From positions 8,942 to 72,941 of the forward strand of contig JBBTSA010000002.1 of the NCBI GenBank assembly GCA_038064895.1: a DNA stretch of 64,000 nt, given 5' to 3'. The notes beneath the pieces were generated by a model. The model was not told where the DNA came from and ran no database searches. It was given only the letters and a program-made list of their open reading frames with translations. The stretch comes from Patescibacteria group bacterium. Lineage in GTDB: Bacteria > Patescibacteriota > Microgenomatia > Daviesbacterales > UBA10151. This document shows positions 1 through 64,000 of the stretch, one piece after another. The position numbers and the translations under genes are program-made. Within the stretch, counting starts at the first letter, position 1. Each line of letters opens with the position of its first letter.

Positions 1-475
1 TTCTTGAGGCTTCATAATAGAAAACATTTTGGTATTCACCTGCTGTTCCTCCAAGCTCAATAATAACAATATCTGCTTTTTTTACTCTGCCAACATTGTT
101 AATTCTATCTGTAATTTCATTTGTTAAATGTGGAATTGCTTCTACATCTTCACCATCATATTCAAACCTTCTTTCCCTATCAATTACAGTCTGATAAATT
201 TGACCCATGGTAACAAAATTATCCTTGCCCATATCCTCATTTAAAAACTTTTCATAGGTACCAATATCCATATCAGCTTCTGTTCCATCTTCACAAAGAA
301 ATGGATCACCATGCTCAATAGGATTAATTGTTCCTGCATCTAAATTAAGGTAATTTTCAAATTTTATAGGGGCAACTTTATATCCTGCGGATTTTAAAAG
401 GAAGCCAATAGAGGCAGCTGTTGTACCCTTTCCAATACCACTAATAACTCCACCACTAACAAAAATATATTTCAC
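1..475 (-). CDS. pyrG: CTP synthase, N-terminal part (gene continues past window start)
   Basis: Reverse-complement translation from GTG at 475-473 reads MKYIFVSGGVISGIGKGTTAASIG...GDPFLCEDGTEADMDIGTYEKF, the canonical CTP synthase N-terminus. GGAGG RBS lies ~8 nt upstream at 485-489. Confidence 0.85.
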   Translation of the reverse strand, partial: MKYIFVSGGVISGIGKGTTAASIGFLLKSAGYKVAPIKFENYLNLDAGTINPIEHGDPFLCEDGTEADMDIGTYEKFLNEDMGKDNFVTMGQIYQTVIDRERRFEYDGEDVEAIPHLTNEITDRINNVGRVKKADIVIIELGGTAGEYQNVFYYEASR

Positions 476-519
476 GTTTTTAATTCCTCCTTAGAAATAT
501 AACTTCTAAGAATTAAAAA

Positions 520-579
520 GGCAAGGTTCTGATGTACGAGCAGTATAATTTTACAAACTGCGAGAACATCAGGTCCTTA
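520..579. other. Conserved ~60-nt element (copy A), candidate structured RNA or protein-binding site. Homologous copy at 50986-51046.
   Basis: Shares blocks GGCAAGGTTCTGA / GAGCAGTA / ACTGCGA / GGTCCTTA with 50986-51046. An internal inverted repeat (ctgatgt...acatcag) is replaced by tgaca...tgtca in the other copy, which looks like covariation. Confidence 0.35.
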
Positions 580-764
580 TTTTATTTGGGGGACCTGCTC
601 TTTTGAACCCAGAGGAATCCTTCGACTCGCTTTGCTCGCTCAGGACAAGTTTTAGGGCCCTCATAATAATACTAAAACTATAGACACATTTCAAGTGGGC
701 ATTTTAAAATTCGTCGTTACCCACACCAGGTGTGTGCTAGGTAGACACATCGGGTTTTGCAGCC

Positions 765-1205
765 TTAGTTCTTAAGTTCTGATGCCAGTTTAAACCCTAA
801 TTTTGGATACCATTCATCAAAAGAAAATATGGCATCTGCTTTTAAGTTTTGGGCGCAAGCTGCAACAATTGCATCAAAAAAGGTGTTTTTCTTCGAATCA
901 GCCCTGTCAAAGTAGTAAGTTGCCCTTGCTAAAATTTCTTTATCCAGGTATTGCACGCTATATGCCCCCTTTTGTAGCTGGTGATTTATTTTGTGAGCTT
1001 TCTCTGTTTGATTAAGAGCCCTTTTTAAAAAAGTGCTGGCTTCAGGGAAAACAGTGACAGGAAAAACAACAATTAAACTCCTGCTCTCCAGTAATCTGCT
1101 TATTTCAACTGCCTTTTTGTGAAGTGGATCACCCTCCAAAGTCAATGCAACTAAAGCATCTGCATCCGCAACAACTAATCCACTCAACGTTTTTCTCCTC
1201 CCCAC
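765..1205 (-). CDS. PIN-domain toxin (VapC-like)
   Basis: 146-aa ORF. N-terminal LVVADADALVAL plus acidic residues are typical of the PIN fold. Overlaps upstream RHH gene by 22 nt (TA architecture). Confidence 0.65.
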   Translation of the reverse strand: MGRRKTLSGLVVADADALVALTLEGDPLHKKAVEISRLLESRSLIVVFPVTVFPEASTFLKRALNQTEKAHKINHQLQKGAYSVQYLDKEILARATYYFDRADSKKNTFFDAIVAACAQNLKADAIFSFDEWYPKLGFKLASELKN

Positions 1206-1444
1206 ATATAATAGTCCATATTTTTAACAGCATCCTTTGGAACTTTCCCTTTAGTTGGAATTTTCTCCATCATTTTAGCTAAATCCAATAATGCCTTAGC
1301 AGAACTGGAGGCTGGATGGACAACTTCTAAACCCTCCTCCAGGGCATCTCTTATTATTTCGGATTGAGGCTTACTCTTAGCTTTGGCCGCAAGACTAATT
1401 CTCCTTCTTGTATCTTCAGGTATATAGACACTAATTCTTTGCAT
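1184..1444 (-). CDS. Ribbon-helix-helix (CopG/VapB-like) antitoxin
   Basis: 86 aa. N-terminal MQRISVYIPEDTRRRISLAAKAK matches an RHH beta-strand plus helices. Sits immediately upstream of and overlaps the PIN gene. Confidence 0.6.
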   Translation of the reverse strand: MQRISVYIPEDTRRRISLAAKAKSKPQSEIIRDALEEGLEVVHPASSSAKALLDLAKMMEKIPTKGKVPKDAVKNMDYYMWGGEKR

Positions 1445-1457
1445 ACTACCATTATAT

Positions 1458-1475
1458 CATACGTATGACGTATGT
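1458..1475. promoter_or_regulatory. Palindromic operator-like site upstream of RHH antitoxin gene
   Basis: Perfect 12-bp palindrome TCATACGTATGA followed by direct repeat ACGTATG, 14 nt upstream of the RHH gene start (minus strand). Confidence 0.35.
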
Positions 1476-1524
1476 CAATTCTGAAAATTAGTTAACAGGT
1501 TTTAGGGTACAGGTTATAGAAGAA

Positions 1525-1791
1525 TCAGGTTAACTTTTTTCCAGTAACTTCCTCAACTTCCCTTTTTAATTTCTGCAAATTGTTAGCTGATTTCTTCCTG
1601 AAGTACATTTTCGCTAAAATCAGATAGCTCAAAATAACAACAGCATATAAACCAATGAATAGACCTATATTCATTCCTTCCTTAACTAGACCCATTTTTT
1701 GTATAATCCAAAACACTCCGTTGAGCATTAAGTACAGAGGGAAGGTTGCTATAAAACTATTCCTCAGTCCTTTCCAGAAACCCTTATTCAT
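1525..1791 (-). CDS. Small membrane protein, unknown function
   Basis: 88-aa ORF with two predicted hydrophobic helices (FIATFPLYLMLNGVFWII, IGLFIGLYAVVILSYLILA). No recognisable domain. Confidence 0.4.
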   Translation of the reverse strand: MNKGFWKGLRNSFIATFPLYLMLNGVFWIIQKMGLVKEGMNIGLFIGLYAVVILSYLILAKMYFRKKSANNLQKLKREVEEVTGKKLT

Positions 1792-1826
1792 ACTTAAACT
1801 ATAACAAAACTCCTCTGGTATTACAT

Positions 1827-2180
1827 CTATCTCTTTAAAGAAGATATTAATGCATAAAGCATTTTTAGGATTTCTTCTAAAAGCAAAGCTGCTTTTTGAA
1901 TTTGGGTTTTTACATCTGGATAAAGTTTTTCAGCTAATATAAGTTGTGTTTCCAATTCGGCAGCTGATCCATTGGCAACTCTCAGGAATTGTATGTATTC
2001 TAGTTTATGTCCTCTTTTTGCTCCTTCAGCAATATTAGAAGGAATAGCGATTGCAGCTCTCTGCATTTGAGAAGATAAACCAAAAATTTCAGACTTGGGT
2101 AACTTATTAGTTATCTTGTATACCAGTTCCACAAGGTCCATTGATTTCTTCCATACCGTTAGATCTTTATGAGACTGCAT
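1827..2180 (-). CDS. Four-helix-bundle protein (TIGR02436 family, the family also found in 23S rRNA intervening sequences)
   Basis: 117 aa. The QMQRAAIAIPSNIAEGAKRGHKLEYIQFLRVANGSAAELETQL motif is characteristic of this family. Confidence 0.7.
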   Translation of the reverse strand: MQSHKDLTVWKKSMDLVELVYKITNKLPKSEIFGLSSQMQRAAIAIPSNIAEGAKRGHKLEYIQFLRVANGSAAELETQLILAEKLYPDVKTQIQKAALLLEEILKMLYALISSLKR

Positions 2181-2215
2181 TATGTCTTCACTGTACCCTG
2201 TAACCTGTTTACTGT

Positions 2216-4216
2216 CTACTGTGTTTTACTGTCCCCTGTAACCTGATCACTGTTAACTCCTTTAGGCTTGGTCCAGCTGGCATATTTACATCCCGGCCAG
2301 TTTTTGCAGCCATAAAATGTTTTGCCACGCCTTGTATGCCTAACTACTATATCCCCCCCATCATCTGAACATTTGGCATTTATAAGTTCCTCAATTGCCT
2401 CTGTATGCTTGCAATCAGGAAAGCCAGAACAAGCTAAGAATTTCCCAAATCTTCCAATCCTAACAATTAAATCTTTTCCACACTTAGGGCATTTTTTTCC
2501 TGAATATTCTACAGCCATCTTAACTTTTTCAGCAACTTTTTCAGTTTCATTAAGTTTCTTTTCAAATGGAGTGTAAAAATCCCTTATTGTTGACTTCCAA
2601 TCCCTTGCTCCATTTGCAATATCATCAAGCTCATCTTCCAAGCTTGCTGTAAATGTATAATCAATAATGTCTGGGAAGTATTTTAAAACAAAATCACAAA
2701 CAGCAAAGCCCAAAGTTGTAGGGATAAACTTTCTATCAGTCTTTTCAACATAAAATCTCTCCTGTATTGTGGAAATAATTGGAGCATAAGTTGAAGGTCT
2801 ACCTATTCCTAACTCTTCCAGCTTCTTAATTAAAGATGCCTCATTATATCTAGGTGGAGGTTCAGTGAAGTGTTGGGAAGGCAGAAGCTGAAGTAATTTC
2901 AAAACCTCATTCTCTGAAAGAGGTGGCAATACTTGTTTTTTCTCATTATCAGATTCATCTACATCTTTACCATACAGTTTAAGCCAGCCTTCAAACTTTA
3001 TAACCGATCCAGTTGCTCGAAGCAAATATTCATCAGCTTTCACATCAATTGTGGCCTGATCCATCACCGCCTCATTCATCTGGCAAGCCACAAACCTTTT
3101 CCAAATCAGATCATAAAGTCTGGCGTGATCCCTGTTTAACCCGCCTTGCTCTCTGATATCTGAAGACTGACGACTGATGACTGTTGGTCTAACCGCTTCA
3201 TGAGCCTCCTGAACATTTTTGGATCTGGATTTATAAAACTTAGGTGAAGCCGGAAGGTATGGCTTACCTATTGCATCAGCAATATATGCACGGACCATGC
3301 CTATTGCTTGCGGAGCTATATTAAATGAATCTGTTCTCATATAAGTTATTAATCCATGTTCATACAAGTTCTGTGCAAGCATCATGGTTTTTTTAGCTGT
3401 AAAATGCAGAACATTTGCACCAGCTTGTTGCATTGTTGAAGTTGTAAAAGGAGGGTATGGATATCTCCTAACCTCCTTTTGGGTAATTTTAGCCACAGCG
3501 TATTTCGCTTTTTCCAGATTTTTAACATGCTCATCAGCTTCTTTTTGATTTGTAACTACCAGTTTATTTCCTTCTTTTTCAATTACAACTGCTAAGAATT
3601 TCCCTTTTTCAGCCTCTAACTCAGCTTCAATATTCCAATATTCCTCTGCTTTAAAAGCTGAAACCTCTCTTTCCCTCTCAACAATTAGCCTTAAAGCTAC
3701 AGATTGTACTCTTCCTGCTGATAAACCTCTTTTTACTTTTTGCCAAAGTAGTGGGGACAATTTGTATCCAACAAGTCTATCTAGGACTCTTCTGGCTTGC
3801 TGTGCATCTACGAGTTTTAGGTTAATTTCTCTTGGGTTTTTAAAGGCTTCTTTTATAGCCTCTTCTGTTATTTCATGAAAAACAACTCTTTGAATTTCCG
3901 GACTTTTCCCTTTCCCCTTATCCCTTATCACTTGCCCTAGATGCCATGCTATTGCCTCCCCTTCCCTGTCAGGATCAGTTGCAAGCCACAAAGTTTTTGC
4001 TTCTTTTGCTATTTTTTTTAGTTGGTTTACATTTTTAACTTTATCTCTTGGAATTACATATTGAGGTTCAAAATCATGCTCCAAATCTATCCCAAAATCA
4101 GACTTTGGCAAATCCCTAACATGGCCCATCGAGGCCTCTATCTGATATTTATCCCCCAAAAACTTTGCAAGTGTTTTTGCTTTTGTTGGACTTTCCACCA
4201 CAACAAGATTTTGCAT
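2216..4216 (-). CDS. topA: DNA topoisomerase I
   Basis: 666 aa. N-terminal Toprim LVVVESPTKAKTLAKFLG, conserved core, and C-terminal Zn-ribbon CPKCGKDLIVRIGRFGKFLACSGFPDCKHT. Confidence 0.9.
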   Translation of the reverse strand: MQNLVVVESPTKAKTLAKFLGDKYQIEASMGHVRDLPKSDFGIDLEHDFEPQYVIPRDKVKNVNQLKKIAKEAKTLWLATDPDREGEAIAWHLGQVIRDKGKGKSPEIQRVVFHEITEEAIKEAFKNPREINLKLVDAQQARRVLDRLVGYKLSPLLWQKVKRGLSAGRVQSVALRLIVEREREVSAFKAEEYWNIEAELEAEKGKFLAVVIEKEGNKLVVTNQKEADEHVKNLEKAKYAVAKITQKEVRRYPYPPFTTSTMQQAGANVLHFTAKKTMMLAQNLYEHGLITYMRTDSFNIAPQAIGMVRAYIADAIGKPYLPASPKFYKSRSKNVQEAHEAVRPTVISRQSSDIREQGGLNRDHARLYDLIWKRFVACQMNEAVMDQATIDVKADEYLLRATGSVIKFEGWLKLYGKDVDESDNEKKQVLPPLSENEVLKLLQLLPSQHFTEPPPRYNEASLIKKLEELGIGRPSTYAPIISTIQERFYVEKTDRKFIPTTLGFAVCDFVLKYFPDIIDYTFTASLEDELDDIANGARDWKSTIRDFYTPFEKKLNETEKVAEKVKMAVEYSGKKCPKCGKDLIVRIGRFGKFLACSGFPDCKHTEAIEELINAKCSDDGGDIVVRHTRRGKTFYGCKNWPGCKYASWTKPKGVNSDQVTGDSKTQ

Positions 4217-4276
4217 CTAAATCACCTTAATGGGATTTTACACTAGTTGTCAAGCATTAAACATGAAAAAATAAAT

Positions 4277-4297
4277 ATCTGGCAGAAGGTGGAATAA
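4277..4297 (+). repeat. 21-bp direct repeat ATCTGGCAGAAGGTGGAATAA (copy 1)
   Basis: Identical 21-mer recurs at 5338-5358, where it encodes the last codons and stop of ORF 4357-5358. Confidence 0.8.
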
Positions 4298-4356
4298 GCA
4301 GGCAAACTTTTACACAGGGTGGAATAAAATCGTTCTAAAGTTGTATAATCCTACCT

Positions 4357-5358
4357 ATGATAGAACGTTTCTTGAGAAGAGTGCTGTTTATTAGGAGAAA
4401 TTCAGCCGAGCCTCCTCTTACTAAGAATTTAGTATTGCCTTCAGTTCCGACTCCAGCAGCACCATTTGCAGAGGACTCATCGAAACAATTTCCAGAAGTT
4501 GCAGATCGCGGTTTACGAAATATATTGGCAAACATGAATACCCGTTGTGAATTAGAAATCTATGATTGGCCTATCAGAATAAGAGAATTTTCTAGGGGAT
4601 TGGAACCGGGAGTTGCCTTGAAGCAAATAAAAGCAGAAGAAACTATCAGGTATTTCGCTTCTCACCATTTGGTTGAAACCAGTACGGCGCCTGTTTGGTA
4701 TAAAGGCCAACGAGCATATTGGTTTACAAATGACCAAGTGCTGGCAGCTACTGCGCTATATTACTTTCGGAGAATAGGATTGCCAATGGAAAGGGTGGCA
4801 GAAACAGCGAAGGAAGCCTTAGGTGCCGATCCGCTTGCTGCTCAGATTTATCCAGAAAGTAATGCTCCGATAGTTACTTTCCAGGAACCAGAAGCGCAGA
4901 AGACTGATCCGGACTTTCCTCACTTTATGAACGGTGCCAGGGAGGCATTTGGAAACGTAGAATCCTGGCCTTTATTCAGAAGAGAGCTTGCAATTATCAT
5001 TAGTCAGGTAAGCAGAAGTATGTACGATCGAAGAAGATTTATATTTAATAACCCTTTTGACGCTTTCCATATACATTATCAGCTTGAGCGTTATGCAAAA
5101 TTTGGAGTTATTGTTTTGTCAAAAGCAGAATACCCTGAATGGAAAGGTAGAGATGGAAAACCCCTCCAGGGAGATGTATTTGCTAAAGATGAGGTATTGG
5201 TATCCTGTGCCTTAATTTACTCCTGGTTGAGGATGAGAAATACAGTGCCCCTTGAGGGGATAATTTACAAGGCAAGAAAACTTTTGCAGGATGATCCTAT
5301 CGTACTTTTGATTCATGATCTTCAAAGAGAAAAGCAAATCTGGCAGAAGGTGGAATAA
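4357..5358 (+). CDS. Hypothetical protein (333 aa), visibly GC-richer than flanks
   Basis: Long ORF with coding-like composition and no recognisable motifs. Bracketed by identical 21-bp direct repeats. Confidence 0.5.
   Translation: MIERFLRRVLFIRRNSAEPPLTKNLVLPSVPTPAAPFAEDSSKQFPEVADRGLRNILANMNTRCELEIYDWPIRIREFSRGLEPGVALKQIKAEETIRYFASHHLVETSTAPVWYKGQRAYWFTNDQVLAATALYYFRRIGLPMERVAETAKEALGADPLAAQIYPESNAPIVTFQEPEAQKTDPDFPHFMNGAREAFGNVESWPLFRRELAIIISQVSRSMYDRRRFIFNNPFDAFHIHYQLERYAKFGVIVLSKAEYPEWKGRDGKPLQGDVFAKDEVLVSCALIYSWLRMRNTVPLEGIIYKARKLLQDDPIVLLIHDLQREKQIWQKVE
5338..5358 (+). repeat. 21-bp direct repeat ATCTGGCAGAAGGTGGAATAA (copy 2)
   Basis: Identical to 4277-4297. Overlaps the 3' end of ORF 4357-5358. 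Confidence 0.8.
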
Positions 5359-5440
5359 ATAACTACTCCTTAGTGTTGACATCCCACAATATCTTGTACA
5401 CTTCTGTCCTTGAGTTTTCTCCTTATGTAACAAGTCCGGA

Positions 5441-5476
5441 GAGGATGGCCAAAATGGGCGAGAAATTGGCCAAGAA
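5441..5476. repeat. ~35-bp GGATGGCCAAAATGG...AAATTGGCCAA repeat (copy 1) at a convergent gene junction
   Basis: gaggatggccaaaatgggcgagaaattggccaagaag, similar to 6646-6680. Contains the palindrome TTGGCCAA. Lies between convergent genes. Confidence 0.5.
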
Positions 5477-5477
5477 G

Positions 5478-5726
5478 TTACTCAAAATCCGAATCCAAAA
5501 CCTCCGGATTTATTTTTTCAAGTTCTGCTTCTAGATCAGTAGAGGCATCAAACTGAAAAGTCTTTGGAGCAACTGGAGCAGGTGGAGTTGGATCCGGGAT
5601 TTGTTCACCCAAAGTCTGGGAAAATCCGGGCCCGGTTAATTTTTGTCCAAAACTGCTTCTGGAAACATACCAGATAAGGACAACTACAGACAAAAGCAGA
5701 ATTGTCATTATTATTTTCTTATTCAT
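5478..5726 (-). CDS. Membrane-anchored hypothetical protein
   Basis: 82 aa. N-terminal TM IIMTILLLSVVVLIWYV. ATGA overlap with the upstream gene suggests an operon. Confidence 0.45.
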   Translation of the reverse strand: MNKKIIMTILLLSVVVLIWYVSRSSFGQKLTGPGFSQTLGEQIPDPTPPAPVAPKTFQFDASTDLEAELEKINPEVLDSDFE

Positions 5727-6084
5727 TTAATGCCTTTTTTACTTCATTTTTTGCTCTAAGAACCTTTCCTGCTAAAGTATTTAATTGAGCTTTAAGAGTG
5801 GTTTGTGAGTCAGTCTTTTTAGACCTTTGAAATGCTATTGCTTCAGCTGCATATGTTATCCAATAATCAGCAGCCTCAATTTGGCTGTCCACTCCTCCAA
5901 AAGCAACCCTTGTTTCTGTTATCCCCTTTCTTTCCCTTAACTCCTCCATTATTGCTGCAAGTCTTGCAGCATCCTCCTCAAACCTGTTACAAACCTTTTG
6001 GTTTACCTCATCCAAAGAAGGGGCAGCAAAAGCTGTAAATGGTAAAAACAAAAATATAATCCCCACCAAAACCCGCTTTTTCAT
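5719..6084 (-). CDS. Secreted hypothetical protein
   Basis: 121 aa. Signal peptide MKKRVLVGIIFLFLPFTAFAAPS. Confidence 0.5.
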   Translation of the reverse strand: MKKRVLVGIIFLFLPFTAFAAPSLDEVNQKVCNRFEEDAARLAAIMEELRERKGITETRVAFGGVDSQIEAADYWITYAAEAIAFQRSKKTDSQTTLKAQLNTLAGKVLRAKNEVKKALNE

Positions 6085-6114
6085 ATTTTTCTATCATACA
6101 CTATCTATCAGTAC

Positions 6115-6642
6115 TTGAAGAGTAACACAGGATCTGATATGCTAACGTTCCTTTTGGCTATTGAAATCTTACAAAAAGAAATGCGACAGCAGTTTCCATA
6201 TTGGGCCTGGTATGGAGAACCCCGCAGTGAGGATGCATCTACTTACCTTGAGAGGGCATGGGAATATGCTGAAGACGGAAATACCGGTAACATGGACGCT
6301 ATGGTTGCTATGGCACTAAGAACAAGTAATGCACCCTATCTGAATGCGGAGGAAATTAAGACAATGAGAGTTCACGGATACGGTATTTTTATACATAATA
6401 CATTAGGAATGCTTTTTGAGCTTGAGGATACATATGATGAAAGGTGTAATGACAAAGTGAATATTGTAGTAATGCTCCTTATAGATCCTAAGTCAGGCGG
6501 AACTACAGTAACACCGGAGGAGCGTGCTGAAACTATGGTAAATACTTCTAAACAATTTTCATTAGATCATCTTACTTTACTTAACCATCTTTATCCGCAA
6601 GTTGAAACAGCGGAACATAAATTAGACGAGCTGTTAAGCTAA
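6115..6642 (+). CDS. Hypothetical protein
   Basis: 175-aa ORF with no recognisable motif. Confidence 0.4.
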   Translation: MKSNTGSDMLTFLLAIEILQKEMRQQFPYWAWYGEPRSEDASTYLERAWEYAEDGNTGNMDAMVAMALRTSNAPYLNAEEIKTMRVHGYGIFIHNTLGMLFELEDTYDERCNDKVNIVVMLLIDPKSGGTTVTPEERAETMVNTSKQFSLDHLTLLNHLYPQVETAEHKLDELLS

Positions 6643-6645
6643 CAG

Positions 6646-6680
6646 CGGATGGCCAAAATGGCCCAAATTGGCCAAAACGG
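6646..6680. repeat. ~35-bp GGATGGCCAAAATGG...AAATTGGCCAA repeat (copy 2) at a convergent gene junction
   Basis: gcggatggccaaaatggcccaaattggccaaaacgg, matching copy 1 at 5441-5476. Again located between convergent genes. Confidence 0.5.
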
Positions 6681-6688
6681 TGGGACGT

Positions 6689-9211
6689 TTACAGTAAATC
6701 AACCCCAGCCTTAAAAGTATTTCCTTTAACCAATTTATTTTCCAAAATTAGTCTGGATAAGTTTGCCTCCAAGCTGTCTTGAATTAGTCTTCTTAAAGGT
6801 CTTGCTCCCAGGACAGGATCAAAACCTCTTTTGGCAAGCTCTACCACCAAATAGGCATCAAATTCCAAAATATAGCCTTTTTCCTTCATCTGATTTTGTA
6901 AGGTAGTGAGTTTAATAGTAACAATTTTTTGCAGATCATCCTGTGACAGCAGTTTAAACAAAACCACATCATCAAATCTATTTATTAGCTCGGGCTTAAA
7001 AGTTCTCAAAAGCTCATCATTAACTTCTTTATCTATATCATCCATACTTTTTCCAGAACCCAAACCTTGTGCTATAAGCAATGATCCTGCATTTGATGTA
7101 GCAATAATTATGGTATTTGTAAAATCTACTGTTCGCCCCATTCCATCAGTTAACCTTCCGTCATCCAAAACCTGCAAAAATAAAGTTAAAATTTTAGGAT
7201 CTGCTTTTTCAAACTCATCCAAAAGAAGCAAACAATACGGATTATTCCTGATAGCTTCAGTGAGCTGTCCTCCTTCTCCGGAGGAACCTATCAGTCGATT
7301 TACCGATTCTGCCGACTGATATTCAGACATATCAAAACGGATGAAGGAACTTCCTGCTGACGCAGTAAATGCTCCTTCATTTTTGAAATATACCAAAGAT
7401 AATGTTTTAGCAAGTTCTGTTTTCCCTACCCCTGTTGGGCCAACAAATAAAAATGAGCCTATTGGTCTTGTTTCTTCCCGCATTCCTGTTGCAGATCTTC
7501 TTAAGCTGTCACAAACTGCTTTCACGGCTTGAGACTGGTCAATCAATTTCCTGTGTATTTCATCTTCCAAATTAAGAAGTTTTCCTTTATCCAACTCTCC
7601 TACCTCAATCACCGGGATTTTAGATCTTTGAGAAACAACTTCTCTGACAACTTTTTTTGTTACCCAGCTATCGACAGCTCTAGTTTGAGCTTCCTTTAAA
7701 ACAGAAATGGCGCAGTCCGGCAAAACCCGATCATGTATAAGTTTTGATGAAAGCTCTACTGCTTCTTTTAGGGCAAGATATGTAATTCTTACTTTATGCT
7801 TTCTCTCCAAAACTATGCTTCGGTCAATTAAAATTTTCAAGCTGTCCCCAAAAGATGCAGGAGGAAGCTCAACTTTTCTAAAAAGTCTTGCAAATGCTCC
7901 GTTTTTTTCTATAATTTTTGAATAATTTTCTGTTTCTGTTGTGCCAATGAATTGAAATGCGTCGGATTCCAAATACGGCTGCATTAGCGAATATAAATTA
8001 AATGTGGCTCCTGCTTCTCCTAATCCTAAATCCGCAATTTCCTCAACCACGACTATAACATTTTGAGCATATCCCACTTCTTCAAAAATATTTTTTATTC
8101 TCTCTGCAAGCTCTCCTTGGGTTTTAATGCCTGAAAGAAGCTTTGTTAAGTCTAAAAGTACTAATCTTTTGGTTGCCAGTGCGGAAGGAGCATCTCCTGC
8201 AACAACTTTTTTAGCAAGATTTCTAATCAAGGCGCTTTTGCCGGATCCGGCAGGTCCTACAATAATTACATTCCTCCCTGTTTCTTGAGACAGGATATTT
8301 ATAATCTCTTCAACTACCCCGCTTCCTCTGATAAAGTCCGCATACCCAACCCTTGCAGCCTCTCTTGTCAAATCCTCTCCTATTAAATCCAGGCTTGGTG
8401 TAGGAACGCCAAGCCAGCCTCTATTTACTCCTTTTAAATGATGGACGGCAAAATCATCGTCCCAAATATACACTCTTCTCCACTTATTTTTCTTTTGCTC
8501 CAAGTAAGATAAGACGCTATCAAAATCTTCCAATTTAAGGTCAAATTTTAGAAGAGTCTTGTCGATATCGGGTATTTCCCCAAGCGCTGCCACAAAGAAG
8601 TGAACGGAAGATAGATATTGACTTGAGCGTTGTTTTGCAAGCTCTAAAGCTTTGATACTTACTGCATCAACGTTTGCAATTTTAAAATCAGGGAAATGCT
8701 CCGGCTTAAGCTCTAAATTTATAAGAAGTGAGTTAACCTCCCCTGCTTTCAAAAGGGATAAAAAATCTAAATCTTTCTTTTTGATTAAAGAGGCTTCAAA
8801 TAAGTTTTCTTTAGATACTTGCCAAACCTTTTTATGGGGGTGTGTGAAAGTATGAATTAAAAAAAGTCCTACTCCGGTGAATGTAACCACCGCCCCAAAT
8901 CCGGGAAAACCCAGGATTGCAGCAGGAGGTAAGTAGAACCAATAAATTGCTATAATAGCTAAAACAGTGGTAGCCAAAACATAAGCAAATATCCCTATAA
9001 AAAGCCTTACTGTGCGGAAAAGAAAACTTAAAATTCTCCCGACGATTGTGGCATCATGAAAAAGCGGGACAAAAAGAAGTTTCCACATCAACCCTACTGC
9101 CAGATCCTCTTCCAAAAATAGAATCAAATTTTTCCAGGTTCTAAAAAAGACCTCAATTGACTCTATATACCAGAATTTAAACAGGTGTATTGGCAGTGTT
9201 ATATATTTCAT
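6689..9211 (-). CDS. Clp-family double AAA+ ATPase (ClpA/ClpC-like) with N-terminal transmembrane domain
   Basis: 840 aa. Two Walker A sites (GPAGSGKS and GPTGVGKTELAK). D1/D2 architecture without a long coiled-coil M-domain. First ~130 aa contain 3-4 hydrophobic helices instead of a Clp N domain. Confidence 0.8.
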   Translation of the reverse strand: MKYITLPIHLFKFWYIESIEVFFRTWKNLILFLEEDLAVGLMWKLLFVPLFHDATIVGRILSFLFRTVRLFIGIFAYVLATTVLAIIAIYWFYLPPAAILGFPGFGAVVTFTGVGLFLIHTFTHPHKKVWQVSKENLFEASLIKKKDLDFLSLLKAGEVNSLLINLELKPEHFPDFKIANVDAVSIKALELAKQRSSQYLSSVHFFVAALGEIPDIDKTLLKFDLKLEDFDSVLSYLEQKKNKWRRVYIWDDDFAVHHLKGVNRGWLGVPTPSLDLIGEDLTREAARVGYADFIRGSGVVEEIINILSQETGRNVIIVGPAGSGKSALIRNLAKKVVAGDAPSALATKRLVLLDLTKLLSGIKTQGELAERIKNIFEEVGYAQNVIVVVEEIADLGLGEAGATFNLYSLMQPYLESDAFQFIGTTETENYSKIIEKNGAFARLFRKVELPPASFGDSLKILIDRSIVLERKHKVRITYLALKEAVELSSKLIHDRVLPDCAISVLKEAQTRAVDSWVTKKVVREVVSQRSKIPVIEVGELDKGKLLNLEDEIHRKLIDQSQAVKAVCDSLRRSATGMREETRPIGSFLFVGPTGVGKTELAKTLSLVYFKNEGAFTASAGSSFIRFDMSEYQSAESVNRLIGSSGEGGQLTEAIRNNPYCLLLLDEFEKADPKILTLFLQVLDDGRLTDGMGRTVDFTNTIIIATSNAGSLLIAQGLGSGKSMDDIDKEVNDELLRTFKPELINRFDDVVLFKLLSQDDLQKIVTIKLTTLQNQMKEKGYILEFDAYLVVELAKRGFDPVLGARPLRRLIQDSLEANLSRLILENKLVKGNTFKAGVDLL

Positions 9212-9546
9212 CTTGCGCGTATCAAGTTTCCCTCGGTATCAAGTTCCACAAAATGCCTTGCTCTACCCTCTATGTATGCGGGGCATTGGTTCTCCTGCAA
9301 ATCATCTGTCAAAATCCTGGGATTATGGACAATATCTAAAACCCAATCAGGCATTAAAGCATTGGATAAACAGGGGCCATTTGAAAAATCCATACCCTTG
9401 AGTCTAATTTCAGCATAAATATGCGTAGCTTTATTTATGGCAGAATCCAACTCCGAGCGTGAAGGACCGGTATCAGAAATAATAACCAGAAATGATGTAA
9501 AAATTATTACGGACAATGAAAGAGCAAGCAGTAACTCTTTTTGCAT
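9208..9546 (-). CDS. Secreted hypothetical protein
   Basis: 112 aa with N-terminal signal/TM segment LLLALSLSVIIFTSFLVII. 4-nt overlap with the Clp ATPase gene start. Confidence 0.45.
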   Translation of the reverse strand: MQKELLLALSLSVIIFTSFLVIISDTGPSRSELDSAINKATHIYAEIRLKGMDFSNGPCLSNALMPDWVLDIVHNPRILTDDLQENQCPAYIEGRARHFVELDTEGNLIRAR

Positions 9547-9562
9547 AAAAACATTATCTCAT

Positions 9563-10651
9563 CTACTCTTTGGTCACACAATAGGTTCCGCTACCCAGGT
9601 TTTGTACAAAACCTGTTATTTCCATCTTAAGTAATGTTGCTGAAACCACACCTGGCTGCAAAGTAGTCTTTCTACAAATCTCATCAATATGCATAGATTC
9701 ATTTTCCAAACATCCTAGGATTTTTCTTTCATCCTCTGTTAATTTTTCTCTTGATCCATGATCTATGACCCTTGGCACATTCCCAACTCCTAAATCATCC
9801 AATATATCCTTTGCATCAAAGACTGGCCTTGCACCTTCTTTTATAAGATCAATAGGACCCTTGGATAAGGATGAGGTTATAGGACCTGGAACTGCATAAA
9901 CATCTCTTCCTTGTTCCAATGCAAGCCTTGCTGTAATTAAGGATCCGGAATCTTCTGCTGCTTCGGTTACTAAAACTGCTTTTGAAAGTCCTGATATAAT
10001 TCTGTTTCTTGCAGGAAAGTTGCCTGCGAGAGATGGATAATCCGGAGGAAATTCAGAAATTACTGCTCCATGACCTTCGGTAATTTGATGAGCGAGTTCG
10101 GTATTTTCTGGAGGAAAGATTCTACTTACACCTCCACCTAAAATAGCTAGCGTTCTACCACTCTCTTCCAAGGCTATCTTATGGGCCTCCGTATCTACCC
10201 CACGGGCAAGACCGGAAATTATTGTCATCCCTGCCAAAATTAGTCCTCTTGTTAAATCATCTGTAACAACTTTCCCATAACCGGACATTTTTCTTGTACC
10301 AACCACAGCAATTGCTTTTTCATCTTGTGGCAAAATTTCACCTTTGTAGTATAAAACTATTGGCGGATCATAGATTTGAGCTAAAAGTTTAGGATAATCT
10401 TCATTAAAAACAGTAACCCAAGAAATTCCTGAATTTTTAATAGTTTCTGCATATTCTAATGGCTCCAGTTTTTTCCTAGTTTCTGCCAAAAGATCAACCA
10501 CTTGTTGTGGTATTCCAATTTTCCTGATTTCATTAACATTAGCTTCCCAGGCAAGTTTTGGATCCTTAAAATAATCCAAAATTGCCTTAAGCCTAATAGG
10601 CCCCAAACCGTCTATGGAATGTAGTGCTAAAAGATATGGGATATTTTTCAT
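9563..10651 (-). CDS. dprA: DNA processing protein DprA (Smf)
   Basis: 362 aa. Rossmann-like core GTRKMSGYGKVVTDDL...ISGLARGVDTEAHKIALE...GRTLAILGGGV is typical of DprA. Confidence 0.85.
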   Translation of the reverse strand: MKNIPYLLALHSIDGLGPIRLKAILDYFKDPKLAWEANVNEIRKIGIPQQVVDLLAETRKKLEPLEYAETIKNSGISWVTVFNEDYPKLLAQIYDPPIVLYYKGEILPQDEKAIAVVGTRKMSGYGKVVTDDLTRGLILAGMTIISGLARGVDTEAHKIALEESGRTLAILGGGVSRIFPPENTELAHQITEGHGAVISEFPPDYPSLAGNFPARNRIISGLSKAVLVTEAAEDSGSLITARLALEQGRDVYAVPGPITSSLSKGPIDLIKEGARPVFDAKDILDDLGVGNVPRVIDHGSREKLTEDERKILGCLENESMHIDEICRKTTLQPGVVSATLLKMEITGFVQNLGSGTYCVTKE

Positions 10652-10675
10652 ATTAAGATCTTAACATTTAAAGTG

Positions 10676-10764
10676 ACATCATTACGAGGAGCGTTAGCGA
10701 CGAAGCAATCTCATCATTCAGGAGATTGCTTCCCCCGATTTCCATCGGGGTCGCAATGACGGGA
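10676..10764. repeat. Composite palindromic element (GTCATTGCGAG/CGAAGCAATC family), intergenic copy
   Basis: tcattacgagg...cgaagcaatctc[loop]gagattgcttc...ccccgatttccatcgggg...tcgcaatgacg. Terminal inverted arms plus two internal hairpins. Confidence 0.7.
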
Positions 10765-10767
10765 GGA

Positions 10768-12588
10768 TTACTCCCCCAAAGTTCTTGCTGATTCTGTGGC
10801 AATTGGATAAACATCTTTAATCAAATTATTTTTATCAGGGGAGAAGTACCACCTGTAAGCTTCTTTTGCAATTGGGGAAGCAACAGATGAACCCTCTCCT
10901 CCTCCTTCTATTAAAATAGTTAAAGCAATTTTTGGATCAGAGACCGGAGCATATGAAGTATACCAGGCATGAGTCCGGCCTTTGGGATCACCATATTCTG
11001 CTGTTCCTGTTTTACCTGCAGTTTCAATAGGAAAGCTAAAAAATGGCCAGGCTGTTCCTCCTTGCTTTGGAACCTTTTTAAGACCTTCCGCAATTTTTTC
11101 GATTTTCTGCTTTAACTGCAACTCTGATACTAATAAGTCTTCCTTAAACTGTTTTGTTATCACATTATCTCTTGTTACTTTGCTTAAAAGTTGAGGTCGC
11201 AGTATCTTCCCGTCTGATGCAATAAAAGAGGTTATACCTAAAATCTGAAGTGGTGTTGTAAGTATAAAACCCTGGCCAATCCCCATATGCAGTGTATCCC
11301 CAGGATACCAAACCTCCCCCAGCTTTTCTCTTTTCCACTTATCATCCGGAACAAGTCCTGCTTCTTCACCGGGAATGTCAATATTTAGTTTGGATCCAAG
11401 CTTAAGCCTTCTTGCCCAATCTGCTATGGCTTGCTCACCTATAGTTTGACTAACCCGGTAAAAATAGGTGTCGTTGGAGCGCTGTATAGCTTTCACTAAA
11501 TCCAAGGAGCCTTCTTTCTTACCGTATTGGTTAAAATACCAATTGGAAAATCTAAAAGTCCCCAGGTAAAATTCTCCGCTATCTTCGATTATGGTATCAG
11601 CACTGACTCCGGAGGAAAGTGCAGCCAGCGCAGTTACTACTTTAAAAGTTGAACCCGGTGGGTAAGTTCCGGCTATTACTCGATTTAAAATAGGAAAGGA
11701 AGGATCGGAAAGAGTTTCAAGGATTGTACCCTCATCGAAACCCAGTGTAAATATGTTTGGGTCAAATGATGGAAAAGAGAGTAGAGCCAAAATCTCACCA
11801 TTTTTCGGATCCATGGCAACAGCTGCTCCGCAACAAGCCCCTACTTTACTTATGGTATCTACAATAAGTTCATACAGCTTTTTTGAAAGATCCGAATCTA
11901 TTGTTAAGTAAATACTTTGTCCAGGTTTTGGCCCGTTGCGACGGAGTACCCTCACCTTTACTCCTTTGGAGTCGACTTCTATAACTTCGCCGCCATCTAC
12001 CCCTTTAAGCAAACTTTCATACTGTGCTTCAATACCCATCTTACCAATTCCATCTCCTCCAACATAACCTAAAACATGTGCAAGAATTTGACTCATTGGG
12101 TATGTCCTTATATTATCTACTTCTAAATCTTTTGCGCGGGGATCGTTTTTAACCTCAAGTTCCAAAGCCTCCTCCCTTGTAATCAGTCTTGTTTTTTTAA
12201 TCTCACTATCATTTAATCTGAAGGCAGGCGAAGAAGTTGCCAATATTTTTCCGTTTCTGTCATAAATTACCCCACGGGGTGCGTGAATAACTTTTATTTG
12301 AATTCTATTACTGTCTGCTAATTCTCTTGAGACTCCTCCTTCAACTATTTGGAGATGAAATATGCGTATGAAAATGATAAAAAATGCAATCAGGGTAACT
12401 GTTAAAAATATTGTTATTCTCCAAATGCTTACTTTGGATTCTTGTGGGCTTAAAGCATCAAAATTGGGTACAAGCAGGTCTTTCCAATCTTCCCAAAGGG
12501 CATTGTTTCTAAGCTTTGGGCCTTTAAAAGTTGCCTTTATAACTTCATCAGGAAAACCATATCCCATCCGACGCCTTGTCTTTACCAT
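10768..12588 (-). CDS. mrdA: Penicillin-binding protein 2 (peptidoglycan D,D-transpeptidase)
   Basis: 606 aa. N-terminal TM, STFK (PPGSTFKVV), SND and KTGTAE motifs. Located downstream of mreC-mreD. Confidence 0.85.
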   Translation of the reverse strand: MVKTRRRMGYGFPDEVIKATFKGPKLRNNALWEDWKDLLVPNFDALSPQESKVSIWRITIFLTVTLIAFFIIFIRIFHLQIVEGGVSRELADSNRIQIKVIHAPRGVIYDRNGKILATSSPAFRLNDSEIKKTRLITREEALELEVKNDPRAKDLEVDNIRTYPMSQILAHVLGYVGGDGIGKMGIEAQYESLLKGVDGGEVIEVDSKGVKVRVLRRNGPKPGQSIYLTIDSDLSKKLYELIVDTISKVGACCGAAVAMDPKNGEILALLSFPSFDPNIFTLGFDEGTILETLSDPSFPILNRVIAGTYPPGSTFKVVTALAALSSGVSADTIIEDSGEFYLGTFRFSNWYFNQYGKKEGSLDLVKAIQRSNDTYFYRVSQTIGEQAIADWARRLKLGSKLNIDIPGEEAGLVPDDKWKREKLGEVWYPGDTLHMGIGQGFILTTPLQILGITSFIASDGKILRPQLLSKVTRDNVITKQFKEDLLVSELQLKQKIEKIAEGLKKVPKQGGTAWPFFSFPIETAGKTGTAEYGDPKGRTHAWYTSYAPVSDPKIALTILIEGGGEGSSVASPIAKEAYRWYFSPDKNNLIKDVYPIATESARTLGE

Positions 12589-13028
12589 TAAATTTTAAGC
12601 TTTATCTCCTTTCTCACTATAAACCGTTCCTCCCAAAATCTAACCAAATAAAAAATAGCCAGTGAGAGAAAACCTCCGTAAATTTTTGGTACAAACTGTA
12701 TGGATCCGTAAATCATCCAAACTATGATTTGGTTTAGGGCTATTGCAACAAAACATATAGATACTAAAGATATTGGGTTTATGGAAAGACGTGACCTGGA
12801 CAAACTTTGGGTTATTTGAACAAGAACCAAAAAGCCAATACTTTGTAAACCCAGTGGAATTAGCGTAAGGTGGGAAATAAGTAAGCCGAAAGCAAATGCA
12901 AGATATAAATTAGCTTTCCCTATCTTTAGAAAAGCGCGACAAATTAAAATAATTAATACCAAATCCAAAGGAAGGATGGTTGATTGAAGGAAAGCACATA
13001 TGATTAGTACAACAATTAACGTTCTCAT
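12588..13028 (-). CDS. mreD: Rod shape-determining protein MreD (polytopic membrane protein)
   Basis: 146 aa, about 5 hydrophobic helices, positioned between mreC and PBP2. Confidence 0.55.
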   Translation of the reverse strand: MRTLIVVLIICAFLQSTILPLDLVLIILICRAFLKIGKANLYLAFAFGLLISHLTLIPLGLQSIGFLVLVQITQSLSRSRLSINPISLVSICFVAIALNQIIVWMIYGSIQFVPKIYGGFLSLAIFYLVRFWEERFIVRKEIKLKI

Positions 13029-13037
13029 AATTTTAAA

Positions 13038-13838
13038 TTATTCCTTTATCACAAATACCAGCTCCAAGTCTCTAATATCAAAAACCTGCTCAATTTTAGC
13101 CTGTTTAAATAATTCATCCGCCAACTGGCGGACTTCTGTTACTTCTCCAAGTATCAACCCCCTTGGTAAAAAGCCTTCTGTCCCTTCCGAATAAACAAGA
13201 TCCCCTTTGGAAATTTTTTCTTCATGCAAAATTTTATCCATAAGAAGCTCTGTTCCAAATTGTCCCAGAAGTACCCCTTTTGCTCTACCCGAAGTACCCT
13301 GGGAAAAAGCAGCTACTTTTGACTGGGGATCTGCAAGAACTTGTATATTTGCTGACTTTGGTGATGTTGCAACGATACGTCCGATGAAATTATCTTTAAA
13401 TACAACTGCCTCGCCTACTTTAACACCATCATCCTCCCCTTTATCTATCTTTAAATACCTTAAAAGTCCTATTGGGCGAGCAGCTATTAAGTTGTAAGTT
13501 TTGGGATCAAGAAAATCTTTTTGTGAAACTTGTACTTCCAACTCTGCAAGGTGCTGTCTTAACTTTGCATTCTCCGCAAAAAGCTCCCCAATTTGTTCTT
13601 TTAGGGCTCTATTTTCCTGTGCGGATAATCTTGCCGCATATATAAAATAAAGCTGCCTTGAAAGGTTTTGGTAGTTTTTGTAAATACCAAAAGATATAGG
13701 ATTTGTTATATAAAAACTTGCCCTTTTTGCAAAATCTAAAAAATGAAAATTATCTAAAAGTAAAATAATAAGGCTTAAAAAAAGTAAAGATAAAAAAAGT
13801 TGAAGGTTAGGAATTACCCTGGACATTATGGGAAACAA
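13038..13838 (-). CDS. mreC: Rod shape-determining protein MreC
   Basis: 266 aa. N-terminal TM, coiled-coil ENRALKEQIGELFAENAKLRQHLAELE, C-terminal beta-rich domain. Confidence 0.7.
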   Translation of the reverse strand: MFPIMSRVIPNLQLFLSLLFLSLIILLLDNFHFLDFAKRASFYITNPISFGIYKNYQNLSRQLYFIYAARLSAQENRALKEQIGELFAENAKLRQHLAELEVQVSQKDFLDPKTYNLIAARPIGLLRYLKIDKGEDDGVKVGEAVVFKDNFIGRIVATSPKSANIQVLADPQSKVAAFSQGTSGRAKGVLLGQFGTELLMDKILHEEKISKGDLVYSEGTEGFLPRGLILGEVTEVRQLADELFKQAKIEQVFDIRDLELVFVIKE

Positions 13839-13898
13839 TATAGCATAGCTTTACTTCTTTGACAAAAGGGTTATAAGAAGGTATATTTATGGGAATTT

Positions 13899-14657
13899 AT
13901 GCCCACATTTTTAGATAAACTAAAAGCAAAATGGGATGAGGGTAAATTTGTTTGTGTAGGCCTGGATAAAGCCTCCTTCGAATTTAATAAATCCATTATT
14001 GATCAAACTGCTGATATTGTTTGTGCCTACAAACTGAATTCTGCCTTTTATGAGGCTGAAGGATTAGAAGGAATAGAGGGATTAGAGGAAACAGTAAAAT
14101 ACATTCATGAGAAGCACCCTGATATATTGATAATCCTGGATGCCAAAAGAGGAGATATAGGCGCCACAAATGAGGCATATGTTAAGGCTATTTTTGATGA
14201 TTTAGGAGTTGACGGGGTTACAGTTCACCCATATTTAGGCAGGGAATCTTTAGAACCATTTCTTAAAAGATCCGAAAAAGGAATTATTGTTCTAGTTAAA
14301 ACCTCCAATCCGGGTGCAGGAGAATTTCAGGACCTTAAAACTGATGATAAACCACTCTACCAAGTTATAGCAGAACATGTAGTTTCTTGGAACACAAATG
14401 GAAACTGTGTAGTTGTTTGTGGTGCAACATATCCGGAGGAACTGGGCAAAGTAAGAGCAATTGTTGGTGATATGCCAATACTAGTTCCGGGAATTGGAGC
14501 ACAAGGCGGAGACTTAAGAACCACCATAAAAAATGGGCTGGATTCTAATAGACAGGGCTTAATTATTTCCTCATCCAGAGGTATAATTTTTGCAGAAGAT
14601 CCAAAGAAAGCAGCAGAAGATTTAAATAATCAAATTAAGGAGATCATAAATGGATAA
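13899..14657 (+). CDS. pyrF: Orotidine 5'-phosphate decarboxylase
   Basis: 252 aa. ILDAKRGDIGATNEAY motif (Lys-Asp-Lys-Asp catalytic array region). Confidence 0.8.
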   Translation: MPTFLDKLKAKWDEGKFVCVGLDKASFEFNKSIIDQTADIVCAYKLNSAFYEAEGLEGIEGLEETVKYIHEKHPDILIILDAKRGDIGATNEAYVKAIFDDLGVDGVTVHPYLGRESLEPFLKRSEKGIIVLVKTSNPGAGEFQDLKTDDKPLYQVIAEHVVSWNTNGNCVVVCGATYPEELGKVRAIVGDMPILVPGIGAQGGDLRTTIKNGLDSNRQGLIISSSRGIIFAEDPKKAAEDLNNQIKEIING

Positions 14658-15270
14658 TGTATCAGAAAAAGTTGCCAAAATACTTTTAGGATTAAATGCA
14701 GTTTCTTTAAATACCAAAAAACTTTTTAAGTTTGCCTCAGGAATTTTATCTCCTGTTTATACAGATTGCAGAGTTTTGATGGCTTACCCCAATTTTAGAA
14801 GAGAAATTAGGGATTATTATATCCAAGCAATACAAAATTCAAATGTTGATTTTGAGGTTGTTGCTGGAACAGCAACGGCTGGAATTCCCCATGCTGCCTG
14901 GATTGCAGATAAATTAAATCTTCCAATGGTTTATGTCAGAGGTAAAGCCAAAGATCACGGAAAAGAAAATTTAATGGAAGGAATTATTAAAAAAGGACAA
15001 AAAGCCATTGTTATTGAAGACTTAATCTCAACCGGTGACAGTGCAATAAACAGTGTGGCTGCAGTCAGAGCGGCTGGAGGGGAAATTACCCATGTTTTCT
15101 CAATTATCACTTACGGACTTAAAAAAGCTGATGAGAATTTTAAAGAAAATAATCTCAAATTAGTATCACTTACCAGTTTTTCAGTACTTGTCCAGTTAGC
15201 TGAAAAATTAAACTATATCAGAAGTAAGGATGTAAAAGTTATTTTAGACTGGATCTCCCAAAATGGTTAA
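14650..15270 (+). CDS. pyrE: Orotate phosphoribosyltransferase
   Basis: 206 aa. PRPP-binding motif AIVIEDLISTGDS. Overlaps pyrF and pyrC, suggesting an operon. Confidence 0.8.
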   Translation: MDNVSEKVAKILLGLNAVSLNTKKLFKFASGILSPVYTDCRVLMAYPNFRREIRDYYIQAIQNSNVDFEVVAGTATAGIPHAAWIADKLNLPMVYVRGKAKDHGKENLMEGIIKKGQKAIVIEDLISTGDSAINSVAAVRAAGGEITHVFSIITYGLKKADENFKENNLKLVSLTSFSVLVQLAEKLNYIRSKDVKVILDWISQNG

Positions 15271-16315
15271 GCTTCCAGGCCTTATTGACAGCCATGTTCA
15301 CTTAAGAGAGCCCGGAGCCACCCAAAAAGAAGATTTTGAAACAGGCACCAAAGCTGCTATTGCTGGAGGCTATACTTTAGTCTTAGACATGCCTAATAAT
15401 CCGGAACCCACAGTTACTCCAGAGTCCGTGGACAAGAAAATTCAGCTGGCAAAAGGAAGGATTTATACTGATTTAGGTTTTCATTTTGGAGCAAGTGCAG
15501 AATCCGCAAAGTATTTTAACAGGGTAAGAAACAAAGTATTCGGCTTAAAAGTATATATGAACCACACTACAGGCACACTTCTACAGGAAGATCCTAAAAT
15601 TCTGCAAGCCATTTTTGAAGCCTGGCCTAAAGATAAAGTTTTAATGGTTCATGCAGAAGGAAAAACCTTGGAAATAGCTATTCAGTTAGCCAGGAAAAAT
15701 GGCAATAAATTACATGTTTGTCATGTTAGTGTAACAAATCAAATTAATCTGATAAGACAAGCTAAACAAAATGGTTTGAGTATAACTTGTGAGGTAACTT
15801 GTCATCATTTATTTTTAACTCAGGATGATCTTAAAAAACTAGGACCATATGGAATAATGAGACCTCCACTAACTACCAAGGAAGATCAGGAAGCTTTGTG
15901 GACAGGCATCCAGGATGGCATTGTGGATACCATAGCATCTGACCATGCACCACACACAAAGGAAGAAAAAAATTCCCCTAACCCCCCTAACGGCGTCCCG
16001 GGATTAGAAACCACTCTGCCCTTACTTCTGACTGCAGTTAATGACGGTAAATTAACCATAGATAATCTCATCAGGCTTTGTCACACCAATCCCAAAAGAA
16101 TCTTTGATATTCCTGACCAGCCCGAAACTTTTGTGGAAGTTGACCCTATACCCTACACCCTAAACCCTAAACCCTTATATACCAAATGCGGTTGGACTCC
16201 TTTTGATGGATGGAAGGTTAAAGGTAGGGTTAAAAAAGTGGTGTTAAGGGGCAAAATTGTGTATGATAATGGGCAATTTGTGGGAGTTCCACAAGGTAAA
16301 GTAATAATGCCGTGA
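15263..16315 (+). CDS. pyrC: Dihydroorotase
   Basis: 350 aa. GLIDSHVHLREPG metal-binding start, DHAPH motif. Amidohydrolase superfamily. Confidence 0.8.
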   Translation: MVKLPGLIDSHVHLREPGATQKEDFETGTKAAIAGGYTLVLDMPNNPEPTVTPESVDKKIQLAKGRIYTDLGFHFGASAESAKYFNRVRNKVFGLKVYMNHTTGTLLQEDPKILQAIFEAWPKDKVLMVHAEGKTLEIAIQLARKNGNKLHVCHVSVTNQINLIRQAKQNGLSITCEVTCHHLFLTQDDLKKLGPYGIMRPPLTTKEDQEALWTGIQDGIVDTIASDHAPHTKEEKNSPNPPNGVPGLETTLPLLLTAVNDGKLTIDNLIRLCHTNPKRIFDIPDQPETFVEVDPIPYTLNPKPLYTKCGWTPFDGWKVKGRVKKVVLRGKIVYDNGQFVGVPQGKVIMP

Positions 16316-17400
16316 AACAACCGCTTTTTGTTTATGATATTACAAAGAAATGGGAAGAAGTTGTTAAAAAAGGGCCTATTTGGCTTTCAAATAAATTTCC
16401 ACCTCTACCAAAGGATAAAAAATATTCTTTTTTGGGTTATAAATTAATTTCTCCTGTTGCTATTTCAGCAGGACCTGCATCCAGAAAAATCTGGACTGAC
16501 TTTTATTTAAGAATGGGTTATGGATTTGTCTTAGAAAAAACCAGGAGAACTATTGAAAGAAAAGCACACAAAGAACCTAATGTTGCCATAATTGAAAAGA
16601 AGGGACAAGTTAAAAGATCTAATATTAATAAAACCCTAGTTGCTACCAATAATCAATCAGGATGGGAAAAATACAAAAGTATTACCAACTCATTTGGTAA
16701 TCCCTCTCCCTCCATTGAAATTTGGTCAGCTGAATTAAAAAAACAAATAAAGTCTACAAAAAATGGTCAGATTCTCGGATGTTCTGTCACAGCTACTTTT
16801 TTTGGTGGGGAGACAACCTCTGATATTGTAGCTGACTTACTTAAAGCAGCCACAGCTGCAGCTAAAGCAGGTATTAAGGTAATTGAATTTAACCTGGCTT
16901 GCCCAAATGTAACAGATAATAAAGAGGAGGGAGAAATGTTTCAGGATGCAGCGCTGGTATCTTATACCTTAAAAGCATTTAAAAAGAAATTTCCAAAAGT
17001 TAAGGCTGGAATCAAATTTGGTCTTTATAAAAATAAAGCACAGATGAAAAAAGTATTTAAGGATGCAGGAAAAAACTTGGATTATGTTTCGGGAATAAAT
17101 GCAATAGCTATGACCGTTTTGAGGCAAGATGGAAAAGAAATTCTACCCGGAAGGACTAAATCTGGTGTCTGTGGGAAATTGATCCAAGACATTGCCCTGG
17201 AATCTATTGAATGGGCAAATCAGATTAGAAAAGAAGAAAAGCTAAAGTATGAAATTTTAGGTGGAGGAGGAATTGTAGAAGTTTCAGATGTTGATAAATT
17301 CTTAAAAGCTGGAGCAGATATGGTTCAGGTAGCCACTATTGTCATGGTTGATCCATTATTTGCTTATAAATATAGATTATTCAAAGACGGCTTACTTTAA
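16312..17400 (+). CDS. pyrD: Dihydroorotate dehydrogenase-like (class 1) protein
   Basis: 362 aa. NLACPNV and GGGGIVEVSDVDKFLKAGADMVQVAT motifs of DHOD. N-terminus is divergent. Operon position right after pyrC. Confidence 0.65.
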   Translation: MKQPLFVYDITKKWEEVVKKGPIWLSNKFPPLPKDKKYSFLGYKLISPVAISAGPASRKIWTDFYLRMGYGFVLEKTRRTIERKAHKEPNVAIIEKKGQVKRSNINKTLVATNNQSGWEKYKSITNSFGNPSPSIEIWSAELKKQIKSTKNGQILGCSVTATFFGGETTSDIVADLLKAATAAAKAGIKVIEFNLACPNVTDNKEEGEMFQDAALVSYTLKAFKKKFPKVKAGIKFGLYKNKAQMKKVFKDAGKNLDYVSGINAIAMTVLRQDGKEILPGRTKSGVCGKLIQDIALESIEWANQIRKEEKLKYEILGGGGIVEVSDVDKFLKAGADMVQVATIVMVDPLFAYKYRLFKDGLL

Positions 17401-18461
17401 CGAAGCCCCCCTGTTACCTTAACTTTAGATAATAAATCCAAATTTTCCAAAACTTCCCCACAACCTCTAACAACTGTAGTTAGTGGATCATCTGCAACAT
17501 ATACCGGCAGTTTTGTTTCTTCCGCAATTTTTTTATCCAAACCCCTCAAGCATGCTCCCCCTCCTGCCAAATAAATTCCTCTGTCAACTATATCTGTCAA
17601 AAGCTCCGGGGGTGTTTCTTCCAAAACTTCTTGAACTGCTTGTACAATTTGTGTGACAGTGGGAGTTAAAGCTTCTCTTATTTCTGAAGCTCCTATTTTT
17701 AAAGATTTTGGCAAACCTGTACTTAAATCTCTGCCTCTAATAACAGTTGCTCCATCATCTTTATCATTTAAGGGCTGTGCAGATCCTATTTCTATTTTTA
17801 CCTCTTCAGCAGTCCTTTCCCCAATCAACATTCCATATCTGGTCCTCATGTAAGAAATAATTGCTTCATCCATTTCATCTCCTGCAACTCTTAAAGATTT
17901 GTTTATAACCATCCCACCAAGTGAGATAATGGCAATTTCGGTTGTACCTCCACCAATATCCACAATCATTACTCCTTCGGGTTCTTCAATAGGAAGCTTT
18001 GCCCCAATTGCAGCTGCCATAGGTTCTTCTATAAGGTAAGCTTGTCTTGCACCTGCTGAAAGACAGGCATCCTGGACAGCTCTTCTTTCAACTTCTGTTA
18101 CACCTGACGGGATACCAACAACAATTCTGGGTTTTGGAATTTTCGGCAGCCTAAAGCCGGGAGAGACAGGCGTTTGATGAACTTTATGTATAAAATATCT
18201 AAGCATGGCTTCAGTTGTTTCAAAATCGGAGATAACTCCATCCCGAAGCGGCCTTACAGCTTCAATTGCAGCAGGAGTTCTACCAAGCATTCTTTTTGCC
18301 TCTCCTCCTATTGCCAAAATCTGTCTTGATTTTTTATGAAGTGCAACAACAGTGGGCTCTCTGATAACAATACCCTTGCCTTTTACTAAAACTAAAGTAT
18401 TAACAGTACCTAAATCTATACCTAAATCTAGTGCAAAATATTGCCAAATCTTTCCTAACAT
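17397..18461 (-). CDS. mreB: Rod shape-determining protein MreB (actin homologue)
   Basis: 354 aa. LGIDLGTVNTLV phosphate-1 motif, DIGGGTTEIA, actin fold motifs. Confidence 0.9.
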   Translation of the reverse strand: MLGKIWQYFALDLGIDLGTVNTLVLVKGKGIVIREPTVVALHKKSRQILAIGGEAKRMLGRTPAAIEAVRPLRDGVISDFETTEAMLRYFIHKVHQTPVSPGFRLPKIPKPRIVVGIPSGVTEVERRAVQDACLSAGARQAYLIEEPMAAAIGAKLPIEEPEGVMIVDIGGGTTEIAIISLGGMVINKSLRVAGDEMDEAIISYMRTRYGMLIGERTAEEVKIEIGSAQPLNDKDDGATVIRGRDLSTGLPKSLKIGASEIREALTPTVTQIVQAVQEVLEETPPELLTDIVDRGIYLAGGGACLRGLDKKIAEETKLPVYVADDPLTTVVRGCGEVLENLDLLSKVKVTGGLR

Positions 18462-18478
18462 GAGGGGAGTTTAACATA

Positions 18479-18988
18479 TTGACACATAGTTTAAAAAGGG
18501 AGTATAAAGAACTTATGGGAAATCCAATTGAAACTGGCAGAACTGTTCTCCATTCTGCAAAGGAAAGAACAGAAAGGGTCAGATCTTTGATAGGAGACTC
18601 TTATGCTGGGCATCTTCTAATAGAATTTTCAGGTATTGGTAACTACAGAAGACTTGTGAAATGGAATTCTATGAATGAGGGTGCTATTGGTACAACATTT
18701 GCTTTCTTATCATTAATATTGCCTTTAGCAATTAGAGGAGTAACATCTGAACCGGATTCTGAATTTTTCGGAACTATGAAAGCATTTGGGGGAGGACTTA
18801 TCGATGCTAGTGCAGGTGGTCTAATAGGTTTTATGGCTGCTAATGGCCATGGCAGTTTACCGGAACTCTTAGCCTACAAAACTATTGCTAACCTTGCAAG
18901 TCATGCTCTAGTTGATGCCCTCCGCTCAGGAGTCGATTATCTCAAGGGATTCAGACCCCCATCTTCTCCTGCCACTTTAACTGTTTAA
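18479..18988 (+). CDS. Hypothetical protein
   Basis: 169-aa ORF with one hydrophobic segment and no recognisable domain. Confidence 0.4.
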   Translation: MTHSLKREYKELMGNPIETGRTVLHSAKERTERVRSLIGDSYAGHLLIEFSGIGNYRRLVKWNSMNEGAIGTTFAFLSLILPLAIRGVTSEPDSEFFGTMKAFGGGLIDASAGGLIGFMAANGHGSLPELLAYKTIANLASHALVDALRSGVDYLKGFRPPSSPATLTV

Positions 18989-18998
18989 ACATTTTTGT

Positions 18999-19020
18999 GA
19001 CGGCCGTCGCCTTTTTGTTT
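18999..19020 (+). terminator. Palindrome GACGGCCGTC followed by GCCTTTTTGTTT (intrinsic terminator-like)
   Basis: GC palindrome followed by a T-run immediately after the stop of ORF 18479-18988. Same palindrome recurs at 19531-19540. Confidence 0.45.
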
Positions 19021-19516
19021 ATCTTACTACATTATCCGACTCTATTACCAAAACCCAATCCTCTATCCCAACACTTTTTATAAAATTCCTTAAAGCCTGT
19101 GTACAATTTTTCTTGGTAGCCCAAACACTCTGCTGCCACTTGGTAAATCCCCATTTTTTAAGATTGTCTCTTAACATATTTCTTGCTCCTCTTCTTTTCT
19201 CAGGAACATCAAATATTACTATTCTCCACTTTCCATCCCATTCCCTCTCCTCTATTCCAATGGTTTCCAAAATAGCTTTCTGTTTTCCATGATCTGTAAG
19301 CTTATATGCCAATTTTTCATCATCCACAAAATCAATTAGCCCTCTTTCTCTAAGTCTCTTTAGAGCTTGTGCAAGCTCTGCCTTCTTTAAAGGTTTACCC
19401 CAGCCAAAAGCATAGTGTTTTGGATTATTAATAAAATCATCTACTCTAACATAACCATCTATAGTCTTTTCCAAAACAAGAAGTATAAGATTTGTCAAAC
19501 TCTTTTTTGTTCCCAC
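19019..19516 (-). CDS. PaaX-family-like transcriptional regulator (wHTH + PaaX-type C-terminal domain)
   Basis: 165 aa. C-terminal WDGKWRIVIFDVPEKRRGARNMLRDNLKKWGFTKWQQSVWA resembles the PaaX core (WDGRWLLVSFSVPESQRERRD...LGFG...SVY). N-terminal winged-helix-like region. Confidence 0.55.
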   Translation of the reverse strand: MGTKKSLTNLILLVLEKTIDGYVRVDDFINNPKHYAFGWGKPLKKAELAQALKRLRERGLIDFVDDEKLAYKLTDHGKQKAILETIGIEEREWDGKWRIVIFDVPEKRRGARNMLRDNLKKWGFTKWQQSVWATKKNCTQALRNFIKSVGIEDWVLVIESDNVVR

Positions 19517-19530
19517 AAAAACATTTATAC

Positions 19531-19540
19531 GACGGCCGTC
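19531..19540. promoter_or_regulatory. Second copy of palindrome GACGGCCGTC, upstream of the PaaX-like regulator gene (candidate operator)
   Basis: ACATTTATACGACGGCCGTCGG parallels ACATTTTTGTGACGGCCGTCGC at 18991-19010. The two copies flank the regulator gene. Confidence 0.35.
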
Positions 19541-19599
19541 GGTATATTGTCAATACTTAGCTCTTGCTCTTAAAAGACATATTCTGTTAGCATTACTTT

Positions 19600-21678
19600 A
19601 TGCTGGATAGGATAATAATCTACTCCTTTTATCTACTTTTTTCCTTAACTCCCCTTTTTTGGACATCATTAAATTTTGAGCTTTTTGAATATAACAAGAT
19701 GCTTTTAGTTTATGGATTAACTGTTGTCATTGTAGGTGCATGGGTTATTAAATCCATAAATCAGAAATCATTCATTATAAATCGAACGCCGCTAGATATC
19801 CCTTTGCTACTTTTTCTTGGAGCAAATATATTATCCACAATATTTTCCATAGATACCCATACCTCAATTTGGGGATATTATTCGCGCTCTAATGGGGGTT
19901 TATTATCCATTATCTCCTACCTTTTATTATACTTTGCTTTTGTTTCAAATTTCCCAAAAGATAAGCTTAAAACCTTATTTAAATTTGCATTAGCATCAGG
20001 CCTAATTATTTCTATATGGGGGATTTTTGAACATTTCGGAGTATCACCATCATGCGTGATTTTAAGGGGTGAGGTTAATGCTTCTTGTTGGGTTCAGGAT
20101 GTCCAAGCAAGGGTCTTTGCAACACTGGGCCAGCCCAATTGGATGGCAGCCTACCTTTCCATGCTTATCTTCCCGGCTCTTTACTTTTTCTTAACTGAAA
20201 AAAACAAACTTCCTTATTACATACTACTTATTACATACTACTTAGCATTTACTTTCACCTATTCTAGGGGGCCTACACTAGGGTTGATAGGTGGGATGGT
20301 TGTTTCCATTCTACTGTCATCCCGACGAATGTCGGGATCCAATTCCGACTCATACATTTTTAATTGGATTCCTGCATTCGCAGGAATGACAAAACAAATG
20401 GTTGTTGTATTAATCTCATTCTTATTTGTCAATGTCCTTTTTGGTTCTGCTCTAACATCCTTCAGGCTTGTTTCCAAATTTGCTACTCCTGCAAGACCCT
20501 CTATTTCTCTCCCAGCTACACCTCAATCAGGTACCCAACTTGAGACCGGGGGCACAGAGTCCGGCCAAATTAGGTTTATTGTTTGGAGAGGAGCCTTGGA
20601 TATATTTAAACACTACCCAATTTTTGGTTCAGGTTTGGAAACCTTTGCCTACTCCTATTATCAATTCAGACTAGCTGCCCACAATTTGGTGTCAGAATGG
20701 GATTTTTTATACAACAAAGCCCATAATGAGTATCTTAATTACCTGGCAACAACTGGAGTTGTGGGATTTGGAACTTATACGTTGGTGATTGGAACCTTTT
20801 TGGTATGGAGCATGAAATATCTCGTCATTGCGAGGAACGAAGTGACGAAGCAATCTGTTTCATTAGCAAGATCGCCACGCCATGTACCAGAGCGGTACAT
20901 GGCTCGCGATGACGTTTTGTTTGTTGTTGCACTTCTTGCCTCCTACATCTCCTACCTTATCTATAACTTCTTCCTCTTTTCAGTTGTCATAATTGCACTC
21001 TTTTTCTATCTTTTCCCTGCTCTTGCCTTTGTTGCAACAGAATCTTTAAAAGTTTTCAGGGTACAGGGCAGCGTTTTGAGTTGGATATATAGAAGACCAA
21101 TGTATACAAGAATTACTAAAGGGCTAATCATACTTATTACCATATACTTACTATTTACTGTCTTTAAAATCTGGTATGCAGATACTTTATTTGCCAAGGG
21201 TGAAAAAGCATCAGATTCAGGAAATCCAGGAAGAGCATATAACTTATTATCTTTGGCAACATCAATAAATCCTTCTGAACCCTTTTTTAGATCCGAGCTT
21301 GCTTATTCTGCTGCTCAAGCTGCTGCAGCCTTAAAAGATGAGGATGCTTCTCGTTCTGCAAGCTTAAAAGATGAAGCAGAGGTAGAAATGTTAAAAGTTC
21401 TAAAATCCAATCCTAATAATGTCTCGTTCTTAAGAAGTGCAATAAGAACCTATTTTGAGTTGTCAGTTTTTGGTAAGGCATATACACAAAAAACGCTTGA
21501 GGCTATAAATAGGGCAACTGGACTTGCACCAACTGATCCAAAGCTTTACTACAACAAGGCTCTGGTTTTGGAATCTGCAGATAAAAAGGATGAATCTTTA
21601 GAGGCTTTAAAAAAGGCATTGGAGCTTAAACCTAATTATTTGGAAGCCAAGGAGCATCTGGATGAAATCAATCGCTAA
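19600..21678 (+). CDS. O-antigen ligase-like polytopic membrane protein with C-terminal TPR repeats, containing two in-frame palindromic-element insertions
   Basis: 692 aa, more than 10 TM helices. AHNEYLNYLATTGVVGF (Wzy_C-type motif). C-terminal TPR-like repeats (KALELKPNYLEAKEHL). Segments SSRRMSGS...IPAFAGMT and VIARNEVTKQS are encoded by repeat elements. Confidence 0.65.
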   Translation: MLDRIIIYSFYLLFSLTPLFWTSLNFELFEYNKMLLVYGLTVVIVGAWVIKSINQKSFIINRTPLDIPLLLFLGANILSTIFSIDTHTSIWGYYSRSNGGLLSIISYLLLYFAFVSNFPKDKLKTLFKFALASGLIISIWGIFEHFGVSPSCVILRGEVNASCWVQDVQARVFATLGQPNWMAAYLSMLIFPALYFFLTEKNKLPYYILLITYYLAFTFTYSRGPTLGLIGGMVVSILLSSRRMSGSNSDSYIFNWIPAFAGMTKQMVVVLISFLFVNVLFGSALTSFRLVSKFATPARPSISLPATPQSGTQLETGGTESGQIRFIVWRGALDIFKHYPIFGSGLETFAYSYYQFRLAAHNLVSEWDFLYNKAHNEYLNYLATTGVVGFGTYTLVIGTFLVWSMKYLVIARNEVTKQSVSLARSPRHVPERYMARDDVLFVVALLASYISYLIYNFFLFSVVIIALFFYLFPALAFVATESLKVFRVQGSVLSWIYRRPMYTRITKGLIILITIYLLFTVFKIWYADTLFAKGEKASDSGNPGRAYNLLSLATSINPSEPFFRSELAYSAAQAAAALKDEDASRSASLKDEAEVEMLKVLKSNPNNVSFLRSAIRTYFELSVFGKAYTQKTLEAINRATGLAPTDPKLYYNKALVLESADKKDESLEALKKALELKPNYLEAKEHLDEINR
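20316..20390. repeat. Palindromic element with terminal inverted repeats GTCATCCC/GGAATGAC, in-frame inside the O-antigen ligase-like CDS
   Basis: gtcatcccgacgaatgtcgggatcc...tcctgcattcgcaggaatgac, with two internal hairpins. Translates to SSRRMSGS...IPAFAGMT inside the ORF. Confidence 0.7.
20824..20911. repeat. Composite palindromic element (GTCATTGCGAG...CGAAGCAATC...CTCGCGATGAC), in-frame inside the same CDS
   Basis: gtcattgcgaggaacgaagtgacgaagcaatc...ccatgtaccagagcggtacatgg...ctcgcgatgac. Encodes LVIARNEVTKQSVSLARSPRHVPERYMARDD. Confidence 0.7.
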
Positions 21679-21925
21679 AGCCATTGCAGAGGTCAAATAC
21701 AAAGATAGGCCCAAAAATATAGCTTATGAGTTCCAGGAATATGGAGTATATTTAGCAGAATCCTTGGATGATACTAAGCATTACTCCCTTTATATAAAGC
21801 TGGCAAAAGAAGTTGACAGAAAGCTTTTAGAAGAAGCCCTAAATTTCACAAAAGGATATTATGGAGCAAAATCAAAAGCAAGAGTATTTATGTGGAGATT
21901 AACCCAACTGCGCAAAGTTAAGTAA
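21662..21925 (+). CDS. Hypothetical protein
   Basis: 87-aa ORF overlapping the preceding gene by 17 nt. No motif. Confidence 0.3.
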   Translation: MKSIAKAIAEVKYKDRPKNIAYEFQEYGVYLAESLDDTKHYSLYIKLAKEVDRKLLEEALNFTKGYYGAKSKARVFMWRLTQLRKVK

Positions 21926-21942
21926 TCTGTTAAAATTGCCTC

Positions 21943-22263
21943 ATGGATATTGTAAAAGCACCTAATCCAGCTTTAAAGGTTCAAACCAAATTGGTTAAAA
22001 AGATCACACCGGGTTTGATTCAAACTCTCAATAATATGATTAAGCTTACCAAAACTTTTAAGGATCCTGAGGGAGTAGGTTTGGCAGCTACTCAGGTGGG
22101 TTTGGATCAATGCTTCTTCGTAGCCAGGCTGCATGATTCAAAACATTCTCCTCCATCAGAACCTGGACAACGTCAAAAAAGATGGAAAAATTACAAAAAA
22201 GATTTTATATCTATTATAAATCCACAAATTTTATCTTTTTCCAAGAAAACCAAAATTACCTAA
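21943..22263 (+). pseudogene. Truncated 5' duplicate of peptide deformylase gene (first ~100 codons only)
   Basis: Translation MDIVKAPNPALKVQTKLVKK...GVGLAATQVGLDQCFFVARLHDSK is ~75% identical to residues 1-100 of def at 23183. Lacks the EGCLS and HEXXH motifs and ends after SFSKKTKIT. Confidence 0.7.
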
Positions 22264-22274
22264 GGGAGATTAAA

Positions 22275-23090
22275 CTAGATACCGCAAACAAGAACTCTAC
22301 CACTGGCATCAAAAAAAGAATCATCTCCATACCCACTAGCTTCAGAATACAAGCTATCGCCAGAATAAAAGTATGGTTGTTCTTGTTCTTTCCCCATTTC
22401 CAAGAGGAGAGCACAACCATTAGATTGATGCAGACCGCTTGTCGCATCACTACCAATTAAGAAAAAATGGTGAAATTCACTGGTCTTAAGATCTGGTCTT
22501 GTAATTGACAAGCCCAAGCCATCCCAATGATTTCCTAATCGCAGATGATCTCCTAAGTATCCACCCCAAATCAATTTTCTTAAGGCTAGGCAATTGACAT
22601 ACCTAGATAAATACCTCCCTTCGAGCAAATCTGTCACATACTCAGGTTCATGATGTTCACCGCGAGCCTGCAATTGTAGTGTTAAAAGACGTTCTTTATT
22701 ATCCCTAATTTCAGTATTGTATTTATCACCTACATGTAACCAGGTACCATATGATTGTTCTGGAAGATTGATACCCCTAGGATCCTGCAATTCTTCTATA
22801 TCTATAGTGGCAAAGGGATAAAGCGGAGGTCGATTAATCTTAAAACCTACAGCCTCAGCTAGTTGCCAAACAGTAACTTGTTCAAATTTTGGAACAAGAA
22901 TAGGTGTATCAACTCCAAGTTCATCAAACTCAGGTTTTCTAGTTGGGAAACCAGCCGGTAAGACTTTAAAACAATCATCCTTATTCATCCCTAAGACTCT
23001 GGTGACACCTTCAAATATCAATTCCCTTTGTATATCAAATTCTTCATTAAGAGGAATATTAGGGTATCTATTTTCTGCATCAATAACCAT
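22275..23090 (-). CDS. Hypothetical protein (271 aa), GC-richer than flanks, inserted between def fragment and intact def
   Basis: Long ORF with His/Glu-rich segments (GEHHEPEY, FHHFFLIGSD) and no family recognised. Composition visibly differs from neighbours. Confidence 0.5.
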   Translation of the reverse strand: MVIDAENRYPNIPLNEEFDIQRELIFEGVTRVLGMNKDDCFKVLPAGFPTRKPEFDELGVDTPILVPKFEQVTVWQLAEAVGFKINRPPLYPFATIDIEELQDPRGINLPEQSYGTWLHVGDKYNTEIRDNKERLLTLQLQARGEHHEPEYVTDLLEGRYLSRYVNCLALRKLIWGGYLGDHLRLGNHWDGLGLSITRPDLKTSEFHHFFLIGSDATSGLHQSNGCALLLEMGKEQEQPYFYSGDSLYSEASGYGDDSFFDASGRVLVCGI

Positions 23091-23182
23091 AGTGGTATTG
23101 ATTCTAGCATATTATAGGACTTTTGTCAAACACCGGAGTTTTTGAAAATGCGAATAGGTAAATTTTTTGTTACAATTCCATC

Positions 23183-23764
23183 ATGTTACAAGTAATCCAT
23201 GCACCTGATCCAAGACTTAAAATTCAAACAAAGTTTGTAAAGAAAATAAATGGCGGTCTTTTAGCTACCTTAAAGGACATGATCAAACTTACTAAAACCT
23301 TTAAAGATCCGGAGGGAGTTGGTTTGGCAGCAACACAGGTTGGGCTTGATGAACGCTTTTTTGTAGCCAGATTACATGATTCTAAACAAATCCCTCCATC
23401 AAATCCAACCCAGCGAAGGGAAAGGTGGAAAAACTATAAAAAAGACTTTGTTGCAATTATCAATCCTAAAATTTTGTCATATTCTAAGCGTATCAAGCCT
23501 TATTTTGAGGGATGTTTATCCATTCCGACAATATGGGGTCAGGTTAAACGTCATACATCCGTAAAAGTATCTTATCAGGATGAAAAGGGTAATAATATTA
23601 AAAAAACCTTAAAAGGTATTCCTGCTTGGATATTTCAACATGAAGTTGATCATCTGGATGGGATACTGTTCACAGAAAGAGTCTTGCAGCAAAAAGGGGA
23701 GTTTTATAAATTCAAAGGCAAAGATAAAACAGGAACGGATGTATTTGAAGAAATTACATTATGA
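23183..23764 (+). CDS. def: Peptide deformylase
   Basis: 193 aa. GVGLAATQVG, EGCLSIP and QHEVDHLDG motifs. Confidence 0.9.
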   Translation: MLQVIHAPDPRLKIQTKFVKKINGGLLATLKDMIKLTKTFKDPEGVGLAATQVGLDERFFVARLHDSKQIPPSNPTQRRERWKNYKKDFVAIINPKILSYSKRIKPYFEGCLSIPTIWGQVKRHTSVKVSYQDEKGNNIKKTLKGIPAWIFQHEVDHLDGILFTERVLQQKGEFYKFKGKDKTGTDVFEEITL

Positions 23765-24687
23765 AAACACAACATCCACAAATTATTCATCCCGGTCAGA
23801 CTGTTTTCTTAAGAGAAGACTTAGATGTCAAAAAGTATCTGGTGAAAATACCTAGGCAGAATATAGAGATTGTATTTTTTGGATCAGATAGCTGGTCTAT
23901 CCATGTTCTTAAAACATTAGAAGATAATTTTGATGTTAAAGCTGTAGTTACTGCACCAGATTCTGCTGTAGCTAACCATTTTAAAGGCCCTGTACTCACT
24001 CCAGACACACTTGATGAGGCTTTTCTTACTACCAACTACCAACTACTAACTACTAACTTATTTATAGTAGCATCATATGGGAAAATCATACCAAAAGCCA
24101 TCTTAAATATTCCAAAATACGGTGCCCTAAATGTCCATCCATCTCTTTTACCCAAATATAGAGGTCCATCCCCCGTGCCTGCAACTATTTTAAATGGAGA
24201 CAAAGTTACAGGGGTAACTATTATTAAAATGGATGAGAAAATGGACCATGGACCTATTGTTGCAGTAAAGAAGATTAGATTAACAGGACGGGAAATTTTC
24301 CCGGATTTGATCAATAAATTGTTTCAACTTGGAGGAGAACTTCTAGTTAAAATTATCCCAGATTATATTACGGGAAAAATAAAACCTCTTGGACAAAATC
24401 AAGCAATGGCTGTATTTTGTCCAAGACTTAGCAGAAAAAGTGGCTATTTTGATATTGAAAAACCTCCATCCCCTGAAATGTTGGACAGGATGATTCGGGC
24501 CTACTATCCTTGGCCGGGAGTTTGGACCCGCTTTCGCCCTTCGGGTTCCAGTGGGCAAGCCCGCATTGTAAAATTCTTACCTGGAGGAATGCTACAAATG
24601 GAAGGCAAAAAGCCAATATCTTTTAAAGACTTCCTAAACGGCTACCCGGATTTTCTTTTAAAAAGTATTACTCTTGACAAAAAGTAA
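23761..24687 (+). CDS. fmt: Methionyl-tRNA formyltransferase
   Basis: 308 aa. Formyltransferase N-domain (NVHPSLLPKYRGPSPV) plus C-terminal domain. Overlaps def stop (ATGA). Confidence 0.9.
   Translation: MKTQHPQIIHPGQTVFLREDLDVKKYLVKIPRQNIEIVFFGSDSWSIHVLKTLEDNFDVKAVVTAPDSAVANHFKGPVLTPDTLDEAFLTTNYQLLTTNLFIVASYGKIIPKAILNIPKYGALNVHPSLLPKYRGPSPVPATILNGDKVTGVTIIKMDEKMDHGPIVAVKKIRLTGREIFPDLINKLFQLGGELLVKIIPDYITGKIKPLGQNQAMAVFCPRLSRKSGYFDIEKPPSPEMLDRMIRAYYPWPGVWTRFRPSGSSGQARIVKFLPGGMLQMEGKKPISFKDFLNGYPDFLLKSITLDKK
24625..24655 (+). repeat. 31-bp direct repeat AAAGACTTCCTAAACGGCTACCCGGATTTTC (copy 1, inside fmt 3' end)
   Basis: Perfect 31-mer repeated at 25344-25374. The two copies bracket the AbrB/PIN cassette. 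Confidence 0.85.
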
Positions 24688-24702
24688 TACTTATGGTATC
24701 TT
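24664..24702 (+). promoter_or_regulatory. Promoter-like TTGACA-17-TATCTT embedded in a 9-bp inverted repeat AGTATTACT/AGTAATACT upstream of the AbrB-type antitoxin
   Basis: ttgaca at 24674-79 and tatctt at 24697-702. The perfect inverted repeat flanking the -35 box suggests an autoregulatory operator. Confidence 0.4.
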
Positions 24703-24711
24703 GGTATTACT

Positions 24712-24972
24712 ATGTATAATGTATACACTTCCACTTTAACTTCTAAAGGTCAGGCTACAATTCCAGCTCCTGTTAGACGTAGGCTTGGCTTTAGACCAGG
24801 GCAAAAAATTATCTTTGCCGAAAAAGGTGGTAACATCTACATAAGCTCAGCTGTGGATTTATCAGAACTTAGGGGCTCTTTAAAACCTAAAGTTAAAACT
24901 AAATATAGCGATAAAAAGGCTGATGAAACTATTGGTAGAATGTTTGCTGCTGAATATGCCAAAACTCGTTGA
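24712..24972 (+). CDS. AbrB/SpoVT/MazE-type antitoxin
   Basis: 86 aa. TSKGQATIPAPVRRRLGFRPGQKI is the swapped-hairpin AbrB-type signature. Overlaps the downstream PIN gene. Confidence 0.6.
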   Translation: MYNVYTSTLTSKGQATIPAPVRRRLGFRPGQKIIFAEKGGNIYISSAVDLSELRGSLKPKVKTKYSDKKADETIGRMFAAEYAKTR

Positions 24973-25345
24973 CACGAATTTAATAGTCCGTTTTCTACTT
25001 AATGATAATCCGCAACAAGCCTTAGCTTCCGAAAAAGTTTTTAAACAGTCTTCCGATTTGGTTATTACTGATATTGCTGTCGCAGAAACAGTTTGGACTC
25101 TTCAATCCTTCTACGGCTTCTCAAGACAAGAAATCGTTGAAAAAATTTTTAAATTTCTCCAGTCTAAAAACTTCATTTGTAATCAAGAACTCCTCTTTAA
25201 CAGTCTTTTCTTATACCTAAACCATAATATTTCTTTTGTAGATGCTTATTTTGCAGCTTACGCGGAAATTGAAAAATTAGAAGGTATTTATTCTTTTGAT
25301 GAGGGGTTGGATAAAATTAAAACTATAAAAAGATTCAAACCCTAA
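24956..25345 (+). CDS. PIN-domain toxin (VapC-like)
   Basis: Starts MPKLVDTNLIVRFLLND (PIN N-terminal Asp motif). The track ORF 24923 is an upstream extension. Overlaps the antitoxin gene by 17 nt. Confidence 0.65.
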   Translation: MPKLVDTNLIVRFLLNDNPQQALASEKVFKQSSDLVITDIAVAETVWTLQSFYGFSRQEIVEKIFKFLQSKNFICNQELLFNSLFLYLNHNISFVDAYFAAYAEIEKLEGIYSFDEGLDKIKTIKRFKP

Positions 25346-26601
25346 AGACTTCCTAAACGGCTACCCGGATTTTCCAATACAACACATCGCCTAGAAGCTC
25401 TTGCTCTTTCTATCTCCCCAGCAGCAATTAAACGCTGTCTAGACTTTTTAACCTTATCTTCTGTCGCATCAAGCAAATCTGCAATTTGTACATTAGAAAG
25501 TTTTTCACCTGGGTTCATTAACGCAGCTACTTTTGTATCACGCTCATTAATCACCTCAGGCAGAGGTTGTCTCCTTTCCACTTTCTTTTTAGGTAGTAAA
25601 CGTCTACTGATAGAATTTTTAACAGAAGATTCTAAGACGTCAAGCAAATCTGCAATTTGAGGTACGGAATATGTACCTGATCTTCTCAAACTTTCTACTT
25701 CCACATCAAGTACAAGGTTGGCGGTACTAACTGGTCTGCCTGCTGTTCTCCTTTCTACTCTCCCCTCAGCAATTAGGTGCTGCAGAGAATATCTGACAGA
25801 CCCTAAATTCCTACTGACTTTTACTGCAATCTGCGGGTTAGAATAACCTTCTCTCCTTAAATCTATTATATTCCTATCATTTGGTATGATTCCAAAATAA
25901 TGCTCAAGTTCTGTTGCTTCAGATGTATCAAAATAGTAATAATGCCCCAGATTTCTTCTCCTGTGGTGCACATTAAATCCGTAGTCACGTAAATGCTGAA
26001 AAAGCTCTGCCAGAGATTTTGGGGATTTTCTCCCCAAATCATGAAGTACTAAACGAAGTGGCTTAAACGGAGGACTCCAAAGTTTTGGCCAGGACGGCTC
26101 TCTATCAGTCTCCTGGACTGGAATTTCGGGCAATTCAGGAATGGGGAACCCTGCTGCCATTAAAGCTCTGCGTCTTGGCGACATTAAATATGGCTTATGC
26201 CCAAATTTGATTGCTACTTCCTTTGAAGTGGCTCCTGCTAAAAAATCACGCACTATCAGAATAACCGAATCCATTCTCCATCCATGTTCAGGAAAAATTT
26301 TTCTCACAACAGCTACTAAAGGTGCCCTCTCAACTTGCCTTACTCTCAAACCAACTGATTGTCTAATATTTCCTGTTGCTCTAGCAATTTCACTTAAGCT
26401 ATACCCATTAGCATACAAAAAACTCTCTGTCTCTCTTGTAGTAACGCAGGCTGTTCTTAAACGCATTAGCTTCTCATGCAATGGCATCCAACCACTAATA
26501 GTAGTATTAATACCCAAGTGGGCACCTAGCTTTGCATAAGGAGACTCGCCTATTAGGTCAAGTCTAAATGAGTTAGCGTCTACTTGTTCTGCTTGAACCA
26601 T
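25342..26601 (-). CDS. Protein with four tandem sigma-70 region-4/LuxR-like HTH repeats, GC-richer
   Basis: 419 aa. Repeated motifs YSLSEIARATGNIRQSVGLR, YSNPQIAVKVSRNLGSVRYSL, YSVPQIADLLDVLESSVKNSI, LSNVQIADLLDATEDKVKKSR. The 3' end lies inside the 31-bp repeat copy 2. Confidence 0.5.
   Translation of the reverse strand: MVQAEQVDANSFRLDLIGESPYAKLGAHLGINTTISGWMPLHEKLMRLRTACVTTRETESFLYANGYSLSEIARATGNIRQSVGLRVRQVERAPLVAVVRKIFPEHGWRMDSVILIVRDFLAGATSKEVAIKFGHKPYLMSPRRRALMAAGFPIPELPEIPVQETDREPSWPKLWSPPFKPLRLVLHDLGRKSPKSLAELFQHLRDYGFNVHHRRRNLGHYYYFDTSEATELEHYFGIIPNDRNIIDLRREGYSNPQIAVKVSRNLGSVRYSLQHLIAEGRVERRTAGRPVSTANLVLDVEVESLRRSGTYSVPQIADLLDVLESSVKNSISRRLLPKKKVERRQPLPEVINERDTKVAALMNPGEKLSNVQIADLLDATEDKVKKSRQRLIAAGEIERARASRRCVVLENPGSRLGSL
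25344..25374 (+). repeat. 31-bp direct repeat AAAGACTTCCTAAACGGCTACCCGGATTTTC (copy 2)
   Basis: Identical to 24625-24655. Encodes the C-terminus (ENPGSRLGSL) of the minus-strand HTH-repeat gene. Confidence 0.85.
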
Positions 26602-26605
26602 AGTC

Positions 26606-26833
26606 TTAAGCTGATACAGCAGCCTGGCTTGAAACTGAAAAAGGAACTTTTACCATCCTTAAACATTTAGTACAGTATTTTTCTCCTTTATACATATGAA
26701 GGTTGGGTTTTTGGAATCTTTTGTGAATTGGGGCCCTAAGAGCCCAGACACCTCCTGCTCCTGAAGAACCTTTTTTATGCCTTGAAAAAGATATTTTATT
26801 TTTACCTTTGCCACACCTAAAACATACTGTCAT
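26606..26833 (-). CDS. rpmB: 50S ribosomal protein L28
   Basis: 75-aa translation MTVCFRCGKGKNKISFSRHKK...HKRFQKPNLH fits the L28 pattern C..TGK..GN.SH...KR.F.PNL. The longer 188-aa track ORF overlaps the M50 gene and is rejected. Confidence 0.55.
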   Translation of the reverse strand: MTVCFRCGKGKNKISFSRHKKGSSGAGGVWALRAPIHKRFQKPNLHMYKGEKYCTKCLRMVKVPFSVSSQAAVSA

Positions 26834-26852
26834 ATTGTGGTAATATAACATA

Positions 26853-27491
26853 ATGAACCCGGAGTTTCTAGCCCTATCCATAGTCATTTTGTTATTCTCT
26901 GTTATTGTCCATGAGGTTATGCATGGGTATGTTGCCAAAAAATTTGGTGACCATACAGCAGAAAAAGCTGGCAGGTTAACCCTAAATCCAATACCCCATA
27001 TTGATCTTTTTGGAACAATTCTACTTCCGGGGCTTTTAATTTTTACCGGCTCCCCAATTCTTTTTGGATGGGCAAAACCGGTTCCTGTTAATCCTTTGAA
27101 CTTTACAAGTTTAAGAAAAGGAGAGCTTATGGTTTCTGCAGCAGGAATACTCTCCAACTTTGGTTTAGCCATAGCTGCAGCTTTAATTTATCATATCCTA
27201 AATGCCTTACCACAAACTTTTCCATTTTTACTGGGGGCACTTTTAAGATTCACAGTTACCATAAATTTGGTTTTGGGAGTATTTAATTTATTTCCTATTC
27301 CTCCTCTGGATGGATCAAAAGTGCTTTTATCTCAACTTCCTTATCATTTGGCAAAATCCTATCAAAGACTTGAGCCATATGGCATCTTGATACTTCTAAT
27401 TTTTCTTATGGTTCCATTTGGCCAAAGTTCACTCCTACATACAGTTTTGGGCTTTTTTGTAAGACTCTTATCCAGCTTTCTTGGATTTTAA
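26853..27491 (+). CDS. Site-2 protease family (M50) zinc metalloprotease
   Basis: 212 aa polytopic. HEVMHGYVAKKFGD (HExxH) and NLFPIPPLDGSKV (LDG motif). Confidence 0.8.
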   Translation: MNPEFLALSIVILLFSVIVHEVMHGYVAKKFGDHTAEKAGRLTLNPIPHIDLFGTILLPGLLIFTGSPILFGWAKPVPVNPLNFTSLRKGELMVSAAGILSNFGLAIAAALIYHILNALPQTFPFLLGALLRFTVTINLVLGVFNLFPIPPLDGSKVLLSQLPYHLAKSYQRLEPYGILILLIFLMVPFGQSSLLHTVLGFFVRLLSSFLGF

Positions 27492-27574
27492 TTTCTTACT
27501 TGACATTTTTTTATCTTAATATTACTATTAAATTATCCTAAAGGACATTTTGTAGATGGCCTAAAGGATTGATC

Positions 27575-27615
27575 CTGAGCGATCCCGAGCTTGTCGAGGG
27601 AGAGCGAAGGACTGC
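27575..27615. repeat. Degenerate copy of the palindromic element core (CCCGAGCTTGTCGAGGG)
   Basis: gagcgatcccgagcttgtcgagggagagcgaag shares the CCCGAGCTTGTCGAGGG palindrome with the element at 38358-38445. Confidence 0.5.
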
Positions 27616-27848
27616 CCTACATAGCACGTTTAAAGCCAGAATATTTTTCTTCATTGTTTTGTAACTATACGGGGGTTTGGAAGTTGGCGGATCGTAAAGA
27701 TACACCACAGAACACCCACCTCAAATTACTTGAGGGAAAAATTTGGCTAAACGACTGTAGTAGGGAGAAATTATATTTTGTTTAAACCATTCTCATATTT
27801 CAATTTCTTTCCCAATTTATTTGGTGTGTGTTAAAATTTAATACGTTT

Positions 27849-27920
27849 GCCTCCTTAGCTTAGTGGTAAAGCAGCGGTTTTGTAAACCGTCGACGGCAGT
27901 CCGATCCTGCCAGGAGGCTC
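27849..27920 (+). tRNA. tRNA-Thr (anticodon UGU)
   Basis: Manual fold. Acceptor gcctcct/aggaggc, D stem gctt/aagc, anticodon stem gcggt/accgt with loop tttgtaa (U33, UGU, A37), T stem ggcag/ctgcc. Confidence 0.65.
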
Positions 27921-27928
27921 AAACTTAA

Positions 27929-28000
27929 GCCGACGTAGCTCAGTAGCAGAGCAACTCCATGGTAAGGAGTAGGTCGTGGGTGCAGTCCCCACCGTCGGCT
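27929..28000 (+). tRNA. tRNA-Thr (anticodon GGU)
   Basis: Manual fold. Acceptor gccgacg/cgtcggc, D stem gctc/gagc, anticodon stem actcc/ggagt with loop atggtaa (GGU), T stem gtggg/cccac. Confidence 0.65.
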
Positions 28001-28024
28001 CCCATATGATATACTAATCCCTCT

Positions 28025-28195
28025 ATGGCTAAAGGTAACAGAATTTTAATAGGTCTTGTTTGTTCTGTTTGCAAAAACAGGAATTATATAACTGAAAAGA
28101 ATAAGCTGGAACAAAAAGAAAAGCTTGTTTTGAGTAAATTTTGTAAACACTGTAGAAAATCAACGGAGCACCAAGAAACCTCCAAATTGGACTAA
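28025..28195 (+). CDS. rpmG: 50S ribosomal protein L33
   Basis: 56-aa translation MAKGNRILIGLVCSVCKNRNYITEKNK...KFCKHCRK with four Zn-ribbon cysteines. Below the 60-aa track cutoff. Confidence 0.8.
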   Translation: MAKGNRILIGLVCSVCKNRNYITEKNKLEQKEKLVLSKFCKHCRKSTEHQETSKLD

Positions 28196-28243
28196 TTATC
28201 TAATTTGCTACGATTTTTGCTTTCGGGTACAATTGAAAAGTCT

Positions 28244-28317
28244 AGGGGCGTCGGTCAGTGGTAGGCCCTTGCTCTCCAAAAGCAATGACAGAGGTTCAAT
28301 TCCTCTCGCCCCTGCCA
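28244..28317 (+). tRNA. tRNA-Trp (anticodon CCA)
   Basis: Manual fold. Acceptor aggggcg/cgcccct, D stem ggtc/ggcc, anticodon stem ttgct/agcaa with loop ctccaaa (CCA), T stem agagg/cctct with loop ttcaatt. 3' CCA encoded. Confidence 0.8.
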
Positions 28318-28493
28318 GTTAAGACTTAATATTGTCTGTATTTATCATGTTTTCCTATATCAATAAAAAGTACTTGTGATTCATCAATCCAGCTGCAGCC
28401 TTTCCAAAAGATCAAGGCCAATAATTGCCCCTATCGGTTAGTCTATGTCAATATGACATACATAAGATACAAGGCCTGCAGGTCTTGGATTTT

Positions 28494-29588
28494 CTAAATT
28501 TGGACTGGGAAGCGATCAAGAGGCTGTCCACTCCTTCTGAAAGTTATATCCTCCTTCCACTGGTTTAACTCAAAAACCGCATCAGTTAAGACTTTTTGGG
28601 CCCTTTGAGGCCCTTGGGTCCCCAAAATTTGCTCAAAGTAAGTTAAGGGTAAAAGTCTTTTAGCCCTTTCTTTAAAAGGATTGGCCAAAAGTTCCAAAAT
28701 CTGCATTTTCGCATCTTGAGATAACTTCAAAGCTAACTGACTACGAGCCTCCAAATCTGTAGCATCATCCCAACTCTTTTTAGTTTTGAATGCCTGAGAG
28801 TGCAAATTTATAACCCTATCTTCAGAGTAATTCCTGTGGGCTTCCAATCTTCTGTAACGAACCATAAGTGAAATGGCGATTTCATCAATTTCTCTCATTC
28901 TATCCAAAATGCTTCCGCCTGCCCTTTGTAAAGCAGCAAAGCGTTTGAATCTGTCATCTTCAGTAAACATCTCTTCCAAAGCCTGACCTGCCCCTTTTAA
29001 ATATGGATTGGTCGAACGATTCAGTCTGCTGGAAAGTGTGCGAAGAGGATCTATCCTAAAACCTAGAGAAATTGAGGGCGTAGGTTGTAAAAGGCCTCTT
29101 GTAGCCTCATCAATTAGCCTTCTTACATCAAAAACCCAATCTTTGTGGCCCCCAATTACCACAGTTTGCACAGTTTGGTCAAGTCCTTGGGCAAATTCCC
29201 TAAGGCCTAAAGGGGGCATAACTTCCTCTTCACCTGTTTCTTTTTCTTCTTCAACTACCTCCTCAATACCTAGGTAGCGTTTTATAATTCGTACATACTG
29301 ACGCATTGGGCGTTCAATGTCATCAAAGCCAGAGGGACCCCCTTGATGTGACAATACCCTGACCAATCTTTGGCCCTCTTCACTGCGCTGGGTCTTCCAA
29401 CGATGCAAAAAGCTTCTGATATTACCCTCCTCATCAATCCCTATGTACCCTCGGCCATAATTTGGATGGCCCTGTCTTTCAATAGGATCGATAATCCTCA
29501 TTATCAAAGAGGGTTTTGTATTTGGCCAATTAAGCACTTGGAGAGGCTCTAATGGAGGTCTTTCAAATCTTGGTCTTTCTTCCTGCAT
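28494..29588 (-). CDS. Hypothetical protein (364 aa), GC-richer, divergent from cNMP-binding gene
   Basis: Long ORF with an acidic stretch EEVVEEEKETGEEE and no recognisable domain. Composition differs from core genes. Confidence 0.5.
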   Translation of the reverse strand: MQEERPRFERPPLEPLQVLNWPNTKPSLIMRIIDPIERQGHPNYGRGYIGIDEEGNIRSFLHRWKTQRSEEGQRLVRVLSHQGGPSGFDDIERPMRQYVRIIKRYLGIEEVVEEEKETGEEEVMPPLGLREFAQGLDQTVQTVVIGGHKDWVFDVRRLIDEATRGLLQPTPSISLGFRIDPLRTLSSRLNRSTNPYLKGAGQALEEMFTEDDRFKRFAALQRAGGSILDRMREIDEIAISLMVRYRRLEAHRNYSEDRVINLHSQAFKTKKSWDDATDLEARSQLALKLSQDAKMQILELLANPFKERAKRLLPLTYFEQILGTQGPQRAQKVLTDAVFELNQWKEDITFRRSGQPLDRFPVQI

Positions 29589-29617
29589 GTTGTCATTATT
29601 TTACCAGAAAATAGAAT

Positions 29618-30883
29618 TTGCATCGTGGATTCAATTGTTTTAGAATTGGCATGAATATGAGTAATCCAGAATCCAAAGCAAACAGGTGGCGTGTGGCAGG
29701 AAACAGTATCAGCGAAAAAATACCTCTTAGCCCGGAAGGAATGATGCTGCAACCCGGTGAACCGAATAGATCTATTACTTATTTGTTGTATGTTAAAGAG
29801 CAAACAGTCTGTATTGCCCACCTTATACCCCCGTCTTTGCAACCAACCCATCTCCAAAGAGTCTCTTTAGGCCGTTTTTCTCCTTCTATCACCTCTTGGG
29901 TAGAACGGGATCTTGGAGGATACCGAGCAAGGTATCAAGTTTTGGTTGAACAAGCAAAGGGAGAATACTTCCTTGAGGTAAACAATTTAGGCACTGAACC
30001 TATTTCAGTTTATCCGGCTGAAGCAACTGTACAAACACCTAAGCAGCCGACATCTGAAACCGAATTAACCACTAATACGGCAAAATCCGCGCTTTCCAGG
30101 ACTTGGCCATTTTTAACTGACAGGCAAATTGAGATTTTCTCAGGAGAGCTTAAGGCAGAACACTACAAACGTGGTGAAGTAATCCTTCAGGAAGGTGATT
30201 CAGCCGAGCCCCCGAAAGATAAGATGTTTCTTGTTGCAAAAGGCAAGGTTGATGTTACTGTGGGAGGTAGTCATGAATCTTCAATAACTCCCCAAAGTCC
30301 GGCTCCATATTTTGGTGAGAGAGCACTAATAACTAAAGAGCCCAGAAATGCAACAGTAATGGTAAGTGAAGAGAATGAAGAAGTACTCCTCTTTTCATTT
30401 AGTGGTGATAGCCTAAATAAGTTGAAACAATTATCGCCAGATTTAAAAAGCTTAATAGACTTAGTTATAAAAATCCGAGACGGCCAGAGAGTAACTGCAT
30501 ATGATTTGGCAGAAGCCATCAGGCTTCCAATAGCAATTCAAACTTCCTTTAAGTATGCACATAATTTTCTTTCTCGATTCTTAGATCTAGAAGGTTCATC
30601 TGACTACTATATCCAAGCGGCAAATAATGCTGGTCAGCAAACCGCTGCTGCAGAAAATTTGTTAATTGCCTGTGGCTATCTTGTAAGCGAATACCCTGGA
30701 CAAGGCAAATTCCCAGAAGTTATTGGTGAGGTTAAACGTCTTATTAGATTGGCAACCCAGCATTATGAACGGGCTAACAAACTACATGAGGCCGATACTT
30801 TAAGAGTTATTGAAGAGGAGTCAAACCTGGTTAAAATTGTAACTGTTTTAGCAGCTCAATATGTAGCCCAGCAAACTAATTAG
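29618..30883 (+). CDS. Cyclic-nucleotide-binding (CAP-family) domain protein with FHA-like N-terminal region
   Basis: 421 aa. cNMP-binding signature ...GEVILQEGDSAEP...FLVAKGKVDV...YFGERALITKEPRNATV. N-terminal GRFSPS...EVNNLGTEPISVY is FHA-like (tentative). Start codon uncertain. Confidence 0.55.
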   Translation: MHRGFNCFRIGMNMSNPESKANRWRVAGNSISEKIPLSPEGMMLQPGEPNRSITYLLYVKEQTVCIAHLIPPSLQPTHLQRVSLGRFSPSITSWVERDLGGYRARYQVLVEQAKGEYFLEVNNLGTEPISVYPAEATVQTPKQPTSETELTTNTAKSALSRTWPFLTDRQIEIFSGELKAEHYKRGEVILQEGDSAEPPKDKMFLVAKGKVDVTVGGSHESSITPQSPAPYFGERALITKEPRNATVMVSEENEEVLLFSFSGDSLNKLKQLSPDLKSLIDLVIKIRDGQRVTAYDLAEAIRLPIAIQTSFKYAHNFLSRFLDLEGSSDYYIQAANNAGQQTAAAENLLIACGYLVSEYPGQGKFPEVIGEVKRLIRLATQHYERANKLHEADTLRVIEEESNLVKIVTVLAAQYVAQQTN

Positions 30884-31035
30884 AAATTCACCTTAATTCT
30901 TGCAGACTAATACCTTCCAACCCTTCAATAGATTCAGGGTAAACATAGTGGTTCGACAGGGATTTTCTGGAATCGGCATACGTACAAGATACTACACTGG
31001 GGTATTGAATTCAAACGCTTTGTAATTGTAATACT

Positions 31036-31075
31036 CTGAATTCTTTCTGTAATAATTTCCAACATAGTTTACACT
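31036..31075. repeat. ~40-bp direct repeat (copy 1) flanking two tiny membrane-peptide genes
   Basis: ctgaattctttctgtaataatttccaacatagtttacac resembles 31517-31556 (cgaattttctctataataacttctaacaaagtttacta). Confidence 0.45.
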
Positions 31076-31171
31076 TCGACTACTTCGACTTCGCTCAGTA
31101 CAGGTTCGCTCAGTGCAAGCCAGGGCCTGCAAGGTATTACCTTTCGGCACCATGTAGGCCAATAGAAGAAT

Positions 31172-31282
31172 TTAATGTTTAGATTTACTTGGTTTGGAGA
31201 AAACAGAATAAACAACAGCAAAAGCAATTACTACTAAGGCAAAAGCAATTAGAGCTAAACTATTGACTTCCCAGAAATTCAT
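31172..31282 (-). CDS. 36-aa hydrophobic peptide (small membrane protein)
   Basis: rc translation MNFWEVNSLALIAFALVVIAFAVVYSVFSKPSKSKH. ATGA overlap with the upstream small membrane protein gene. Confidence 0.35.
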   Translation of the reverse strand: MNFWEVNSLALIAFALVVIAFAVVYSVFSKPSKSKH

Positions 31283-31482
31283 TGTAATTCCTTTCTTAAC
31301 CTATATCCAAAGTATAAAGAAAGTATACCAGCCAGGGTATCTGCTGTCAATACGACCACTTTAGAAGAAGAATCTATACCTGGAAAGATCGGTGCAACCA
31401 ATGCCAAACCGAACCAAAATACGGAAAAATTAATAAAGAAATCCGCCAAGACTGAAATTAAATCTGAATCAATTTGTTTCAC
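31279..31482 (-). CDS. Small membrane protein (67 aa)
   Basis: Two hydrophobic helices (FFINFSVFWFGLALVAPIF, LAGILSLYFGY). Confidence 0.4.
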   Translation of the reverse strand: MKQIDSDLISVLADFFINFSVFWFGLALVAPIFPGIDSSSKVVVLTADTLAGILSLYFGYRLRKELQ

Positions 31483-31516
31483 TAACCATTAATTTACCAT
31501 ATTGCTTAAAATAGTT

Positions 31517-31556
31517 CGAATTTTCTCTATAATAACTTCTAACAAAGTTTACTAAT
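31517..31556. repeat. ~40-bp direct repeat (copy 2)
   Basis: See 31036-31075. Confidence 0.45.
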
Positions 31557-31579
31557 CCCTGCTAGAAAATATGAATATT

Positions 31580-32251
31580 TTAAAAATTAACTCTTATTCT
31601 TGCAGTATCCAGAAATCCTAATGTTCCATCCGATGTTTTTGCCTGCAAAATATAAGTTTTACTGCCTGAAGAAAGGGTAAAAGTTTGGGATGAAGAAGTA
31701 GCAGAGGTTGTAGAAGTTGTTGTTGCTTCTGAAGAAACTGCAGATCCCGAGCTGTATAAACGTGCATAAAGTGTACCCCCCGGCTGATTTAGCCTCATGT
31801 TAACCTCAAGCTGCATGTTTTTGTAACCCGGATACTGGGATGGATCCAAACTGATCTGAAATGTATTTAAGCTTACCCAGTTTGTGTCAGAAATCTGCCC
31901 CCCTGAACCCAAAGGGATATAGACTGTGGAACTGGATGTTGTAGAAGCGGGAGCAGGAGTTGCATCTTCCAGGCTTGTCACTCTTTCTTTAAGTTCGGTT
32001 AAAGAAGCCTCCAGTGTTTTTATTCTTGAATCCAAAGATGCATCGGCAGTTGGCTTTGGAACTTTATCCTCAGGACGCTTGACTTTATCCTCTAAAGATG
32101 GTCCGGGCAAGCTTTGAGGCACTTCAACAGGCTCCTCCACACTTTGAGTTTGAGAAGTTTCCAGGCTCTTTTTTGCTGCAAAAAACCGGAAATATCCCAA
32201 AGCTCCAAGTATTAAAAGAGCAACCAGTATAAAAGGCATAAATTTTAGCAT
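31580..32251 (-). CDS. Membrane-anchored Ser/Thr-rich hypothetical protein
   Basis: 223 aa. N-terminal TM, coiled-coil (IKTLEASLTELKERVTSLE), C-terminal Ser/Thr-rich beta region. Confidence 0.45.
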   Translation of the reverse strand: MLKFMPFILVALLILGALGYFRFFAAKKSLETSQTQSVEEPVEVPQSLPGPSLEDKVKRPEDKVPKPTADASLDSRIKTLEASLTELKERVTSLEDATPAPASTTSSSTVYIPLGSGGQISDTNWVSLNTFQISLDPSQYPGYKNMQLEVNMRLNQPGGTLYARLYSSGSAVSSEATTTSTTSATSSSQTFTLSSGSKTYILQAKTSDGTLGFLDTARIRVNF

Positions 32252-32252
32252 G

Positions 32253-32861
32253 TTAGTTAAATTTAAAACTCTCTATGATTTTATCTCCTCCCTCCATTAT
32301 TTTAAATAGAAACATCCTGCCGTCTTTTGGGATTAATATAAGTTTTGGCTTGCCCGGAGAATAAGATACAATTGCTGATTTGGTTAATTGGCCGCTTATG
32401 GTTGCATCCAGGCTAGGTTCTATTTGGCTTTTTCGGATGTCATATACTCCCCAGAAAAACGGGTAATACCAAAAGTCTTTATACCATTTTTGCGCTTCCG
32501 TTTTTTCAGGATTCTCAAATACCCATAACATAAAAGGGACTGCTTGGAACTGGTCTTCTGTTAAATCCGCATTTTTGGGTTTTACAAGTACTCCTTTTAC
32601 AAATTTAGGAGGCTCATAAGTTACATAATATTTAAAGTTTTTCCTGTACTGTGTTTTTGTCCGTTTTGAATACTCCTCTTCAGATTCAAATACAGCCTCA
32701 AAATCTTCAGGATACCTAAAAGAGAATTTAAGCTTGGAATCCTCATAAGTTGAATCCGTTTTGAAGCTTTTGGGTGAAGAAAGTGGAGCCTGTTTAGGCT
32801 GGCTAAAATACCAGAATCCACCCAGAATAACCACCAGGATTAGAACAGCCTTGAGCAGCAT
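32253..32861 (-). CDS. Membrane-anchored hypothetical protein
   Basis: 202 aa. N-terminal TM LLKAVLILVVILGGFWYF. Aromatic-rich extracytoplasmic domain. Confidence 0.45.
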   Translation of the reverse strand: MLLKAVLILVVILGGFWYFSQPKQAPLSSPKSFKTDSTYEDSKLKFSFRYPEDFEAVFESEEEYSKRTKTQYRKNFKYYVTYEPPKFVKGVLVKPKNADLTEDQFQAVPFMLWVFENPEKTEAQKWYKDFWYYPFFWGVYDIRKSQIEPSLDATISGQLTKSAIVSYSPGKPKLILIPKDGRMFLFKIMEGGDKIIESFKFN

Positions 32862-32893
32862 ATATTAATCATATCATAATTTGATTCGGACTG

Positions 32894-32922
32894 TTGACAG
32901 AATTACCGAAATTCTGTAAAAT
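32894..32922 (+). promoter_or_regulatory. Sigma-70-like promoter TTGACA-17-TAAAAT for the AbrB/PIN pair
   Basis: ttgaca 32894-99, 17-nt spacer, taaaat 32917-22, about 10 nt before the ATG at 32933. Confidence 0.5.
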
Positions 32923-32932
32923 AGAAAATAAT

Positions 32933-33187
32933 ATGCAAACTACTTTTGAAGAAATTATTAAAATCCAACCAAGAGGAGTTTTTACCATACCTAAAAAGCT
33001 GCGGATAAATTTAGGGATCTCTGATAATAGTCTGGTTAGACTTAAGGAGGAAAGAGGCAGGCTGCTTATAGAACCTGTTAGGACCTTACCATACCCTGTA
33101 CGAAGTTATACCAAACAGGATATAGATGAGTTTATAGAATTTGACCAAAAACTTACTAAAACTTTGAAAGCAAAAGGAATATTGTAA
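32933..33187 (+). CDS. AbrB/SpoVT-type antitoxin
   Basis: MQTTFEEIIKIQPRGVFTIPKKLRINLGI is the AbrB-type swapped-hairpin signature. The upstream track start at 32894 lies inside the promoter. Confidence 0.6.
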   Translation: MQTTFEEIIKIQPRGVFTIPKKLRINLGISDNSLVRLKEERGRLLIEPVRTLPYPVRSYTKQDIDEFIEFDQKLTKTLKAKGIL

Positions 33188-33622
33188 GTGCCAAAGGATC
33201 CTCCCCTAATACTATTTAATGCCTCAGTGATTTTGGCAGGGATAAAATCTCCTCTAGGTGGTTCTGCTAAGCTGTTATCTTGGAGCAAGCAGGGAAAAGT
33301 AATTGGTTTAGTAAGTGAGATTATTGTTGATGAAGCGCTAAGGAATGCAACTAGGATTCATGTAAAACCTCAACATATCAATAGGCATTTAAAAAGTTTG
33401 AAAGTATGTTACTCTCCTAAAGCTCAAACAGTGGCTAAATTTGAAAAAATTGTAAAAGATTTGGGAGATGCTCATGTTTTAGCATCAGCAGAGGAAGAAA
33501 AAGCCCAATTTTTGGTAACTTTGGATAAAAAGCATCTTTTGATATTGCAAGGTGAAATTAAAAAGTTTAAAATTGTTTCTCCGGGCCAGTTAATTGAAGT
33601 CTTATCAAGTATCCAAAACTAG
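33188..33622 (+). CDS. PIN-domain toxin
   Basis: 144 aa, GTG start directly after the antitoxin stop. C-terminal DAHVLASAEEEKAQFLVTLDKKH is PIN-like. Confidence 0.55.
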   Translation: MPKDPPLILFNASVILAGIKSPLGGSAKLLSWSKQGKVIGLVSEIIVDEALRNATRIHVKPQHINRHLKSLKVCYSPKAQTVAKFEKIVKDLGDAHVLASAEEEKAQFLVTLDKKHLLILQGEIKKFKIVSPGQLIEVLSSIQN

Positions 33623-33654
33623 CTGCAAAGGTAAGGTTTGTGAAGCTAAATTAT

Positions 33655-35124
33655 TTATCTGACCGCAGCGAAGTTTAGCTCAAGGAAATCCCTTGCACGC
33701 AACGCTTTTATAGCTGCAGCTGCTGTCACACTGTCAAACTGTCCATAGGCAATTGCTCTTAATGCTTCAAACGGATATAAAAGTCTGACATTTTGCAAAT
33801 CAACTTTTGTGCTTCTTTTGAAAACTTCCCAGTCTGTAGCTCCATACATCACCTCAGGCATCATTCGGGCAACTCCTGTGTTAACAAACAACCTTCCTAG
33901 GTGATAATCAACTGGCAGGCCATTATCTTTTCCGCTACGAATAGCTTCAGTCATAAATCTTCCATGCTGGAAGCGATATCCTTCAGCAAAAACCATTTGT
34001 TCTCCTTCGTTTTGTGCTGCCATACCAATTCTACTGATTCTTAAAATATCATTTGCAAGAAGGTGCCTTGCTATGGCAGTTAAAGTAAAAGGGTCATTTA
34101 TGTCTGGAATCCTTGAGAAGAATTCTCCCAAACTTAAAAATGCAAGTCGCATCTTTTCTGAAACTTCCAAATCTTGTGGTCCAAATGCATCTGAGGTAGT
34201 ATCCAGGCTAAAATAGCTTGCCTCTGATGCCTCAAAGGTTGGATCTTGAGGAATTTTTCCCATATCTTTAATATTTTCAGCTCTAAGCAATCCTGTTTCA
34301 TCTGATGCTTCTTCAACTGCTCTTTTTAAAACCGGCACATCAGTGAATTTCGCCTGAAAACCTCTTTTCTCTCCACCAAGTCTTGGGCTATAGAAACCTC
34401 TTGAAGTTTCCAGCAACCACCCTCCCACATTTGGCCTATATGTTTGCGCCAGTAAAAGTCTTGGTTCCATACCAAACTGCGGTGCTCTTACAGTTACATC
34501 AAAAACAGTACCGTCAAACCCACTGTCTGAGTTTGCATTGAAGACCATAGGCTTTTGCACTGTTTCACCATTCGGTTCTAGCACATTAAAGATAACTACT
34601 GTAAAAAATCTTTCGTTTACGGAAACTATATCAGCAATATCTACAACTCTTTCTGCCTCTGCATTAACGGTGGGCGGCAATGGCTTTAAATGTAATTCTG
34701 CTAATTTCTGATTGATGCTTTGTACGGTAGTATCCGCTCGGAGAATATCACGAGGTACGGGAAAATTACTTTGCGCTCCCCTTACAAATGGAACATAGAT
34801 GTTATTCATTGCAGCAGCTTCTCTTGTCTGGAAAAAGGTCCAAAAAGCACCCCTGGCGCCTGGTTTTACCTCACCTGTATCTGGATCTTGAGTATCTGGG
34901 CTAAATTGTGCTGGTAGCCTAACTAAGTGAAGTCCTTCGCTCCCTAACACTACAACCTCTTCCGCACCAAGTATTCCAATCTCCCCTTGTGTTACATCAC
35001 CAAGTCCCTCAAGGGTATAAGGATGAGCTAAATTATGGCGTGCGAGCACGCTATTTATCGGATCAAGTCTCTCTCTTGTTTCTTGAGCTTGAAGAACATC
35101 TCTTTCTATACCATTTCCAGTCAT
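33655..35124 (-). CDS. Hypothetical protein (489 aa), GC-richer orphan
   Basis: Long ORF with no recognisable motif. Composition resembles the 28.5-30.9 kb pair. Confidence 0.5.
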   Translation of the reverse strand: MTGNGIERDVLQAQETRERLDPINSVLARHNLAHPYTLEGLGDVTQGEIGILGAEEVVVLGSEGLHLVRLPAQFSPDTQDPDTGEVKPGARGAFWTFFQTREAAAMNNIYVPFVRGAQSNFPVPRDILRADTTVQSINQKLAELHLKPLPPTVNAEAERVVDIADIVSVNERFFTVVIFNVLEPNGETVQKPMVFNANSDSGFDGTVFDVTVRAPQFGMEPRLLLAQTYRPNVGGWLLETSRGFYSPRLGGEKRGFQAKFTDVPVLKRAVEEASDETGLLRAENIKDMGKIPQDPTFEASEASYFSLDTTSDAFGPQDLEVSEKMRLAFLSLGEFFSRIPDINDPFTLTAIARHLLANDILRISRIGMAAQNEGEQMVFAEGYRFQHGRFMTEAIRSGKDNGLPVDYHLGRLFVNTGVARMMPEVMYGATDWEVFKRSTKVDLQNVRLLYPFEALRAIAYGQFDSVTAAAAIKALRARDFLELNFAAVR

Positions 35125-35213
35125 AAGTTAATTTTTGGATATTATCAAAATTTATAGTGCCTGTCAACCCTCTCTTTACACCTTGCATAAAAATATTCTA
35201 CTATATTTATACA

Positions 35214-43674: not shown

Positions 43675-46017
43675 ATGAAAAAACTGCTTTTCTTATTTCT
43701 ACTTATGGTATTCCCCTTTTTGATGAGTCCGTCTTTCGCATATGGGCAAAGGCAAGAAGTTGACTGTACTATTGCGCAGTCAGCAGTAGGTACTGTTTCG
43801 GACTTATACCAGTGTTCAGGCGGTATTGCCTGCTATAACGACTTCGATTTTATTGTAGAAGGCAACAAATGTTTTAAAGAACCACGGCAAGGAGACTTTG
43901 ATGGTGGACGTTACCATTGTGATACCCAAGCTGATGCTCCTTTTATTGATCCAAGGAATGGTTCTAGAACTACAGTAGGTGCAATTTGCACAGGTGCAGG
44001 GCTTAATTTATCAGCTTCAAGTAAAGCTCTTGAGAATTGCCACATTGAGTACGATAAAGAAAAACAGGAAGGCACGTTTTTTGCAAAGGCCAGTTCTTTT
44101 AGTGGTCCGGTAATCTTTGAACGATTCGAAACACTACCAAACGGACAGGAGGTTGAAATTGCAAAAGATCTTGCAAAATTGAGTTTTACAAATAATGAAT
44201 TGCGTCGCTCCTTCAACCCAGCCCCTGATATCCTCAGAACAAGAGTGGTACTCTATCCTGTGGAAACCAATACTGCTCCGGATGCTGAGCTTTGTACAGC
44301 AAAACATGAGTTTGTTGTGGATAATAGTACTCAAGCAGAAGGTCCTTCTGAACCCGAACCAGCTGCTCCAAGACCTGTTGTTGCCCTACCTTCTGTTATT
44401 GAAATGGTAATTGATAGGTTGGATACTCAAGGAGCTGATAAAGTTGAGGAAAGGGTGGTAGAAGGATTTGAATATAGAGGTGGTGAAGAAGTAAATATCA
44501 CTGCATTTTTGTATGGCAAAGCAGATGAAGCAAAAATTTATGCAGACCCCGCAAAATTAGCTGCAGGCAGATGTATACCAACAGATACTTCTTTAATCTG
44601 GAAGCTTGATGGAAAAGAAATTACAAATGACCAGGTAGTTAGTAATGAATTTGGAGGCAAATCAGTCCTAAAACAAGCCTGTCAACACTTTATTCTAAAA
44701 ATGCCTACAGAATCGGGAGCTCACAACCTATCTGTTGCTCTACCCAATGATGAAAATTATTTGAAAGCTGCAGAACACATACACAGATTCCGAATTAAAG
44801 CTCCTGAACAAACCAGGTCAACAGTGGAGGTTACAGGCTCACCTAATGTATCATCCAGTAGTGTACGGGGTGTAGCCACTTCTTCTGCCAAGCTTAAGAA
44901 AAACAGCATTAAACGTTTGTCTCTTTCAAAAATACTTGAAAAAGATGTAGCAGGAGTTTCTGTTGAGAATTTAGGGGAAAACAGATACTCTGTTCAATCC
45001 ACACCAGTTGGAGATAATTTAATTTATGTTAATCCCTGTACTACTTCTTTAGAATCATCTGATAAGCCTGACTTTACCTTTTTAACACTAAGAAAAGTTG
45101 ATGAGGATAGATCTTCTGAAATTTTGCCCCAGAGCGGAAAAGTTGATAATTGTGAGATACAACCAATAGATTTAGGAGATATTGATGATATGAAGTATCT
45201 GGCAATTGATGTTCACTTTGATCCAGAAGGCTCTTACGAATTTGCTCCATCCAAATCAGAAGATGTAATTATTTATACAGAAGATGAAGAACTTAATTTA
45301 GCAAATGAACCGCTCTTTGTTAAGTTAAAAACAGATCCGGAAATTATTGGTGCTGATGATCGTGAAGTTGAAATCATTGCAATCAGTAACAGACCAATTG
45401 ATGACCCTACTTTTTATGTTAATAGTGGGGGTAGATCTGCAGAATATATTGATTCTGATTGCACAGAAGGAGGAAATTGCGAATACCATATAACTGTTAT
45501 TACTGAATCTAATACAAACTATAATATTGAATTTGCATCTAAATCAATTAGATTCTCAACCGGAGAACTAGAAATTCCAGATGAATCTCAGCCAGAAGAA
45601 CCCCAATCTGGGGAACGTAACGTAACTAATGTTTCAGTATTTATCAATGGTGATGAAATACCCATTTCTGATCCTAACATTACTGTTCAAAGCCCTGGAA
45701 CAGTTCTTATTAGGGTTACCTTTAGTGATGGAGATACGGAATCCATACTTTTGAATCTACAAAGAGGTTCAGGGGAACCAGGGCCTACAGAAGAACCTGG
45801 ACCCACAGAAGAACCCCAGCCTACGGATGAACCACAACCTACAGAGGAACCTTCCCCTACACCATTTCCAACAACTCAATGCCCTGCAGATTGTAATGCT
45901 TATGGAGATGAATGCTGGAGAGGACCAGTAGGGAAAGTTGATGATGAGTGTCCAGAAGATTATACTGATCTTGATGATCCTGGTACAGGATGCTGGGGAA
46001 GATGTGAAGTATTATGA
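43675..46017 (+). CDS. Large secreted protein (780 aa) with Pro/Glu/Thr linker and Cys-rich C-terminal module
   Basis: Signal peptide MKKLLFLFLLMVFPFLMSPSFAYGQ. EPGPTEEPGPTEEPQPTDEPQPTEEPSPTP linker. C-terminal CPADCNAYGDECWRGPVGKVDDECPEDYTDLDDPGTGCWGRCEVL. Confidence 0.55.
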   Translation: MKKLLFLFLLMVFPFLMSPSFAYGQRQEVDCTIAQSAVGTVSDLYQCSGGIACYNDFDFIVEGNKCFKEPRQGDFDGGRYHCDTQADAPFIDPRNGSRTTVGAICTGAGLNLSASSKALENCHIEYDKEKQEGTFFAKASSFSGPVIFERFETLPNGQEVEIAKDLAKLSFTNNELRRSFNPAPDILRTRVVLYPVETNTAPDAELCTAKHEFVVDNSTQAEGPSEPEPAAPRPVVALPSVIEMVIDRLDTQGADKVEERVVEGFEYRGGEEVNITAFLYGKADEAKIYADPAKLAAGRCIPTDTSLIWKLDGKEITNDQVVSNEFGGKSVLKQACQHFILKMPTESGAHNLSVALPNDENYLKAAEHIHRFRIKAPEQTRSTVEVTGSPNVSSSSVRGVATSSAKLKKNSIKRLSLSKILEKDVAGVSVENLGENRYSVQSTPVGDNLIYVNPCTTSLESSDKPDFTFLTLRKVDEDRSSEILPQSGKVDNCEIQPIDLGDIDDMKYLAIDVHFDPEGSYEFAPSKSEDVIIYTEDEELNLANEPLFVKLKTDPEIIGADDREVEIIAISNRPIDDPTFYVNSGGRSAEYIDSDCTEGGNCEYHITVITESNTNYNIEFASKSIRFSTGELEIPDESQPEEPQSGERNVTNVSVFINGDEIPISDPNITVQSPGTVLIRVTFSDGDTESILLNLQRGSGEPGPTEEPGPTEEPQPTDEPQPTEEPSPTPFPTTQCPADCNAYGDECWRGPVGKVDDECPEDYTDLDDPGTGCWGRCEVL

Positions 46018-46256
46018 ATATAGCAGGTTATCAAATTAGCAAAATACAAGCTTTTACAATAGGATTTTTACTAGTAGGCATTATTATCGGAGTCTTTTTA
46101 GTACAAAGACAACAAACTTTAAAAAGTAAAGCCAGTGAAGAGCTCTACAATAAAATTAATGTCCGGGATGCAGAGTGTTTTGGTGAAGGTAGCTCTTATA
46201 CCTGCCGGACTCAATCTGATCAAGTTGAAATAGATATAAGCAATCTACTCCCTTAA
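46014..46256 (+). CDS. Small single-pass membrane protein with conserved LVQ(R/K)xQ juxtamembrane motif and Cys pair (paralogue of 50651-50923)
   Basis: 80 aa. ISKIQAFTIGFLLVGIIIGVFLVQRQQTLKSKA is ~60% identical to ISKKQAIITLILLLGIVFGVILVQKPQIFKGRA of the other copy. ATGA overlap with the preceding giant gene. Confidence 0.55.
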   Translation: MNIAGYQISKIQAFTIGFLLVGIIIGVFLVQRQQTLKSKASEELYNKINVRDAECFGEGSSYTCRTQSDQVEIDISNLLP

Positions 46257-46273
46257 TCCAATACCACCCAGCC

Positions 46274-46302
46274 TCAGCCACAAAAAATACAACAACAAAT
46301 TA
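46274..46302 (+). repeat. att-like copy 3 (CAGCCACAAAAAATACAACAACAAATTAG)
   Basis: In-frame SATKNTTTN* again. Preceded by ACCACCCAGCCTC, a 13-mer that recurs at 51786-51798. Confidence 0.65.
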
Positions 46303-46327
46303 GCCAAGTTTAAGTCCTGCCAATTTT

Positions 46328-46960
46328 TTAGATCTTAAATTTAACCTTTGCTAGCTTTATAGTCTGCTCTTGAAAGAATTTTTTAACCTCATCCCAGGAA
46401 ACAGAAATTAACATTTTGGGAGGTTCCTGAGAATCTGCATCTGCAAAGTAATCCAGACTCCTCATAATATGGACAATATTGTTGGAAAGTTTACCGTATT
46501 TTTGTTCATAAAACTTTAAAATTTGTTCCAGGGAAAATTTTTTAACCAAAAAATAAAGGTCAATAAAATCTCTTTTTGTGCCTCGGCTTGAGATAGCATC
46601 AATTTTCATAGCAGCAATATCTTCCAGAGATGCCAGATTAATCTTAGAAAAGACAGATGTTTTTTTAATTAGTGGATATCTGTAATAAAAATAGCTGAAC
46701 TTAACTTTTGGGAAACTACCCAAAATAGTCCATTTTGCTGTTTCATCTAATTTAAATCCAGGTAACTTTTCGAGCTGTTCTAAAACATCTTCTGTATTGA
46801 ATTCAATGTTCGTAAAAAAATCAAGGTCTAAAGATATGCGGTGTCCAATCTGAAGCGCGCAAGATGTGCCTCCGGCAAGGTATGTATCTTTAAGAATCCC
46901 TGACTCTCCTAATAAGGCCAAAGCTCCTGCCGCATTTTTAGATAAGGTTTTTGTAAACAT
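46328..46960 (-). CDS. Nucleotidyltransferase AbiEii/AbiGii-family toxin (type IV TA / abortive infection)
   Basis: 210 aa. YLAGGTSCALQIGHRISLDLDFF matches the AbiEii GGTAL...R.S.DLDF signature. Confidence 0.7.
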   Translation of the reverse strand: MFTKTLSKNAAGALALLGESGILKDTYLAGGTSCALQIGHRISLDLDFFTNIEFNTEDVLEQLEKLPGFKLDETAKWTILGSFPKVKFSYFYYRYPLIKKTSVFSKINLASLEDIAAMKIDAISSRGTKRDFIDLYFLVKKFSLEQILKFYEQKYGKLSNNIVHIMRSLDYFADADSQEPPKMLISVSWDEVKKFFQEQTIKLAKVKFKI

Positions 46961-47211
46961 ATCACCTTTCTTTTATTAATATCTAAAAGATCCGCCCAGA
47001 AATTGGCAGTTCTGGCAGAAAACCCCCTCCTTTTTGTAACTACCTCTCTAATTAAGTCTCTGCTGTAGGTTTTAAACATCCATCTGATTGCTTTATCATG
47101 CCCCTTATCCAAAAGCCTGTGTATAATGTAAGGCCCACTTTGCTCCTTATCAAGCTCATTAAAATCTACATCCCAAAAGTATTGTTTTAAAAAGGTAGGA
47201 AGCTTTTTCAT
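46909..47211 (-). CDS. Putative partner (antitoxin?) of the AbiEii-like gene
   Basis: 100-aa ORF overlapping the AbiEii gene start by 52 nt. No confident motif. Confidence 0.3.
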   Translation of the reverse strand: MKKLPTFLKQYFWDVDFNELDKEQSGPYIIHRLLDKGHDKAIRWMFKTYSRDLIREVVTKRRGFSARTANFWADLLDINKRKVICLQKPYLKMRQELWPY

Positions 47212-47372
47212 ATAGGTCCTTATACATATATTTTACCATAATTGATACCTAGAAGGTATATTTTTTTCTGTTTATTTCTATAGCCATAACCTTAATATCC
47301 CTAAGCAGAAAACCAGCTTTTTGGGATATCTGTTTATCGGCCTGAATAAACTCAAAGCTATCTAATAGATCT

Positions 47373-47597
47373 TCAATTAATCTCTTCTTCTGTTCTATCC
47401 GACCATATTCCTCTGGTTTCGTCAACTAATTTTTTGATCTTTTCCTTTTTATCTGCTTCATCGCTAATAGGTTGAAGTTTCACTTTTACTTCTCTATCTT
47501 TTTTTATATACACAGGTTCACCAGTAGAAACCACCATATCGACAAGGTTAAAGAAATTGTTTCTTACCTCAGTTGCTGTAATAATATTTTTAGCCAT
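47373..47597 (-). CDS. Phd/YefM-family antitoxin (apparently orphan)
   Basis: 74 aa. ITATEVRNNFFNLVDMVVSTGEPVYIKKDRE is Phd/YefM-like. Downstream lies only a 42-codon start-less remnant (EDLLDSFEFIQADKQISQKAGFLLRDIKVMAIEINRKKYTF). Confidence 0.6.
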   Translation of the reverse strand: MAKNIITATEVRNNFFNLVDMVVSTGEPVYIKKDREVKVKLQPISDEADKKEKIKKLVDETRGIWSDRTEEEIN

Positions 47598-47688
47598 GAC
47601 CCTATTTTACAAAAGTATGTACACAATATCAATACTTCTACTTAGACTACAGATTGACTTCAATCTAATTTTATGACCACAATAAATT

Positions 47689-48186
47689 GTGAGACAAAAA
47701 CTGCTTATAGTAGGTTACATTACTTTGCTCATCACCATTCCTATTACTTTTTATTTATTTAAAGATCAAATCAGATCTAGCTTTCTTAAACCTAAAGTTT
47801 CAATCCAGCCAAAACTTATTAGAGAAACTACAATCGCTGAGGTTGCAGCAAAGTCCCACCCCAGCCTCTTTTATGCAGATTTGGAATATGATCCGAATAC
47901 AGAAGCAGTAGCGTTAAGAGAAACATCTGTAGGTCGCGGTGACCCTCCATCACTTTTTCCTGATAAACCACCCGATGATAATAATCGTTTATCTTTCAAG
48001 GTGGAAGTTGTGTCAAAGGAAAATATTGTCCTTCAAAGCGGCTGGTATTCTGATTATAAACAAAAAGTAAAGCCAAAAGAGGGTTTGCTTAGATTCTCTG
48101 TGGTAACAGGGTATGAACCCGGAGCTATTGTAAAACTCTATTATCCTAATGAGAGTAAGCTTATCTGGCTTGGGAAAATACAATGA
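47689..48186 (+). CDS. Membrane-anchored hypothetical protein (165 aa), first gene of the second surface-protein cassette
   Basis: N-terminal TM LLIVGYITLLITIPITFYLF. Overlaps the downstream giant gene (ATGA). Confidence 0.45.
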   Translation: MRQKLLIVGYITLLITIPITFYLFKDQIRSSFLKPKVSIQPKLIRETTIAEVAAKSHPSLFYADLEYDPNTEAVALRETSVGRGDPPSLFPDKPPDDNNRLSFKVEVVSKENIVLQSGWYSDYKQKVKPKEGLLRFSVVTGYEPGAIVKLYYPNESKLIWLGKIQ

Positions 48187-50663
48187 TTAAAATTTTAATT
48201 TTTTGTTTTGCATTTCTACTTGCAACTTTTGCGTTTACTGGGTCCATTGCTGCACAACAAACAACTAGGCAATATATTGTAAGACCATATTTAGTAATCC
48301 CTTCTGACTGGAATACACCGGAAACTCTTGAACAAATCCCAACCTTTAAACAAGATATCTTACAAGCTTTAGAAGAAGTACAAACTTGGTATGCAGAAAA
48401 CGCAAATGGTAAAACTTTTAATCTTGATGAAGAAGTTCGGGTTGTTTTCCCTCAAACAGCAGTTGTAGAAAGGCGTTTAGGAAATAGTAATATTGAGGAT
48501 TTAGTGCCTAACGAGGAAAATGGAGTAGTAAACACTAATTGGATTGTAGGTTTATGGTCAGGAAGTGCTTTGGGAACTGGAGCTGGAAACCAACTTTCTT
48601 CCATAGGCAATGCCCGTTTAAGCTTTGATCAATTATTGGATTTGCATAATGTTGAAATTAAGGAAGGAATAAGTTATAGAGAAAATGCTATAAAAATACT
48701 TACCCATGAGTTAGGTCATGCTTTTGGTCTAGTTAATGCAGGATATGCCCTTAGTCATCCTTGCACTCAAATAAGTAAAAACGAATGTAGAGATGGTGCT
48801 CCACAACCCTTACCCCAACCTGAAGAATGGAATGGTAGTGTAATGGGGCAAGCTTTTACGAGCTTTTCCAGAGTGAAATTTAATAACTCAATACACAATC
48901 CTGAATTATGGAAATTATATGGAAGTGCATTTGTTAATCCTCAACGCGAGCCTGCTCCTTCTCCTTTCGGCGCAGCAAAACCGCCATTTCGACCCACTAT
49001 TTTTTATGTTAACCCTCAACCAGTAGAAGTTGGGTCTGTTTTGGAAATACACGGGAACAGTTTTGGTGAAAATAAAGGAGAAGTAAATTTATTCCAACGC
49101 TTTTATTCTACTCGAGAAAATAAAGTAGAACAGATAGTTGAATGGTCAGACCAACTTATCAAGTTTGTGGTAGAAAAACCAGCAGATATGATATGCATTA
49201 TCGTTCCTAGCCCAACCGAACCAAATACAACAATCGGTGAATGCGCAAACATTAAAATAGAAGGGGTACCACTTCCCCCAATCCTTACTATAAATTTATC
49301 AACCACCTGTGGAGAGCCGAAAAGGCCTTTACCTATATTTTCGGATTACAAAAAACTTCTAGGTGTCGAACTTAATAAACTTGAAGATAATGGCCAAGAA
49401 ACTCAAAAAATGAACTGGAGTATAAATGCCACTGCCAAACTACAAGCACTTTTCCTCATTGGGTCAGAATCCCCAGTTGCATTAACAGAAGGAAATCATG
49501 TGCTTAGGGCACCGGTATTGGAAGATGTATCTCCTACGCCGGAGATTGTGCCTATTGAAATAACAGATATCACAAAGTCACAAGAATTGACAGCTAATTT
49601 CCATTATCCAGAGTGTCCTGTGCAACCTAGTCCTACGCCGACTCCTACTTCCACTGCTACCCCTTCAGCTACTCCTATAGGAACCTTTGTTACTGGTTCT
49701 GCCTCATGCACAAAACCTCATAACCATTTAACTAAGGATCACTTTGATGTATCCATTGATATGAATATCCCTCCCCAAAAATCAGACCTAAGCGTCTGGA
49801 CAACGATTACTGATGATCGAAGTGGATCCACAGGACTTCTATCATCTGGTGGGGCCGGAAAAAGTCATACCGAACTTCATGACTCTTTCAGTTCAATAAG
49901 AGGACCAGGCACTACCATGAGTTTTACACCTAATACTAAATATACTGTTAAAGTCTGGGCTGCTCCTTATACTACTGAAAACCCCAAGTTTGATAATCTT
50001 ATTACCCAAACTACATTTATAACTGGTGAGTGCGGAGAACTAGAACAAGTTATTATTTCAAATTATCCTGATTTTAGAGAGAATAATACTCCAATTGATG
50101 AAGGAAGTGAGACAAAAGTTATTGAAAATCCTAGTGAAAATCAGGAAATTAAATGGCAAGATTCAACCTTAAGTGAAGATCAACCAGTATATGTGAGGGA
50201 AGTGTATGAAGACGAAACAGTCAAGGATTATCAGGCTGATTTAGATAATGGAGAAAAAACCCTAGTTGGAAATGTACAAATTGAAGAAGTTGAGCAGCCT
50301 GTACAAGAGAAAAGGGTTACAAAAATATCTATAGAAGATTCTGTTATCTGGTCAAAAGAAGAAGGAAGCTTTCCTGTTAACTTAAATTTAAATGACCAGC
50401 AGGTTTACACTATCTGGGTATATTATTCAGATGATACATCAAAACCTTTCAGTTTAACTTTTCAAAAATCTGTCCAGGAAGAACCGTCTACCCAAGAGCC
50501 CGAATCCACAGATTGTCTTACTTCATGCGGGATAGAAAACGGCCTTAACTGTACTGACCAGGAAAAAGCAGATAAAGAGTGTGCAGATTCCTGGGAGGAT
50601 GATTCTACCTGCAGTTTTACTGATTATGGTCCACCCGAGAGAGGAGACGGATGTATACCATGA
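48183..50663 (+). CDS. Large secreted protein (826 aa) with HEXXH zinc-metalloprotease-like motif, Ig-like/IPT-like domain, Thr/Pro linker and Cys-rich C-terminal module
   Basis: Signal peptide MIKILIFCFAFLLATFAFTGSIAAQQ. ILTHELGHAFGL (HEXXH). TIFYVNPQPVEVGSVLEIHGNSFG (IPT-like, tentative). PSPTPTPTSTATPSATP. C-terminal CLTSCGIENGLNCTDQEKADKECADSWEDDSTCSFTDYGPPERGDGCIP. Confidence 0.6.
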   Translation: MIKILIFCFAFLLATFAFTGSIAAQQTTRQYIVRPYLVIPSDWNTPETLEQIPTFKQDILQALEEVQTWYAENANGKTFNLDEEVRVVFPQTAVVERRLGNSNIEDLVPNEENGVVNTNWIVGLWSGSALGTGAGNQLSSIGNARLSFDQLLDLHNVEIKEGISYRENAIKILTHELGHAFGLVNAGYALSHPCTQISKNECRDGAPQPLPQPEEWNGSVMGQAFTSFSRVKFNNSIHNPELWKLYGSAFVNPQREPAPSPFGAAKPPFRPTIFYVNPQPVEVGSVLEIHGNSFGENKGEVNLFQRFYSTRENKVEQIVEWSDQLIKFVVEKPADMICIIVPSPTEPNTTIGECANIKIEGVPLPPILTINLSTTCGEPKRPLPIFSDYKKLLGVELNKLEDNGQETQKMNWSINATAKLQALFLIGSESPVALTEGNHVLRAPVLEDVSPTPEIVPIEITDITKSQELTANFHYPECPVQPSPTPTPTSTATPSATPIGTFVTGSASCTKPHNHLTKDHFDVSIDMNIPPQKSDLSVWTTITDDRSGSTGLLSSGGAGKSHTELHDSFSSIRGPGTTMSFTPNTKYTVKVWAAPYTTENPKFDNLITQTTFITGECGELEQVIISNYPDFRENNTPIDEGSETKVIENPSENQEIKWQDSTLSEDQPVYVREVYEDETVKDYQADLDNGEKTLVGNVQIEEVEQPVQEKRVTKISIEDSVIWSKEEGSFPVNLNLNDQQVYTIWVYYSDDTSKPFSLTFQKSVQEEPSTQEPESTDCLTSCGIENGLNCTDQEKADKECADSWEDDSTCSFTDYGPPERGDGCIP

Positions 50664-50923
50664 AAGAATATATTAAAAATTTAAGGATCAGCAAAAAACA
50701 AGCTATTATTACTTTGATTCTGCTTTTGGGTATTGTCTTTGGTGTGATTTTAGTGCAAAAACCCCAGATTTTTAAAGGAAGGGCAGATGTTGATATATCT
50801 TCTGCTCTAAATATCCAAGGAACAGGTGGTGAGGCGGTTAAGTGTGTACAACAGACCTGTACTACCAAAGCAGAAGAAGTAACTATTGAAGTCAAAGATC
50901 CTGATATATTCCTTAAGGATTAA
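50651..50923 (+). CDS. Small single-pass membrane protein, paralogue of 46014-46256
   Basis: 90 aa. ...GIVFGVILVQKPQIFKGRADV then a Cys pair (KCVQQTC). Overlaps the end of the giant gene by 13 nt. Confidence 0.55.
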   Translation: MYTMKEYIKNLRISKKQAIITLILLLGIVFGVILVQKPQIFKGRADVDISSALNIQGTGGEAVKCVQQTCTTKAEEVTIEVKDPDIFLKD

Positions 50924-50985
50924 CCGGTACAACCGAAGCCTCTAATATTTATGGAGATATAATTTTTACGTTCGCCATAGGCGAA

Positions 50986-51046
50986 GGCAAGGTTCTGACA
51001 ACTGAGCAGTAGAATCTCTAATACTGCGAAGGTGTCATGGTCCTTA
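50986..51046. other. Conserved ~60-nt element (copy B), homologous to 520-579. Overlaps the 3' end of a PIN gene.
   Basis: ggcaaggttctgacaactgagcagtagaatctctaatactgcgaaggtgtcatggtcctta. Preceded by the perfect hairpin ttcgccataggcgaa. Confidence 0.35.
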
Positions 51047-51398
51047 TATCCTTCATTGGAAAATCGGAAGTGTTGTTTGTGACAAGGGTCAAATGGTTAA
51101 GTTTTGCCTGGGCAGCAAGGAAATAGTCTAAAAGCTGTGTTCTTTTGGTTCTCAAAAACTTTTTTCTATATGCTGCTGCTAGTTTAGCAGTGTCAAGGTC
51201 TATAGGCAAAATTGGAAAGCTATCTATTAACTTTTGGAATTGTTTCTCTTCCTTTTCTGTGGCTTGAGACAAAAATTCGCCGACAACTACTACAGATAAA
51301 TAAAGCTCCTTCTCTGCTACTGCTTTTTTAAAAAAGCTTTGACTCGGTTCTTCTCCTATTAATGCTCTAATAATAACATTGGTATCTAAAAGATACAT
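51018..51398 (-). CDS. PIN-domain toxin (VapC)
   Basis: 126 aa. MYLLDTNVIIRAL N-terminus, ...TLVTNNTSDF C-terminal motif. 1-nt-adjacent to the upstream RHH gene. Confidence 0.7.
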   Translation of the reverse strand: MYLLDTNVIIRALIGEEPSQSFFKKAVAEKELYLSVVVVGEFLSQATEKEEKQFQKLIDSFPILPIDLDTAKLAAAYRKKFLRTKRTQLLDYFLAAQAKLNHLTLVTNNTSDFPMKDIRTMTPSQY

Positions 51399-51668
51399 CT
51401 AAAGAATTTTCCTGTCGCGCCTTATTTCCCTTTGCCACTTATTAATATCTACTCCTGCCCAGCCACTTTCCTTAGGGTCTATTGAGCCGCCAAGCTCATC
51501 GGCTAATTTTTTAAGCTCTTCTTTTTCTTTTCTCTCCTCCTCTAGTCTTTTTCTAGCAGCTTTTCTTAAATACTCAGCAAGGGATTCACCACTGGAAGCT
51601 CTTTGACGGTCTATTTCAGCTCTTAAATCTTTTGGTAAATAAATTTGAGTTCTTATAGCTTGATGCAT
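51399..51668 (-). CDS. RHH-type antitoxin (VapB-like)
   Basis: 89 aa. TQIYLPKDLRAEIDRQRASSGESLAEYLRKAARKRLEE (beta-strand plus two helices), charged C-terminal tail. Confidence 0.6.
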   Translation of the reverse strand: MHQAIRTQIYLPKDLRAEIDRQRASSGESLAEYLRKAARKRLEEERKEKEELKKLADELGGSIDPKESGWAGVDINKWQREIRRDRKIL

Positions 51669-51675
51669 ACATCAT

Positions 51676-51705
51676 TAATATACATCACTAGAGTTATTTT
51701 GTCAA
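51676..51705 (-). promoter_or_regulatory. Promoter TTGACA-17-TATATT for vapB-like gene, overlapping inverted repeat CAATAGT...ACTATTG
   Basis: On the minus strand: ttgacaaaataactctagtgatgtatatt then ~10 nt to the ATG. The inverted repeat at 51702-51730 is a likely operator. Confidence 0.5.
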
Positions 51706-51774
51706 TAGTTCGATTTCACTCACTATTGATACTGAGCATACTTGAGGTGAGCGTAGTCGAACCAGTCGAATGTA

Positions 51775-52164
51775 TCAAGATAGCACCACCCAGCCTCTTA
51801 GGTCTTTTTTTGGAATCTTTATAGGAGTGGTTAAAAATTGGTCAACTTCCCCTATAAAGATTAAAGTGCCATATTTTGCATTAGATTTAGCTTCCCAATA
51901 CTCTTTACTTTGGGCAATTCTCTTTCCATATCTTTTTCTTAAGTCATTCATATCAACCTCCTCAAGCCCATCATAAAAGACTACCTTTTTTACAAGAAAT
52001 TGACCAACAGGATCCTGACCAGATGGTTTTATATAAACCAAATCCCCGGAAGAAATTTGACCAAAAGGAGGATCTTTCCTTCTTGAAAACCTGCTTTCTA
52101 TGGTCTTTTGACCGGTAAGTATCTTCTCTCCCCCATCCCCCTTAAAAATAGCCAGGTGTTTCAT
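51775..52164 (-). CDS. ASCH (PUA-like) domain protein
   Basis: 129 aa. MKHLAIFKG...EKILTGQKTIESRF N-terminus resembles the ASCH beta-barrel start. Tentative. Confidence 0.45.
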   Translation of the reverse strand: MKHLAIFKGDGGEKILTGQKTIESRFSRRKDPPFGQISSGDLVYIKPSGQDPVGQFLVKKVVFYDGLEEVDMNDLRKRYGKRIAQSKEYWEAKSNAKYGTLIFIGEVDQFLTTPIKIPKKDLRGWVVLS

Positions 52165-52170
52165 GAAATA

Positions 52171-53205
52171 TTATCCACCTATCCTGCAGGCAGCTATGCT
52201 TCCTAAAAGTCCTCTGCCTGCCCCAAAACCTAAAAGCAGGGTGATTTTCCCAGGATCCAGTCTATCCTCCTGGATCAATTTCACCAGGGCCTTTGGAATT
52301 GAGGCAGAGGAAAAATTGCCGTCCTTAAAATCTTCAACTACCTGACCTGCTTTAAAACTTGGGGTCAGTCTTTCCGCGAGTGCTCTCACCATTCTACCTG
52401 AACCCTGGTGAGGCACAATATACCCAACCTCATTTGGATCTATCCCATACTTTGCCATAAACTCCCCTAATGCTTGCGGTATCCTTTCCAAAACTTGTCT
52501 GTACACTGCCGGCCCTTCCTGTCTAAATTTACCATCATGAGATCTATCCACAGGCTCATTAATGAAGGGTTCTCTGACCAATTGCCAGTTAATTGGCATT
52601 CTGATCAGGTTGGTAACTTTATCAATCATCCTACTTTCTGCTGCCAGAATATTAAAATTTACCCCCAGTATAAAACTTAAACCTGCTGCCCCATCAGAAA
52701 AAATAGTTTGAGATAAAGAAGGATCTCTCTTAATTGCTTCCTCCTCTCTTAAATCAACCAGTTTGTCTGAATATTTTTCTGATGCTAAAAAAAATACTCT
52801 CCTGCCCCGGAAAGTGTCCTCGTTTTGTTTCAAAAATACTAGGCCTCTGACAAAACCGGAGCAGGCAGCATATATATCTAATCTTCCTCCTGTCAGATGA
52901 AGTTTTCTTAATACTTCTGTTGCTACATTCACACCGATTGGGAAACTAGTGGAAACTAAAATTAAATCCACCTGATTTTCTGCTAAAACATCTTCAGCCA
53001 CTTTTAAGGCCATATCCACCACTGTCTCATCTTCTGCGGCATGAAACCGGCGCTCAATCCCGGTCTTTTGCAAAATAGATTGGGCTGTTAAAAACTGGCC
53101 GGAACTTACTTCTACCCTCCAGCTTTCAATTGTTTCGTTGGTTAAAACTAAAGCAGGCTTATAAACACCGTAGCTAACAGATGGTCTGGATTCAGCTAAA
53201 ACCAT
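52171..53205 (-). CDS. 3-oxoacyl-ACP synthase III (FabH)-like / thiolase-fold condensing enzyme
   Basis: 344 aa. Catalytic triad contexts DIYAACSGFVRGL (Cys), VPHQGSGRM (His) and GNFSSASIPKAL (Asn). Confidence 0.65.
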   Translation of the reverse strand: MVLAESRPSVSYGVYKPALVLTNETIESWRVEVSSGQFLTAQSILQKTGIERRFHAAEDETVVDMALKVAEDVLAENQVDLILVSTSFPIGVNVATEVLRKLHLTGGRLDIYAACSGFVRGLVFLKQNEDTFRGRRVFFLASEKYSDKLVDLREEEAIKRDPSLSQTIFSDGAAGLSFILGVNFNILAAESRMIDKVTNLIRMPINWQLVREPFINEPVDRSHDGKFRQEGPAVYRQVLERIPQALGEFMAKYGIDPNEVGYIVPHQGSGRMVRALAERLTPSFKAGQVVEDFKDGNFSSASIPKALVKLIQEDRLDPGKITLLLGFGAGRGLLGSIAACRIGG

Positions 53206-53275
53206 ATACTTGTTGCAATTATATCACCTACTCTGTTATACTTGACAAAAGGCCTCAAAATATGAGGCTTTTTTA

Positions 53276-53476
53276 GTGCAAATGCCCAATGTAATTGATT
53301 TTTTAAAAGAAGTTAGAGAGGAACTTACTAAAGTTGCGTGGCCCTCTCGTGATCAAATAATAAGGTATACTATTTTAGTAATAATTGTGGCTATAGTTGT
53401 AGGAATATTTTTAGGAGGTCTGGATTATATTTTGACTTTAGTTACAGCATTTATATTGGAAAACTATGGAAGATGA
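53276..53476 (+). CDS. secE: Preprotein translocase subunit SecE
   Basis: 66 aa. KEVREELTKVAWPSRDQ followed by a single TM. Position directly upstream of nusG. Confidence 0.7.
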   Translation: MQMPNVIDFLKEVREELTKVAWPSRDQIIRYTILVIIVAIVVGIFLGGLDYILTLVTAFILENYGR

Positions 53477-54245
53477 TGATCAAAAACAATTAAATACACC
53501 AACTCAGGAACCAGAACAGCCTAGTGAGGAGGCACCGAAGTCAAGTGAGCCAGAAGCAGTTGGTGAAGCTCCACAGTCCGAAGAGGTAGGAGTTTCAGAA
53601 GATACTGGTGTGGAGCAAACCCACAGCGAGGCTCAAGACACTACCCAAGAATCAGAATCTAGTGAGCCGAGTGGTGCTTCTGCCACTGACGAGGTGCCGA
53701 CTGTGAAAAAAAATGATAACCCTAATGCCAAATGGTATGTTGTGCATACCTACTCCGGCCATGAAAACAGGGTTGCTGCTGCTTTAAAACAAAGAGTTGA
53801 ATCCGAAGGTCTTGCAAGCAAAATTTTGGATATTTTGGTTCCTATGCAGGATAAAATAGAAATAAGATCGGGTAAAAAACAAACTATAAAAGAAAAAATC
53901 TTTCCGGGATATATTTTGGTTAAAATGGTATTGGATGATACCTCCTGGCTTGCTGTCAGAACCACCCAGGGTGTAACCTCATTTGTGGGGATTGGCAACA
54001 AACCTACACCTATTTCGGATGCGGAGGTTCAAACCATAGTTAAATTCACCCAGGAAGAAGCTCCTGTTTATAAACAGGTATTTGCTGTTTCGGATACTGT
54101 TAAAATAATTGACGGTCCTTTTGCGGACTTTATTGGAAAAGTAGACTCCCTTGATGAAGAAAAAGGTAAACTGCGGATTTTGGTTTCTATTTTTGGAAGG
54201 GAAACACCAGTAGAATTGGATTTCCTGCAGGTACAAAAGATATGA
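53466..54245 (+). CDS. nusG: Transcription termination/antitermination factor NusG with acidic N-terminal extension
   Basis: NGN domain KWYVVHTYSGHENRV. KOW domain VKIIDGPFADFIGKVDSLDEEKGKLRILVSIFGRETPVEL. About 85 aa of acidic low-complexity N-terminal extension. Confidence 0.85.
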   Translation: MEDDDQKQLNTPTQEPEQPSEEAPKSSEPEAVGEAPQSEEVGVSEDTGVEQTHSEAQDTTQESESSEPSGASATDEVPTVKKNDNPNAKWYVVHTYSGHENRVAAALKQRVESEGLASKILDILVPMQDKIEIRSGKKQTIKEKIFPGYILVKMVLDDTSWLAVRTTQGVTSFVGIGNKPTPISDAEVQTIVKFTQEEAPVYKQVFAVSDTVKIIDGPFADFIGKVDSLDEEKGKLRILVSIFGRETPVELDFLQVQKI

Positions 54246-54251
54246 GAATTG

Positions 54252-54359
54252 ACCTAATTGATCTAATTAACCTAATTTCTAAACAAATCCCAATGACTAA
54301 TTTTGGAAATTGGTGCTTAAGTCATTGTTTAGGTCAATTAGAAATTAGAAATTAGAAAT
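54252..54359 (+). repeat. ~110-bp AT-rich repeat element (copy 1), ends 22 nt before rplK start. Inverted partner at 62041-62157.
   Basis: ~85% identical to the reverse complement of 62041-62157. Contains the internal inverted repeat CAATGAC...GTCATTG and tandem AATTAGAAATT units. Confidence 0.75.
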
Positions 54360-54380
54360 TCAAGATTAAATGGAATAAAT

Positions 54381-54809
54381 ATGGCTCAGAAGAAAATAAA
54401 GACTTATATAAAACTTAATATCCCTGCAGCTACAGCCACGGCTGCTCCTCCTGTTGGACCTGCTTTGGGCCAGCATGGACTCCCTATAATGGAGTTTGTT
54501 AAAGCTTTTAATGAAAAGACAAAAGACAAACAGGGAAATATCTTGCCTGTAGTTATTACTGTTTATGAGGACAGAACCTTTTCTTTTATTACTAAAGAGC
54601 CTCCTGTGGCAGAGATGGTTAAAAAAACTCTTTCTCTGGAAAAAGGATCCGGTAGGGCTTTGAAAGAACCTGTGGGATCACTTAGTCAGGCCCAGGTCAG
54701 ACAAATAGCGGAAGCAAAGTTACCTGATTTAAATACTAAAGATCTGGAAGCAGCTGTAAAGATTGTTGAAGGAACAGCCAAAAGTATGGGGGTAAAGATA
54801 CAAGTATAA
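54381..54809 (+). CDS. rplK: 50S ribosomal protein L11
   Basis: 142 aa. PPVGPALGQHGLPIMEFVKAFNEKT signature. Confidence 0.9.
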   Translation: MAQKKIKTYIKLNIPAATATAAPPVGPALGQHGLPIMEFVKAFNEKTKDKQGNILPVVITVYEDRTFSFITKEPPVAEMVKKTLSLEKGSGRALKEPVGSLSQAQVRQIAEAKLPDLNTKDLEAAVKIVEGTAKSMGVKIQV

Positions 54810-54943
54810 GTACCAAGTATCCAAATAACAAGTACCAAACAATGACCAAATTCTAAAATTTTAAATTTAAATATTGGTTATTAGAATTTGTTTGGATACT
54901 TGGAAAACTTGGATCTTGGAATTTACGACTGAAAGGAGTAATT

Positions 54944-55882
54944 GTGGGTAAAACAAAGATTAAAACAATTGATGATTCTGCTCCAGTGGAGGGAGAAAAG
55001 GAAAAAACTTCTAATAAACCAAGAAAGACTGCGAAGTCTGAAGTCGACAAAGTAATCGGTGAAGTTGAGAGTGCTCCAAAGGAAGTCTCTGATGCCGATG
55101 AAGCGAGGGGTGACAGCGAGGAGGGTTCCCGACGCGTAGCCGCAGCGAGTGAAACGAGCGAGGATGCACGGCGGGACACCGAGCTGGCAGGACCCCGAGC
55201 GCAGAAGAAATCTCAGAAGCCAGGCAAAGCCAAGCCAAGATCCAAGAAATACCAGGAAGTTTTCAAAGATTTGGACCGCACAAAATCCTATCCCCTGGAT
55301 GAAGCAGTTGACATGGTTAAAAAATTATCCTATGCTAAATTTAATGCCACCATAGAGGCTCACATAAACACGGTGCAAACAGGGCTTCGCGGTTTTGTCT
55401 CCTTACCTTATGCATCGGGTAAAAAAATTCGCATCCTAGCCTTCGGAAAAGGCGCTGAGCAATCTGGCGCGGATAAAGTTGGTACTGATGAGGTAATTGA
55501 GGATATTATTAAAGGTAAAGTTGATTTTGATTTAGTTGTAACTACCCCAGAATGGATGGCAAAGCTTGCCAAACTAGCCAAAGTTTTAGGCCCAAAAGGT
55601 CTTATGCCAAATCCTAAAAGTGGAACTATAACTGCTGATATTAAAAAGGCAGTTGAGAGTTTCCAGGCAGGAAAAACTGAATATGGATTTAAACAAGTTT
55701 ATAAAACAGAAGCCAAAACACCTGTTATTCATCTTGCCTTAGGCAAAATAAACCAACCTACAGATGAGCTGACACAGAATATTAAAGTCTTATTATCCAC
55801 CTTGGGAAAAACCAAAATCAAAAGAGTCTCCCTATCTCCTACCATGGGCCCATCAGTGAAACTGGATTTGAATTCAATTTAA
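54944..55882 (+). CDS. rplA: 50S ribosomal protein L1 with ~90-aa charged N-terminal extension
   Basis: GTG start with AAAGGAG RBS. Core KPRSKKYQEVFKDLDRTKSYPLDEAV...VLGPKGLMPNPKSGT matches L1. Extension contains a GC-rich segment (55110-55200). Confidence 0.85.
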   Translation: MGKTKIKTIDDSAPVEGEKEKTSNKPRKTAKSEVDKVIGEVESAPKEVSDADEARGDSEEGSRRVAAASETSEDARRDTELAGPRAQKKSQKPGKAKPRSKKYQEVFKDLDRTKSYPLDEAVDMVKKLSYAKFNATIEAHINTVQTGLRGFVSLPYASGKKIRILAFGKGAEQSGADKVGTDEVIEDIIKGKVDFDLVVTTPEWMAKLAKLAKVLGPKGLMPNPKSGTITADIKKAVESFQAGKTEYGFKQVYKTEAKTPVIHLALGKINQPTDELTQNIKVLLSTLGKTKIKRVSLSPTMGPSVKLDLNSI

Positions 55883-55888
55883 TATCCC

Positions 55889-56923
55889 CTAATTCCCTTT
55901 TCTTAAAGCCTTTTTGAGAATTAACCCCAGATCTATTTTTAGGAAGAACGCTGAAACTATTCCAAAAATTAATATAAAAACGGCTGAAAGGATATGAAAA
56001 AGTACAGTCATGGCTGAAGCTAAATTAGCTCCTATTCCAAATACTCCTGATAGAATCAGCAGACCGGAAGCCTCTGCAGATCCTACATATCCCGGTGCAG
56101 CAGGAATAAGATAAGTTAGTGCGGATAAAAGCTGGCCTAAGTACATTTTTAAAAAGTTTTGAGGAAATCCCAAAGCTATAAAAGTAAAATACCAGATATA
56201 AGCATCCGCAATGTATCCTAAAACTGTAAATAAAGAAAGCAAAAATAAATCCCTGGGATGCCTTTTAAGTATACTAAAGGATTCTAAAATGAAAATACTA
56301 AATCTATCAAAATATATCTTAATATCATTAAATATTAATAGATGCTTCAAAAAACCGATCATTTTTCTCGTAAAAGTTATCTGAAATATAGCAAAATAGG
56401 TTAAAACTAAAGCTGTTGCAAATATAATTGTTATGAAAATTATAATATTTATATCCAAGGCTGTTGGAATAAGCAGTAAAAGTACTGCTGCTAAAAGTAA
56501 GACTACTAAAAAATCAACAAATCTGTCCAAAAAAACCCAGATAACTGACTTTGCAAGAGGTAGGCCAAAACGGGTATTTAAATAAATACCTTTTGCTATT
56601 TCTCCTGCCCTGATTGGAATATAAAAGTTTAGCATCATTGCCACTCCATTTAGAAATATTAGATCCTTAAGAGCAATATCTTTAATATTTTTTAAAAAAA
56701 TTTTTAACCGAATCGCCCGAATTACAGGTGACGCTAACATAAACAGGAAGACTGGTATCAAATTTAAAAATTTAAGATTTGAAAGGGTTGAAAAAATTTC
56801 TTCCAAATCAACAAACTGAAACCAAATTAGGATTAAAATCAAGCCTATTGCACTGTTTATAAAAATCCCTCTTAATGTTTTCATTGAAAATATGGCATCT
56901 ATTAATATACACTTAATATACAC
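55889..56923 (-). CDS. Polytopic membrane protein, flippase-like / UPF0104 (LPG-synthase TM domain) family (tentative)
   Basis: 344 aa, ~8 TM helices. RAIRLKIFL and IPIRAGEIAKG motifs reminiscent of PF03706. Confidence 0.45.
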   Translation of the reverse strand: MYIKCILIDAIFSMKTLRGIFINSAIGLILILIWFQFVDLEEIFSTLSNLKFLNLIPVFLFMLASPVIRAIRLKIFLKNIKDIALKDLIFLNGVAMMLNFYIPIRAGEIAKGIYLNTRFGLPLAKSVIWVFLDRFVDFLVVLLLAAVLLLLIPTALDINIIIFITIIFATALVLTYFAIFQITFTRKMIGFLKHLLIFNDIKIYFDRFSIFILESFSILKRHPRDLFLLSLFTVLGYIADAYIWYFTFIALGFPQNFLKMYLGQLLSALTYLIPAAPGYVGSAEASGLLILSGVFGIGANLASAMTVLFHILSAVFILIFGIVSAFFLKIDLGLILKKALRKGN

Positions 56924-56930
56924 TATTTAT

Positions 56931-57743
56931 ATGTTTTCATCTTTGAGAATGCGAATTATTTTGGGAATATATATATTTATCATTATCTCCATTCCAATTG
57001 GGGCATACCTTGCATCAGAGCAAACTATCTTCAAAGGCAAAGCCCAGGAGAAAAAAACTATAACAAAACCCCCTTCCAGTCCTAAAGCATCGCCCGCAAA
57101 GAATTTAAATGATCTTTCGGAAGGTACAGAAGATAAAGAAAGCATAGCTACCTCTTTTGGCCCAACGCTAAGTTTAAAAGTAGCCCTTGAAGGAAGACCC
57201 AAGGATAAACAGTCAGGCAAATTATTTGTTGGTATCATAGAGGGTTTGGTAAGTTTGAACCCAAAATTCTTACTTAGCTTCACTATAGATGTTCCTGCAG
57301 GAGGAGAATACAGCGGTTTATCCCTGGCAGGATTAACCCCGGGGACACGCTATTCTGCTTTACTTAAGGGTCCTGCGCAAATTGCATCAGCATCAGCATT
57401 TATTATGACCCCGACAGTAAGTAATTTAAATTCGGGCGATACTATAGCTTTGCTAACTGGCGATTTAAATGAGGATAACACAATAAATTCCCAGGACTAT
57501 TCCATTGCCCAAAAAGCGCAAGGCTCGACTTCTAAATCTTCAAACTGGAATGAAAATGCGGATTTTAATAAGGATGGCACAGTAAATGCATTTGATTTAG
57601 CAATCATTACTAAAAACTTCGGCAAAATTGGGGATTCGGGACCTTGGACTTCTCCTATACCAACAAAAGAAGCTTCAAAGTCGGCAGGCTTAGTTACTCC
57701 CCCAAACTCAGGCGGCTACTGGTTCTGGTTGCCAAGTTTTTAA
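56931..57743 (+). CDS. Secreted/anchored protein with C-terminal dockerin-type Ca-binding repeats
   Basis: N-terminal anchor then ASEQTIFKGKAQE (same QxIFKG[KR]A motif as the small TM proteins). Dockerin-like DLNEDNTINSQD and DFNKDGTVNAFDLAII. Confidence 0.55.
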   Translation: MFSSLRMRIILGIYIFIIISIPIGAYLASEQTIFKGKAQEKKTITKPPSSPKASPAKNLNDLSEGTEDKESIATSFGPTLSLKVALEGRPKDKQSGKLFVGIIEGLVSLNPKFLLSFTIDVPAGGEYSGLSLAGLTPGTRYSALLKGPAQIASASAFIMTPTVSNLNSGDTIALLTGDLNEDNTINSQDYSIAQKAQGSTSKSSNWNENADFNKDGTVNAFDLAIITKNFGKIGDSGPWTSPIPTKEASKSAGLVTPPNSGGYWFWLPSF

Positions 57744-57806
57744 CACGAACTTGACCACGAACTTGACCACTTGACAAATGCAAAAAAATAGGTTTAGACT
57801 AAAGAT

Positions 57807-58100
57807 ATGGATGTAAAAAGTTTGGTTTTGATGATTGATATACTAGGGATTGGTGTGGGACTTACCTCTCTTTGGGTAATAATCTCTACTTCTACTAAGG
57901 TTGGAGGTCAGGTAGGCAGCTCCTTTAACTTTGTACTTTTGGGAATTCTTTTTCAGATGGCTGCCATTATTTATACAATAATTTTTACGAGGCTTAAGCT
58001 TTTATCGGCACCTGCACTTGATATCCATCACGCCTTAATGGTCATTGGACTAATCCTTTTTGTGGTTGCTGCGAAAAAATTTTCCGATTTGTCAAGATAA
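57807..58100 (+). CDS. Small 3-TM membrane protein, immediately upstream of the soluble histidine kinase (possible sensing partner)
   Basis: 97 aa with three hydrophobic helices. 4-nt gap to the HK gene. Confidence 0.4.
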   Translation: MDVKSLVLMIDILGIGVGLTSLWVIISTSTKVGGQVGSSFNFVLLGILFQMAAIIYTIIFTRLKLLSAPALDIHHALMVIGLILFVVAAKKFSDLSR

Positions 58101-58103
58101 TGT

Positions 58104-59708
58104 ATGTTCCTGCCCTCATTTCTACGAAGGAAAGGCCCAAATAATGGGCTCGAAGAAAAGTCCAATCAACAAGACTTGCTCCCTCCACTTGTAGAATTTG
58201 CCTATAAATTGGGGCAGGAAAAAATTGGGGTCAAAATCAATACCTTAGGCTCAAAGCCAAGCAGTCAATCCTCAAGAGAGGCTCTCCCGCAATACATTAA
58301 GCATGTTTATGACCTTTTGGCAATAAGTCTTGGACCGCAAGTTGCAAGAGAGTTATTTGAATCTCAACTGACACTTTTTAAAAAGACATACGGAGTAAAT
58401 CAGAAGTATTTTGAGCTCCTTAAAGAGTTGCCAATTCCGGTCATGGGAGCAGAAAGACTTGCTGTTTTAAATAGGGCTGAACTTGAAAATGAACTTAAGC
58501 TTCGTATCAAAGAGTTAGAAGAAATTAAGGCCAATCTTGAAAAAACCGTTTTGGAGCGAACCAAAACAATAACCGCTGAAAGAAATAAATTATCCCTTAT
58601 TCTCTCCGGCATTACAGATGCAGTAATAGCTTTGGATCTAAACCGAAGCGTTGTTACGTTCAACAGGGGTGCAGAGCGCCTAATCGGTATTTCTCAGCAA
58701 GATGCCTTGGGCAAACCAATAAGTAACCTGATCAAGTTTTTTTCCAAAGACAGAGAGATGTTTACTCAAGAATATACCCCTTTTAGAGGAGACGGTTTTG
58801 AAGGAGAAACACTAAATCTTGAAGGCTTAAAAATAAAAAGTTTCAATGGGAAGGAAGTCTTTGTTAATTTAAGAGTAGGACAAATCAGGGAAGGTCCATT
58901 TGTAAATTTGGGTTGTATTTTAACTTTACATGATGTAACGCAAGAAAAGAAGCTTGAGGAAATGAAACTTGATTTTGTATCCATGGCTGCTCACGAGTTG
59001 CGTACTCCCTTAACTGCACTTAAAGGATACATATATGTTTTTTCAAAAAATCTTATCAACGTTTTAAATGAGCAACAAAAAACCTACCTTTTAAGGATGA
59101 ATATTGCAAGCCAAAGGCTTATTGCATTGGTTGAAAATCTTTTAAATGTTTCAAGAATTGAAAGGGGAAGTTTAACGCTTCATTTGGAGGAAGTTGATTG
59201 GGTTGGAAATGTAAAAGCAACTGTTTCAGAACTTTTAGATGAAGTCAGAGAGAAAAATCAGGAGCTTGCAATAATTGAGCCTACAAAACCTTTGCCGAAA
59301 GTGAAAGTTGATAAATTCAGAATGAACGAGGTATTATCAAACCTTCTTTCAAATGCCATATCATATACCCCAACAGGTGGTAAAATTAAAGTATGGTTTG
59401 ACTGCTCTCCTGATGAGGTTATAACTTATGTTGAAGATAATGGCCAGGGTATTCCAAAAGAAGCTCTGCCTCATCTTTTTACAAAATTCTTTAGGGTTTC
59501 AGGAGTGTTGGAACAGGGCTCAAAAGGCACGGGACTGGGGCTTTATATTGCAAAATCTATTGTTGATCTGCACAAAGGCAAAATACGGGCTACCTCTGAA
59601 GGGTTAGGCAAAGGTTCAACTTTCAGCTTCTCAATACCTATAAAGGAGCAAGTGGTAAGTCAGATAAAAAGTATTCCTGATGGTAAAATATACATAGGAC
59701 GTATCTAA
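58104..59708 (+). CDS. Sensor histidine kinase (PAS + HisKA + HATPase_c), no TM segment
   Basis: H-box FVSMAAHELRTPLTAL, N-box LLSNAISYT, G-boxes DNGQGIP and GTGLGLYIAKSIV. PAS-like region ITDAVIALDLNRSVVTFNRGAERLIGIS. Confidence 0.85.
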   Translation: MFLPSFLRRKGPNNGLEEKSNQQDLLPPLVEFAYKLGQEKIGVKINTLGSKPSSQSSREALPQYIKHVYDLLAISLGPQVARELFESQLTLFKKTYGVNQKYFELLKELPIPVMGAERLAVLNRAELENELKLRIKELEEIKANLEKTVLERTKTITAERNKLSLILSGITDAVIALDLNRSVVTFNRGAERLIGISQQDALGKPISNLIKFFSKDREMFTQEYTPFRGDGFEGETLNLEGLKIKSFNGKEVFVNLRVGQIREGPFVNLGCILTLHDVTQEKKLEEMKLDFVSMAAHELRTPLTALKGYIYVFSKNLINVLNEQQKTYLLRMNIASQRLIALVENLLNVSRIERGSLTLHLEEVDWVGNVKATVSELLDEVREKNQELAIIEPTKPLPKVKVDKFRMNEVLSNLLSNAISYTPTGGKIKVWFDCSPDEVITYVEDNGQGIPKEALPHLFTKFFRVSGVLEQGSKGTGLGLYIAKSIVDLHKGKIRATSEGLGKGSTFSFSIPIKEQVVSQIKSIPDGKIYIGRI

Positions 59709-59714
59709 AATAAA

Positions 59715-60131
59715 ATGAACAATGGTAAAAAGGTACTGCTTATTGAAGATGAATTCTTCATAAGTGACTTATACAAACATATTTTATCCGATGCAGGAAT
59801 TAGGGTAGAAGTAGCAGAAGATGGTGAGCAGGCTTTACAAAAATCAAAGGCTGATAATATTGGTTTAATACTGTTGGATATCATGCTGCCAGGGCTTAAT
59901 GGCATTGAAGTTTTAAAAAAATTAAAAGAAGATCCCCTGTACCGAACAATTCCTGTTGTGCTTCTTACAAATTTAGTACAATCATCTGTTGTGAAACTTG
60001 CTTATAACCTAGGAGCTTCCGGATATCTTTTAAAGGTCAGTTTAAAACCAGAGGACCTTGTAAGATGTGTTCAAGATTATTTCAAAAACCCAAATCTCAA
60101 GATGAGGTATGAGACTTTGGATTTGGATTAG
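59715..60131 (+). CDS. Single-domain response regulator (CheY-like receiver only)
   Basis: 138 aa. LLIEDEF...D(57) in LILLDIMLPGLNG...KVSLK. No output domain. Confidence 0.8.
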   Translation: MNNGKKVLLIEDEFFISDLYKHILSDAGIRVEVAEDGEQALQKSKADNIGLILLDIMLPGLNGIEVLKKLKEDPLYRTIPVVLLTNLVQSSVVKLAYNLGASGYLLKVSLKPEDLVRCVQDYFKNPNLKMRYETLDLD

Positions 60132-60137
60132 CCAATC

Positions 60138-60545
60138 ATGGATAAAAAAATACTTTTGATTGAGGATGATGATTTAATAAGACAGCTTTATGCGGATCAG
60201 ATGAGGGCAGCTGGCTTAGAAGTTTTTGATTTCCCTGATGGAAAATCAGGGCTTGCGGCCTTAAGACAGCAAAAGTATGACCTTATACTTTTGGATATAA
60301 TGCTTCCTGACATCAATGGTTTGGAAATTTTAAAGCAAATTAAACAAGATAATGGATTAAAATCCATCCCTGTTGTGCTTCTTACAAATTTAGGACAGGA
60401 TACTATTATAAAGGAAGGATTTAAACTGGGAGCTGATGCATATCTTATAAAGCTTGCTTATAATACTGACCAGATTATAACAGAGGTTAAAAATATATTA
60501 GCAGGCCAAATGCCCCAAAAACCCCAAGAGTTGACCCCGATTTAA
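60138..60545 (+). CDS. Single-domain response regulator (receiver only), paralogue of previous
   Basis: 135 aa. ILLIEDDD...LILLDIMLPDINGLEILKQIK...PVVLLTNLGQD. Confidence 0.8.
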   Translation: MDKKILLIEDDDLIRQLYADQMRAAGLEVFDFPDGKSGLAALRQQKYDLILLDIMLPDINGLEILKQIKQDNGLKSIPVVLLTNLGQDTIIKEGFKLGADAYLIKLAYNTDQIITEVKNILAGQMPQKPQELTPI

Positions 60546-60630
60546 TCGTGGTTGACAAACCAGTAAGTTTTGGATAGAATAGTTTTGCTTAAGACAGTAG
60601 GTGCCTAACTAAGTCCTACCGAGGCAAAAA

Positions 60631-61161
60631 ATGCCAAAAACAAGACAACAAAAAGAGAAAGAGGTTAAATCTTTATCAGATAAGCTTTCTAGAGCCAAGT
60701 CTGTTGTTTTTGCTGACTTTCGAGGCTTAAGTATGAAATATTTATCAGCGCTTCGTAATCAGCTGCGTGACCAGCAAGCAGAGTTTACCATCACTAAAAA
60801 TACTCTACTTAAACGTGCCCTTCCAGCATCCAACTTCCAACTTCCAACTTCCAGCCTAGAGGGTCCTACAGCAGCGCTCTTTGCTTATGATGATGAAATC
60901 TCTCCAATTAAAATTTTGGTTAAAACCTTAAAAGATACAGGGTTTGGTAAGGTCAAAATGGGTTTTTTAGGTCCAGATTCACTTGATGAAGCCAAAATCT
61001 TACAGCTTGCCACCCTACCTACAAAGATTGAATTAAGAGGTCAGACAGTAGGAGTTTTAGCTGCTCCACTACAAGGAATGGTAGGAGTACTTATGGGGAA
61101 TATACGTAATCTAGCATATGCATTAGATCAGATTCGTTTACAGAAAGGGGGTGTTTCGTAA
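60631..61161 (+). CDS. rplJ: 50S ribosomal protein L10
   Basis: 176 aa. [42 protein letters not shown] matches L10. Contains a (TCCAACT)x3 heptamer tract. Confidence 0.85.
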
Positions 61162-61682
61162 TGGCAGACGATCAACAAAAACAAGATCAACCACAAGTCA
61201 AAGACACTAACCAAAGTGGAAGTGCTGAAGAGCCTAAACTTGAAGAAAAACCGGTTCCAAAACCAGTCAAAGATACTGAGCAAAGTCGAAGTATATCAGC
61301 CAGTTTAGAAAAGATAATTGAACAAATAGAAAAATTATCAGTTCTTGAACTAGCTGATTTAGTACATGCTTTGGAAGACAGGTTTGGTGTTAGCGCATCA
61401 GCACCAGTAGCTGTTGCAACATCAGGAGCAGAAGGTGGACCCGCAGCAGGCGAACCGGAGGAAGAAAAAACTACATTTAATGTTATTCTTTCAGCATCTG
61501 GTGCTAATAAAATTGCAGTTATTAAAGCTGTAAGAGAACTTGTTCCAACTTTAGGGCTTAAAGAAGCTAAAGATTTGGTAGAAGCAGCTCCAAAACCAGT
61601 ACTTGAGAGTGTCAACAAGCAAACAGCAGAAGAGGCTAAGACAAAATTAACAGCCACAGGAGCTACAGTTGAATTACAATAA
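61161..61682 (+). CDS. rplL: 50S ribosomal protein L7/L12 with ~45-aa N-terminal extension
   Basis: C-terminal domain [56 protein letters not shown]. Start overlaps the rplJ stop. Confidence 0.85.
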
Positions 61683-61721
61683 CAGGATAAGAGTATATAG
61701 TTTCTAGTTACTCATTACCTA

Positions 61722-61750
61722 TTGACATCCTCTGAAACCATGTGATATAT
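61722..61750 (+). promoter_or_regulatory. Sigma-70-like promoter TTGACA-17-ATATAT upstream of the excisionase-family gene
   Basis: ttgaca 61722-27, spacer tcctctgaaaccatgtg, atatat 61745-50 (TGn-extended). Confidence 0.45.
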
Positions 61751-61805
61751 ATTGAGACAGAATGGCTGATGAAGATCATAAATGATCTTCTCTGACCATA
61801 TAAAT

Positions 61806-62042
61806 ATGGCAGATAAATTATCACTTGAGAATCTCCCTGACCTTTTAACTGTTAGAGAAGTTGCTGAAGTTTTAAGGGTCTCCCCTTTAACCATCAAGAG
61901 ATGGGGTAAAAGAGGAAAACTCCCTGCAATAAGAATAAATTCCAGAGGAGATAGAAGATATAAGAAAGAAGCCGTGCTATGGTTACTAGGAATAACTCAG
62001 AAAAACACCGGAACTGAATCAAGTACACCAACCACCTATTAA
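61806..62042 (+). CDS. Excisionase-family / MerR-like HTH DNA-binding protein
   Basis: LLTVREVAEVLRVSPLTIKRWGKRGKLPAIRINSRGDRRYKKEAV matches the excisionase-family HTH pattern. Preferred start is MADKLS at 61806. Confidence 0.55.
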   Translation: MADKLSLENLPDLLTVREVAEVLRVSPLTIKRWGKRGKLPAIRINSRGDRRYKKEAVLWLLGITQKNTGTESSTPTTY

Positions 62043-62157
62043 ATTTCTAATTACTAATTTCTAATTGACCTAAATAATGACTTAATGTCTAATGTCCCAA
62101 TTTAGTCATTTGGTCATTGGGATTTGATTAGAAATTAGGTTAATTAGGTTAATTAGG
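62041..62157 (-). repeat. ~110-bp AT-rich repeat element (copy 2, inverted relative to 54252-54359)
   Basis: Reverse complement aligns at ~85% identity with copy 1, including the CAATGAC/GTCATTG hairpin and AATTAGAAATT units. Confidence 0.75.
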
Positions 62158-62236
62158 GCAATTTAGCACTTTACTACTCTATTCTGCTAATTACCGATGA
62201 ATATGTTGTCCTAAAGCCAAATCCGCCAGCAGCGGA

Positions 62237-62743
62237 TCATTCAGTAGCTATTTGTGGACGAACCGAATAGTTTGGATTTTGTTCAAAACTAATTTCTCCC
62301 TTTTTCTCAATAATATAGTAAGCAAAACCCTGCTTTTCTAAAATAGGCTTTAAATCTTCCAAAGCAGAATCAAGAAAACCAATCCTTAAAACTGCTAAAA
62401 AGCTACTGCCTGTATTCACAATGCACATTCCCCATCCTGCCGGCAGCAAAACCTGTTTTCCGGGATTTAAACTTACCACCTTAAATTCCTTTGCCTCTCC
62501 TTTCTCATCATTCCTTTGTATAATAAATATTCCCTTCCCATATAAACACTGATAGGTCTGCAGTCCGGGAAAATTACTAAAATAGCCCAGGGTTTTATTA
62601 AATTCTATTCCATTCTTTCCGGGAGATAGCACAATTATAGCTTGTTCGTTATCCGAAATTATATAGTATGGAGTTTTTATAGCTCCTCTTACGCCTTTCA
62701 TCAGTACAGGTTTTAAATCTTTTTTTGTTTTGGAAATTACCAT
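62237..62743 (-). CDS. Cupin-fold protein (possibly cupin-type sugar-phosphate isomerase)
   Basis: 168 aa. GKGIFIIQRNDEKGEAKEFKVVSLNPGKQVLLPAGWGMCIVNTG is a beta-barrel cupin-like segment. Tentative. Confidence 0.4.
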   Translation of the reverse strand: MVISKTKKDLKPVLMKGVRGAIKTPYYIISDNEQAIIVLSPGKNGIEFNKTLGYFSNFPGLQTYQCLYGKGIFIIQRNDEKGEAKEFKVVSLNPGKQVLLPAGWGMCIVNTGSSFLAVLRIGFLDSALEDLKPILEKQGFAYYIIEKKGEISFEQNPNYSVRPQIATE

Positions 62744-62758
62744 ATATTTTTAAGAATA

Positions 62759-63520
62759 TCACACTTTGTCATCTCCATGAAAGTCTTTCGAATTCCTTAT
62801 CAAATACCACACATATTTTAGAAGGGCAAATTGTCTTTTTATTCTCCAGGGCTGCAATATTAGCCTGAACAACCATTCAAATCCTAAATTCCTTATCCAG
62901 ATTGGTGCTCTTTGCACTCTACCTGATAGATAATCAAATGCCCCGCCAACACCCATGGCTACCTTAACATCCAAGTTTGGTAAATTTTTTGCAATCCATT
63001 TTTCCTGTTTTGGTGGACCAAAAGCTACAAAAAGAATATCTACCTCATCGTCATTGCGATCCCGCACCATATGGTGCGGGAGTGGCAATCTTTTATTAAC
63101 AATGACATTCCCATTGTTATCAACCTCTCCACCATTTTCAGCGAAAACAATGTTAAGTTTTGGGTATTTTCGCAACAAGCACTTAGCACACCTTTCTGCT
63201 ACCCCGTCCCTAGCTCCTAAAAGGCCTATTGTGAAGCCCTTTTCGGAAGACAGCTTAATTAGCTCCTCCATAAAGTCTATCCCGGGAATATGACAAACTA
63301 TATCACCTGTTAATCTTAATCCCTTTCCATCAGGAATAGCCAGATCTGCTTTATTGATAATATCCAGAATCCTCTTATCACTCCGTGCCATCATTACAAT
63401 CTCGGGATTAGGGGTAACAATGTAGTGCTTTTTGCCATTTTCCAACCATTTCTCCACCACTTTTATAGCCTGTTCCATATTTACATCATCAATTTTTACT
63501 CCAAGAACATACTTTTTCAT
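62759..63520 (-). CDS. WecB/TagA/CpsF-family glycosyltransferase with in-frame palindromic-element insertion
   Basis: MKKYVLGVKIDDVNMEQAIKVV...HYIVTPNPEIVMMA...GFEWLFRLILQPWRIKRQF are TagA/WecG motifs. The PLPHHMVRDRND segment is encoded by the repeat at 63050-63090. Confidence 0.7.
   Translation of the reverse strand: MKKYVLGVKIDDVNMEQAIKVVEKWLENGKKHYIVTPNPEIVMMARSDKRILDIINKADLAIPDGKGLRLTGDIVCHIPGIDFMEELIKLSSEKGFTIGLLGARDGVAERCAKCLLRKYPKLNIVFAENGGEVDNNGNVIVNKRLPLPHHMVRDRNDDEVDILFVAFGPPKQEKWIAKNLPNLDVKVAMGVGGAFDYLSGRVQRAPIWIRNLGFEWLFRLILQPWRIKRQFALLKYVWYLIRNSKDFHGDDKV
63050..63090. repeat. Short-form palindromic element GTCATTGCGA-[CCCGCACCATATGGTGCGGG]-AGTGGCAATC inside the TagA-like CDS
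   Basis: Family arms plus a perfect 20-bp GC palindrome. In-frame in the CDS. Confidence 0.7.
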
Positions 63521-64000
63521 TTTGCTGCTTCCTCCAAAATTTTTAGGGTTTCTTTCGCAGTTTTCTCCCAAGAGAATCTTTTTACATTCTCAAATCCGGC
63601 TTTAACGATTTGAGATTTGACATTTGAGATTTGACATTTTCCCATACCTTTAACTATATCATCTACAGAATACGGATTTACATATATTGCCCCTTTCCCG
63701 GCCACTTCAGGCATGGAGGATATGTTAGAAGTAACAACCGGACATCCACAGGCTTGAGCTTCCAAAATAGGCAGGCCAAAACCTTCAAAAAGGGAGGGAA
63801 ATGTTAAAGCTATGGCCCCCGAATACAAAGCCGGCAGATCTTTATCAGGCACATAGCCTAAGAACTTCACTTTATCCTCTATTCCAAGCTCCTTTGGCAA
63901 TCTATATATTTCATCTGCTAGCCAGCCTTTGGAACCTGCTATGACTAAATGAATGTCATTGCGAGGGTTCGAAAAACCCGAAGCAATCTTTTTTTGAGAG
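63517..64000 (-). CDS. Glycosyltransferase family 1 (GT4-like), C-terminal part (N-terminus beyond window end), with in-frame palindromic element
   Basis: EGFGLPILEAQACGCPVVTSNISSMPEV (EX7E region) and HLVIAGSKGW. The frame stays open to the window edge and passes through the repeat at 63955-63988 (…IASGFSNPRNDIH…). Confidence 0.7.
   Translation of the reverse strand, partial: SQKKIASGFSNPRNDIHLVIAGSKGWLADEIYRLPKELGIEDKVKFLGYVPDKDLPALYSGAIALTFPSLFEGFGLPILEAQACGCPVVTSNISSMPEVAGKGAIYVNPYSVDDIVKGMGKCQISNVKSQIVKAGFENVKRFSWEKTAKETLKILEEAAK
63955..63988. repeat. Short-form palindromic element GTCATTGCGAG-GGTTCGAAAAACCCG-AAGCAATC inside the GT1 CDS
   Basis: Canonical arms of the family with a small GC hairpin core. 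In-frame. Confidence 0.7.

Follow-up and report, generated by a model that had tools for sequence, protein, structure and literature searches.

The window analysed here, a stretch of 64 kb, comes from the genome of a groundwater Candidatus Daviesbacteria, a member of the Candidate Phyla Radiation (CPR), and hairpin repeats are scattered in it. The genes that carry or adjoin these repeats were assigned by Pfam to Wzy_C + TPR, PBP1A, WecG/TagA and GT1/GT4. An earlier note on this DNA had described seven dispersed palindromic copies; all seven are present, at or close to the positions it had given, and they are as follows, where type I denotes units with the arms GTCATTGCGAG...CGAAGCAATC.

10678..10760, no strand assigned: type-I inverted dimer of 83 nt, intergenic, recognized by motif and DNA fold
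20316..20390, plus strand: CGTC-1/NTS-type inverted heterodimer of 75 nt (25 codons), encoding SSRRMSGSNSDSYIFNWIPAFAGMT; z = -5.3
20824..20913, plus strand: type-I inverted dimer of 90 nt (30 codons), encoding VIARNEVTKQSVSLARSPRHVPERYMARDD; z = -3.4
27569..27615, plus strand: decayed single unit of a third subtype, GTC-ATCCT-GAG...CGAA-AGGAT-C, recognized by a shared 17-mer
38359..38445, plus strand: type-I inverted dimer of 87 nt, bounded by perfect inverted repeats of 11 nt at its termini, GTCATTGCGAG/CTCGCAATGAC; z = -5.1
63050..63106, minus strand: decayed type-I dimer of 57 nt (19 codons), encoding VIVNKRLPLPHHMVRDRND; z = -4.9
63955..63988, minus strand: type-I single unit GTCATTGCGAG-GGTTCGAAAAACC-CGAAGCAATC, encoding KKIASGFSNPRND; z = -2.8

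With at most one mismatch allowed, the 11-mer GTCATTGCGAG matches seven times in the window (10750-, 20824+, 20903-, 38359+, 38435-, 63050+ and 63955+), against a mean of 0.40 and a maximum of two in dinucleotide shuffles; none of the 100 shuffles reached seven, and a chance origin of these repeats is excluded by this test. Folded as single-stranded DNA, the four long forms give z = -5.9, -5.3, -3.4 and -5.1 and the two short forms z = -4.9 and -2.8, and the strongest GC-rich perfect hairpins of an unbiased census fall within the reported elements. General repeat finders applied to the whole window missed the family, since indels in the hairpins set its copies apart; motif and hairpin scans recovered it. 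The only matches in an Rfam scan of the window were three tRNAs. The TagA, GT4 and intergenic copies recur in independently assembled contigs from replicate samples, which rules out an assembly artefact.

The intergenic dimer at 10678..10760 lies 8 nt past the stop codon of the PBP2 gene (10768-12588) and upstream of dprA (9563-10651), both of which are on the minus strand. It is built of an outer stem CATTACGA/TCGCAATG, a central stem GAAGCAATCTC/GAGATTGCTTC and a third hairpin CCCCGAT/ATCGGGG, with a DNA fold of -23.3 kcal/mol (z = -5.9), and is present with a single SNP difference in an independent contig (L123). The copy at 27569..27615, upstream of a cluster of tRNA genes (27849-28314), had been read from 27575 onwards as a degenerate intergenic member of the family. 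It is indeed non-coding and decayed, but it belongs to a third subtype. Its head, TTGATCCTGAG, has two mismatches and alone is not significant, and the segment 27575-27615 gives no fold signal (z = -0.1); we relate it to the other copies because it shares the 17-mer CCCGAGCTTGTCGAGGG with positions 38372-38388 of the PBP1A-side copy. The latter dimer (38359..38445) ends two bases ahead of the ATG at 38447, which is the start of the PBP1A annotated by NCBI (MEK7616483.1, 709 aa). PBP1A products of 709 aa (from 38447) and of 782 aa (from 38228) are on record, and the copy is inside the open reading frame only in the 782-aa call. It is probably a 5' leader in a divergent intergenic region, upstream of the true PBP1A start. 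Five copies had been placed within coding sequences without a break in the frame; since the NCBI start lies 3' of the PBP1A-side element, four copies are securely intragenic and in frame.

Two of these lie in the same Wzy_C/TPR protein (19600-21678): the dimer at 20316..20390 keeps the frame in a loop that joins two predicted membrane helices, and that at 20824..20913, preceded by a C that completes the tag CGTC, does so in another inter-helix loop. A single arm pair had been proposed for all copies, but neither GTCATTGCGAG nor CGAAGCAATC occurs in 20316..20390. Its first unit reads TGTC-ATCCCGAC-GAAT-GTCGGGAT-CCA and the unit on the other strand (T)GTC-ATTCCTGC-GAAT-GCAGGAAT-CCA, each with an 8-bp stem and a 4-nt loop. 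It is a member of another subfamily, and shares with the remaining copies only the ends GTCAT...ATGAC. Its second unit agrees with the Neisseria NTS consensus (PMC11893778) at 23 of 28 positions, with a compensatory change of a stem pair from C:G to T:A.

The copy in the WecG/TagA glycosyltransferase (62759-63571, minus strand) is intragenic and in frame, as had been claimed; its extent, given before as 63050-63090, is 63050..63106, and it is a decayed dimer. The sense strand reads GTCATTG-TTAATAAA-AGATTGCC...TCGCAATGAC, the right unit being intact with a 9-bp apical hairpin and the left (first) unit decayed to GTCATTG. The single unit at 63955..63988 is in frame in a GT4 glycosyltransferase whose gene leaves the window end and is complete in L120 (8082-9227). 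The in-frame copies in Wzy_C, TagA and GT4 bear out the view that peptide loops are added to membrane and glycosyltransferase proteins.

Five copies out of seven are inverted dimers; the tags lie at their outer ends, and the two hairpins of each dimer differ. The lengths of the three intragenic dimers (75, 90 and 57 nt) are all multiples of three; that of the intergenic dimer (83 nt) is not. Six of the seven copies are in or beside envelope-biogenesis genes, and envelope genes are clustered in that part of the window.

Repeats of this kind were catalogued by Di Nocera, De Gregorio & Rocco 2013 (BMC Genomics 14:522; PMC3733652) as CGTC-tagged REPs, characterized by the tag, an AT-initiated stem, a CCA tail and an organization in inverted dimers. 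Their four published families have perfect stems of 8-9 bp, loops of 4-5 nt and a 3-nt tail that is mostly CCA; CGTC-1 is equated with Neisseria dRS3 and R. conorii RPE-6, and CGTC-4 with RPE-4 (PMC3733652). Intragenic copies are also known, many of them dimers encoding 20-30 aa, and those at N-termini are often annotation artefacts (PMC3733652). The window copies resemble these repeats in the terminal CGTC/TGTC tag, the stem beginning with AT and the short tail (CCA in the 20316 dimer), in the predominance of inverted dimers, often heterodimers, with structured spacers, and in the occurrence of intragenic copies. In the window, [CT]GTCAT is the head of nine units out of ten, only that at 10676 having CATCAT instead; among 181 type-I units taken from other genomes, GTC is preceded by C in 56 per cent and by T in 35 per cent.

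Both units of 20316..20390, with an 8-bp stem starting with AT, a 4-nt loop and a CCA tail, correspond to the 2013 description of CGTC-1. Type-I units also start with AT; unlike the published CGTC-REPs, with which they were compared by stem and loop description rather than by consensus, they combine a basal stem of 5 bp (ATTGC/GCAAT) with an internal loop, a variable apex and a tail CT(C). In many genomes the type-I core forms no hairpin at all. The stems of the other class were studied with the search frame [CT]GTCAT-N16-ATCC[AT], which leaves the stem otherwise free. It gave 28 distinct matches, of which 14, with nine different stems, make all six unconstrained pairs (0.4% in shuffles). On the alignment of these 28 matches the covariation is 0.333 versus 0.157, a value as high being reached in none of 500 shuffles, and 78.6 per cent of the paired cells are filled by a pair versus 25-43% when the partner is slid. 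The published SRM expression HGTCWYN(0-2)YYVSBRHN(0-5)WNVSBRGN(0-2)RNCYNB (PMC11893778) has no match in the window, where 0.12 would be expected; the NTS-like unit misses it only at the compensatory T:A stem pair.

We conclude that the seven copies of the window probably are CGTC-tagged palindromic repeats, belonging to a superfamily of REP-like repeats of which Neisseria dRS3/NTS and Rickettsia RPE-4/-6 are also members. The family had been presented as a noteworthy analogue of the Rickettsia RPEs. It is not new: the class was catalogued in 2013 (PMC3733652) and tied to Ssn nucleases in 2025 (PMC11893778), and the likeness is closer than an analogy, as Di Nocera 2013 groups RPE-4, RPE-6 and dRS3 in one superfamily; the link to Rickettsia is made through the equations given there for CGTC-4 and CGTC-1, not by direct sequence comparison with R. 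conorii. The kind of element is thus already known; the host group is new for CGTC/Ssn-type repeats. A literature search on CPR and palindromic elements found nothing specific. The exact arms of type I were found in at least 119 stretches, drawn from most bacterial phyla, and in no fewer than 120 viral contigs, and a type-I unit is also found in a Rickettsiaceae genome (Ca. Tisiphia, L088).

The intragenic sites were compared between orthologues. In 119 Wzy orthologues both sites correspond to hypervariable inter-helix loops, many of them empty, with recognizable element peptides in 26 at site 1 and in six at site 2. In the DNA alignment, one orthologue (L125) is empty at both sites, a second (L126) is filled at site 1 only and a third (L127) is filled at site 2. 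The element at 20316..20390 is identical to that of L126 at 69 of 75 positions, against 67.6 per cent identity in the rest of the gene. The element at 20824..20913, absent in L125 and L126, is identical to that of L127 at 72 of 78 positions; in the latter, GCCCCttcGGGGC stands in place of the third hairpin, a shortening by 12 nt that leaves the reading frame intact. The closest TagA orthologues carry full type-I or NTS-type dimers starting from the same codon, and distant TagA proteins are without the insert. Of the 17 orthologues compared for the GT4 loop, 16 show no recognizable element-type peptide and one (L158) has a different GTCAT-type element. An in-frame palindrome is therefore present in some orthologues and absent in others at Wzy sites 1 and 2, in TagA and in GT4, and the same codon may be occupied in different lineages by type-I, NTS-type or type-III dimers. 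It had been envisaged that orthologous proteins might contain the same peptides encoded by non-palindromic DNA; on alignment they either lack the segment or carry the same palindromic DNA.

The elements are about 92 per cent identical between orthologues, compared with 68-70% for the host genes and 41-47% for their third codon positions, and the differences lie in loops or consist of the replacement of a whole hairpin. No target-site duplication was seen when filled and empty sites were compared. Selection for some property of the RNA or the protein could also account for the similarity between orthologous elements.

Chenal et al. 2025 (Nat Commun 16:2388; PMC11893778) reported that hairpin repeats flank the genes of Ssn nucleases, which are GIY-YIG enzymes specific for single strands. 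That work demonstrates cleavage and an effect on transformation only (PMC11893778), and no enzyme, Ssn included, is known to move or copy the repeats. Clustering of the open reading frames in 119 8-kb loci around type-I units revealed no recurrent neighbour; the repeats outnumber a single ssn gene in each genome too heavily for such a test, and the search was restarted from ssn genes. All eight independent ssn loci examined, three of them from Patescibacteria, have such units directly at the flanks of the gene. Five loci (L045, L128, L130, L131 and L132) show the arms GTC[AG]TTGCGAG...CGAAGCAA[TC]C in the order unit(+)-ssn-unit(-), and in the Patescibacteria loci (L179, L342 and L344) NTS-type units bracket ssn. 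The GIY-YIG domain of the ssn product was recognized by Pfam with E = 6e-18. In L045 the gene lies exactly between ...CGAAGCAATCTC and GAGATTGCTTCG...; at the corresponding place the element at 10678 in the window contains a spacer of 9 nt. More generally, the long forms of the window have the same termini as the ssn brackets, enclosing 9-20 nt instead of a gene of about 300 nt. A Doudnabacteria locus (L013) was rejected as an ssn locus, its GIY-YIG open reading frame being different and interrupted and without bracketing units. Neither ssn nor another GIY-YIG gene was found in the 64-kb window and the 10 kb past its 3' end (74 kb in all), and a search for ssn in 120 viral loci, 1.07 Mb in total, gave no match.

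These observations suggest the following explanation. A unit is made of a [C/T]GTC tag, a stem beginning with AT, a GC-rich hairpin and a short tail, and pairs of the same unit bracket the gene of a small (about 95 aa) nuclease of the Ssn GIY-YIG family, which cuts single-stranded DNA beside such hairpins. The long forms are probably MITE-like, gene-less derivatives, because the same termini enclose their short spacer in place of the gene. We infer that a process acting on the hairpin in single-stranded DNA spreads the copies or keeps them alike; candidates are Ssn-dependent cleavage followed by copying or repair from another element, and transposition. With about 84-90% of the genome coding, most landing sites would be genic, and the survivors would be those with a length that is a multiple of three, no stop in the frame in use and a tolerant loop. 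Five of the six frames of the element arms are open. The outcome would be variable loops, 12-30 residues long, in proteins of envelope biogenesis, with some loops acting as hot spots where element types replace each other. A stronger version, which we regard as speculative and on balance improbable, is that particular envelope-protein loops (Wzy-like ligase, TagA, GT4) are hot spots in Microgenomates/CPR, into which CGTC/Ssn-type cassettes have repeatedly been inserted, exchanged by subtype and remodelled hairpin by hairpin with the frame kept.

Alternatively, the copies could be selfish RPE-like palindromes without a functional tie to Ssn, moved once by a lost transposase, a RAYT or a phage recombinase and now persisting as decaying relics tolerated in loops. 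Some copies here are decayed (the remnant at 27569-27615, the TagA copy in its left half and the 10678 copy in its head), the nuclease gene was not found in 74 kb of this genome, Di Nocera 2013 could assign no transposase of their own to the CGTC repeats (PMC3733652) and Neisseria dRS3 is targeted by a phage recombinase (PMC11893778). We nevertheless consider this unlikely: all eight examined ssn loci are bracketed by units, including the three from Patescibacteria, and the elements remain 92 per cent identical where third codon positions of the host genes are near saturation, which makes passive relics less probable.

It is also unlikely, in our view, that the repeats are kept for a benefit to the host, either as RNA hairpins that stabilize or terminate transcripts or as marks that, with Ssn, restrict recombination of incoming single-stranded DNA in transformation, the in-frame copies being a by-product. 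The stems covary, the intergenic copy 8 nt past a stop codon is in a typical REP position and in N. meningitidis transformation is influenced by the NTS/Ssn pair (PMC11893778); one copy here is directly upstream of dprA, a transformation gene. However, the hairpins are not followed by a T-run, and the presence of different element types at the same codon across lineages is left unexplained. The position of six of the seven copies in or beside envelope-biogenesis genes would also fit a host function, but seven copies are too few to test a bias in strand or gene class, and this part of the window is itself an envelope cluster. Finally, the notion that the segments are ordinary coding sequence kept for its peptides, with incidental palindromy, is refuted: the inserts are in frame, stop-free and rich in Arg and Lys, as expected in short inter-helix loops, but the frames and strands differ by gene (VIAR..., SSRR...GMT, ...RND) and the same DNA occurs at the non-coding sites 10678 and 38359, for which reasons selection on peptides is rejected, and identical arms are found in unrelated phyla and most orthologues lack the segment.

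Assignment to the CGTC/Ssn-type repeats can be set against the known systems. Like the window copies, the NTS/SRM repeats have an oriented head CGTCAT and are scattered in genomes, and elsewhere such units flank a single-domain GIY-YIG gene of about 95 aa. In the 74 kb of this organism no ssn gene was found, and the NTS/SRM paper makes no mention of intragenic or in-frame copies or of CPR hosts (PMC11893778). The REP/REPIN repeats with their RAYT enzymes (Nunvar 2010; Bertels & Rainey 2011, via PMC3733652 and PMC11893778) are likewise short palindromes with a tag; their inverted doublets are probably what moves, and they flank the single-copy gene of an enzyme that recognizes single-stranded DNA hairpins. 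They differ in the tag, which is GTAG instead of CGTC, and in the partner enzyme, an HUH tyrosine transposase and not a GIY-YIG nuclease; mobility is shown for REPINs and only inferred for CGTC/Ssn-type repeats. The Rickettsia RPEs (Ogata et al. 2000, via PMC3733652) share with the window copies the occurrence of palindromes in frame in protein genes of a small genome, with loops tolerated on the protein. RPE-1 is a longer element, of about 100-150 bp. It is not CGTC-tagged, and only RPE-4 and RPE-6 belong to the CGTC superfamily (PMC3733652).

The class of CGTC-REP/Ssn-motif repeats now extends to the CPR, where, in very compact genomes, the repeats end up in frame in genes. The arm pair GTCATTGCGAG...CGAAGCAATC, widespread in most bacterial phyla and in viral contigs, is tied to one clade of Ssn nucleases. 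Many odd peptides in databases, such as VIARxExTKQS, IPAFAGMT and SFPRKRES, are accounted for, as are some over-extended gene calls, for example the 782-aa PBP1A. The exchange of types at the same codon, the replacement of whole hairpins and a conservation above that of synonymous sites together provide a testable handle on the copying of these repeats, a question since 2013. If the hot-spot reading holds and Ssn cleavage with repair from other copies drives the turnover, the repeat-nuclease pair would be a built-in generator of loop diversity in the surface machinery, and would supply the missing mobilization mechanism of the CGTC repeat superfamily.

The palindromic family proposed in the earlier note is real. 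The arm GTCATTGCGAG, with at most one mismatch allowed, has seven matches in the window, against 0.40 expected and a maximum of two in 100 shuffles. Folding of single-stranded DNA gave z-scores of -3.4 to -5.9 for the four long forms and of -4.9 and -2.8 for the two short forms; among the seven copies, the fold signal is absent only from the one previously termed 'degenerate'. The strongest GC-rich perfect hairpins of a census fall within the reported elements. The copies in the TagA and GT4 genes recur unchanged in independently assembled contigs from replicate samples, and the intergenic copy is also found in such contigs, one SNP apart.

The window has a G+C content of 38%, and the best homologues of its Wzy_C/TPR protein are from Candidatus Daviesbacteria (Microgenomates, CPR/Patescibacteria). 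Identical proteins occur in groundwater assemblies from Hainich (well H51) and in the NCBI MAG GCA_964366195.1. The genes at the copies are as follows.

Genes associated with the palindromic copies (Pfam assignments).
19600-21678: Wzy_C plus TPR gene
38192/38447-40576: PBP1A gene
62759-63571, minus strand: WecG/TagA gene
extending past the 3' end of the window: GT1/GT4 gene
one on each side of the intergenic copy: PBP2 and DprA

Of the five copies said to lie inside coding sequences, four are secure. The fifth depends on the PBP1A start: two products are recorded, one of 782 aa that reads through the element and one of 709 aa that starts at 38447; NCBI annotates the 709 aa form, which excludes the element. 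N-terminal intragenic copies of repeats of this class are frequently annotation artefacts (PMC3733652). By a crude ORF count roughly 84% of the window is coding, so that finding four or five of the seven copies in genes is no enrichment.

Other repeats and genes were observed in and near the window. Over 210 nt, a truncated peptide-deformylase-like ORF shares 75% identity with the start of a full def gene located some 1.2 kb downstream (repeat D1), with a 271-aa minus-strand ORF between them (21943-22263, 22275-23090 and 23183-23764); the region has the appearance of a partial duplication around a gene insertion. A 32-nt direct repeat without mismatches (24624-24655 and 25343-25374) surrounds a segment of about 720 nt with a 140-aa ORF (24923-25345). 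There are also two small genes with 23S_rRNA_IVP/bAvd-type Pfam matches, a 543-aa large serine recombinase just beyond the window and, close to the window's 5' end, an RHH plus PIN pair (window 1827-2180; 4453-5046 and 2719-4350 of L120, the contig continuing past the 3' end). The last 47 nt or so of the PBP1A gene (40529-40575) have a second copy, with 85% identity, some 390 nt downstream (40916-40962). The hairpin GCCCCGATtcaATCGGGGC at the 3' end of PBP1A (40526-40544) is similar to one in the intergenic element, its third (10733-10750), and lacks the CGTC arms.

The type-I unit has the form [C/T]GTC-ATTGC-GAG-[variable core]-CGAA-GCAAT-CT, in which ATTGC pairs with GCAAT at the base and the core is, in most cases in this genome, a GC-rich hairpin. 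In the long form, two such units face in opposite directions with their tags on the outside; the fold can be a pair of adjacent hairpins or an outer 11-bp stem around three hairpins. The TagA copy (63050-63106) is a dimer whose first unit is decayed, its sense strand reading GTCATTG-TTAATAAA-AGATTGCC-[hairpin]-TCGCAATGAC. The copy at 20316-20390 is of a different type, with neither of the arms that the earlier note had assigned to it: two compact units, each with an 8-bp stem, a 4-nt loop and a CCA tail, form an inverted dimer. A third subtype (basal stem ATCCT/AGGAT) is represented by the decayed unit at 27569-27615, which has a 17-mer in common with the first hairpin of the copy at 38359.

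The superfamily of CGTC-tagged REPs was defined by Di Nocera, De Gregorio and Rocco in 2013 (PMC3733652): a CGTC or TGTC tag, a stem of 8-9 bp beginning with A-T and T-A pairs, a loop of 4-5 nt, a tail that is mostly CCA, and inverted dimers as the predominant arrangement. CGTC-1 corresponds to the Neisseria dRS3 and to RPE-6 of R. conorii, and CGTC-4 to RPE-4; intragenic copies are known, more than half of them dimers or groups encoding 20-30 residues, and the repeats were concluded to have 'no dedicated transposase' (PMC3733652). The 20316-20390 dimer agrees with the CGTC-1 description on every point; compared with the NTS consensus, one of its two units has 23 of 28 positions in common and includes a compensatory stem pair. 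Type-I units, compared by description, differ from the four published families in stem and loop dimensions; the base 5' of 181 of them is C in 56% and T in 35%, i.e. the CGTC/TGTC tag. The published expression for Ssn-related motifs (SRM) has zero matches in the window. A search of the window and the collected loci for the frame alone ([CT]GTCAT-N16-ATCC[AT]) gave 28 distinct sequences, 14 of which form all six unconstrained pairs, with nine different stems, against 0.4% of shuffles. Their alignment has a covariation score of 0.333 (0.157 for shuffles, 0 of 500 as high), and 78.6% of its cells are paired, versus 25-43% with a slid partner.

The reading of these palindromes as elements inserted in frame is essentially right, since orthologous sites are found both empty and filled. 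In an alignment of 119 Wzy orthologues (the identical P0001 being left out), both sites prove to be hypervariable, each a loop between hydrophobic helices. In many orthologues the loop holds a short unrelated sequence, and element-encoded peptides are recognizable in 26 at site 1 and six at site 2, in several subtypes (SSRR...AGMT, SFPRKRES...SGMT, CHPEG...LRMT, ...SPQND, VIAR...ARND, VILSEAKNL and VIPS...). At the DNA level, both sites are empty in locus L125, whereas L126 has the window's element at site 1 and an empty site 2. Locus L127 carries at site 1 a different GTCATTCC...ATGAC element, starting at the identical position between CTG and TCAT, and at site 2 the window's element with its third hairpin GCCATGTACCagagcGGTACATGGC replaced by GCCCCttcGGGGC, 12 nt shorter with the frame kept. 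No target-site duplication is visible between these filled and empty sites. Among 80 related metagenome loci examined for TagA and GT4, the insert is absent from canonical TagA proteins. In the Microgenomates orthologues that are closest, it is a full type-I dimer (L144, L146, L148) or an NTS-type dimer (L142, L143, L154), all starting at one common codon position. In others the site is empty (L150, L152). At the GT4 loop, an element-type peptide is absent from 16 of 17 orthologues and the remaining one has a different GTCAT-type element. The three intragenic dimers measure 75, 90 and 57 nt, and the intergenic one 83 nt; no stop interrupts five of the six frames in which the conserved arms can be read.

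The elements are better conserved than the genes around them. Between the window and L126, the site-1 element is identical at 69 of 75 positions, with mismatches confined to loops, against 67.6% for the rest of the Wzy gene and 41% for third codon positions; for L127, 72 of 78 aligned positions of the site-2 element are identical, against 70.1% and 47%. The elements must therefore be under strong sequence or structure constraint, or be renewed or homogenized from other copies. A TagA element from a different organism (L144) also contains the L127 hairpin GCCCCTTCGGGGC, which fits exchange among copies.

A candidate agent is the small GIY-YIG nuclease Ssn, which cleaves single-stranded DNA adjacent to a hairpin. 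Chenal et al. 2025 (PMC11893778) found ssn flanked, in an insertion-sequence-like NTS-ssn-NTS arrangement, by a longer form of dRS3, NTS (CGTCATTCCCGCGMAVGCGGGAATCYRG), and by related motifs, all of which are additionally dispersed across ssn-bearing genomes. In a planctomycetotal locus (L045), a 96-aa GIY-YIG gene (Pfam E = 6e-18), whose product has more than 8000 homologues in the database, lies exactly between ...CGAAGCAATCTC and GAGATTGCTTCG...CTCGCAATGAC. In four independent loci (L128, L130, L131 and L132), ssn is bracketed by GTC[AG]TTGCGAG...CGAAGCAA[TC]C units. Among the Microgenomates-related loci, a search for ssn gave one in L179; its product is the same as a protein listed by NCBI under 'Patescibacteria group bacterium', and the gene has perfect NTS-type units on both flanks. 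In the patescibacterial L342 and L344, ssn is bracketed by units of CGTC type. The repeats are therefore present at all eight independent ssn loci examined. The long forms of the window have the termini of ssn loci with a 9-20 nt spacer at the place of the gene; ssn itself is found neither in the window nor in the 10 kb past its 3' end. Judging from this architecture and the conservation pattern, Ssn may mobilize or convert the copies.

The ssn genes of other organisms occupy intergenic gaps in clusters for defence or conjugation, between restriction-modification genes in L128 and L130 and inside a TraC-like/PrgI/T4SS-pilin cluster in L344/L347. In the patescibacterial L179 and L342, ssn is directly downstream of a WecG/TagA gene, of the family with an in-frame repeat in the window. 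In L013 (Ca. Doudnabacteria; 4089-4352 and 4566-4925), an element of about 360 nt with type-I termini GTCATTGCGAG...CTCGCAATGAC and internal tandem repeats of about 32 nt adjoins a GIY-YIG ORF that is interrupted and belongs to a different subtype. The intergenic repeat of the window (10678-10760) is directly upstream of the natural-transformation gene dprA (9563-10651). The related Neisseria NTS/Ssn pair modulates transformation (PMC11893778); the adjacency, a single case, may be a coincidence.

Species-representative genomes contain at least 119 stretches with an exact match to GTCATTGCGAG-N6-36-CGAAGCAATC, from Alpha-, Gamma- and Deltaproteobacteria, Rickettsiales, Helicobacter and Sporomusa to Chloroflexota, Bacteroidota, Cyanobacteria, Planctomycetota, Zixibacteria, Ignavibacteria, Omnitrophota and several CPR lineages. 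IMG/VR adds at least 120 contigs, viral or proviral, with this pattern and up to six units each, and no Ssn homologue is encoded at any of the IMG/VR loci L222-L341. Transfer of the repeats between hosts by phages is one possibility; the presence of host DNA in these contigs is another.

The elements of the window belong to an already described repeat superfamily, whose intragenic copies and partner nuclease have previously been reported. New here are the CPR as a host of CGTC-type repeats, the tie of the widespread type-I arms to one Ssn clade, and the protein loops as hot spots with turnover of subtypes and replacement of hairpins.

Follow-up and report, generated by a model that had tools for sequence, protein, structure and literature searches.

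How did a truncated copy of the peptide deformylase gene def, followed by an unrelated gene on the opposite strand, come to lie directly upstream of an intact def-fmt operon? The locus lies in a groundwater genome of Candidatus Daviesbacteria (Patescibacteria), and the window, meaning the whole stretch of DNA that was analysed, spans 64 kb. The truncated copy (21943..22263, plus strand) is an open reading frame of 106 codons that encodes 104 deformylase residues followed by Ile-Thr and a stop, and it matches Pfam Pep_deformylase (PF01327) with E=8.7e-14 over profile positions 3-88 of 156. Protein alignment with the intact def at 23183-23764 gives 75 identical residues of 104 (72%, E=1e-56). 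This match is far above chance level, and the pair is the sole strong internal protein duplication in the whole 64 kb. An earlier sequence-only reading had described the upstream frame as the N-terminal part of a deformylase that then stops, which the Pfam match and the 104 aligned residues bear out. It had also put identity at about 75% for protein and nucleotides alike; the protein figure comes close to that estimate, but the DNA figure is lower, at 68% in codon register.

Homology between the copies ends at Lys104 (near 22254 in the fragment and 23497 in def), directly 5’ of the EGCLS motif. The fragment keeps motif 1 (G-phi-G-phi-AAxQ) as GVGLAATQVG, and its frame closes with SKKTKIT and a stop codon before the YFEGCLS position. 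Metal-binding motifs 2 (EGCLS) and 3 (HEXXH) are thus missing, and the fragment therefore cannot be a deformylase. The intact def (193 aa, plus strand) matches Pep_deformylase with E=6.8e-43 over profile positions 2-153 of 156 and carries all three catalytic motifs, including EGCLS and QHEVDH; its duplicated part is 23186-23497 (residues 2-105). Its stop codon is overlapped by fmt (23761..24687, plus strand; Formyl_trans_N and Formyl_trans_C), forming a def-fmt operon. This operon is predicted to stay functional, as the downstream copy alone runs on into the catalytic half of def.

Similarity between the copies begins about 38 nt 5’ of the ATG, where 21903-21942 and 23143-23182 agree at 26 of 40 positions, a level equalled by 0 of 9137 random windows. 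The repeat therefore extends over the promoter of def and probably over the very end of the hyp87 coding sequence. Hyp87 (87 aa; 21662..21925, plus strand), for which Pfam and PHROG gave no match, forms the left flank and leads into the fragment with a normal tail and the normal 17-nt spacing. The upstream part of the left copy (21903..21942, plus strand) comprises the final hyp87 codons and stop, then an extended -10 element, TGTTAAAAT, at 21928-21936 that ends 6 nt 5’ of the fragment ATG. Its counterpart in the right copy (23143..23182, plus strand) comprises a decayed stretch resembling the hyp87 tail and an extended -10, TGTTACAAT, at 23168-23176. A TGTTA(A/C)AAT motif is kept 5’ of def in relatives. 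The cargo is accordingly flanked by two orthologous versions of one segment, made up of the hyp87 tail, the def promoter and def codons 1-104. Identity of the copies drops to 47% at the right border. We found no core repeat shared in identical form by the borders; the copies agree exactly over at most 11 nt, in the interior (22078/23321). The layout is identical in the NCBI metagenome-assembled genome, the ENA assembly (a 12-kb contig) and the Logan assembly; the latter two represent the same organism (loci L001 and L002).

The manner in which the copies differ is informative about their history. Synonymous sites are saturated (pS 0.81; pN 0.19), and identity by codon position is 73% at first, 90% at second and 40% at third positions. 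When compared with 67 orthologues, the fragment is mismatched at 0 of 32 columns conserved at 90% or more and at 5 of 53 columns conserved at 70% or more, the latter being the same count as for intact def. It contains no stop codon and no frameshift, and all conserved residues are kept. A clade-specific insertion, LHDSK..RWKNY, is common to both copies, which therefore come from the same Daviesbacteria subclade. The synonymous-site divergence, together with the lack of change at the 32 most conserved columns, leads us to regard the copies as two orthologous versions from different Daviesbacteria lineages that were recently joined.

The only gene in the insert is orf271 (271 aa; 22275..23090, minus strand). 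Its presence between the def copies had been noted from sequence and is borne out here, along with a strong promoter-like site (23101..23129, minus strand; TTGACA-17-TAGAAT with TG, 11 of 12 consensus matches) predicted solely by consensus scan. The gene had also been called GC-richer; this holds against its flanks (38.6% versus 35%), but the difference is marginal, as the window mean is 38.3% and the GC3 of orf271 is like that of its neighbours. A word-indexed search returned only orf271 itself, and an exhaustive search recovered 15 remote homologues with 32-45% identity over the matched stretches; no homologue above 45% was found among 15 billion proteins. The protein thus belongs to a small, uncharacterised family whose members are about 250 aa long. 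No match to orf271 was obtained in Pfam, PHROG, PADLOC, NCBIfam or by PDB sequence profile, and its AlphaFold model (pLDDT 63) gave no fold match in PDB or BFVD. For the model of one homologue (P0010, pLDDT 88) the best PDB match was the C-terminal domain of Bd2740, which is not significant (E=0.22). Neither domain nor fold searches gave any sign of a recombinase in orf271 or its family. The homologues lie on contigs that are short and differ in their neighbouring genes, and no recombinase gene was found near them. Nothing in these comparisons suggests that orf271 would catalyse its own insertion.

The site itself is better understood from related genomes. The gene order Wzy-hyp87-def-fmt-M50 is kept in about 93 loci, and hyp87 (59-87% identity) is the 5’ neighbour of def in nearly all Daviesbacteria loci. 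Both the def fragment and orf271 are absent from all of these roughly 93 related loci, and the absence of orf271 marks the DNA between the junctions as foreign. Two full def paralogues, an arrangement that the sequence-only reading had linked to decay of one copy, were looked for in the same loci and not found. The hyp87-def junction is an insertion hot spot, with more than 300 nt of unrelated cargo in 25 of 64 non-redundant loci (about 40%). A second cargo family, of about 225 aa, recurs there; we considered it as kin of orf271 and rejected this (hhalign probability 0.1%). Six loci (L010, L012, L031, L032, L039 and L042) carry tandem hyp87-tail remnants at the hot spot. We found no integrase at the def insertion and no recombinase in the hot-spot cargo of other species, and Rfam families in the region were limited to tRNAs. 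Two further candidates were set aside: what looks like a split def in L014 is a stretch of N in the scaffold with no insertion, and a shared ATATTATAGGA 5’ of the cargo in the window and in L058 is a TATAAT -10 box on the opposite strand.

Protein searches and a metagenome scan recovered neither a donor nor an empty-site relative. With the fragment as query, the protein search gave nothing above 72% and the metagenome scan nothing above 71% over the full length; a match at the end of one contig (L103) reaches 76% over the first 54 residues only. The N-terminal part of intact def has a relative at 80-81% (L058), compared with at most 72% for the fragment. In sliding windows, residues 1-60 of intact def and its promoter are nearest L058 (80-93%), and residues 91-193 are nearest L008 (88%). 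A maximum chi-square test with this pair of loci places a breakpoint near def residue 90, with a permutation p of 0.005 for amino acids and of 0.055, not significant, for nucleotides; the other three locus pairs gave p=0.007-0.047 and p=0.13-0.75, respectively. The mosaic signal could also have arisen if L008 or L058, and not the window genome, had recombined. Nearest relatives also conflict along the region, with fmt and M50 pointing to L006/L009, and hyp87 and the C-terminal part of def pointing to L008/L003. Because the flanking genes disagree in this way, ‘native’ is poorly defined at the def region, and identity-profile correlations across the flanking genes are too noisy in such a mosaic to tell which copy is native.

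We think it probable that the def locus is a scar left when the genome recently acquired foreign Daviesbacteria DNA horizontally, through a recombination event that happened once. DNA of another Daviesbacteria lineage would have borne a single accessory gene, orf271, at the usual hyp87-def hot spot, and would have recombined into the window genome with one end resolved through homology inside or near def and the other joined illegitimately. Alternatively, the same product would arise if a circularised fragment entered by a single crossover. It is well established that DNA can integrate by homology at one end and illegitimately at the other (PMC3240628), and genes for competence and homologous recombination are reported from Patescibacteria (PMC12455944). 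We infer that the upstream fragment is, somewhat likelier than the reverse, the displaced native 5’ end, the 5’ part of the downstream copy having been imported. This is in essence one of the two layouts that the sequence-only reading had put forward, in which an insertion pushed the original 5’ end aside and supplied another in its place; it fits the anatomy and the amino-acid mosaic signal, but the nucleotide signal is not significant and the assignment may run the other way. Further considerations count against our explanation. A RecA-type crossover at 68% DNA identity would be very inefficient, and selection could be what keeps the fragment as an intact frame of 106 codons with a promoter of its own.

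The reverse assignment belongs to a different account, which we find rather less convincing, in which intact def, its promoter and the hyp87-tail remnant are native and the fragment came in from outside together with orf271. On this view a circle or fragment would have left an earlier host by imprecise excision and entered by a crossover at the hyp87 3’ end. The hot spot does consist of the hyp87 3’ end and the intergenic region, tandem hyp87-tail remnants do occur in six loci, and it is intact def, not the fragment, whose N-terminal part has a close relative. The right-copy promoter stretch also resembles L058 (24 of 26 identical by our count), and the left-copy intergenic region resembles the L006/L009/L021 type. 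However, the earlier host would need to have had orf271 already joined to a truncated def, and hyp87 continues into the fragment with its usual spacing and tail. The hyp87-tail remnant is decayed and out of frame next to a pristine fragment, which is a better fit to a remnant of older imported DNA, and the breakpoint signal near residue 90 is left unexplained. An improbable third account invokes a site-specific integrative element that targets def, supplies a surrogate 5’ end and depends on an integrase encoded elsewhere. The layout is that of e14 at icd in E. coli K-12, the perfect 32-37-nt repeats around a mazE-PIN cassette at the fmt 3’ end in two species are att-like, and the two def ends differ mainly at synonymous sites, as substitute and displaced ends would. 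Neither orf271 nor its family has a recombinase domain or fold, however, the borders lack an identical core, the hot-spot cargo of other species is without a recombinase, and none of about 93 other loci uses the site. With no such use, no integrase and no core repeat, a dedicated def-targeting element is not supported.

The remaining explanations appear far weaker. That the fragment is a functional short protein kept by selection, for example a ribosome-binding or regulatory N-terminal deformylase domain, would accord with its intact frame, extended -10 promoter and conserved residues, but we judge it very unlikely: it is unique to one organism among the roughly 93 loci, two of three catalytic motifs are missing, and a recent event accounts for its freshness just as well. 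Duplication followed by insertion, the other route offered from sequence, meets a greater difficulty. An in-place tandem duplication from the hyp87 tail to def codon 104, then orf271 insertion and decay of the upstream copy, would produce direct repeats with common left and right limits, as observed. Neutral decay would not give saturated synonymous sites alongside 90% identical second positions; such values are those of functional orthologues. A non-functional copy would hardly be without a stop codon, a frameshift or a conserved-column change, and none of the relatives has two copies; we reject this history as highly improbable. An assembly artefact joining two strain variants of def could be entertained for a metagenome-assembled genome in a recombinogenic region, but three independent assemblies agree in structure, 68% identity is too low for strain collapse, and an unrelated 816-nt gene with its own promoter separates the copies; we give it almost no credence.

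Comparison with known systems helps to place the recombination scar that we favor. In E. coli, e14 or phage 21 at icd, as at def, supplies a substitute gene end that leaves the gene whole, with the native end left across the insert (icdC). Our check of e14 showed that the last 165 nt of icd are prophage-borne, with an 11-nt identical run at the border, and that the substitute and icdC share 92.7% nucleotide identity (80% at position 3 and 98-100% at positions 1 and 2). Unlike the def insert, which is about 1.2 kb with one gene and no integrase or core, e14 is 15 kb and has IntE, XisE and an 11-nt core; it duplicates a 3’ rather than a 5’ end, and its copies are much closer to each other than the def copies are (68% nucleotide identity). 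SXT, a conjugative element about 100 kb in size, encodes a tyrosine recombinase and inserts again and again at a 17-bp core site. Hochhut and Waldor reportedly described in 1999 how SXT/R391 enters prfC at its 5’ end and supplies the gene with a new promoter and first coding part. At prfC, and probably at def, the 5’ end of a housekeeping gene is thus replaced, but a conjugative element, a recombinase and a repeatedly used core are not seen at def. Integration hot spots between core genes can also gather integrase-less cargo with partial target repeats on its flanks, an example being the tycheposon remnants of Prochlorococcus islands. Those islands (bioRxiv 10.1101/2020.12.28.424599) resemble the def junction in having different cargo per genome at one core-gene junction and partial target repeats at the cargo borders; they differ in being built by identifiable recombinase-bearing elements at tRNA or other sites, and none was found at the def junction. 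Homology-facilitated illegitimate recombination during natural transformation, described in Acinetobacter, Streptococcus and Pseudomonas (PMC3240628), is like our reading in having a homology anchor at one end and needing no element-encoded machinery, and it suits a single event in a lineage for which competence has been proposed (PMC12455944). It differs in that the experiments used much closer anchors and usually produced a deletion in the recipient, not a 340-nt duplicate, and we propose it for Patescibacteria by analogy with other bacteria.

The sequence-only reading had also seen the same pattern recur at fmt, PBP1A, topA and ORF 4357. Gene-end repeats do exist at all four, but all are short and copy 3’ ends, and none is like the def duplication, which is long, diverged and of a 5’ end. 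A 32-nt perfect direct repeat of the 3’ end of fmt (24624-24655 and 25343-25374, plus strand) bounds a mazE-PIN cassette (24624..25374). The PBP1A repeat (40529-40575 and 40916-40962) is 47 nt at 85% identity with a third copy at 46277-46311, the topA repeat (2187-2220 and 2225-2258) is 34 nt at 82%, in tandem and without cargo, and a 21-nt perfect repeat (4277-4297 and 5338-5358) copies the 3’ end of ORF 4357 itself; the fmt, PBP1A and topA repeats copy the 3’ end of a conserved gene. Across the window, 3’-end repeats were found for 4 of 70 genes and 0 of 70 mid-gene controls, a control count that sets aside the def pair and one tandem-paralogue pair (59715-60131 and 60138-60545). L035 has the same mazE-PIN arrangement with a 37-nt perfect repeat at fmt, and L009, L018 and L040 have a further, diverged copy of the fmt end. 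Cargo lying between two versions of a gene end is thus seen at fmt in the window and in these four loci, which speaks for our reading of def. The 32-nt repeat is identical in the window and L035; given strong codon preference at KDFLNGYPDF, the rough p is about 0.02, and this identity is therefore no proof of an att site.

It is tempting to speculate, although we hold the idea to be doubtful, that an integrase-free route of gene gain is general in Patescibacteria and that the def fragment is its largest visible footprint. Small cassettes would travel between species with a piece of the adjoining conserved gene and re-insert through that piece, leaving cargo between two versions of one gene end. 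Possible footprints in the window are def, fmt and PBP1A, where cargo lies between the versions, and less clearly topA and ORF 4357. At least four other Daviesbacteria species have possible footprints at the 3’ end of fmt, and six species have them as hyp87-tail remnants; others may lie 3’ of orf271-family genes on unrelated contigs.

Taken alone, the def locus is a well-preserved recombination scar beside an essential operon, of a known kind and without a new system. It indicates that a streamlined CPR genome recently acquired DNA from a lineage about 30% diverged, and that insertions leave gene-end remnants without a recognisable integrase at a hyp87-def junction that about 40% of relatives have filled with unrelated orphan genes. 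If the general route holds, systematic footprints would explain active hot spots in genomes poor in mobile-element genes. A survey of such remnants could flag cargo families for study, such as the orf271 family and the ~225-aa hot-spot family, and could gauge how, and how often, Patescibacteria gain genes.

The window comes from a Hainich groundwater metagenome-assembled genome of Candidatus Daviesbacteria (Patescibacteria), and the same 12-kb stretch is present in ENA assembly Hain_H51 and in one Logan assembly. In order, the genes around the site are a PaaX/Cas2-like gene, a Wzy-type O-antigen ligase (19600-21678), the conserved 87-aa gene hyp87 (21662-21925), the def fragment (21943-22263), the 271-aa cargo gene orf271 (22275-23090, minus strand; NCBI protein record 'AAB414_00205, Patescibacteria group bacterium'), def (23183-23764), fmt (23761-24687), mazE-PIN (24712-25345), a 419-aa multi-HTH protein (sigma-70 region 4 / HTH_23-like; 25342-26601, minus strand, 41% GC) and an M50 peptidase. 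The sequence-only reading of a duplicated def 5' end and an inserted ORF upstream of def was correct. The 106-aa ORF encodes the N-terminal part of a deformylase (Pfam E=8.7e-14, profile positions 3-88 of 156) and matches residues 2-105 of intact def at 75 of 104 positions (72%, E=1e-56), the sole strong internal protein duplication within the window; DNA identity in codon register is 68%, lower than that reading had estimated. The similarity begins about 38 nt 5' of the ATG (26 of 40 nt identical, equalled by 0 of 9137 random windows), and therefore takes in an extended -10 box and, probably, the very end of the hyp87 coding sequence. It ends at Lys104, directly ahead of YFEGCLS, and the fragment retains motif 1 but neither of the metal-binding motifs. 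The structure is thus hyp87, a promoter with def 1-104, orf271 in reverse, a hyp87-tail remnant with promoter and def 1-105, and the rest of def.

The left copy's extended -10 box reads TGTTAAAAT and the right copy's reads TGTTACAAT. The box lies within 21928-21942 and 23168-23182 and is conserved as TGTTA(A/C)AAT at the same position before def in relatives. Because it ends only 6 nt from each ATG, leaving no space for a Shine-Dalgarno sequence, its placement suggests that def mRNA in Daviesbacteria may be leaderless. The cargo gene of the related locus L058 likewise has TATAAT 6 nt ahead of its ATG.

The two def copies differ in the manner of working orthologues. Identity at codon positions 1, 2 and 3 is 73%, 90% and 40%, with pN 0.19 and a saturated pS of 0.81. 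In a comparison with 67 distinct Daviesbacteria deformylases, all 32 columns conserved at >=90% are unchanged in the fragment, which mismatches 5 of the 53 columns conserved at >=70%, the same count as intact def. In-place drift of a redundant copy to 32% DNA divergence conflicts with both the codon-position pattern and the intact conserved columns. The copies diverged in separate lineages, each within a functional def, and were joined recently. Of the two layouts proposed from the sequence, duplication followed by insertion is contradicted by this ortholog-like divergence, and insertion with a replacement 5' segment is the better option, with either copy potentially the imported one. Both copies contain the subclade-specific insertion LHDSK...RWKNY and therefore originate from the same Daviesbacteria branch. 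Among 5.8 billion clustered proteins and JGI metagenome contigs, no deformylase exceeded ~72% identity to the full-length fragment; the single higher match (L103, 76%), at a contig end, covers the first 54 residues only.

Nearly all related loci share the order Wzy-hyp87-def-fmt-(mazE-PIN)-M50. The proposed comparison with related genomes found no second def piece, and no orf271 homologue, in any of the 41 genome and 54 metagenome loci retrieved. An apparent split and partial duplication of def in the public MAG L014 (6211-6311) coincides with an N run at a scaffold gap and is an assembly artefact, not an insertion. The hyp87|def junction varies greatly: of 64 non-redundant loci, 25 have unrelated genes there, spanning >300 nt and as much as 3 kb. 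The junction is a hot spot, yet the def fragment is a one-off. Cargo there includes secreted Cys-rich or dockerin proteins, HTH proteins, toxin-antitoxin pairs and a recurrent ~225-aa family, and none of the 10 larger cargo proteins scanned has a recombinase domain. The ~225-aa family, uncharacterised and unrelated to the orf271 family, recurs in at least 5 species (L025 5205-5843, L041 4400-5071, L069 925-1602, L080 4224-4943, L091 1412-2101; all minus strand), and the two members scanned (L069 and L080) have no Pfam match. Tandem hyp87 3'-end remnants occupy the intergenic region of cargo-free L010, L012, L031, L032, L039 and L042, and suggest repeated end replacement or cargo loss. In several cargo-free species these remnants, coding for ...LMW(K/R)L..LK..., sit directly past the real hyp87 stop codon.

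Two routes could have produced the def structure: a linear foreign fragment may have recombined through a homology anchor on the def side with illegitimate joining on the other, or a single crossover may have joined the chromosome to a circular fragment bearing one copy of the repeated segment. On either route the donor is most readily imagined as a Daviesbacterium whose hot spot already contained orf271, which would account for the decayed hyp87-tail remnant beside the imported promoter. Sequence affinities weakly suggest that the imported part is the downstream 5' segment. Intact def is closest to L058 over residues 1-60 and in its promoter (80-93% in windows; 24 of 26 promoter positions identical by our count) and closest to L008 over residues 91-193 (88%), and the best breakpoint falls near residue 90 (p=0.005 for amino acids). 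This evidence is weak because the nucleotide test is not significant, the mosaic signal could stem from mosaicism of the comparison genomes, and genes neighbouring def point to differing closest relatives. The reverse assignment is also possible, in which the fragment is passenger DNA, def is wholly native and the crossover lay at the hyp87 tail.

The layout mirrors that of e14 at icd in E. coli, where, as we verified, the final 165 nt of icd are supplied by the prophage and the displaced icdC differs mostly at third positions. However, in contrast to an e14-type expectation there is no recombinase at the insertion, the borders have no identical core (the longest exact match between the copies is 11 nt and interior), and the def site is not reused in the other genomes compared. 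For these reasons the def insertion is probably not a dedicated integrative element, though an integrase encoded outside the insert may have acted on it.

The cargo gene had been described as GC-richer and foreign, but its GC of 38.6% is that of the window as a whole, and in composition it is not foreign. A near-consensus promoter-like site precedes it. Exhaustive protein search found no close relative, only 15 remote homologues of ~250 aa (32-45% identity over matched stretches), on short contigs from groundwater or similar samples with varying neighbours (HisRS, Nramp, LysM proteins). Family libraries gave no match, and a confident model of the homologue P0010 (pLDDT 88) had no significant PDB fold match; neither search gave any sign of a nuclease or recombinase. 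In two homologue contexts the gene is followed, 370-430 nt downstream, by a remnant of its 3' end (111-112 nt, 80-81% identity; L046 823-934 / 1256-1367; L048 1175-1285 / 1544-1654), and L050 has a perfect 21-nt repeat of this kind (3523-3543 / 3652-3672). All three genes lie on unrelated contigs, and L046 seems to hold a second family member downstream.

The sequence-only reading extended the pattern to fmt, PBP1A, topA and ORF 4357; the gene-end repeats there are real, but short. They are enriched at 3' ends: 4 of 70 genes have one, compared with 0 of 70 mid-gene controls if the def pair and one tandem-paralogue pair are left out of the control hits. The most clear-cut example is mazE-PIN, where a perfect direct repeat of 32 nt, copying the fmt codons KDFLNGYPDF, stands on either side (24624-24655 and 25343-25374). 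L035, a different species whose MazE and PIN share only 45-49% identity with those of the window, shows this arrangement too, its perfect repeat being 37 nt long (4400-4436 and 5156-5192), and diverged second fmt-end copies follow cargo in L009, L018 and L040. Cassette-bearing loci tend to have the longer fmt tail KSITLDKK, whereas cassette-free loci end in PDFP(I/L)Kxx; the cassette therefore appears to import its own fmt tail, which supports a general habit in which cargo moves together with part of the conserved gene next to it. The def duplicate represents the extreme of this habit, being long, highly diverged and at a 5' end.

Several further observations concern gene ends. None of the related loci has the 419-aa HTH protein. 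The second fmt-end repeat, read as its reverse complement, encodes the final 10 residues and stop of this protein (ENPGSRLGSL*), so its ORF appears to extend into the fmt-end remnant. PBP1A (38192-40576) has a second copy of its 3' end 387 nt downstream (40529-40575 / 40916-40962, 47 nt, 85%), with two small membrane ORFs between; a third, partial copy (46277-46311) lies 5.3 kb beyond, and the interval before it encodes a PP2C-domain protein and a secreted protein of 780 aa. The arrangement resembles serial insertion at a single gene end. At topA (2216-4216, minus strand) the final ~35 nt lie in a tandem repeat (2187-2220 / 2225-2258, 34 nt, 82%) that crosses the stop codon and just beyond, with no cargo between copies. 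A perfect 21-nt repeat, ATCTGGCAGAAGGTGGAATAA, forms the 3' end of orphan ORF 4357-5358 (5338-5358) and recurs 60 nt upstream of its start (4277-4297), adjoining the topA start.

Other similarities lie elsewhere in the window. An imperfect palindrome of ~77 nt (20315-20391; 30-nt arms, 80% complementary), in frame within the Wzy ORF and translated as ...NWIPAFAGMTKQ..., resembles a small palindromic repeat element that has inserted into coding sequence; ~450 nt past it lies a peptide of similar appearance (ARNEVTKQS...SPRHVPERYMARDD). Inverted repeats at 54247-54363 and 62039-62163 (75-80 nt, 81-85% complementary) stand 7.7 kb apart with a gene block between. Short ORFs at 46008-46253 and 50624-50920, weakly similar as proteins (33% over 78 aa), come after large Pfam-less proteins (43675-46017 and 48183-50663), and an AbiEii toxin gene (46328-46960, minus strand) lies between the two pairs.

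In summary, def bears a recombination scar of a familiar type, not a new system. It would gain weight should gene-end remnants turn out to mark gene gain without integrases systematically in Patescibacteria.

Follow-up and report, generated by a model that had tools for sequence, protein, structure and literature searches.

The toxin-antitoxin (TA) pair described here lies immediately after the essential gene fmt, which encodes methionyl-tRNA formyltransferase, in the genome of an uncultured groundwater bacterium of the Ca. Daviesbacteria (Patescibacteria). The whole stretch of DNA analysed, 64,000 nt, is referred to as the window. Its features at this locus are:

23761-24687, plus strand: fmt, 308 aa (Formyl_trans_N, E = 1.3e-30; TIGR00460, E = 9e-55)
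24624-24655: direct repeat copy 1, inside fmt, 32 nt upstream of the fmt stop, encoding KDFLNGYPDF
24656-24711, plus strand: cassette left end, in which the TA promoter and operator-like inverted repeats are overlapped by codons of the fmt tail (promoter and inverted-repeat scans)
24712-24972, plus strand: AbrB/MazE-fold antitoxin gene, 86 aa (PF04014, E = 8.7e-8; TIGR01439, E = 2.7e-9)
24956-25345, plus strand: PIN-domain toxin gene, 129 aa (PF01850, E = 6e-11), stop codon in repeat copy 2
25343-25374: direct repeat copy 2, relic of the displaced fmt 3' end
25344-25394, plus strand: displaced former fmt tail, KDFLNGYPDFPIQHIA, an open frame still ending in a stop codon
25342-26601, minus strand: HTH-repeat gene, 419 aa (Pfam Sigma70_r4_2 and HTH_23 matches)
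26606-26833, minus strand: gene for a small CxxC...CxxC protein, 75 aa, the usual convergent neighbour of fmt in the basal arrangement
26853-27491, plus strand: M50 peptidase gene (PF02163), with conserved synteny, the conserved right-hand border of the variable region

In all loci def and fmt lie upstream of the array, which begins at fmt. An exhaustive search matched residues 1-236 of the HTH-repeat protein to a remote N-domain family, and the HTH-repeat region follows; a homologue (P0049) occupies the same position in the related locus L149 and likewise has the antisense of the fmt tail as its end (...KENPGSH and stop). The CxxC protein had no Pfam, NCBIfam or PDB match; its gene stands beside the M50 gene in at least 35 distinct related loci (tblastn; 44 rows with duplicates).

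The direct repeat and the displaced fmt tail

The TA pair is bracketed by a perfect 32-bp direct repeat, TAAAGACTTCCTAAACGGCTACCCGGATTTTC, at 24624-24655 and 25343-25374 (spacing 719 bp). A reading made from the sequence alone (the sequence-only reading) had reported a perfect 31-mer at 24625-24655 and 25344-25374; we find exactly these two copies with 0 mismatches, and a T added leftward brings the repeat to 32 bp. There is no third copy of the 31-mer in the window at ≤3 mismatches, the chance expectation is 0 matches (100 dinucleotide shuffles), and no other perfect repeat family occurs among the best 20 of the 51 families in the window.

The PIN stop codon (TAA, 25343-25345) falls within copy 2, whose minus strand encodes the last 10 codons of the HTH-repeat gene and their stop (ENPGSRLGSL and stop), in agreement with the sequence-only reading, which had also proposed that both convergent genes kept their ends through the duplication. 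Indeed fmt, the PIN gene and the HTH-repeat gene all end intact; no gene lost its end, because the relic supplies both the PIN stop and the C-terminus and stop of the HTH-repeat gene.

The repeat is native fmt sequence, with FLNGYPDFP kept in all related fmt genes. The displaced tail (25344-25394) is like the native fmt tails of relatives, with the same length and the same PI... start. Removing one repeat together with the cassette (719 bp) yields an fmt ending in ...DFPIQHIA and stop, a tail length normal for the family, and this restored tail would overlap the HTH-repeat gene by ~53 nt. The present last 10 codons of fmt (LLKSITLDKK and stop) go with the cassette instead; a tail PLKSITLDKK is common only to the TA-bearing relatives L003 and L011.

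A possible objection is that strain variants carrying fmt-TA and fmt-HTH were artificially joined through the shared 32-mer, this being a metagenome assembly with a repeat shorter than common assembly k-mers. The junction between the PIN end and the repeat nevertheless requires real reads, at least three contigs carry the HTH protein, and the same architecture appears in many unrelated assemblies (NCBI, ENA, JGI, Logan). Furthermore, an independent ENA assembly from Hainich groundwater (L001) matches 7/7 tested locus proteins at 100% identity, with fmt and the HTH gene on either side of AbrB and PIN and with both repeat copies 719 bp apart. Since L001 has the same proteins, order and repeats, an assembly artefact is hardly credible.

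The AbrB/PIN cassette

The complete promoter-operator-antitoxin-toxin unit that had been described between the repeat copies was recovered in full: promoter-like site, inverted repeats, AbrB and PIN. The best promoter match in the region is sigma-70-like (TTGACA at 24674-24679, a 17-nt spacer, and TG-TATCTT ending at 24702), and operator-like inverted repeats (24663-75/24680-92 and 24683-90/24704-11) have the half-sites GTATTAC/GTAATAC. The antitoxin gene is directly upstream of the PIN gene in one operon and overlaps it by 17 nt. The PIN acidic residues D6, E44, D96 and D115 are invariant in 13 homologues. Across species the promoter-like site and the inverted repeats, a putative operator, are kept, and the block AGTATTACTCTTGACAAAAAGTAATAC is kept beside AbrB/PIN pairs in L003, L011, L082, L083, L084, L098, L146 and L149.

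By these features the pair is a VapBC-like type II TA system, with putative toxicity and neutralisation. It shares with VapBC-type systems the domain pair, gene order, gene overlap, a putative palindromic operator around the promoter and intact PIN acidic tetrad; we see no difference from them, and the TA pair itself appears ordinary.

fmt-tail relics and their cargo in related genomes

Many relatives have the simpler state without a cassette that the insertion idea predicts, with fmt directly convergent with the next gene (gaps -15 to +58 bp). In at least 15 related species-level loci the fmt tail occurs again 3' of fmt, every copy having the same orientation. Such relics occur in the window, L004, L007, L008, L011, L082 (four relics), L083, L084, L096, L098, L106, L108, L115, L128, L135, L146/L147 and L149, the maximum being five fmt-tail copies on one contig; background matches to the relic sequence at 0-1 mismatch are about zero. 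Relics equivalent to copy 2, placed after the PIN stop, are present in L004, L011, L082, L083, L084, L098, L106, L135 and L149. The cargo between tail copies is varied: AbrB/PIN, RelB/RelE, a secreted enzyme-like/TAT-signal gene, HicB, a cNMP-binding gene, orphans and a 4.9-kb PrkA/DUF444/SpoVR operon.

The repeats had been called a textbook insertion footprint. Insertion relative to a simpler state stands; a one-off target-site duplication does not, as the arrangement recurs at at least 15 other loci with different cargo. One could picture a single transposition of a mobile TA cassette into the fmt/HTH overlap with a 31-32-bp target-site duplication, since the cassette borders coincide with a perfect direct repeat and deleting one copy with the cassette gives plausible gene ends. 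Known transposases, however, duplicate about 2-15 bp, and the duplication measures 32 bp here and 8 to 112 nt across loci. The cassette's only genes are AbrB and PIN, with no transposase or integrase gene; no terminal inverted repeats were seen when its sequence was read by eye (the tool scan covered the left end only, 24600-24760). Relatives with TA proteins of only ~50% identity show the same junctions as well. A single transposition with target-site duplication is thus contradicted by the comparative data and very improbable.

Two further patterns had been named as counting against an insertion footprint, and each appears in part. TA pairs without repeats in relatives do occur, as L003/L126 and L147 have no second copy. 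The repeat also recurs at many cassette junctions, as a generic repeat might, yet only downstream of fmt.

The left edge of the relic falls at -22, -13, -8, 0, +4, +9 or +12, or the relic is absent; the right side always continues into an fmt-like tail. The leftover fmt end in relatives runs from 8 nt to >40 nt. A -13 junction, in which a TAA stop is fused to AAGAY, is common to three unrelated cassette types (PIN, RelE and the TAT-signal gene). Apparent microhomology (TAA/CCC) is visible at several of these variable junctions, including that of L006. Perfect repeat copies span 32 bp in the window, 36 bp in L098, 23 bp in L149 and 20 bp in L007 and L146, and the 16-nt core of the relics is kept far better than expected of an old neutral relic.

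We weighed whether these copies descend from a single old duplication of the overlap between fmt and its convergent gene, kept by selection for gene ends and by gene conversion from fmt. The relic does encode the C-terminus of an HTH-family gene in the same frame in the window and in L149, the CxxC gene overlaps the fmt tail in L129, both copies changed in concert in L147 relative to L146, and the PIN-stop/relic junction is common to PIN-bearing loci. Most relics, however, are intergenic with no gene overlapping them (L082, L011, L007), they flank unrelated cargo, several per locus, and junction positions differ even inside the PIN family. PIN and fmt trees are discordant, and relics are often nearer to another genome's fmt than to their own (overall, not significantly closer to their own genome's copy; permutation p = 0.07). 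We therefore regard an old duplication as distinctly unlikely.

The inserted DNA has a history of its own. Between the window and L083, DNA identity is 83.5% over precisely the stretch that opens with the first 20-mer and closes with the second (24637-25375), with none outside. The window's PIN protein is 88% identical to that of L083 and 80% to that of L082, while fmt is only 63% identical to that of L082. More generally, PIN and AbrB give identity matrices that conflict with the matrices of fmt, def and M50; the trees of PIN and fmt conflict as well, and fmt itself is mosaic. By the discordant matrices and the mosaic fmt, the inserted DNA is of horizontal origin relative to the backbone.

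A rival reading is site-specific capture, in which the conserved fmt tail (~20-33 bp) is an att-like site served by a recombinase elsewhere in the genome, either Xer-exploiting or integron-like; cassettes would excise as one-copy circles, integrate at fmt or at any relic, and so build arrays. Homology between the window and L083 starts and stops exactly at the two copies, several genomes have perfect repeats, the -13 junction is shared by three unrelated cargo types, and arrays carry cassettes in either gene orientation with same-orientation copies between them (L082, L096, L146). The rare codons AAC-GGC-TAC are fixed in the fmt 20-mer (GGC in 14/17 and TAC in 12/17) while CCN varies freely, which suggests a nucleotide-level constraint as in an att site.

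Against site-specific capture, no integrase was found in any cassette of the window or its relatives, and a crude motif scan, itself a weak test, found no tyrosine-recombinase signature in the window's ORFs. Relic left edges range from -22 to +12. Reading the site revealed no dyad symmetry or hairpin, only flanking inverted-repeat arms of the TTTAAA type, and to our knowledge it has no resemblance to dif, which we likewise count against this reading. The 20-mer is also absent from viral contigs. Taken together with the unrelated gene ends described below, these observations make site-specific capture, in our judgement, rather unlikely.

Proposed recombination anchored in fmt

We lean toward the view that the AbrB/PIN cassette was added at the fmt 3' end by homology-driven recombination, of the homology-facilitated illegitimate recombination (HFIR) or single-crossover type, and not by transposition. 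Donor DNA from a related Daviesbacterium would carry the TA pair behind an fmt 3' end. Such DNA would pair with the resident fmt through HFIR or through single-crossover integration of a circularised fragment, and the other joint would form where a TAA microhomology immediately precedes the conserved 20-mer that codes for NGYPDFP. As a result, fmt would gain the cassette-linked tail that overlaps the TA promoter, and the old fmt end would be displaced downstream as a 32-bp-plus-tail relic. Repeated rounds could produce the arrays of cassettes separated by fmt-tail relics seen in relatives, and cassettes bounded by two tail copies could move between genomes by recombination through those copies. 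We know of no report of HFIR building arrays by repeated use of one site.

A variable left edge with a constant right side is what would be expected from one illegitimate and one homologous joint. The regularity of the -13 junction may stem from the TAA microhomology together with selection for a clean stop codon. Addiction probably explains why TA cassettes predominate, since a cell that lost one by repeat-repeat deletion would be poisoned. The window also encodes DprA, which mediates recombination in natural transformation. In favour of this view we also count the recurrence of same-orientation relics with diverse cargo, the horizontal signal and mosaic fmt, the L083 homology confined to the span of the two copies, the concerted change of both copies in L147, and the L081 repeat and other gene ends given below. 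Overall, the pattern across relatives suggests that genes were taken up through ordinary recombination, without a transposon.

Several observations were counted against recombination anchored in fmt. No occupied-versus-empty site polymorphism was found within any species compared. The -13 junction of the three cargo types is more regular than random illegitimate joints, and the perfect repeats, the well-kept 16-nt core and the rare codons of the 20-mer were counted likewise. Outside the conserved tail, the fmt identity among relatives (60-75%) is low for efficient RecA pairing. The overall lack of closeness of relics to their own fmt (p = 0.07) belongs to the same list.

Comparison with known systems

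The arrays resemble chromosomal integrons, whose arrays contain TA cassettes with their own promoters, plausibly stabilising the array. Both consist mostly of single-gene cassettes separated by a recurring site in one orientation. Here, in contrast, intI, attI and Pc are all absent, part of a housekeeping gene serves as the recurring site, and reading the 32-mer revealed no attC-like dyad symmetry. The conserved fmt tail could still be a genuine recombination site, forming an integron-like gene-capture platform with its recombinase elsewhere and with TA cassettes stabilising the array. What keeps this reading in consideration is the conjunction of fixed rare codons AAC-GGC-TAC, perfect repeats and a -13 junction across unrelated cargo; we judge it unlikely.

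Closer to recombination anchored in fmt are the 3'-end displacement arrays of Rhs/CDI toxins and of T6SS effector-immunity pairs, which are attributed to HFIR in PMC5361080 (citing Jackson 2009 and Koskiniemi 2014). There too a conserved upstream gene serves as homologous anchor and incoming DNA replaces its 3' end (PMC5361080); old 3' ends and downstream genes are displaced, leaving strings of orphaned 3' fragments, and trees show horizontal origin. Here, instead of a polymorphic toxin, the housekeeping gene fmt is the anchor, the displaced pieces measure no more than 8-112 nt, and the cassettes carried as cargo stand on their own, most of them being TA pairs that bring their own promoters, in a streamlined CPR host. 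The two marks of 3'-end displacement, an anchor gene and orphaned copies of its 3' end, are both found at fmt and likewise at PBP1A. The Rhs/CDI/T6SS arrays thus give a published precedent for the mechanism proposed at fmt.

HFIR itself is known from bacteria capable of natural transformation (de Vries and Wackernagel 2002; Prudhomme et al. 2002; summarised in PMC3240628). It has one homologous end and one illegitimate microhomology end, as proposed here, and requires no element-encoded enzyme; it has been demonstrated experimentally only in a few cultured species, whereas here it is deduced from junction patterns.

Genomic islands such as SGI1 at trmE integrate site-specifically in the 3' end of a protein gene and restore the gene (PMC6531882). 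They share with our locus the insertion in a gene 3' end, direct repeats of that end and an intact gene; they differ in having an integrase and fixed junctions, where we find no integrase, variable relic length and another repeat in L081. Of the marks of a site-specific element, repeats of the gene 3' end and a restored gene are present, and an integrase in the cassettes, constant junctions and a single core sequence are absent. The tycheposons of Prochlorococcus, tRNA-flanked cargo arrays (bioRxiv 10.1101/2020.12.28.424599), share a streamlined genome, hotspot islands and cargo separated by partial target-gene copies, although they target tRNA genes and encode tyrosine recombinases, and neither trait is seen here.

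Although the genomes of CPR/Patescibacteria are tiny and streamlined and contain few recognisable mobile elements, their gene content varies. The fmt locus is a sequence-level footprint of how these bacteria may add genes, by recombination at conserved gene ends that leaves a short relic each time. Such relics are easily searched. They could serve to locate acquisition hotspots, to put events in temporal order, and to examine whether gene flux stems from transformation-driven recombination rather than from dedicated integrases. At fmt, TA modules act as the main hitchhikers of such hotspots, in parallel to their role in integron arrays.

Similar signatures at other gene ends

In the distant relative L081, where fmt is 36% identical and has a different tail, the gene is followed by a ParE-type pair, flanked by 112-nt repeats with 95% identity. 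Finding this architecture with another repeat argues against site-specific capture at the fmt tail; from this different repeat we conclude that the mechanism is sequence-independent. The ends of PBP1A and def in the window, unrelated in sequence, carry the same signature and argue likewise:

40529-46305, plus strand: second example, PBP1A 3' end (40529-40576) and its relics (40903-40965 and 46270-46305); repeat families D1 and D3
21943-23090: mirror-image example at the def 5' end; repeat families D2, D5 and D7
21943-22263, plus strand: truncated def', 71% identical to the def N-terminus, with a partial TIGR00079 match
22275-23090, minus strand: orphan orf271, after def' and upstream of full def (23183-23764)

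The PBP1A relics bracket a 387-bp segment and a 5.3-kb three-gene block, and they retain the reading frame and stop (...ATKNTTTN and stop). A blind scan of 948 gene ends gave 6 hits, of which one is a tandem paralogue and another is the repeat described here as viewed from the HTH gene; the reverse-complement control gave 0. A further gene with the same gene-end signature is found in L011.

The repeat and the cassette it encloses

The 31-bp direct repeats that the sequence-only reading had reported on either side of an AbrB/PIN toxin-antitoxin (TA) cassette are present as two exact copies, at 24625-24655 and 25344-25374. The identity runs one T further left, making the repeat 32 bp with a spacing of 719 bp. 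No further copy of the 31-mer occurs in the window at three or fewer mismatches (zero expected by chance), and among the 20 top-listed of the 51 repeat families of these 64 kb no other is perfect. As had been claimed, copy 2 doubles on the opposite strand as the final ten codons plus stop of the convergent 419-aa HTH-repeat gene (HTH gene), and the PIN stop codon sits within the same copy. Of the promoter-operator-antitoxin-toxin unit described between the copies, a candidate promoter, operator-like inverted repeats, AbrB and PIN are all found there; the promoter-like site overlaps the last fmt codons and has GTATTAC/GTAATAC inverted repeats on its flanks, and four acidic residues of PIN are invariant across homologues. 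A second, independent assembly of the locus (L001) agrees on the encoded proteins and their order, and again shows both repeat copies 719 bp apart.

Features at the cassette (def, fmt and the M50 peptidase gene, the cassette's neighbours, were assigned by Pfam and NCBIfam, as were AbrB, PIN and the HTH motifs)
24625-24655: repeat copy 1, inside fmt (23761-24687), encoding KDFLNGYPDF
24674-24702: best promoter-like site of the region (TTGACA, 17 nt, TG-TATCTT)
24712-24972: AbrB/MazE-fold antitoxin
24956-25345: PIN toxin
25342-26601, minus strand: HTH gene, with HTH motifs
Predicted empty-site junction: ...GGCTACCCGGATTTTCCAATACAACACATCGCC, preceded by fmt ...CAATATCTTT
Predicted circle junction: PIN end AAGATTCAAACCC, then TAAAGAC...GATTTTC, then TTTTAAAAAGTATTAC

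A site scan placed no terminator-like site in the repeat, and on reading its sequence we saw no attC-like or terminator-like hairpin or dyad symmetry; the only inverted-repeat arms reported nearby are of the TTTAAA type, as flanks. The window has no excess of words drawn from the repeat, as would mark an uptake sequence or Chi-like motif. The repeat is presumably not dif-like.

The repeat is native to fmt

Searches with its fmt protein assign the window to Ca. Daviesbacteria/Microgenomates (Patescibacteria) from groundwater; an exact-protein look-up of the window fmt gave no match. The conserved order is def, fmt, a variable region, a small opposite-strand gene for a CxxC protein, and the M50 gene. 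In about one third of species-level loci fmt adjoins the small CxxC gene directly, with gaps of -15 to +58 bp, and in the remainder the variable region reaches up to 3.7 kb. An identification of the CxxC protein as ribosomal protein L28 was dropped, being without support from Pfam, NCBIfam or PDB sequence search. When all loci were clustered by fmt 3' DNA, structures were identical within each species, with no occupied-versus-empty polymorphism.

Every fmt end compared reads ...FLNGYPDFP followed by 4-10 variable residues, which makes the repeat native fmt sequence. The reading frame continuing past copy 2 gives PIQHIA*, an fmt tail of normal length, and the tail now worn by the window fmt, LLKSITLDKK, matches only relatives with AbrB/PIN directly after fmt (L003, L011). 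Within the 20-mer at 24637-24656, compared across L002-L025, the rare codons AAC-GGC-TAC are almost fixed while the adjacent CCN is free to vary: GGC is used in 14 of 17 cases versus 17% genome usage, and TAC in 12 of 17 versus 27%. This bias suggests a nucleotide-level constraint.

The fmt gene itself looks mosaic, its N-terminal two-thirds being closest to L003, L106 and L098 (~75%) and its C-terminal third to L002 and L007 (~76%, versus 49-57% for L003, L106 and L098).

Further copies of the fmt end in relatives

Leftover copies of the fmt 3' end, here called relics, recur among the database loci compared with the window. In L011, L004, L084, L083, L082, L098, L106, L135 and L149 one comes after the PIN stop codon; PIN is reduced to a remnant ahead of the relic in L004. 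The cargo can be quite different: fmt-tail copies flank a TAT-signal gene in L007, a RelB/DinJ-RelE/YafQ pair in L108, L128, L115 and L096, and a 4.9-kb PrkA/DUF444/SpoVR operon in L146/L147, and five copies lie within 7.7 kb in L082, with HicB-like, cNMP-binding and orphan genes. All are downstream of fmt and in its orientation. By chance no matches with zero or one mismatch are expected; mononucleotide shuffles of all loci gave 12 matches at three mismatches. Scanning metagenomes for the 20-mer gave 61 loci, of which about 13 were chance matches in unrelated genes (e.g. amidases and a DDE transposase), rejected as relics, and the rest were Daviesbacteria fmt loci.

Both fmt-tail copies of L147 read CCCAAA, versus CCCGGA in L146, a concerted change. 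Relics were not significantly closer to the fmt of their own genome than to that of others (p=0.07), and we therefore rejected gene conversion as the sole cause of their conservation.

No domains were found in the variable minus-strand genes, and most variable genes lack a Pfam domain. Only one family of these minus-strand genes is common to several loci, a fast-evolving protein of ~620 aa, also without Pfam domain (L005, L006, L008, L082, L084, L125); it occupies the variable region separating fmt from the small CxxC gene, and in the L006 member the C-terminus resembles RelE when judged by eye.

The HTH gene initially looked like an orphan newcomer, a word-index search finding only itself, but exhaustive search recovered a remote family, and the member in L149 occupies the same position. 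Searching the 149 loci with an HMM built on its N-domain detected no additional copy. The L149 homologue of this N-domain (P0049, reverse strand) comes after AbrB/PIN and the relic; its C-terminus, ...KENPGSH*, is encoded antisense to the fmt 20-mer.

Junctions of the relics

The right side of every relic continues into an fmt-like tail. The left edge takes several positions.

Left edges of relics
About -22: L135
-13: window, L011, L098, L004, L083, L149, RelE cassettes, L007
-8: L084, L106
0: L083 (first copy), L146
+4: L082
+9: L006
+12: L146
No edge, relic absent: L003/L126, L147

At the -13 junction the TAA of fmt TTTAAAAGAY is the stop codon of the last cassette gene. The window and L083, its closest TA relative, share 83.5% DNA identity over 24637-25375, a stretch that opens exactly with the first 20-mer and closes exactly with the second, and nothing beyond it; the putatively mobile unit is therefore bounded by both copies.

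A possible objection is that such units are captured site-specifically, as in integrons, by a recombinase acting in trans. The perfect repeat copies of several genomes, the regular recurrence of the -13 junction across unrelated cargo, the well-kept GCTACCCNGATTTTCC core of relics, and the rare codons held in the 20-mer while CCN varies would all suit such a process. We found no transposase or integrase in any cassette, and the tyrosine-recombinase motif HxLRH had no match in the window ORFs by regular expression, a crude test. We consider site-specific capture unlikely.

The same signature at other genes

In L081 (5832-6648), a distant Patescibacterium whose fmt is 36% identical and ends ...AGYGDIDQAVMN, a 705-bp ParE-type TA cassette stands right after fmt between two 112-nt repeats, 95% identical, of the fmt end of that genome; next comes a Fic/DOC gene. 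Within the window, the PBP1A gene shows the same gene-end displacement signature.

The PBP1A end and its relics
40529-40576: PBP1A 3' end, ...QAATKNTITN*
40903-40965: relic, in frame with stop codon, 85% identity
46270-46305: relic, in frame with stop codon, 83% identity

The first of these relics lies 387 bp downstream and the second 5.7 kb; between them they delimit a segment of 387 bp and a three-gene block of 5.3 kb (PP2C/Ig-like, 893 aa; 780 aa; 80 aa), the block having its own TTGACA just after the relic. What looks like the 5'-end equivalent of the fmt relic stands at 21943-23090, upstream of the full def (23183-23764): a truncated def' of 106 aa, sharing 71% identity with the full-length N-terminus, and after it an orphan minus-strand gene of 271 aa. 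When 948 gene ends across all loci were scanned blind, six relic hits turned up downstream, versus 0 in the reverse-complement control; the six include the window repeat as seen from the HTH gene and a tandem paralogue in L015, rejected as a relic. We argue from L081 and the PBP1A and def relics that the process is independent of the fmt repeat sequence.

Proposed mechanism: homology-driven insertion

The PIN and AbrB identity matrices disagree with that of fmt: the window PIN is 88% identical to that of L083 and 80% to that of L082, whose fmt is only 63% identical. Phage and plasmid carriers were rejected, both the 20-mer and the PIN protein being absent from viral contigs. A DprA gene is encoded within the window.

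The simplest account of the locus is homology-driven insertion. A relative would supply DNA with an fmt 3' end plus cassette, and this would recombine with the resident fmt; the second joint would be illegitimate or fall in the very conserved tail, so that the old fmt end would be displaced downstream with variable length. In a streamlined genome whose fmt adjoins or overlaps a convergent gene, an event would survive only if both gene ends were preserved, which would explain the duplication. TA cassettes may dominate the arrays because they drive their own expression and because losing them by deletion between repeats would poison the cell.

Homology-facilitated illegitimate recombination (summarized in PMC3240628) has been credited for Rhs/CDI and T6SS effector-immunity arrays (PMC5361080), which follow the same 3'-end displacement logic. 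We read the locus as an array of this known kind, whose anchor in this CPR bacterium is a housekeeping gene and whose cargo consists of TA cassettes. The sequence-only reading had seen a textbook insertion footprint. It is supported in part: insertion preserving both gene ends stands, but the footprint is not transposon-style, nor is it unique to this genome. Its point that neither gene lost its end holds when taken as a claim about selection.

Other features of the window

Four further TA loci (two RHH/PIN pairs, MazE/PIN_3 and AbiEii/DUF6922) and one orphan antitoxin (Phd/YefM) lie at 765-1444, 32894-33622, 46328-47211, 47373-47597 and 51018-51668, a high TA density for a ~1-Mb-class genome. 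A 46-nt direct repeat (518-563 and 50984-51029; 76% identity; no Rfam match) stands on the 3' side of both RHH/PIN pairs and contains a possible hairpin, GCAGTA...TACTGC. Two further repeats, 75-80 nt long and inverted (54247-54371 and 62038-62163; 81-85% complementary; 7.7 kb apart), bracket the L11/L1 to L10/L7/L12 block, tentatively named from translations, together with a MerR/excisionase-like HTH gene (61782-62042).

What the first reader, a model, noticed from the sequence alone, without database searches (positions are those of the whole stretch)
28318..53275. Conserved rpmG-tRNA-Trp / secE-nusG-rplK neighbourhood split by ~25 kb of accessory, compositionally heterogeneous DNA
In many bacteria tRNA-Trp lies directly upstream of secE-nusG-rplKAJL and after rpmG. 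Here rpmG-tRNA-Trp is at 28.0-28.3 kb and secE starts at 53.3 kb.

The intervening 25 kb holds GC-richer orphan genes, three TA/Abi modules, a GH1 with a transporter, and the giant-protein island, with only one clearly core gene (the class-A PBP).

This suggests serial island integration next to tRNA-Trp, a classical integration hotspot. No direct repeat of the tRNA 3' end was spotted by eye.
Basis: partly seen in the sequence, partly recalled or inferred. Interest (0 to 1): 0.55.

Follow-up and report, generated by a model that had tools for sequence, protein, structure and literature searches.

The report
Old gene-order break, insertions elsewhere
The 25-kb gap between tRNA-Trp and secE in this groundwater Daviesbacteria genome is an ancient, conserved rearrangement later swollen by insertions, mainly where two converging genes once overlapped, and it is not a tRNA-targeted island, so it is an ordinary though tidy case of genome plasticity.

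Summary
The landmarks are real. rpmG and tRNA-Trp end at 28317, and secE-nusG-rplK-rplA starts at 53276.

The split is not a recent island at the tRNA. In the 11 Daviesbacteria relatives where both ends are in view, tRNA-Trp lies 7.2-9.4 kb from secE. The gap holds the same ordered backbone: o223, GH1, EamA, PBP1A, ASCH. Sister lineages fill their gaps with housekeeping genes.

No tRNA-Trp 3' repeat, integrase or phage gene is present. GC3 and codon usage match the housekeeping flanks.

The window's extra ~16.5 kb sits in several slots between backbone genes. The largest, 11.2 kb, lies between PBP1A and ASCH. In compact relatives these two genes converge and overlap by 26 nt. The window keeps three direct copies of that junction unit, one matching a relative's overlap 22/22. 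They split the insert into segments of 0.33, 5.3 and 5.5 kb. Three relatives carry different cargo at the same point, each flanked by the duplicated overlap.

One five-gene cargo module recurs at an unrelated site in another Daviesbacteria genome.

Verdict: an integrase-free chromosomal hotspot of a known kind, with an unusually clear footprint. The entry mechanism is inferred, not shown.

The parts
27849..28317 (+). Left landmark: tRNA-Thr(TGT), tRNA-Thr(GGT), rpmG (28025-28195), tRNA-Trp(CCA) (28244-28317)
   Evidence: ARAGORN; Rfam; ORF; rpmG-tRNA-Trp linkage seen in relatives
28318..31579 (.). Slot 1 (tRNA-Trp to o223), 3262 bp vs median 481 bp in relatives. Holds orphan 364 aa (28494-29588, -), cNMP-binding protein (29618-30883, +) and a small TM ORF (31279-31482, -)
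   Evidence: Pfam; slot sizes; no homologs in 42 related loci; no tRNA repeat
31580..32251 (-). Backbone gene o223 (223 aa, secreted/TM, no informative Pfam family)
   Evidence: Homologs at the same position in 12 relatives, E 1e-70 to 4e-28
32252..35156 (.). Slot 2 (o223 to GH1), 2905 bp vs median 809 bp. Holds o202 (-), MazE/AbrB + PIN_3 TA pair (32894-33622, +) and orphan 489 aa (33655-35124, -). These replace the VanW-like ~223-aa gene that 10 relatives carry here
   Evidence: Pfam
35157..37420 (+). Backbone GH1 glycosidase (35157-36533) and EamA transporter (36530-37420)
   Evidence: Pfam; GH1 56-81% and EamA 32-57% identical, syntenic in relatives
37421..38440 (.). Slot 3 (EamA to PBP1A). 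Holds orphan o232 (37422-38120, -) and a GC-rich palindrome (38359-38445). Eight relatives carry an unrelated ~320-aa (+) gene here
38192..40576 (+). Backbone class-A PBP (transglycosylase + transpeptidase). The ORF starts at 38192; the real start is probably ATG 38441 (inference)
   Evidence: Pfam; 54-65% identical in relatives; homologs align from about residue 100; palindrome inside the 5' extension
40520..40576 (+). Junction unit copy 1: the present PBP1A 3' end (..AQAPIQSGQAATKNTITN*)
40577..40908 (.). Segment A (332 bp) with a 63-aa TM ORF (40686-40877, -)
40909..40963 (+). Junction unit copy 2: a degenerate, frameshifted copy of the PBP1A 3' end (85% over 47 nt)
   Evidence: the 26-nt motif has 3 hits vs 0 expected
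40964..46253 (+). Segment B (5290 bp): membrane PP2C phosphatase with Ig-like domain (40990-43671), secreted 780-aa protein (43675-46017) and an 80-aa TM protein (46014-46256)
   Evidence: Pfam; PP2C893 has only itself as a full-length match; o80 is a paralog of o90
46254..46303 (+). Junction unit copy 3. 46254-46275 (TAATCCAATACCACCCAGCCTC) is a relic of the ancestral PBP1A/ASCH overlap. It encodes NPIPPSL on + and RGWVVLD* on -, and is followed by the tail motif (46277-46302)
   Evidence: 22/22 identical to the overlap of L001; only hit to the overlap consensus in the window
46304..51774 (.). Segment C (5471 bp): AbiEii (46328-46960, -) + DUF6922 (46909-47211, -); Phd (47373-47597, -) + a 58-aa toxin remnant (47249-47425, -); 165-aa, 826-aa HExxH protein and 90-aa TM protein (47689-50923, +); PIN (51018-51398, -) + RHH (51399-51668, -)
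   Evidence: Pfam; PADLOC
47689..51668 (.). Relocatable five-gene module inside segment C: o165 - o826 - o90 - PIN/RHH
   Evidence: All five are homologous to adjacent genes in L174 at an unrelated locus (E 2e-37, 5e-58, 2e-8, 7e-21, 2e-42). The three-gene core is also in L175
51775..52164 (-). Backbone ASCH-domain gene. Its 3' end carries the 13-nt core ACCACCCAGCCTC (51785-51797), which repeats 46263-46275
   Evidence: Pfam; present in 35/39 relatives
52171..53205 (-). FabH-like KAS-III gene in the ASCH-to-secE slot (1111 bp vs median 114 bp)
   Evidence: Pfam; absent from 35 GTDB relatives' slots but in the same slot in L170 at 50% identity
53276..55882 (+). Right landmark: secE, nusG, rplK, rplA
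   Evidence: Pfam

Best explanation
The interval has two layers.

Layer 1 is old and vertically inherited. Before the sampled Daviesbacteria diverged, the rpmG-tRNA-Trp / secE-nusG linkage was already separated by a block of about 7-8 kb. That block carries o223, (VanW-like), GH1, EamA, PBP1A and ASCH.

Layer 2 is gene turnover in the gaps between those backbone genes, with no recognisable mobile-element machinery.

The main entry point is the place where PBP1A (+) and ASCH (-) originally converged and overlapped by 26 nt. Each surviving insertion there left a copy of the overlap on both sides, so both genes keep a functional 3' end. In the window this happened at least three times. It produced three direct 'overlap + tail' units and three segments (0.33, 5.3 and 5.5 kb). 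The segments carry TA modules and 'giant surface protein + small TM protein' cassettes.

Shown: the backbone, the variable slots, the relic repeats, the relocation of one cargo module, and the absence of tRNA att sites and integrases.

Inferred: DNA entered by host recombination. That could be double crossover in flanking conserved genes after DNA uptake, or illegitimate or duplicative insertion filtered by selection for intact 3' ends. An element-encoded integrase is not required.
For: - Backbone: in 11 relatives with both ends in view the tRNA-Trp-to-secE gap is 7.2-9.4 kb (median 8.4), with the same ordered genes.
- Outgroups: Gottesman-type and Woese-type loci have their own conserved gap genes (NTP-transferase, YdjM, RNase HII, S21). 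tRNA-Trp abuts secE only in L051 and L063.
- Slot sizes, window vs median of relatives: 3262 vs 481; 2905 vs 809; 771 vs 961; 11198 vs 66; 1111 vs 114.
- Overlap: six compact relatives show a 26-nt PBP1A/ASCH overlap.
- Window footprint: three copies of the junction unit, where the 26-nt motif gives 3 hits vs 0 expected. The relic at 46254-46275 is 22/22 identical to the L001 overlap. A 13-nt perfect core flanks segment C.
- Replication in relatives: L003 (3.1 kb, one 1025-aa ORF), L004 (1.5 kb, four small ORFs) and L021 (0.85 kb, AbiEii+DUF6922) each have the overlap duplicated at both ends of different cargo.
- Cargo in relatives' slots: AbiEii, PIN, Fic, Phd, HepT/MNT, fn3/Laminin_G/dockerin giants and one IS200-type transposase, with no integrase.
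- Composition is native.
- The module o165-o826-o90-RHH-PIN sits at another locus in L174.
- dprA is present at 9563-10651, so DNA uptake and recombination are plausible.
- Integrase-free hotspots that diversify by recombination at flanking core genes are documented (PMC5635113).
Against: - No strain-level relative was found (best PBP1A identity 59-65%). No insertion event can therefore be dated or shown as a presence/absence polymorphism.
- 14 of 25 relatives with a full 10-kb view have gaps above 9.6 kb of unknown size, so the '8 kb backbone' comes from the compact subset.
- Eight of 11 relatives with inserts over 600 bp at PBP1A/ASCH show no detectable duplicated overlap.
- Some cargo classes recur at the same slot in relatives. 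AbiEii/DUF6922 lies next to ASCH in L017, L021 and L024. An o90-like gene is in L006. FabH-like is in L170. Part of the 'insert' may therefore be old and vertically inherited.
- The host-recombination mechanism is inferred, not shown.
Confidence: 0.72

Rival explanations
1. Site-specific serial integration at the PBP1A/ASCH overlap. The conserved overlap acts as an attachment site. Cassettes carrying a matching site are inserted one after another at the PBP1A 3' end by a recombinase encoded elsewhere in the genome or since lost. Each event supplies PBP1A with a new 3' tail and pushes older inserts rightwards.
For: - The observed order is exactly what tandem attL/attR accretion predicts: PBP1A-(unit)-A-(unit)-B-(unit)-C-(core)-ASCH, all in direct orientation.
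- The tail motif travels with the repeat and now encodes the PBP1A C-terminus.
- Three relatives have different cargo at the same point with flanking duplications.
- One cargo module is found at another locus elsewhere.
Against: - No tyrosine or serine recombinase in the window or in 58 slot ORFs of relatives.
- The duplicated stretch differs in position and length between loci (17-48 nt). That is unlike a fixed integrase core.
- The tail motif is absent from 2.27 Mb of related loci.
- The L174 copy of the module has no boundary repeats.
- Segment A is only 332 bp.
Confidence: 0.15
2. Vertical inheritance with differential loss. The ancestor already carried a large, cargo-rich region between PBP1A and secE. 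Compact relatives lost it by deletion between the repeated junction copies.
For: - FabH-like is in the same slot in L170, at a divergence similar to the backbone genes.
- AbiEii/DUF6922 lies beside ASCH in L017, L021 and L024 at about 30% identity.
- An o90-like gene follows a giant ORF in L006's slot.
- Codon usage is native.
Against: - 17 of 28 loci are compact, with a conserved dual-coding 26-nt overlap. That is hard to regenerate repeatedly by deletion.
- Cargo differs almost completely between relatives.
- PP2C893, o780 and o826 have no homolog in the 42 related loci.
- The o826 module sits at other loci in L174 and L175.
Confidence: 0.1
3. One reading: classical integrase-mediated genomic islands integrated serially into the 3' end of tRNA-Trp.
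For: - 3.3 kb of genome-specific DNA (orphan 364 aa, cNMP-binding protein) lies directly after tRNA-Trp.
- tRNA genes are common island targets (PMC5635113).
Against: - No tRNA-Trp 3' repeat in the window or beyond shuffle range in 28 relatives.
- No integrase or phage genes.
- Conserved backbone genes interrupt the interval from 31.6 kb onward.
- Synonymous composition is native.
- The split is ancestral and is filled with housekeeping genes in sister lineages.
Confidence: 0.03

Closest known systems
Integrase-free chromosomal hotspots / regions of genome plasticity flanked by core genes (Oliveira et al. 2017, PMC5635113)
   Same: - Conserved flanking genes, with different accessory content between the same flanks in related genomes.
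- Enrichment for defence/TA and surface functions.
- No recognisable mobile element.
- A plausible route through homologous recombination. That paper reports that fewer than half of hotspots encode an integrase and only 29% contain a tRNA or tmRNA gene.
   Different: - Here the comparison is between species or genera of an uncultured CPR lineage, not strains of one species.
- The recombination signal at the flanks was not tested.
- The insertion point is a dual-coding 26-nt convergent overlap whose duplication is still visible.
tRNA-linked genomic islands (integrase-mediated, with a direct repeat of the tRNA 3' end)
   Same: - Accessory DNA lies downstream of a tRNA gene.
- Segments are bounded by direct repeats of a gene's 3' end.
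   Different: - The repeated 3' end belongs to PBP1A/ASCH, not to tRNA-Trp.
- No integrase is present.
- No compositional signature is present.
- Conserved genes lie between the tRNA and the inserts.
Integrative elements that target the 3' end of protein-coding genes and restore it with element-borne sequence
   Same: - The target gene's 3' end is duplicated as direct repeats flanking the insert.
- The gene is kept intact with a new C-terminal tail.
- The tandem arrangement is compatible with serial accretion.
   Different: - No recombinase is present.
- Repeat boundaries vary between loci.
- Two converging genes share the target, so selection alone could explain why only duplicating insertions survive.
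Tycheposons and related cargo-carrying integrative elements of streamlined genomes (bioRxiv 10.1101/2020.12.28.424599; listed, abstract only read)
   Same: A small, streamlined genome whose variability is concentrated in a few islands.
   Different: I did not read the paper's element definitions, and no comparable machinery was detected here. This is a lead, not a tested comparison.

Membership tests
tRNA-linked genomic island | Insert begins immediately 3' of the tRNA gene and is contiguous | tested here: not met
   Only 28318-31579 is genome-specific next to tRNA-Trp. The conserved backbone genes o223, GH1, EamA, PBP1A and ASCH interrupt the interval.
tRNA-linked genomic island | Direct repeat of the tRNA 3' end at the distal boundary | tested here: not met
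   The 31-mer and 18-mer with up to 3 mismatches hit only the tRNA itself. The local-alignment best score of 14 is below the shuffle maximum of 16.
tRNA-linked genomic island | Element-encoded integrase or recombinase | tested here: not met
   Pfam on all ORFs of 58 aa or more in the interval found none. PHROGs found nothing relevant.
tRNA-linked genomic island | Atypical base composition or codon usage | tested here: not met
   GC3 and synonymous-codon distance inside match outside. The single tetranucleotide peak lies on giant proteins with normal GC3.
Chromosomal hotspot flanked by core genes | Same conserved flanking genes across related genomes | tested here: met
   PBP1A, ASCH and secE-nusG are conserved and syntenic.
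Chromosomal hotspot flanked by core genes | Variable gene content between those flanks in different genomes | tested here: met
   The PBP1A-to-ASCH slot ranges from 4 to 5695 bp and the ASCH-to-secE slot from 57 to 5395 bp, with largely unrelated ORFs.
Chromosomal hotspot flanked by core genes | Elevated homologous recombination in the flanking core genes | not testable with these tools
   This needs population or strain-level alignments. The closest relatives are only 55-65% identical.
Integrative element targeting a protein-gene 3' end | Direct repeats of the target 3' end flank the insert | tested here: met
   The window has units at 40520-40576, 40909-40963 and 46254-46303, plus the core at 51785-51797. 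L003, L004 and L021 show the same.
Integrative element targeting a protein-gene 3' end | Recombinase carried by the element | tested here: not met
   None in the window or in 58 slot ORFs of relatives. One IS200-type Y1 transposase is the only mobility gene found.
Integrative element targeting a protein-gene 3' end | Fixed crossover core shared by independent insertions | tested here: inconclusive
   The duplicated stretches overlap but differ in extent: 13 nt in the window's segment C, 17 nt in L004, about 26 nt in L021 and 39-48 nt in L003.
Integrative element targeting a protein-gene 3' end | Excision or circular intermediates | not testable with these tools
   This requires read-level data from the Hainich metagenomes.
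AbiE type IV TA system | AbiEii nucleotidyltransferase toxin | tested here: met
   PF08843 at E 3.9e-13 and PADLOC AbiEii models.
AbiE type IV TA system | AbiEi antitoxin upstream | tested here: not met
   The upstream partner matches DUF6922 (E 1.3e-15), not AbiEi, and has no PADLOC hit. The same pairing recurs in L009, L012, L017, L021 and L024.

The most novel reading that the evidence does not exclude
The conserved 26-nt convergent overlap of PBP1A and ASCH is a dedicated attachment site for an unrecognised cassette-insertion system in Daviesbacteria or other CPR bacteria. The system would be trans-acting or use a non-canonical recombinase. It would shuttle 'giant surface protein + small TM protein + TA' cassettes between chromosomal sites and rewrite the PBP1A C-terminus at each event.
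Probability: 0.12. Interest if true: 0.65.

Novelty: new member of a known kind. Interest (0 to 1): 0.33.

Why it matters
- It corrects a tempting misreading. A broken 'universal' gene neighbourhood next to a tRNA is not by itself evidence of a tRNA-targeted island. Here the break is old and lineage-defining.
- It shows that even sub-megabase CPR genomes without visible mobile elements concentrate gene turnover in a few slots between conserved genes. The cargo is toxin-antitoxin modules and fast-evolving surface proteins.
- The duplicated convergent overlap is a simple sequence footprint. It could be searched genome-wide to map insertion points in uncultured lineages.
- None of this is a new kind of system.

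Tried and rejected
- tRNA-Trp att search in the window and in 28 relatives: nothing beyond shuffle range.
- Metagenome scan centred on PBP1A to find close relatives. The best hit was 59% identical. Only L081 and L082 were orthologous loci, so it could not remove the 10-kb censoring of gap sizes.
- Exact-protein look-ups for insert-free variants in the same population: all assemblies show the same arrangement.
- Paralogy of the two secreted giants o780 and o826: not significant (E 0.11). Only the small partners o80 and o90 are paralogs (E 4e-8).
- Larger PBP1A or ASCH pseudogene fragments in the island: noise only.
- Tail motif in related loci: absent.
- Boundary repeats around the L174 copy of the module: none.
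- PHROGs on ten orphan or large proteins: only PP2C-domain hits to families of unknown function.
- o63 vs o67 small TM ORFs: not related.
- Homology of the toxin remnant next to Phd to a PIN: suggested by eye only, tblastn not significant.
- Assembly chimera: rejected by independent assemblies.

Full report
**Observation**

ARAGORN and Rfam place tRNA-Thr(TGT) at 27849-27920, tRNA-Thr(GGT) at 27928-28004 and tRNA-Trp(CCA) at 28244-28317. rpmG is the 56-aa ORF at 28025-28195. secE (53276-53476), nusG (53466-54245), rplK (54381-54809) and rplA (54944-55882) follow on the same strand. The interval is 24,958 bp.

- an orphan of 364 aa and a cNMP-binding protein
- a MazE/PIN_3 pair and an orphan of 489 aa
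- GH1 plus an EamA transporter
- a class-A PBP
- a membrane PP2C phosphatase of 893 aa, and secreted proteins of 780 and 826 aa
- AbiEii/DUF6922, Phd, and RHH/PIN
- an ASCH-domain gene and a FabH-like KAS-III gene

The window is contig CAYISO010000003.1 (GCA_964366195.1), from Hainich groundwater. Independent assemblies of other runs reproduce the FabH|secE junction and the internal island junctions at 99.9-100% identity. The arrangement is therefore real.

**Lineage and comparative frame**

nusG retrieves 80 loci from species-representative genomes. The best are Candidatus Daviesbacteria, followed by Gottesman-, Woese- and Woykebacteria. No relative closer than about 55-65% protein identity exists in the genome or metagenome collections.

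**The split is ancestral and has a conserved backbone**

In the 11 Daviesbacteria-type loci where both ends fall within the 10-kb flank, tRNA-Trp is 7.2-9.4 kb from secE (median 8.4 kb). The gap contains the same ordered genes: o223(-), GH1, EamA, PBP1A, ASCH(-).

Presence, corrected for the flank in view, is ASCH 35/39, PBP1A 26/32, GH1 24/27 and EamA 23/29. Fourteen of the 25 loci with a full 10-kb view have a gap above 9.6 kb of unknown size. Expansion is therefore common, and the '8 kb' figure describes the compact subset.

Outgroups have their own conserved gap genes. In Gottesman-type loci these are YdjM-like, a sugar nucleotidyltransferase and a ~600-aa protein. In Woese-type loci they are ribosomal protein S21 and RNase HII. 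tRNA-Trp abuts secE only in L051 and L063.

The textbook adjacency was thus lost long ago, in lineage-specific ways and with ordinary genes. That adjacency is common in bacteria is my own background knowledge. Within this data set it is seen only in those two loci.

**No support for tRNA-targeted integration**
- The last 31 or 18 nt of tRNA-Trp, with up to 3 mismatches, occur nowhere else in the window.
- A local-alignment search of the 3' 45 nt against the whole interval gives a best score of 14, below the shuffle maximum of 16. None of 28 relatives shows a convincing repeat either.
- No integrase, transposase or phage protein was found. The rest of the window contains no recombinase.

**Composition**

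The upstream 27 kb is plainly housekeeping: topA, clpB-like, dprA, PBP2, mreBC, pyrimidine genes, def and fmt. It serves as the native reference.
- The interval is 39.1% GC against 37.8% outside.
- For genes of 150 aa or more, GC3 is 0.307+/-0.038 inside and 0.283+/-0.044 outside.
- Synonymous-codon distance to the outside pool is 0.282 inside and 0.301 outside.
- The 'GC-richer orphans' (41-43%) are no richer than rplA, nusG or PBP1A.
- The one tetranucleotide outlier, at 40-46 kb (0.25-0.30 against at most 0.17 outside), coincides with PP2C893 and o780. Their GC3 is ordinary (0.306 and 0.228). I attribute the peak to amino-acid composition, which is an inference.

**Where the extra DNA is**

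| Slot | Window (bp) | Median in relatives (bp) |
|---|---|---|
| tRNA-Trp to o223 | 3262 | 481 |
| o223 to GH1 | 2905 | 809 |
| EamA to PBP1A | 771 | 961 |
| PBP1A to ASCH | 11198 | 66 (maximum 5695) |
| ASCH to secE | 1111 | 114 (maximum 5395) |

Backbone genes make up 5.7 kb (23%) of the interval.

Two slots show replacement and not simple insertion. Ten relatives carry a VanW-like ~223-aa (+) gene between o223 and GH1. Eight carry a ~320-aa (+) gene between EamA and PBP1A. Both are absent from the window, which has unrelated genes at those positions.

The FabH-like gene is absent from the 35 GTDB relatives. It sits in the same ASCH-to-secE slot in L170 at 50% identity, similar to backbone divergence, so it is shared subclade architecture.

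**The PBP1A/ASCH junction**

In six compact relatives PBP1A and ASCH converge and overlap by 26 nt. One strand encodes ..NP(T/I)(Q/P)P(N/S)L* and the other ..RGWVVLD*.

The window contains three direct copies of a 50-57-nt unit made of this overlap plus a tail that encodes ATKNT(I/T)TN*:
- 40520-40576, the working PBP1A 3' end
- 40909-40963, degenerate and frameshifted
- 46254-46303

The 26-nt tail motif has 3 matches in the window against 0 expected. The overlap part of copy 3 (46254-46275) is 22/22 identical to the L001 overlap. It is the only match to the overlap consensus in 64 kb. A 13-nt perfect core, ACCACCCAGCCTC, links copy 3 (46263-46275) to the functional ASCH 3' end (51785-51797).

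These units divide the 11.2 kb into three segments:
- A, 332 bp, with a 63-aa TM ORF
- B, 5290 bp, with PP2C893, o780 and o80
- C, 5471 bp, with AbiEii/DUF6922, Phd plus a toxin remnant, o165-o826-o90 and PIN/RHH

Three relatives replicate the pattern with different cargo. L003 has 3.1 kb holding a single 1025-aa ORF, with a 39-48-nt repeat (z 6.9). L004 has 1.5 kb holding four small ORFs, with 17 nt perfect. L021 has 0.85 kb consisting of exactly AbiEii+DUF6922, with about 26 nt repeated. Eight other relatives with inserts over 600 bp at this junction show no detectable repeat.

**Cargo**

The 58 ORFs in relatives' PBP1A-to-ASCH and ASCH-to-secE slots fall in the same classes as the window's:
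- TA components: AbiEii x3, PIN x3, Fic x2, Phd x2, HepT/MNT
- large fn3, Laminin_G and dockerin proteins
- two FabD-like acyltransferases, an MFS transporter, one IS200-type transposase and one KilA-N
- no integrase

PP2C893 has only itself as a full-length match in the indexed search. o826 has about 70 cluster representatives at E of 1e-10 or better.

The block o165-o826-o90-RHH-PIN is conserved gene for gene in L174 (E 2e-37, 5e-58, 2e-8, 7e-21 and 2e-42). L174 is a Daviesbacteria contig whose own ASCH-secE locus is L017. There the block lies between a glycosyltransferase and FBPase. The three-gene core also follows topA in L175. In the window the TA pair is inverted relative to the cassette. 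The L174 copy has no boundary repeats. At least this cargo is therefore a relocatable module.

**Interpretation**

The best-supported reading has two layers: an ancient, vertically inherited block, and slot-wise turnover without element-encoded machinery. This matches the integrase-free hotspots described by Oliveira et al. In that study fewer than half of hotspots encode an integrase, 29% contain a tRNA or tmRNA gene, and diversification by recombination at flanking core genes is proposed (PMC5635113).

The duplicated overlap has a simple functional rationale. Two genes share those 26 nt, so only insertions that leave each gene its own copy are viable. dprA in the window makes DNA uptake and recombination plausible. 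The route of entry remains an inference.

The main rival is true site-specific accretion at the overlap. Its strength is that the tandem unit-segment-unit order is exactly what serial attL/attR formation predicts. It lacks a recombinase, a fixed core, and any trace of the tail motif elsewhere.

Differential loss from a large ancestor explains some shared cargo: FabH-like, AbiEii/DUF6922 near ASCH, and o90-like in L006. It does not explain the prevalence of a conserved dual-coding overlap or the unrelated cargo in different genomes.

**Verdict**

This is a new example of a known kind of genome plasticity, with a clean footprint, in an under-studied lineage.

Noticed in passing
window 55889-57743; L001-L041 downstream of rplA: rplJ-rplL do not follow rplA. 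Instead a lysyl-phosphatidylglycerol-synthase-TM gene (-) and a dockerin-domain protein follow. This is conserved in 31 of 33 Daviesbacteria-type loci. The rplA-to-LPG-synthase spacer is itself variable, from -11 to 5463 bp.
   Followed up: partly
window 53466-53720: NusG carries an acidic, low-complexity N-terminal extension of about 85 aa (E/Q/S/T-rich). Relatives align only from residues 50-88 onward, so the extension is poorly conserved.
   Followed up: no
window 38359-38445 (also 27570-27620 and 31070-31145): Short GC-rich elements in an AT-rich genome. The one at 38359-38445 is a strong palindrome (DNA fold -24.5 kcal/mol, z -5.0, 0 of 200 shuffles as good). It lies inside the predicted 5' extension of the PBP1A ORF, which suggests the real start is ATG 38441. 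A 17-nt core, CCCGAGCTTGTCGAGGG, is identical at 27584 and 38373. The other two elements do not fold significantly.
   Followed up: partly
window 47689-50923 and 43675-46256; L174 9420-12412; L175 5338-8833; L006 2745-5023: A recurring cassette: a ~160-aa TM protein, then a 700-930-aa secreted protein (HExxH motif in o826, weak Reprolysin_5 hit), then an 80-97-aa TM protein. It is often followed by a PIN TA pair. o80 and o90 are paralogs (E 4e-8). The function is unknown.
   Followed up: partly
window 50510-50663 (o826 residues 776-826): The ~50-aa Cys-rich C-terminus of o826 recurs at 54-71% identity at the extreme C-terminus of otherwise different large proteins (P0196, P0202, P0212, P0213). 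It may be a sorting or anchoring module. o780 and PP2C893 also end in Cys-rich tails after P/T/E-rich linkers.
   Followed up: no
window 52171-53205; L170 653-1762; L172/L173 6001-7056; relatives' slots: A KAS-III (FabH-like) family is widespread on CPR-type contigs. In P0011's context it sits near an adh_short reductase and a fatty-acid desaturase. Two relatives carry FabD-like acyltransferases in the same variable slots. This seems notable because, to my knowledge, CPR bacteria are generally thought to lack fatty-acid synthesis.
   Followed up: partly
window 46909-47211 with 46328-46960; L009, L012, L017, L021, L024: AbiEii is consistently paired with a DUF6922 protein and not with a recognisable AbiEi antitoxin. 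DUF6922 may be the cognate antitoxin in this lineage.
   Followed up: partly
window 47249-47425: The 58-aa ORF overlapping the 3' end of Phd resembles, by eye, the middle of the PIN toxin that follows Phd in L006 (FxxIxxxxxIxxxAGxLxRDxK). It lacks both ends and is probably a decayed toxin. tblastn was not significant.
   Followed up: partly
window 9563-10651: A full-length DprA (DNA_processg_A plus the winged-helix domain) lies in the housekeeping flank. This is relevant to DNA uptake and recombination in this lineage.
   Followed up: no
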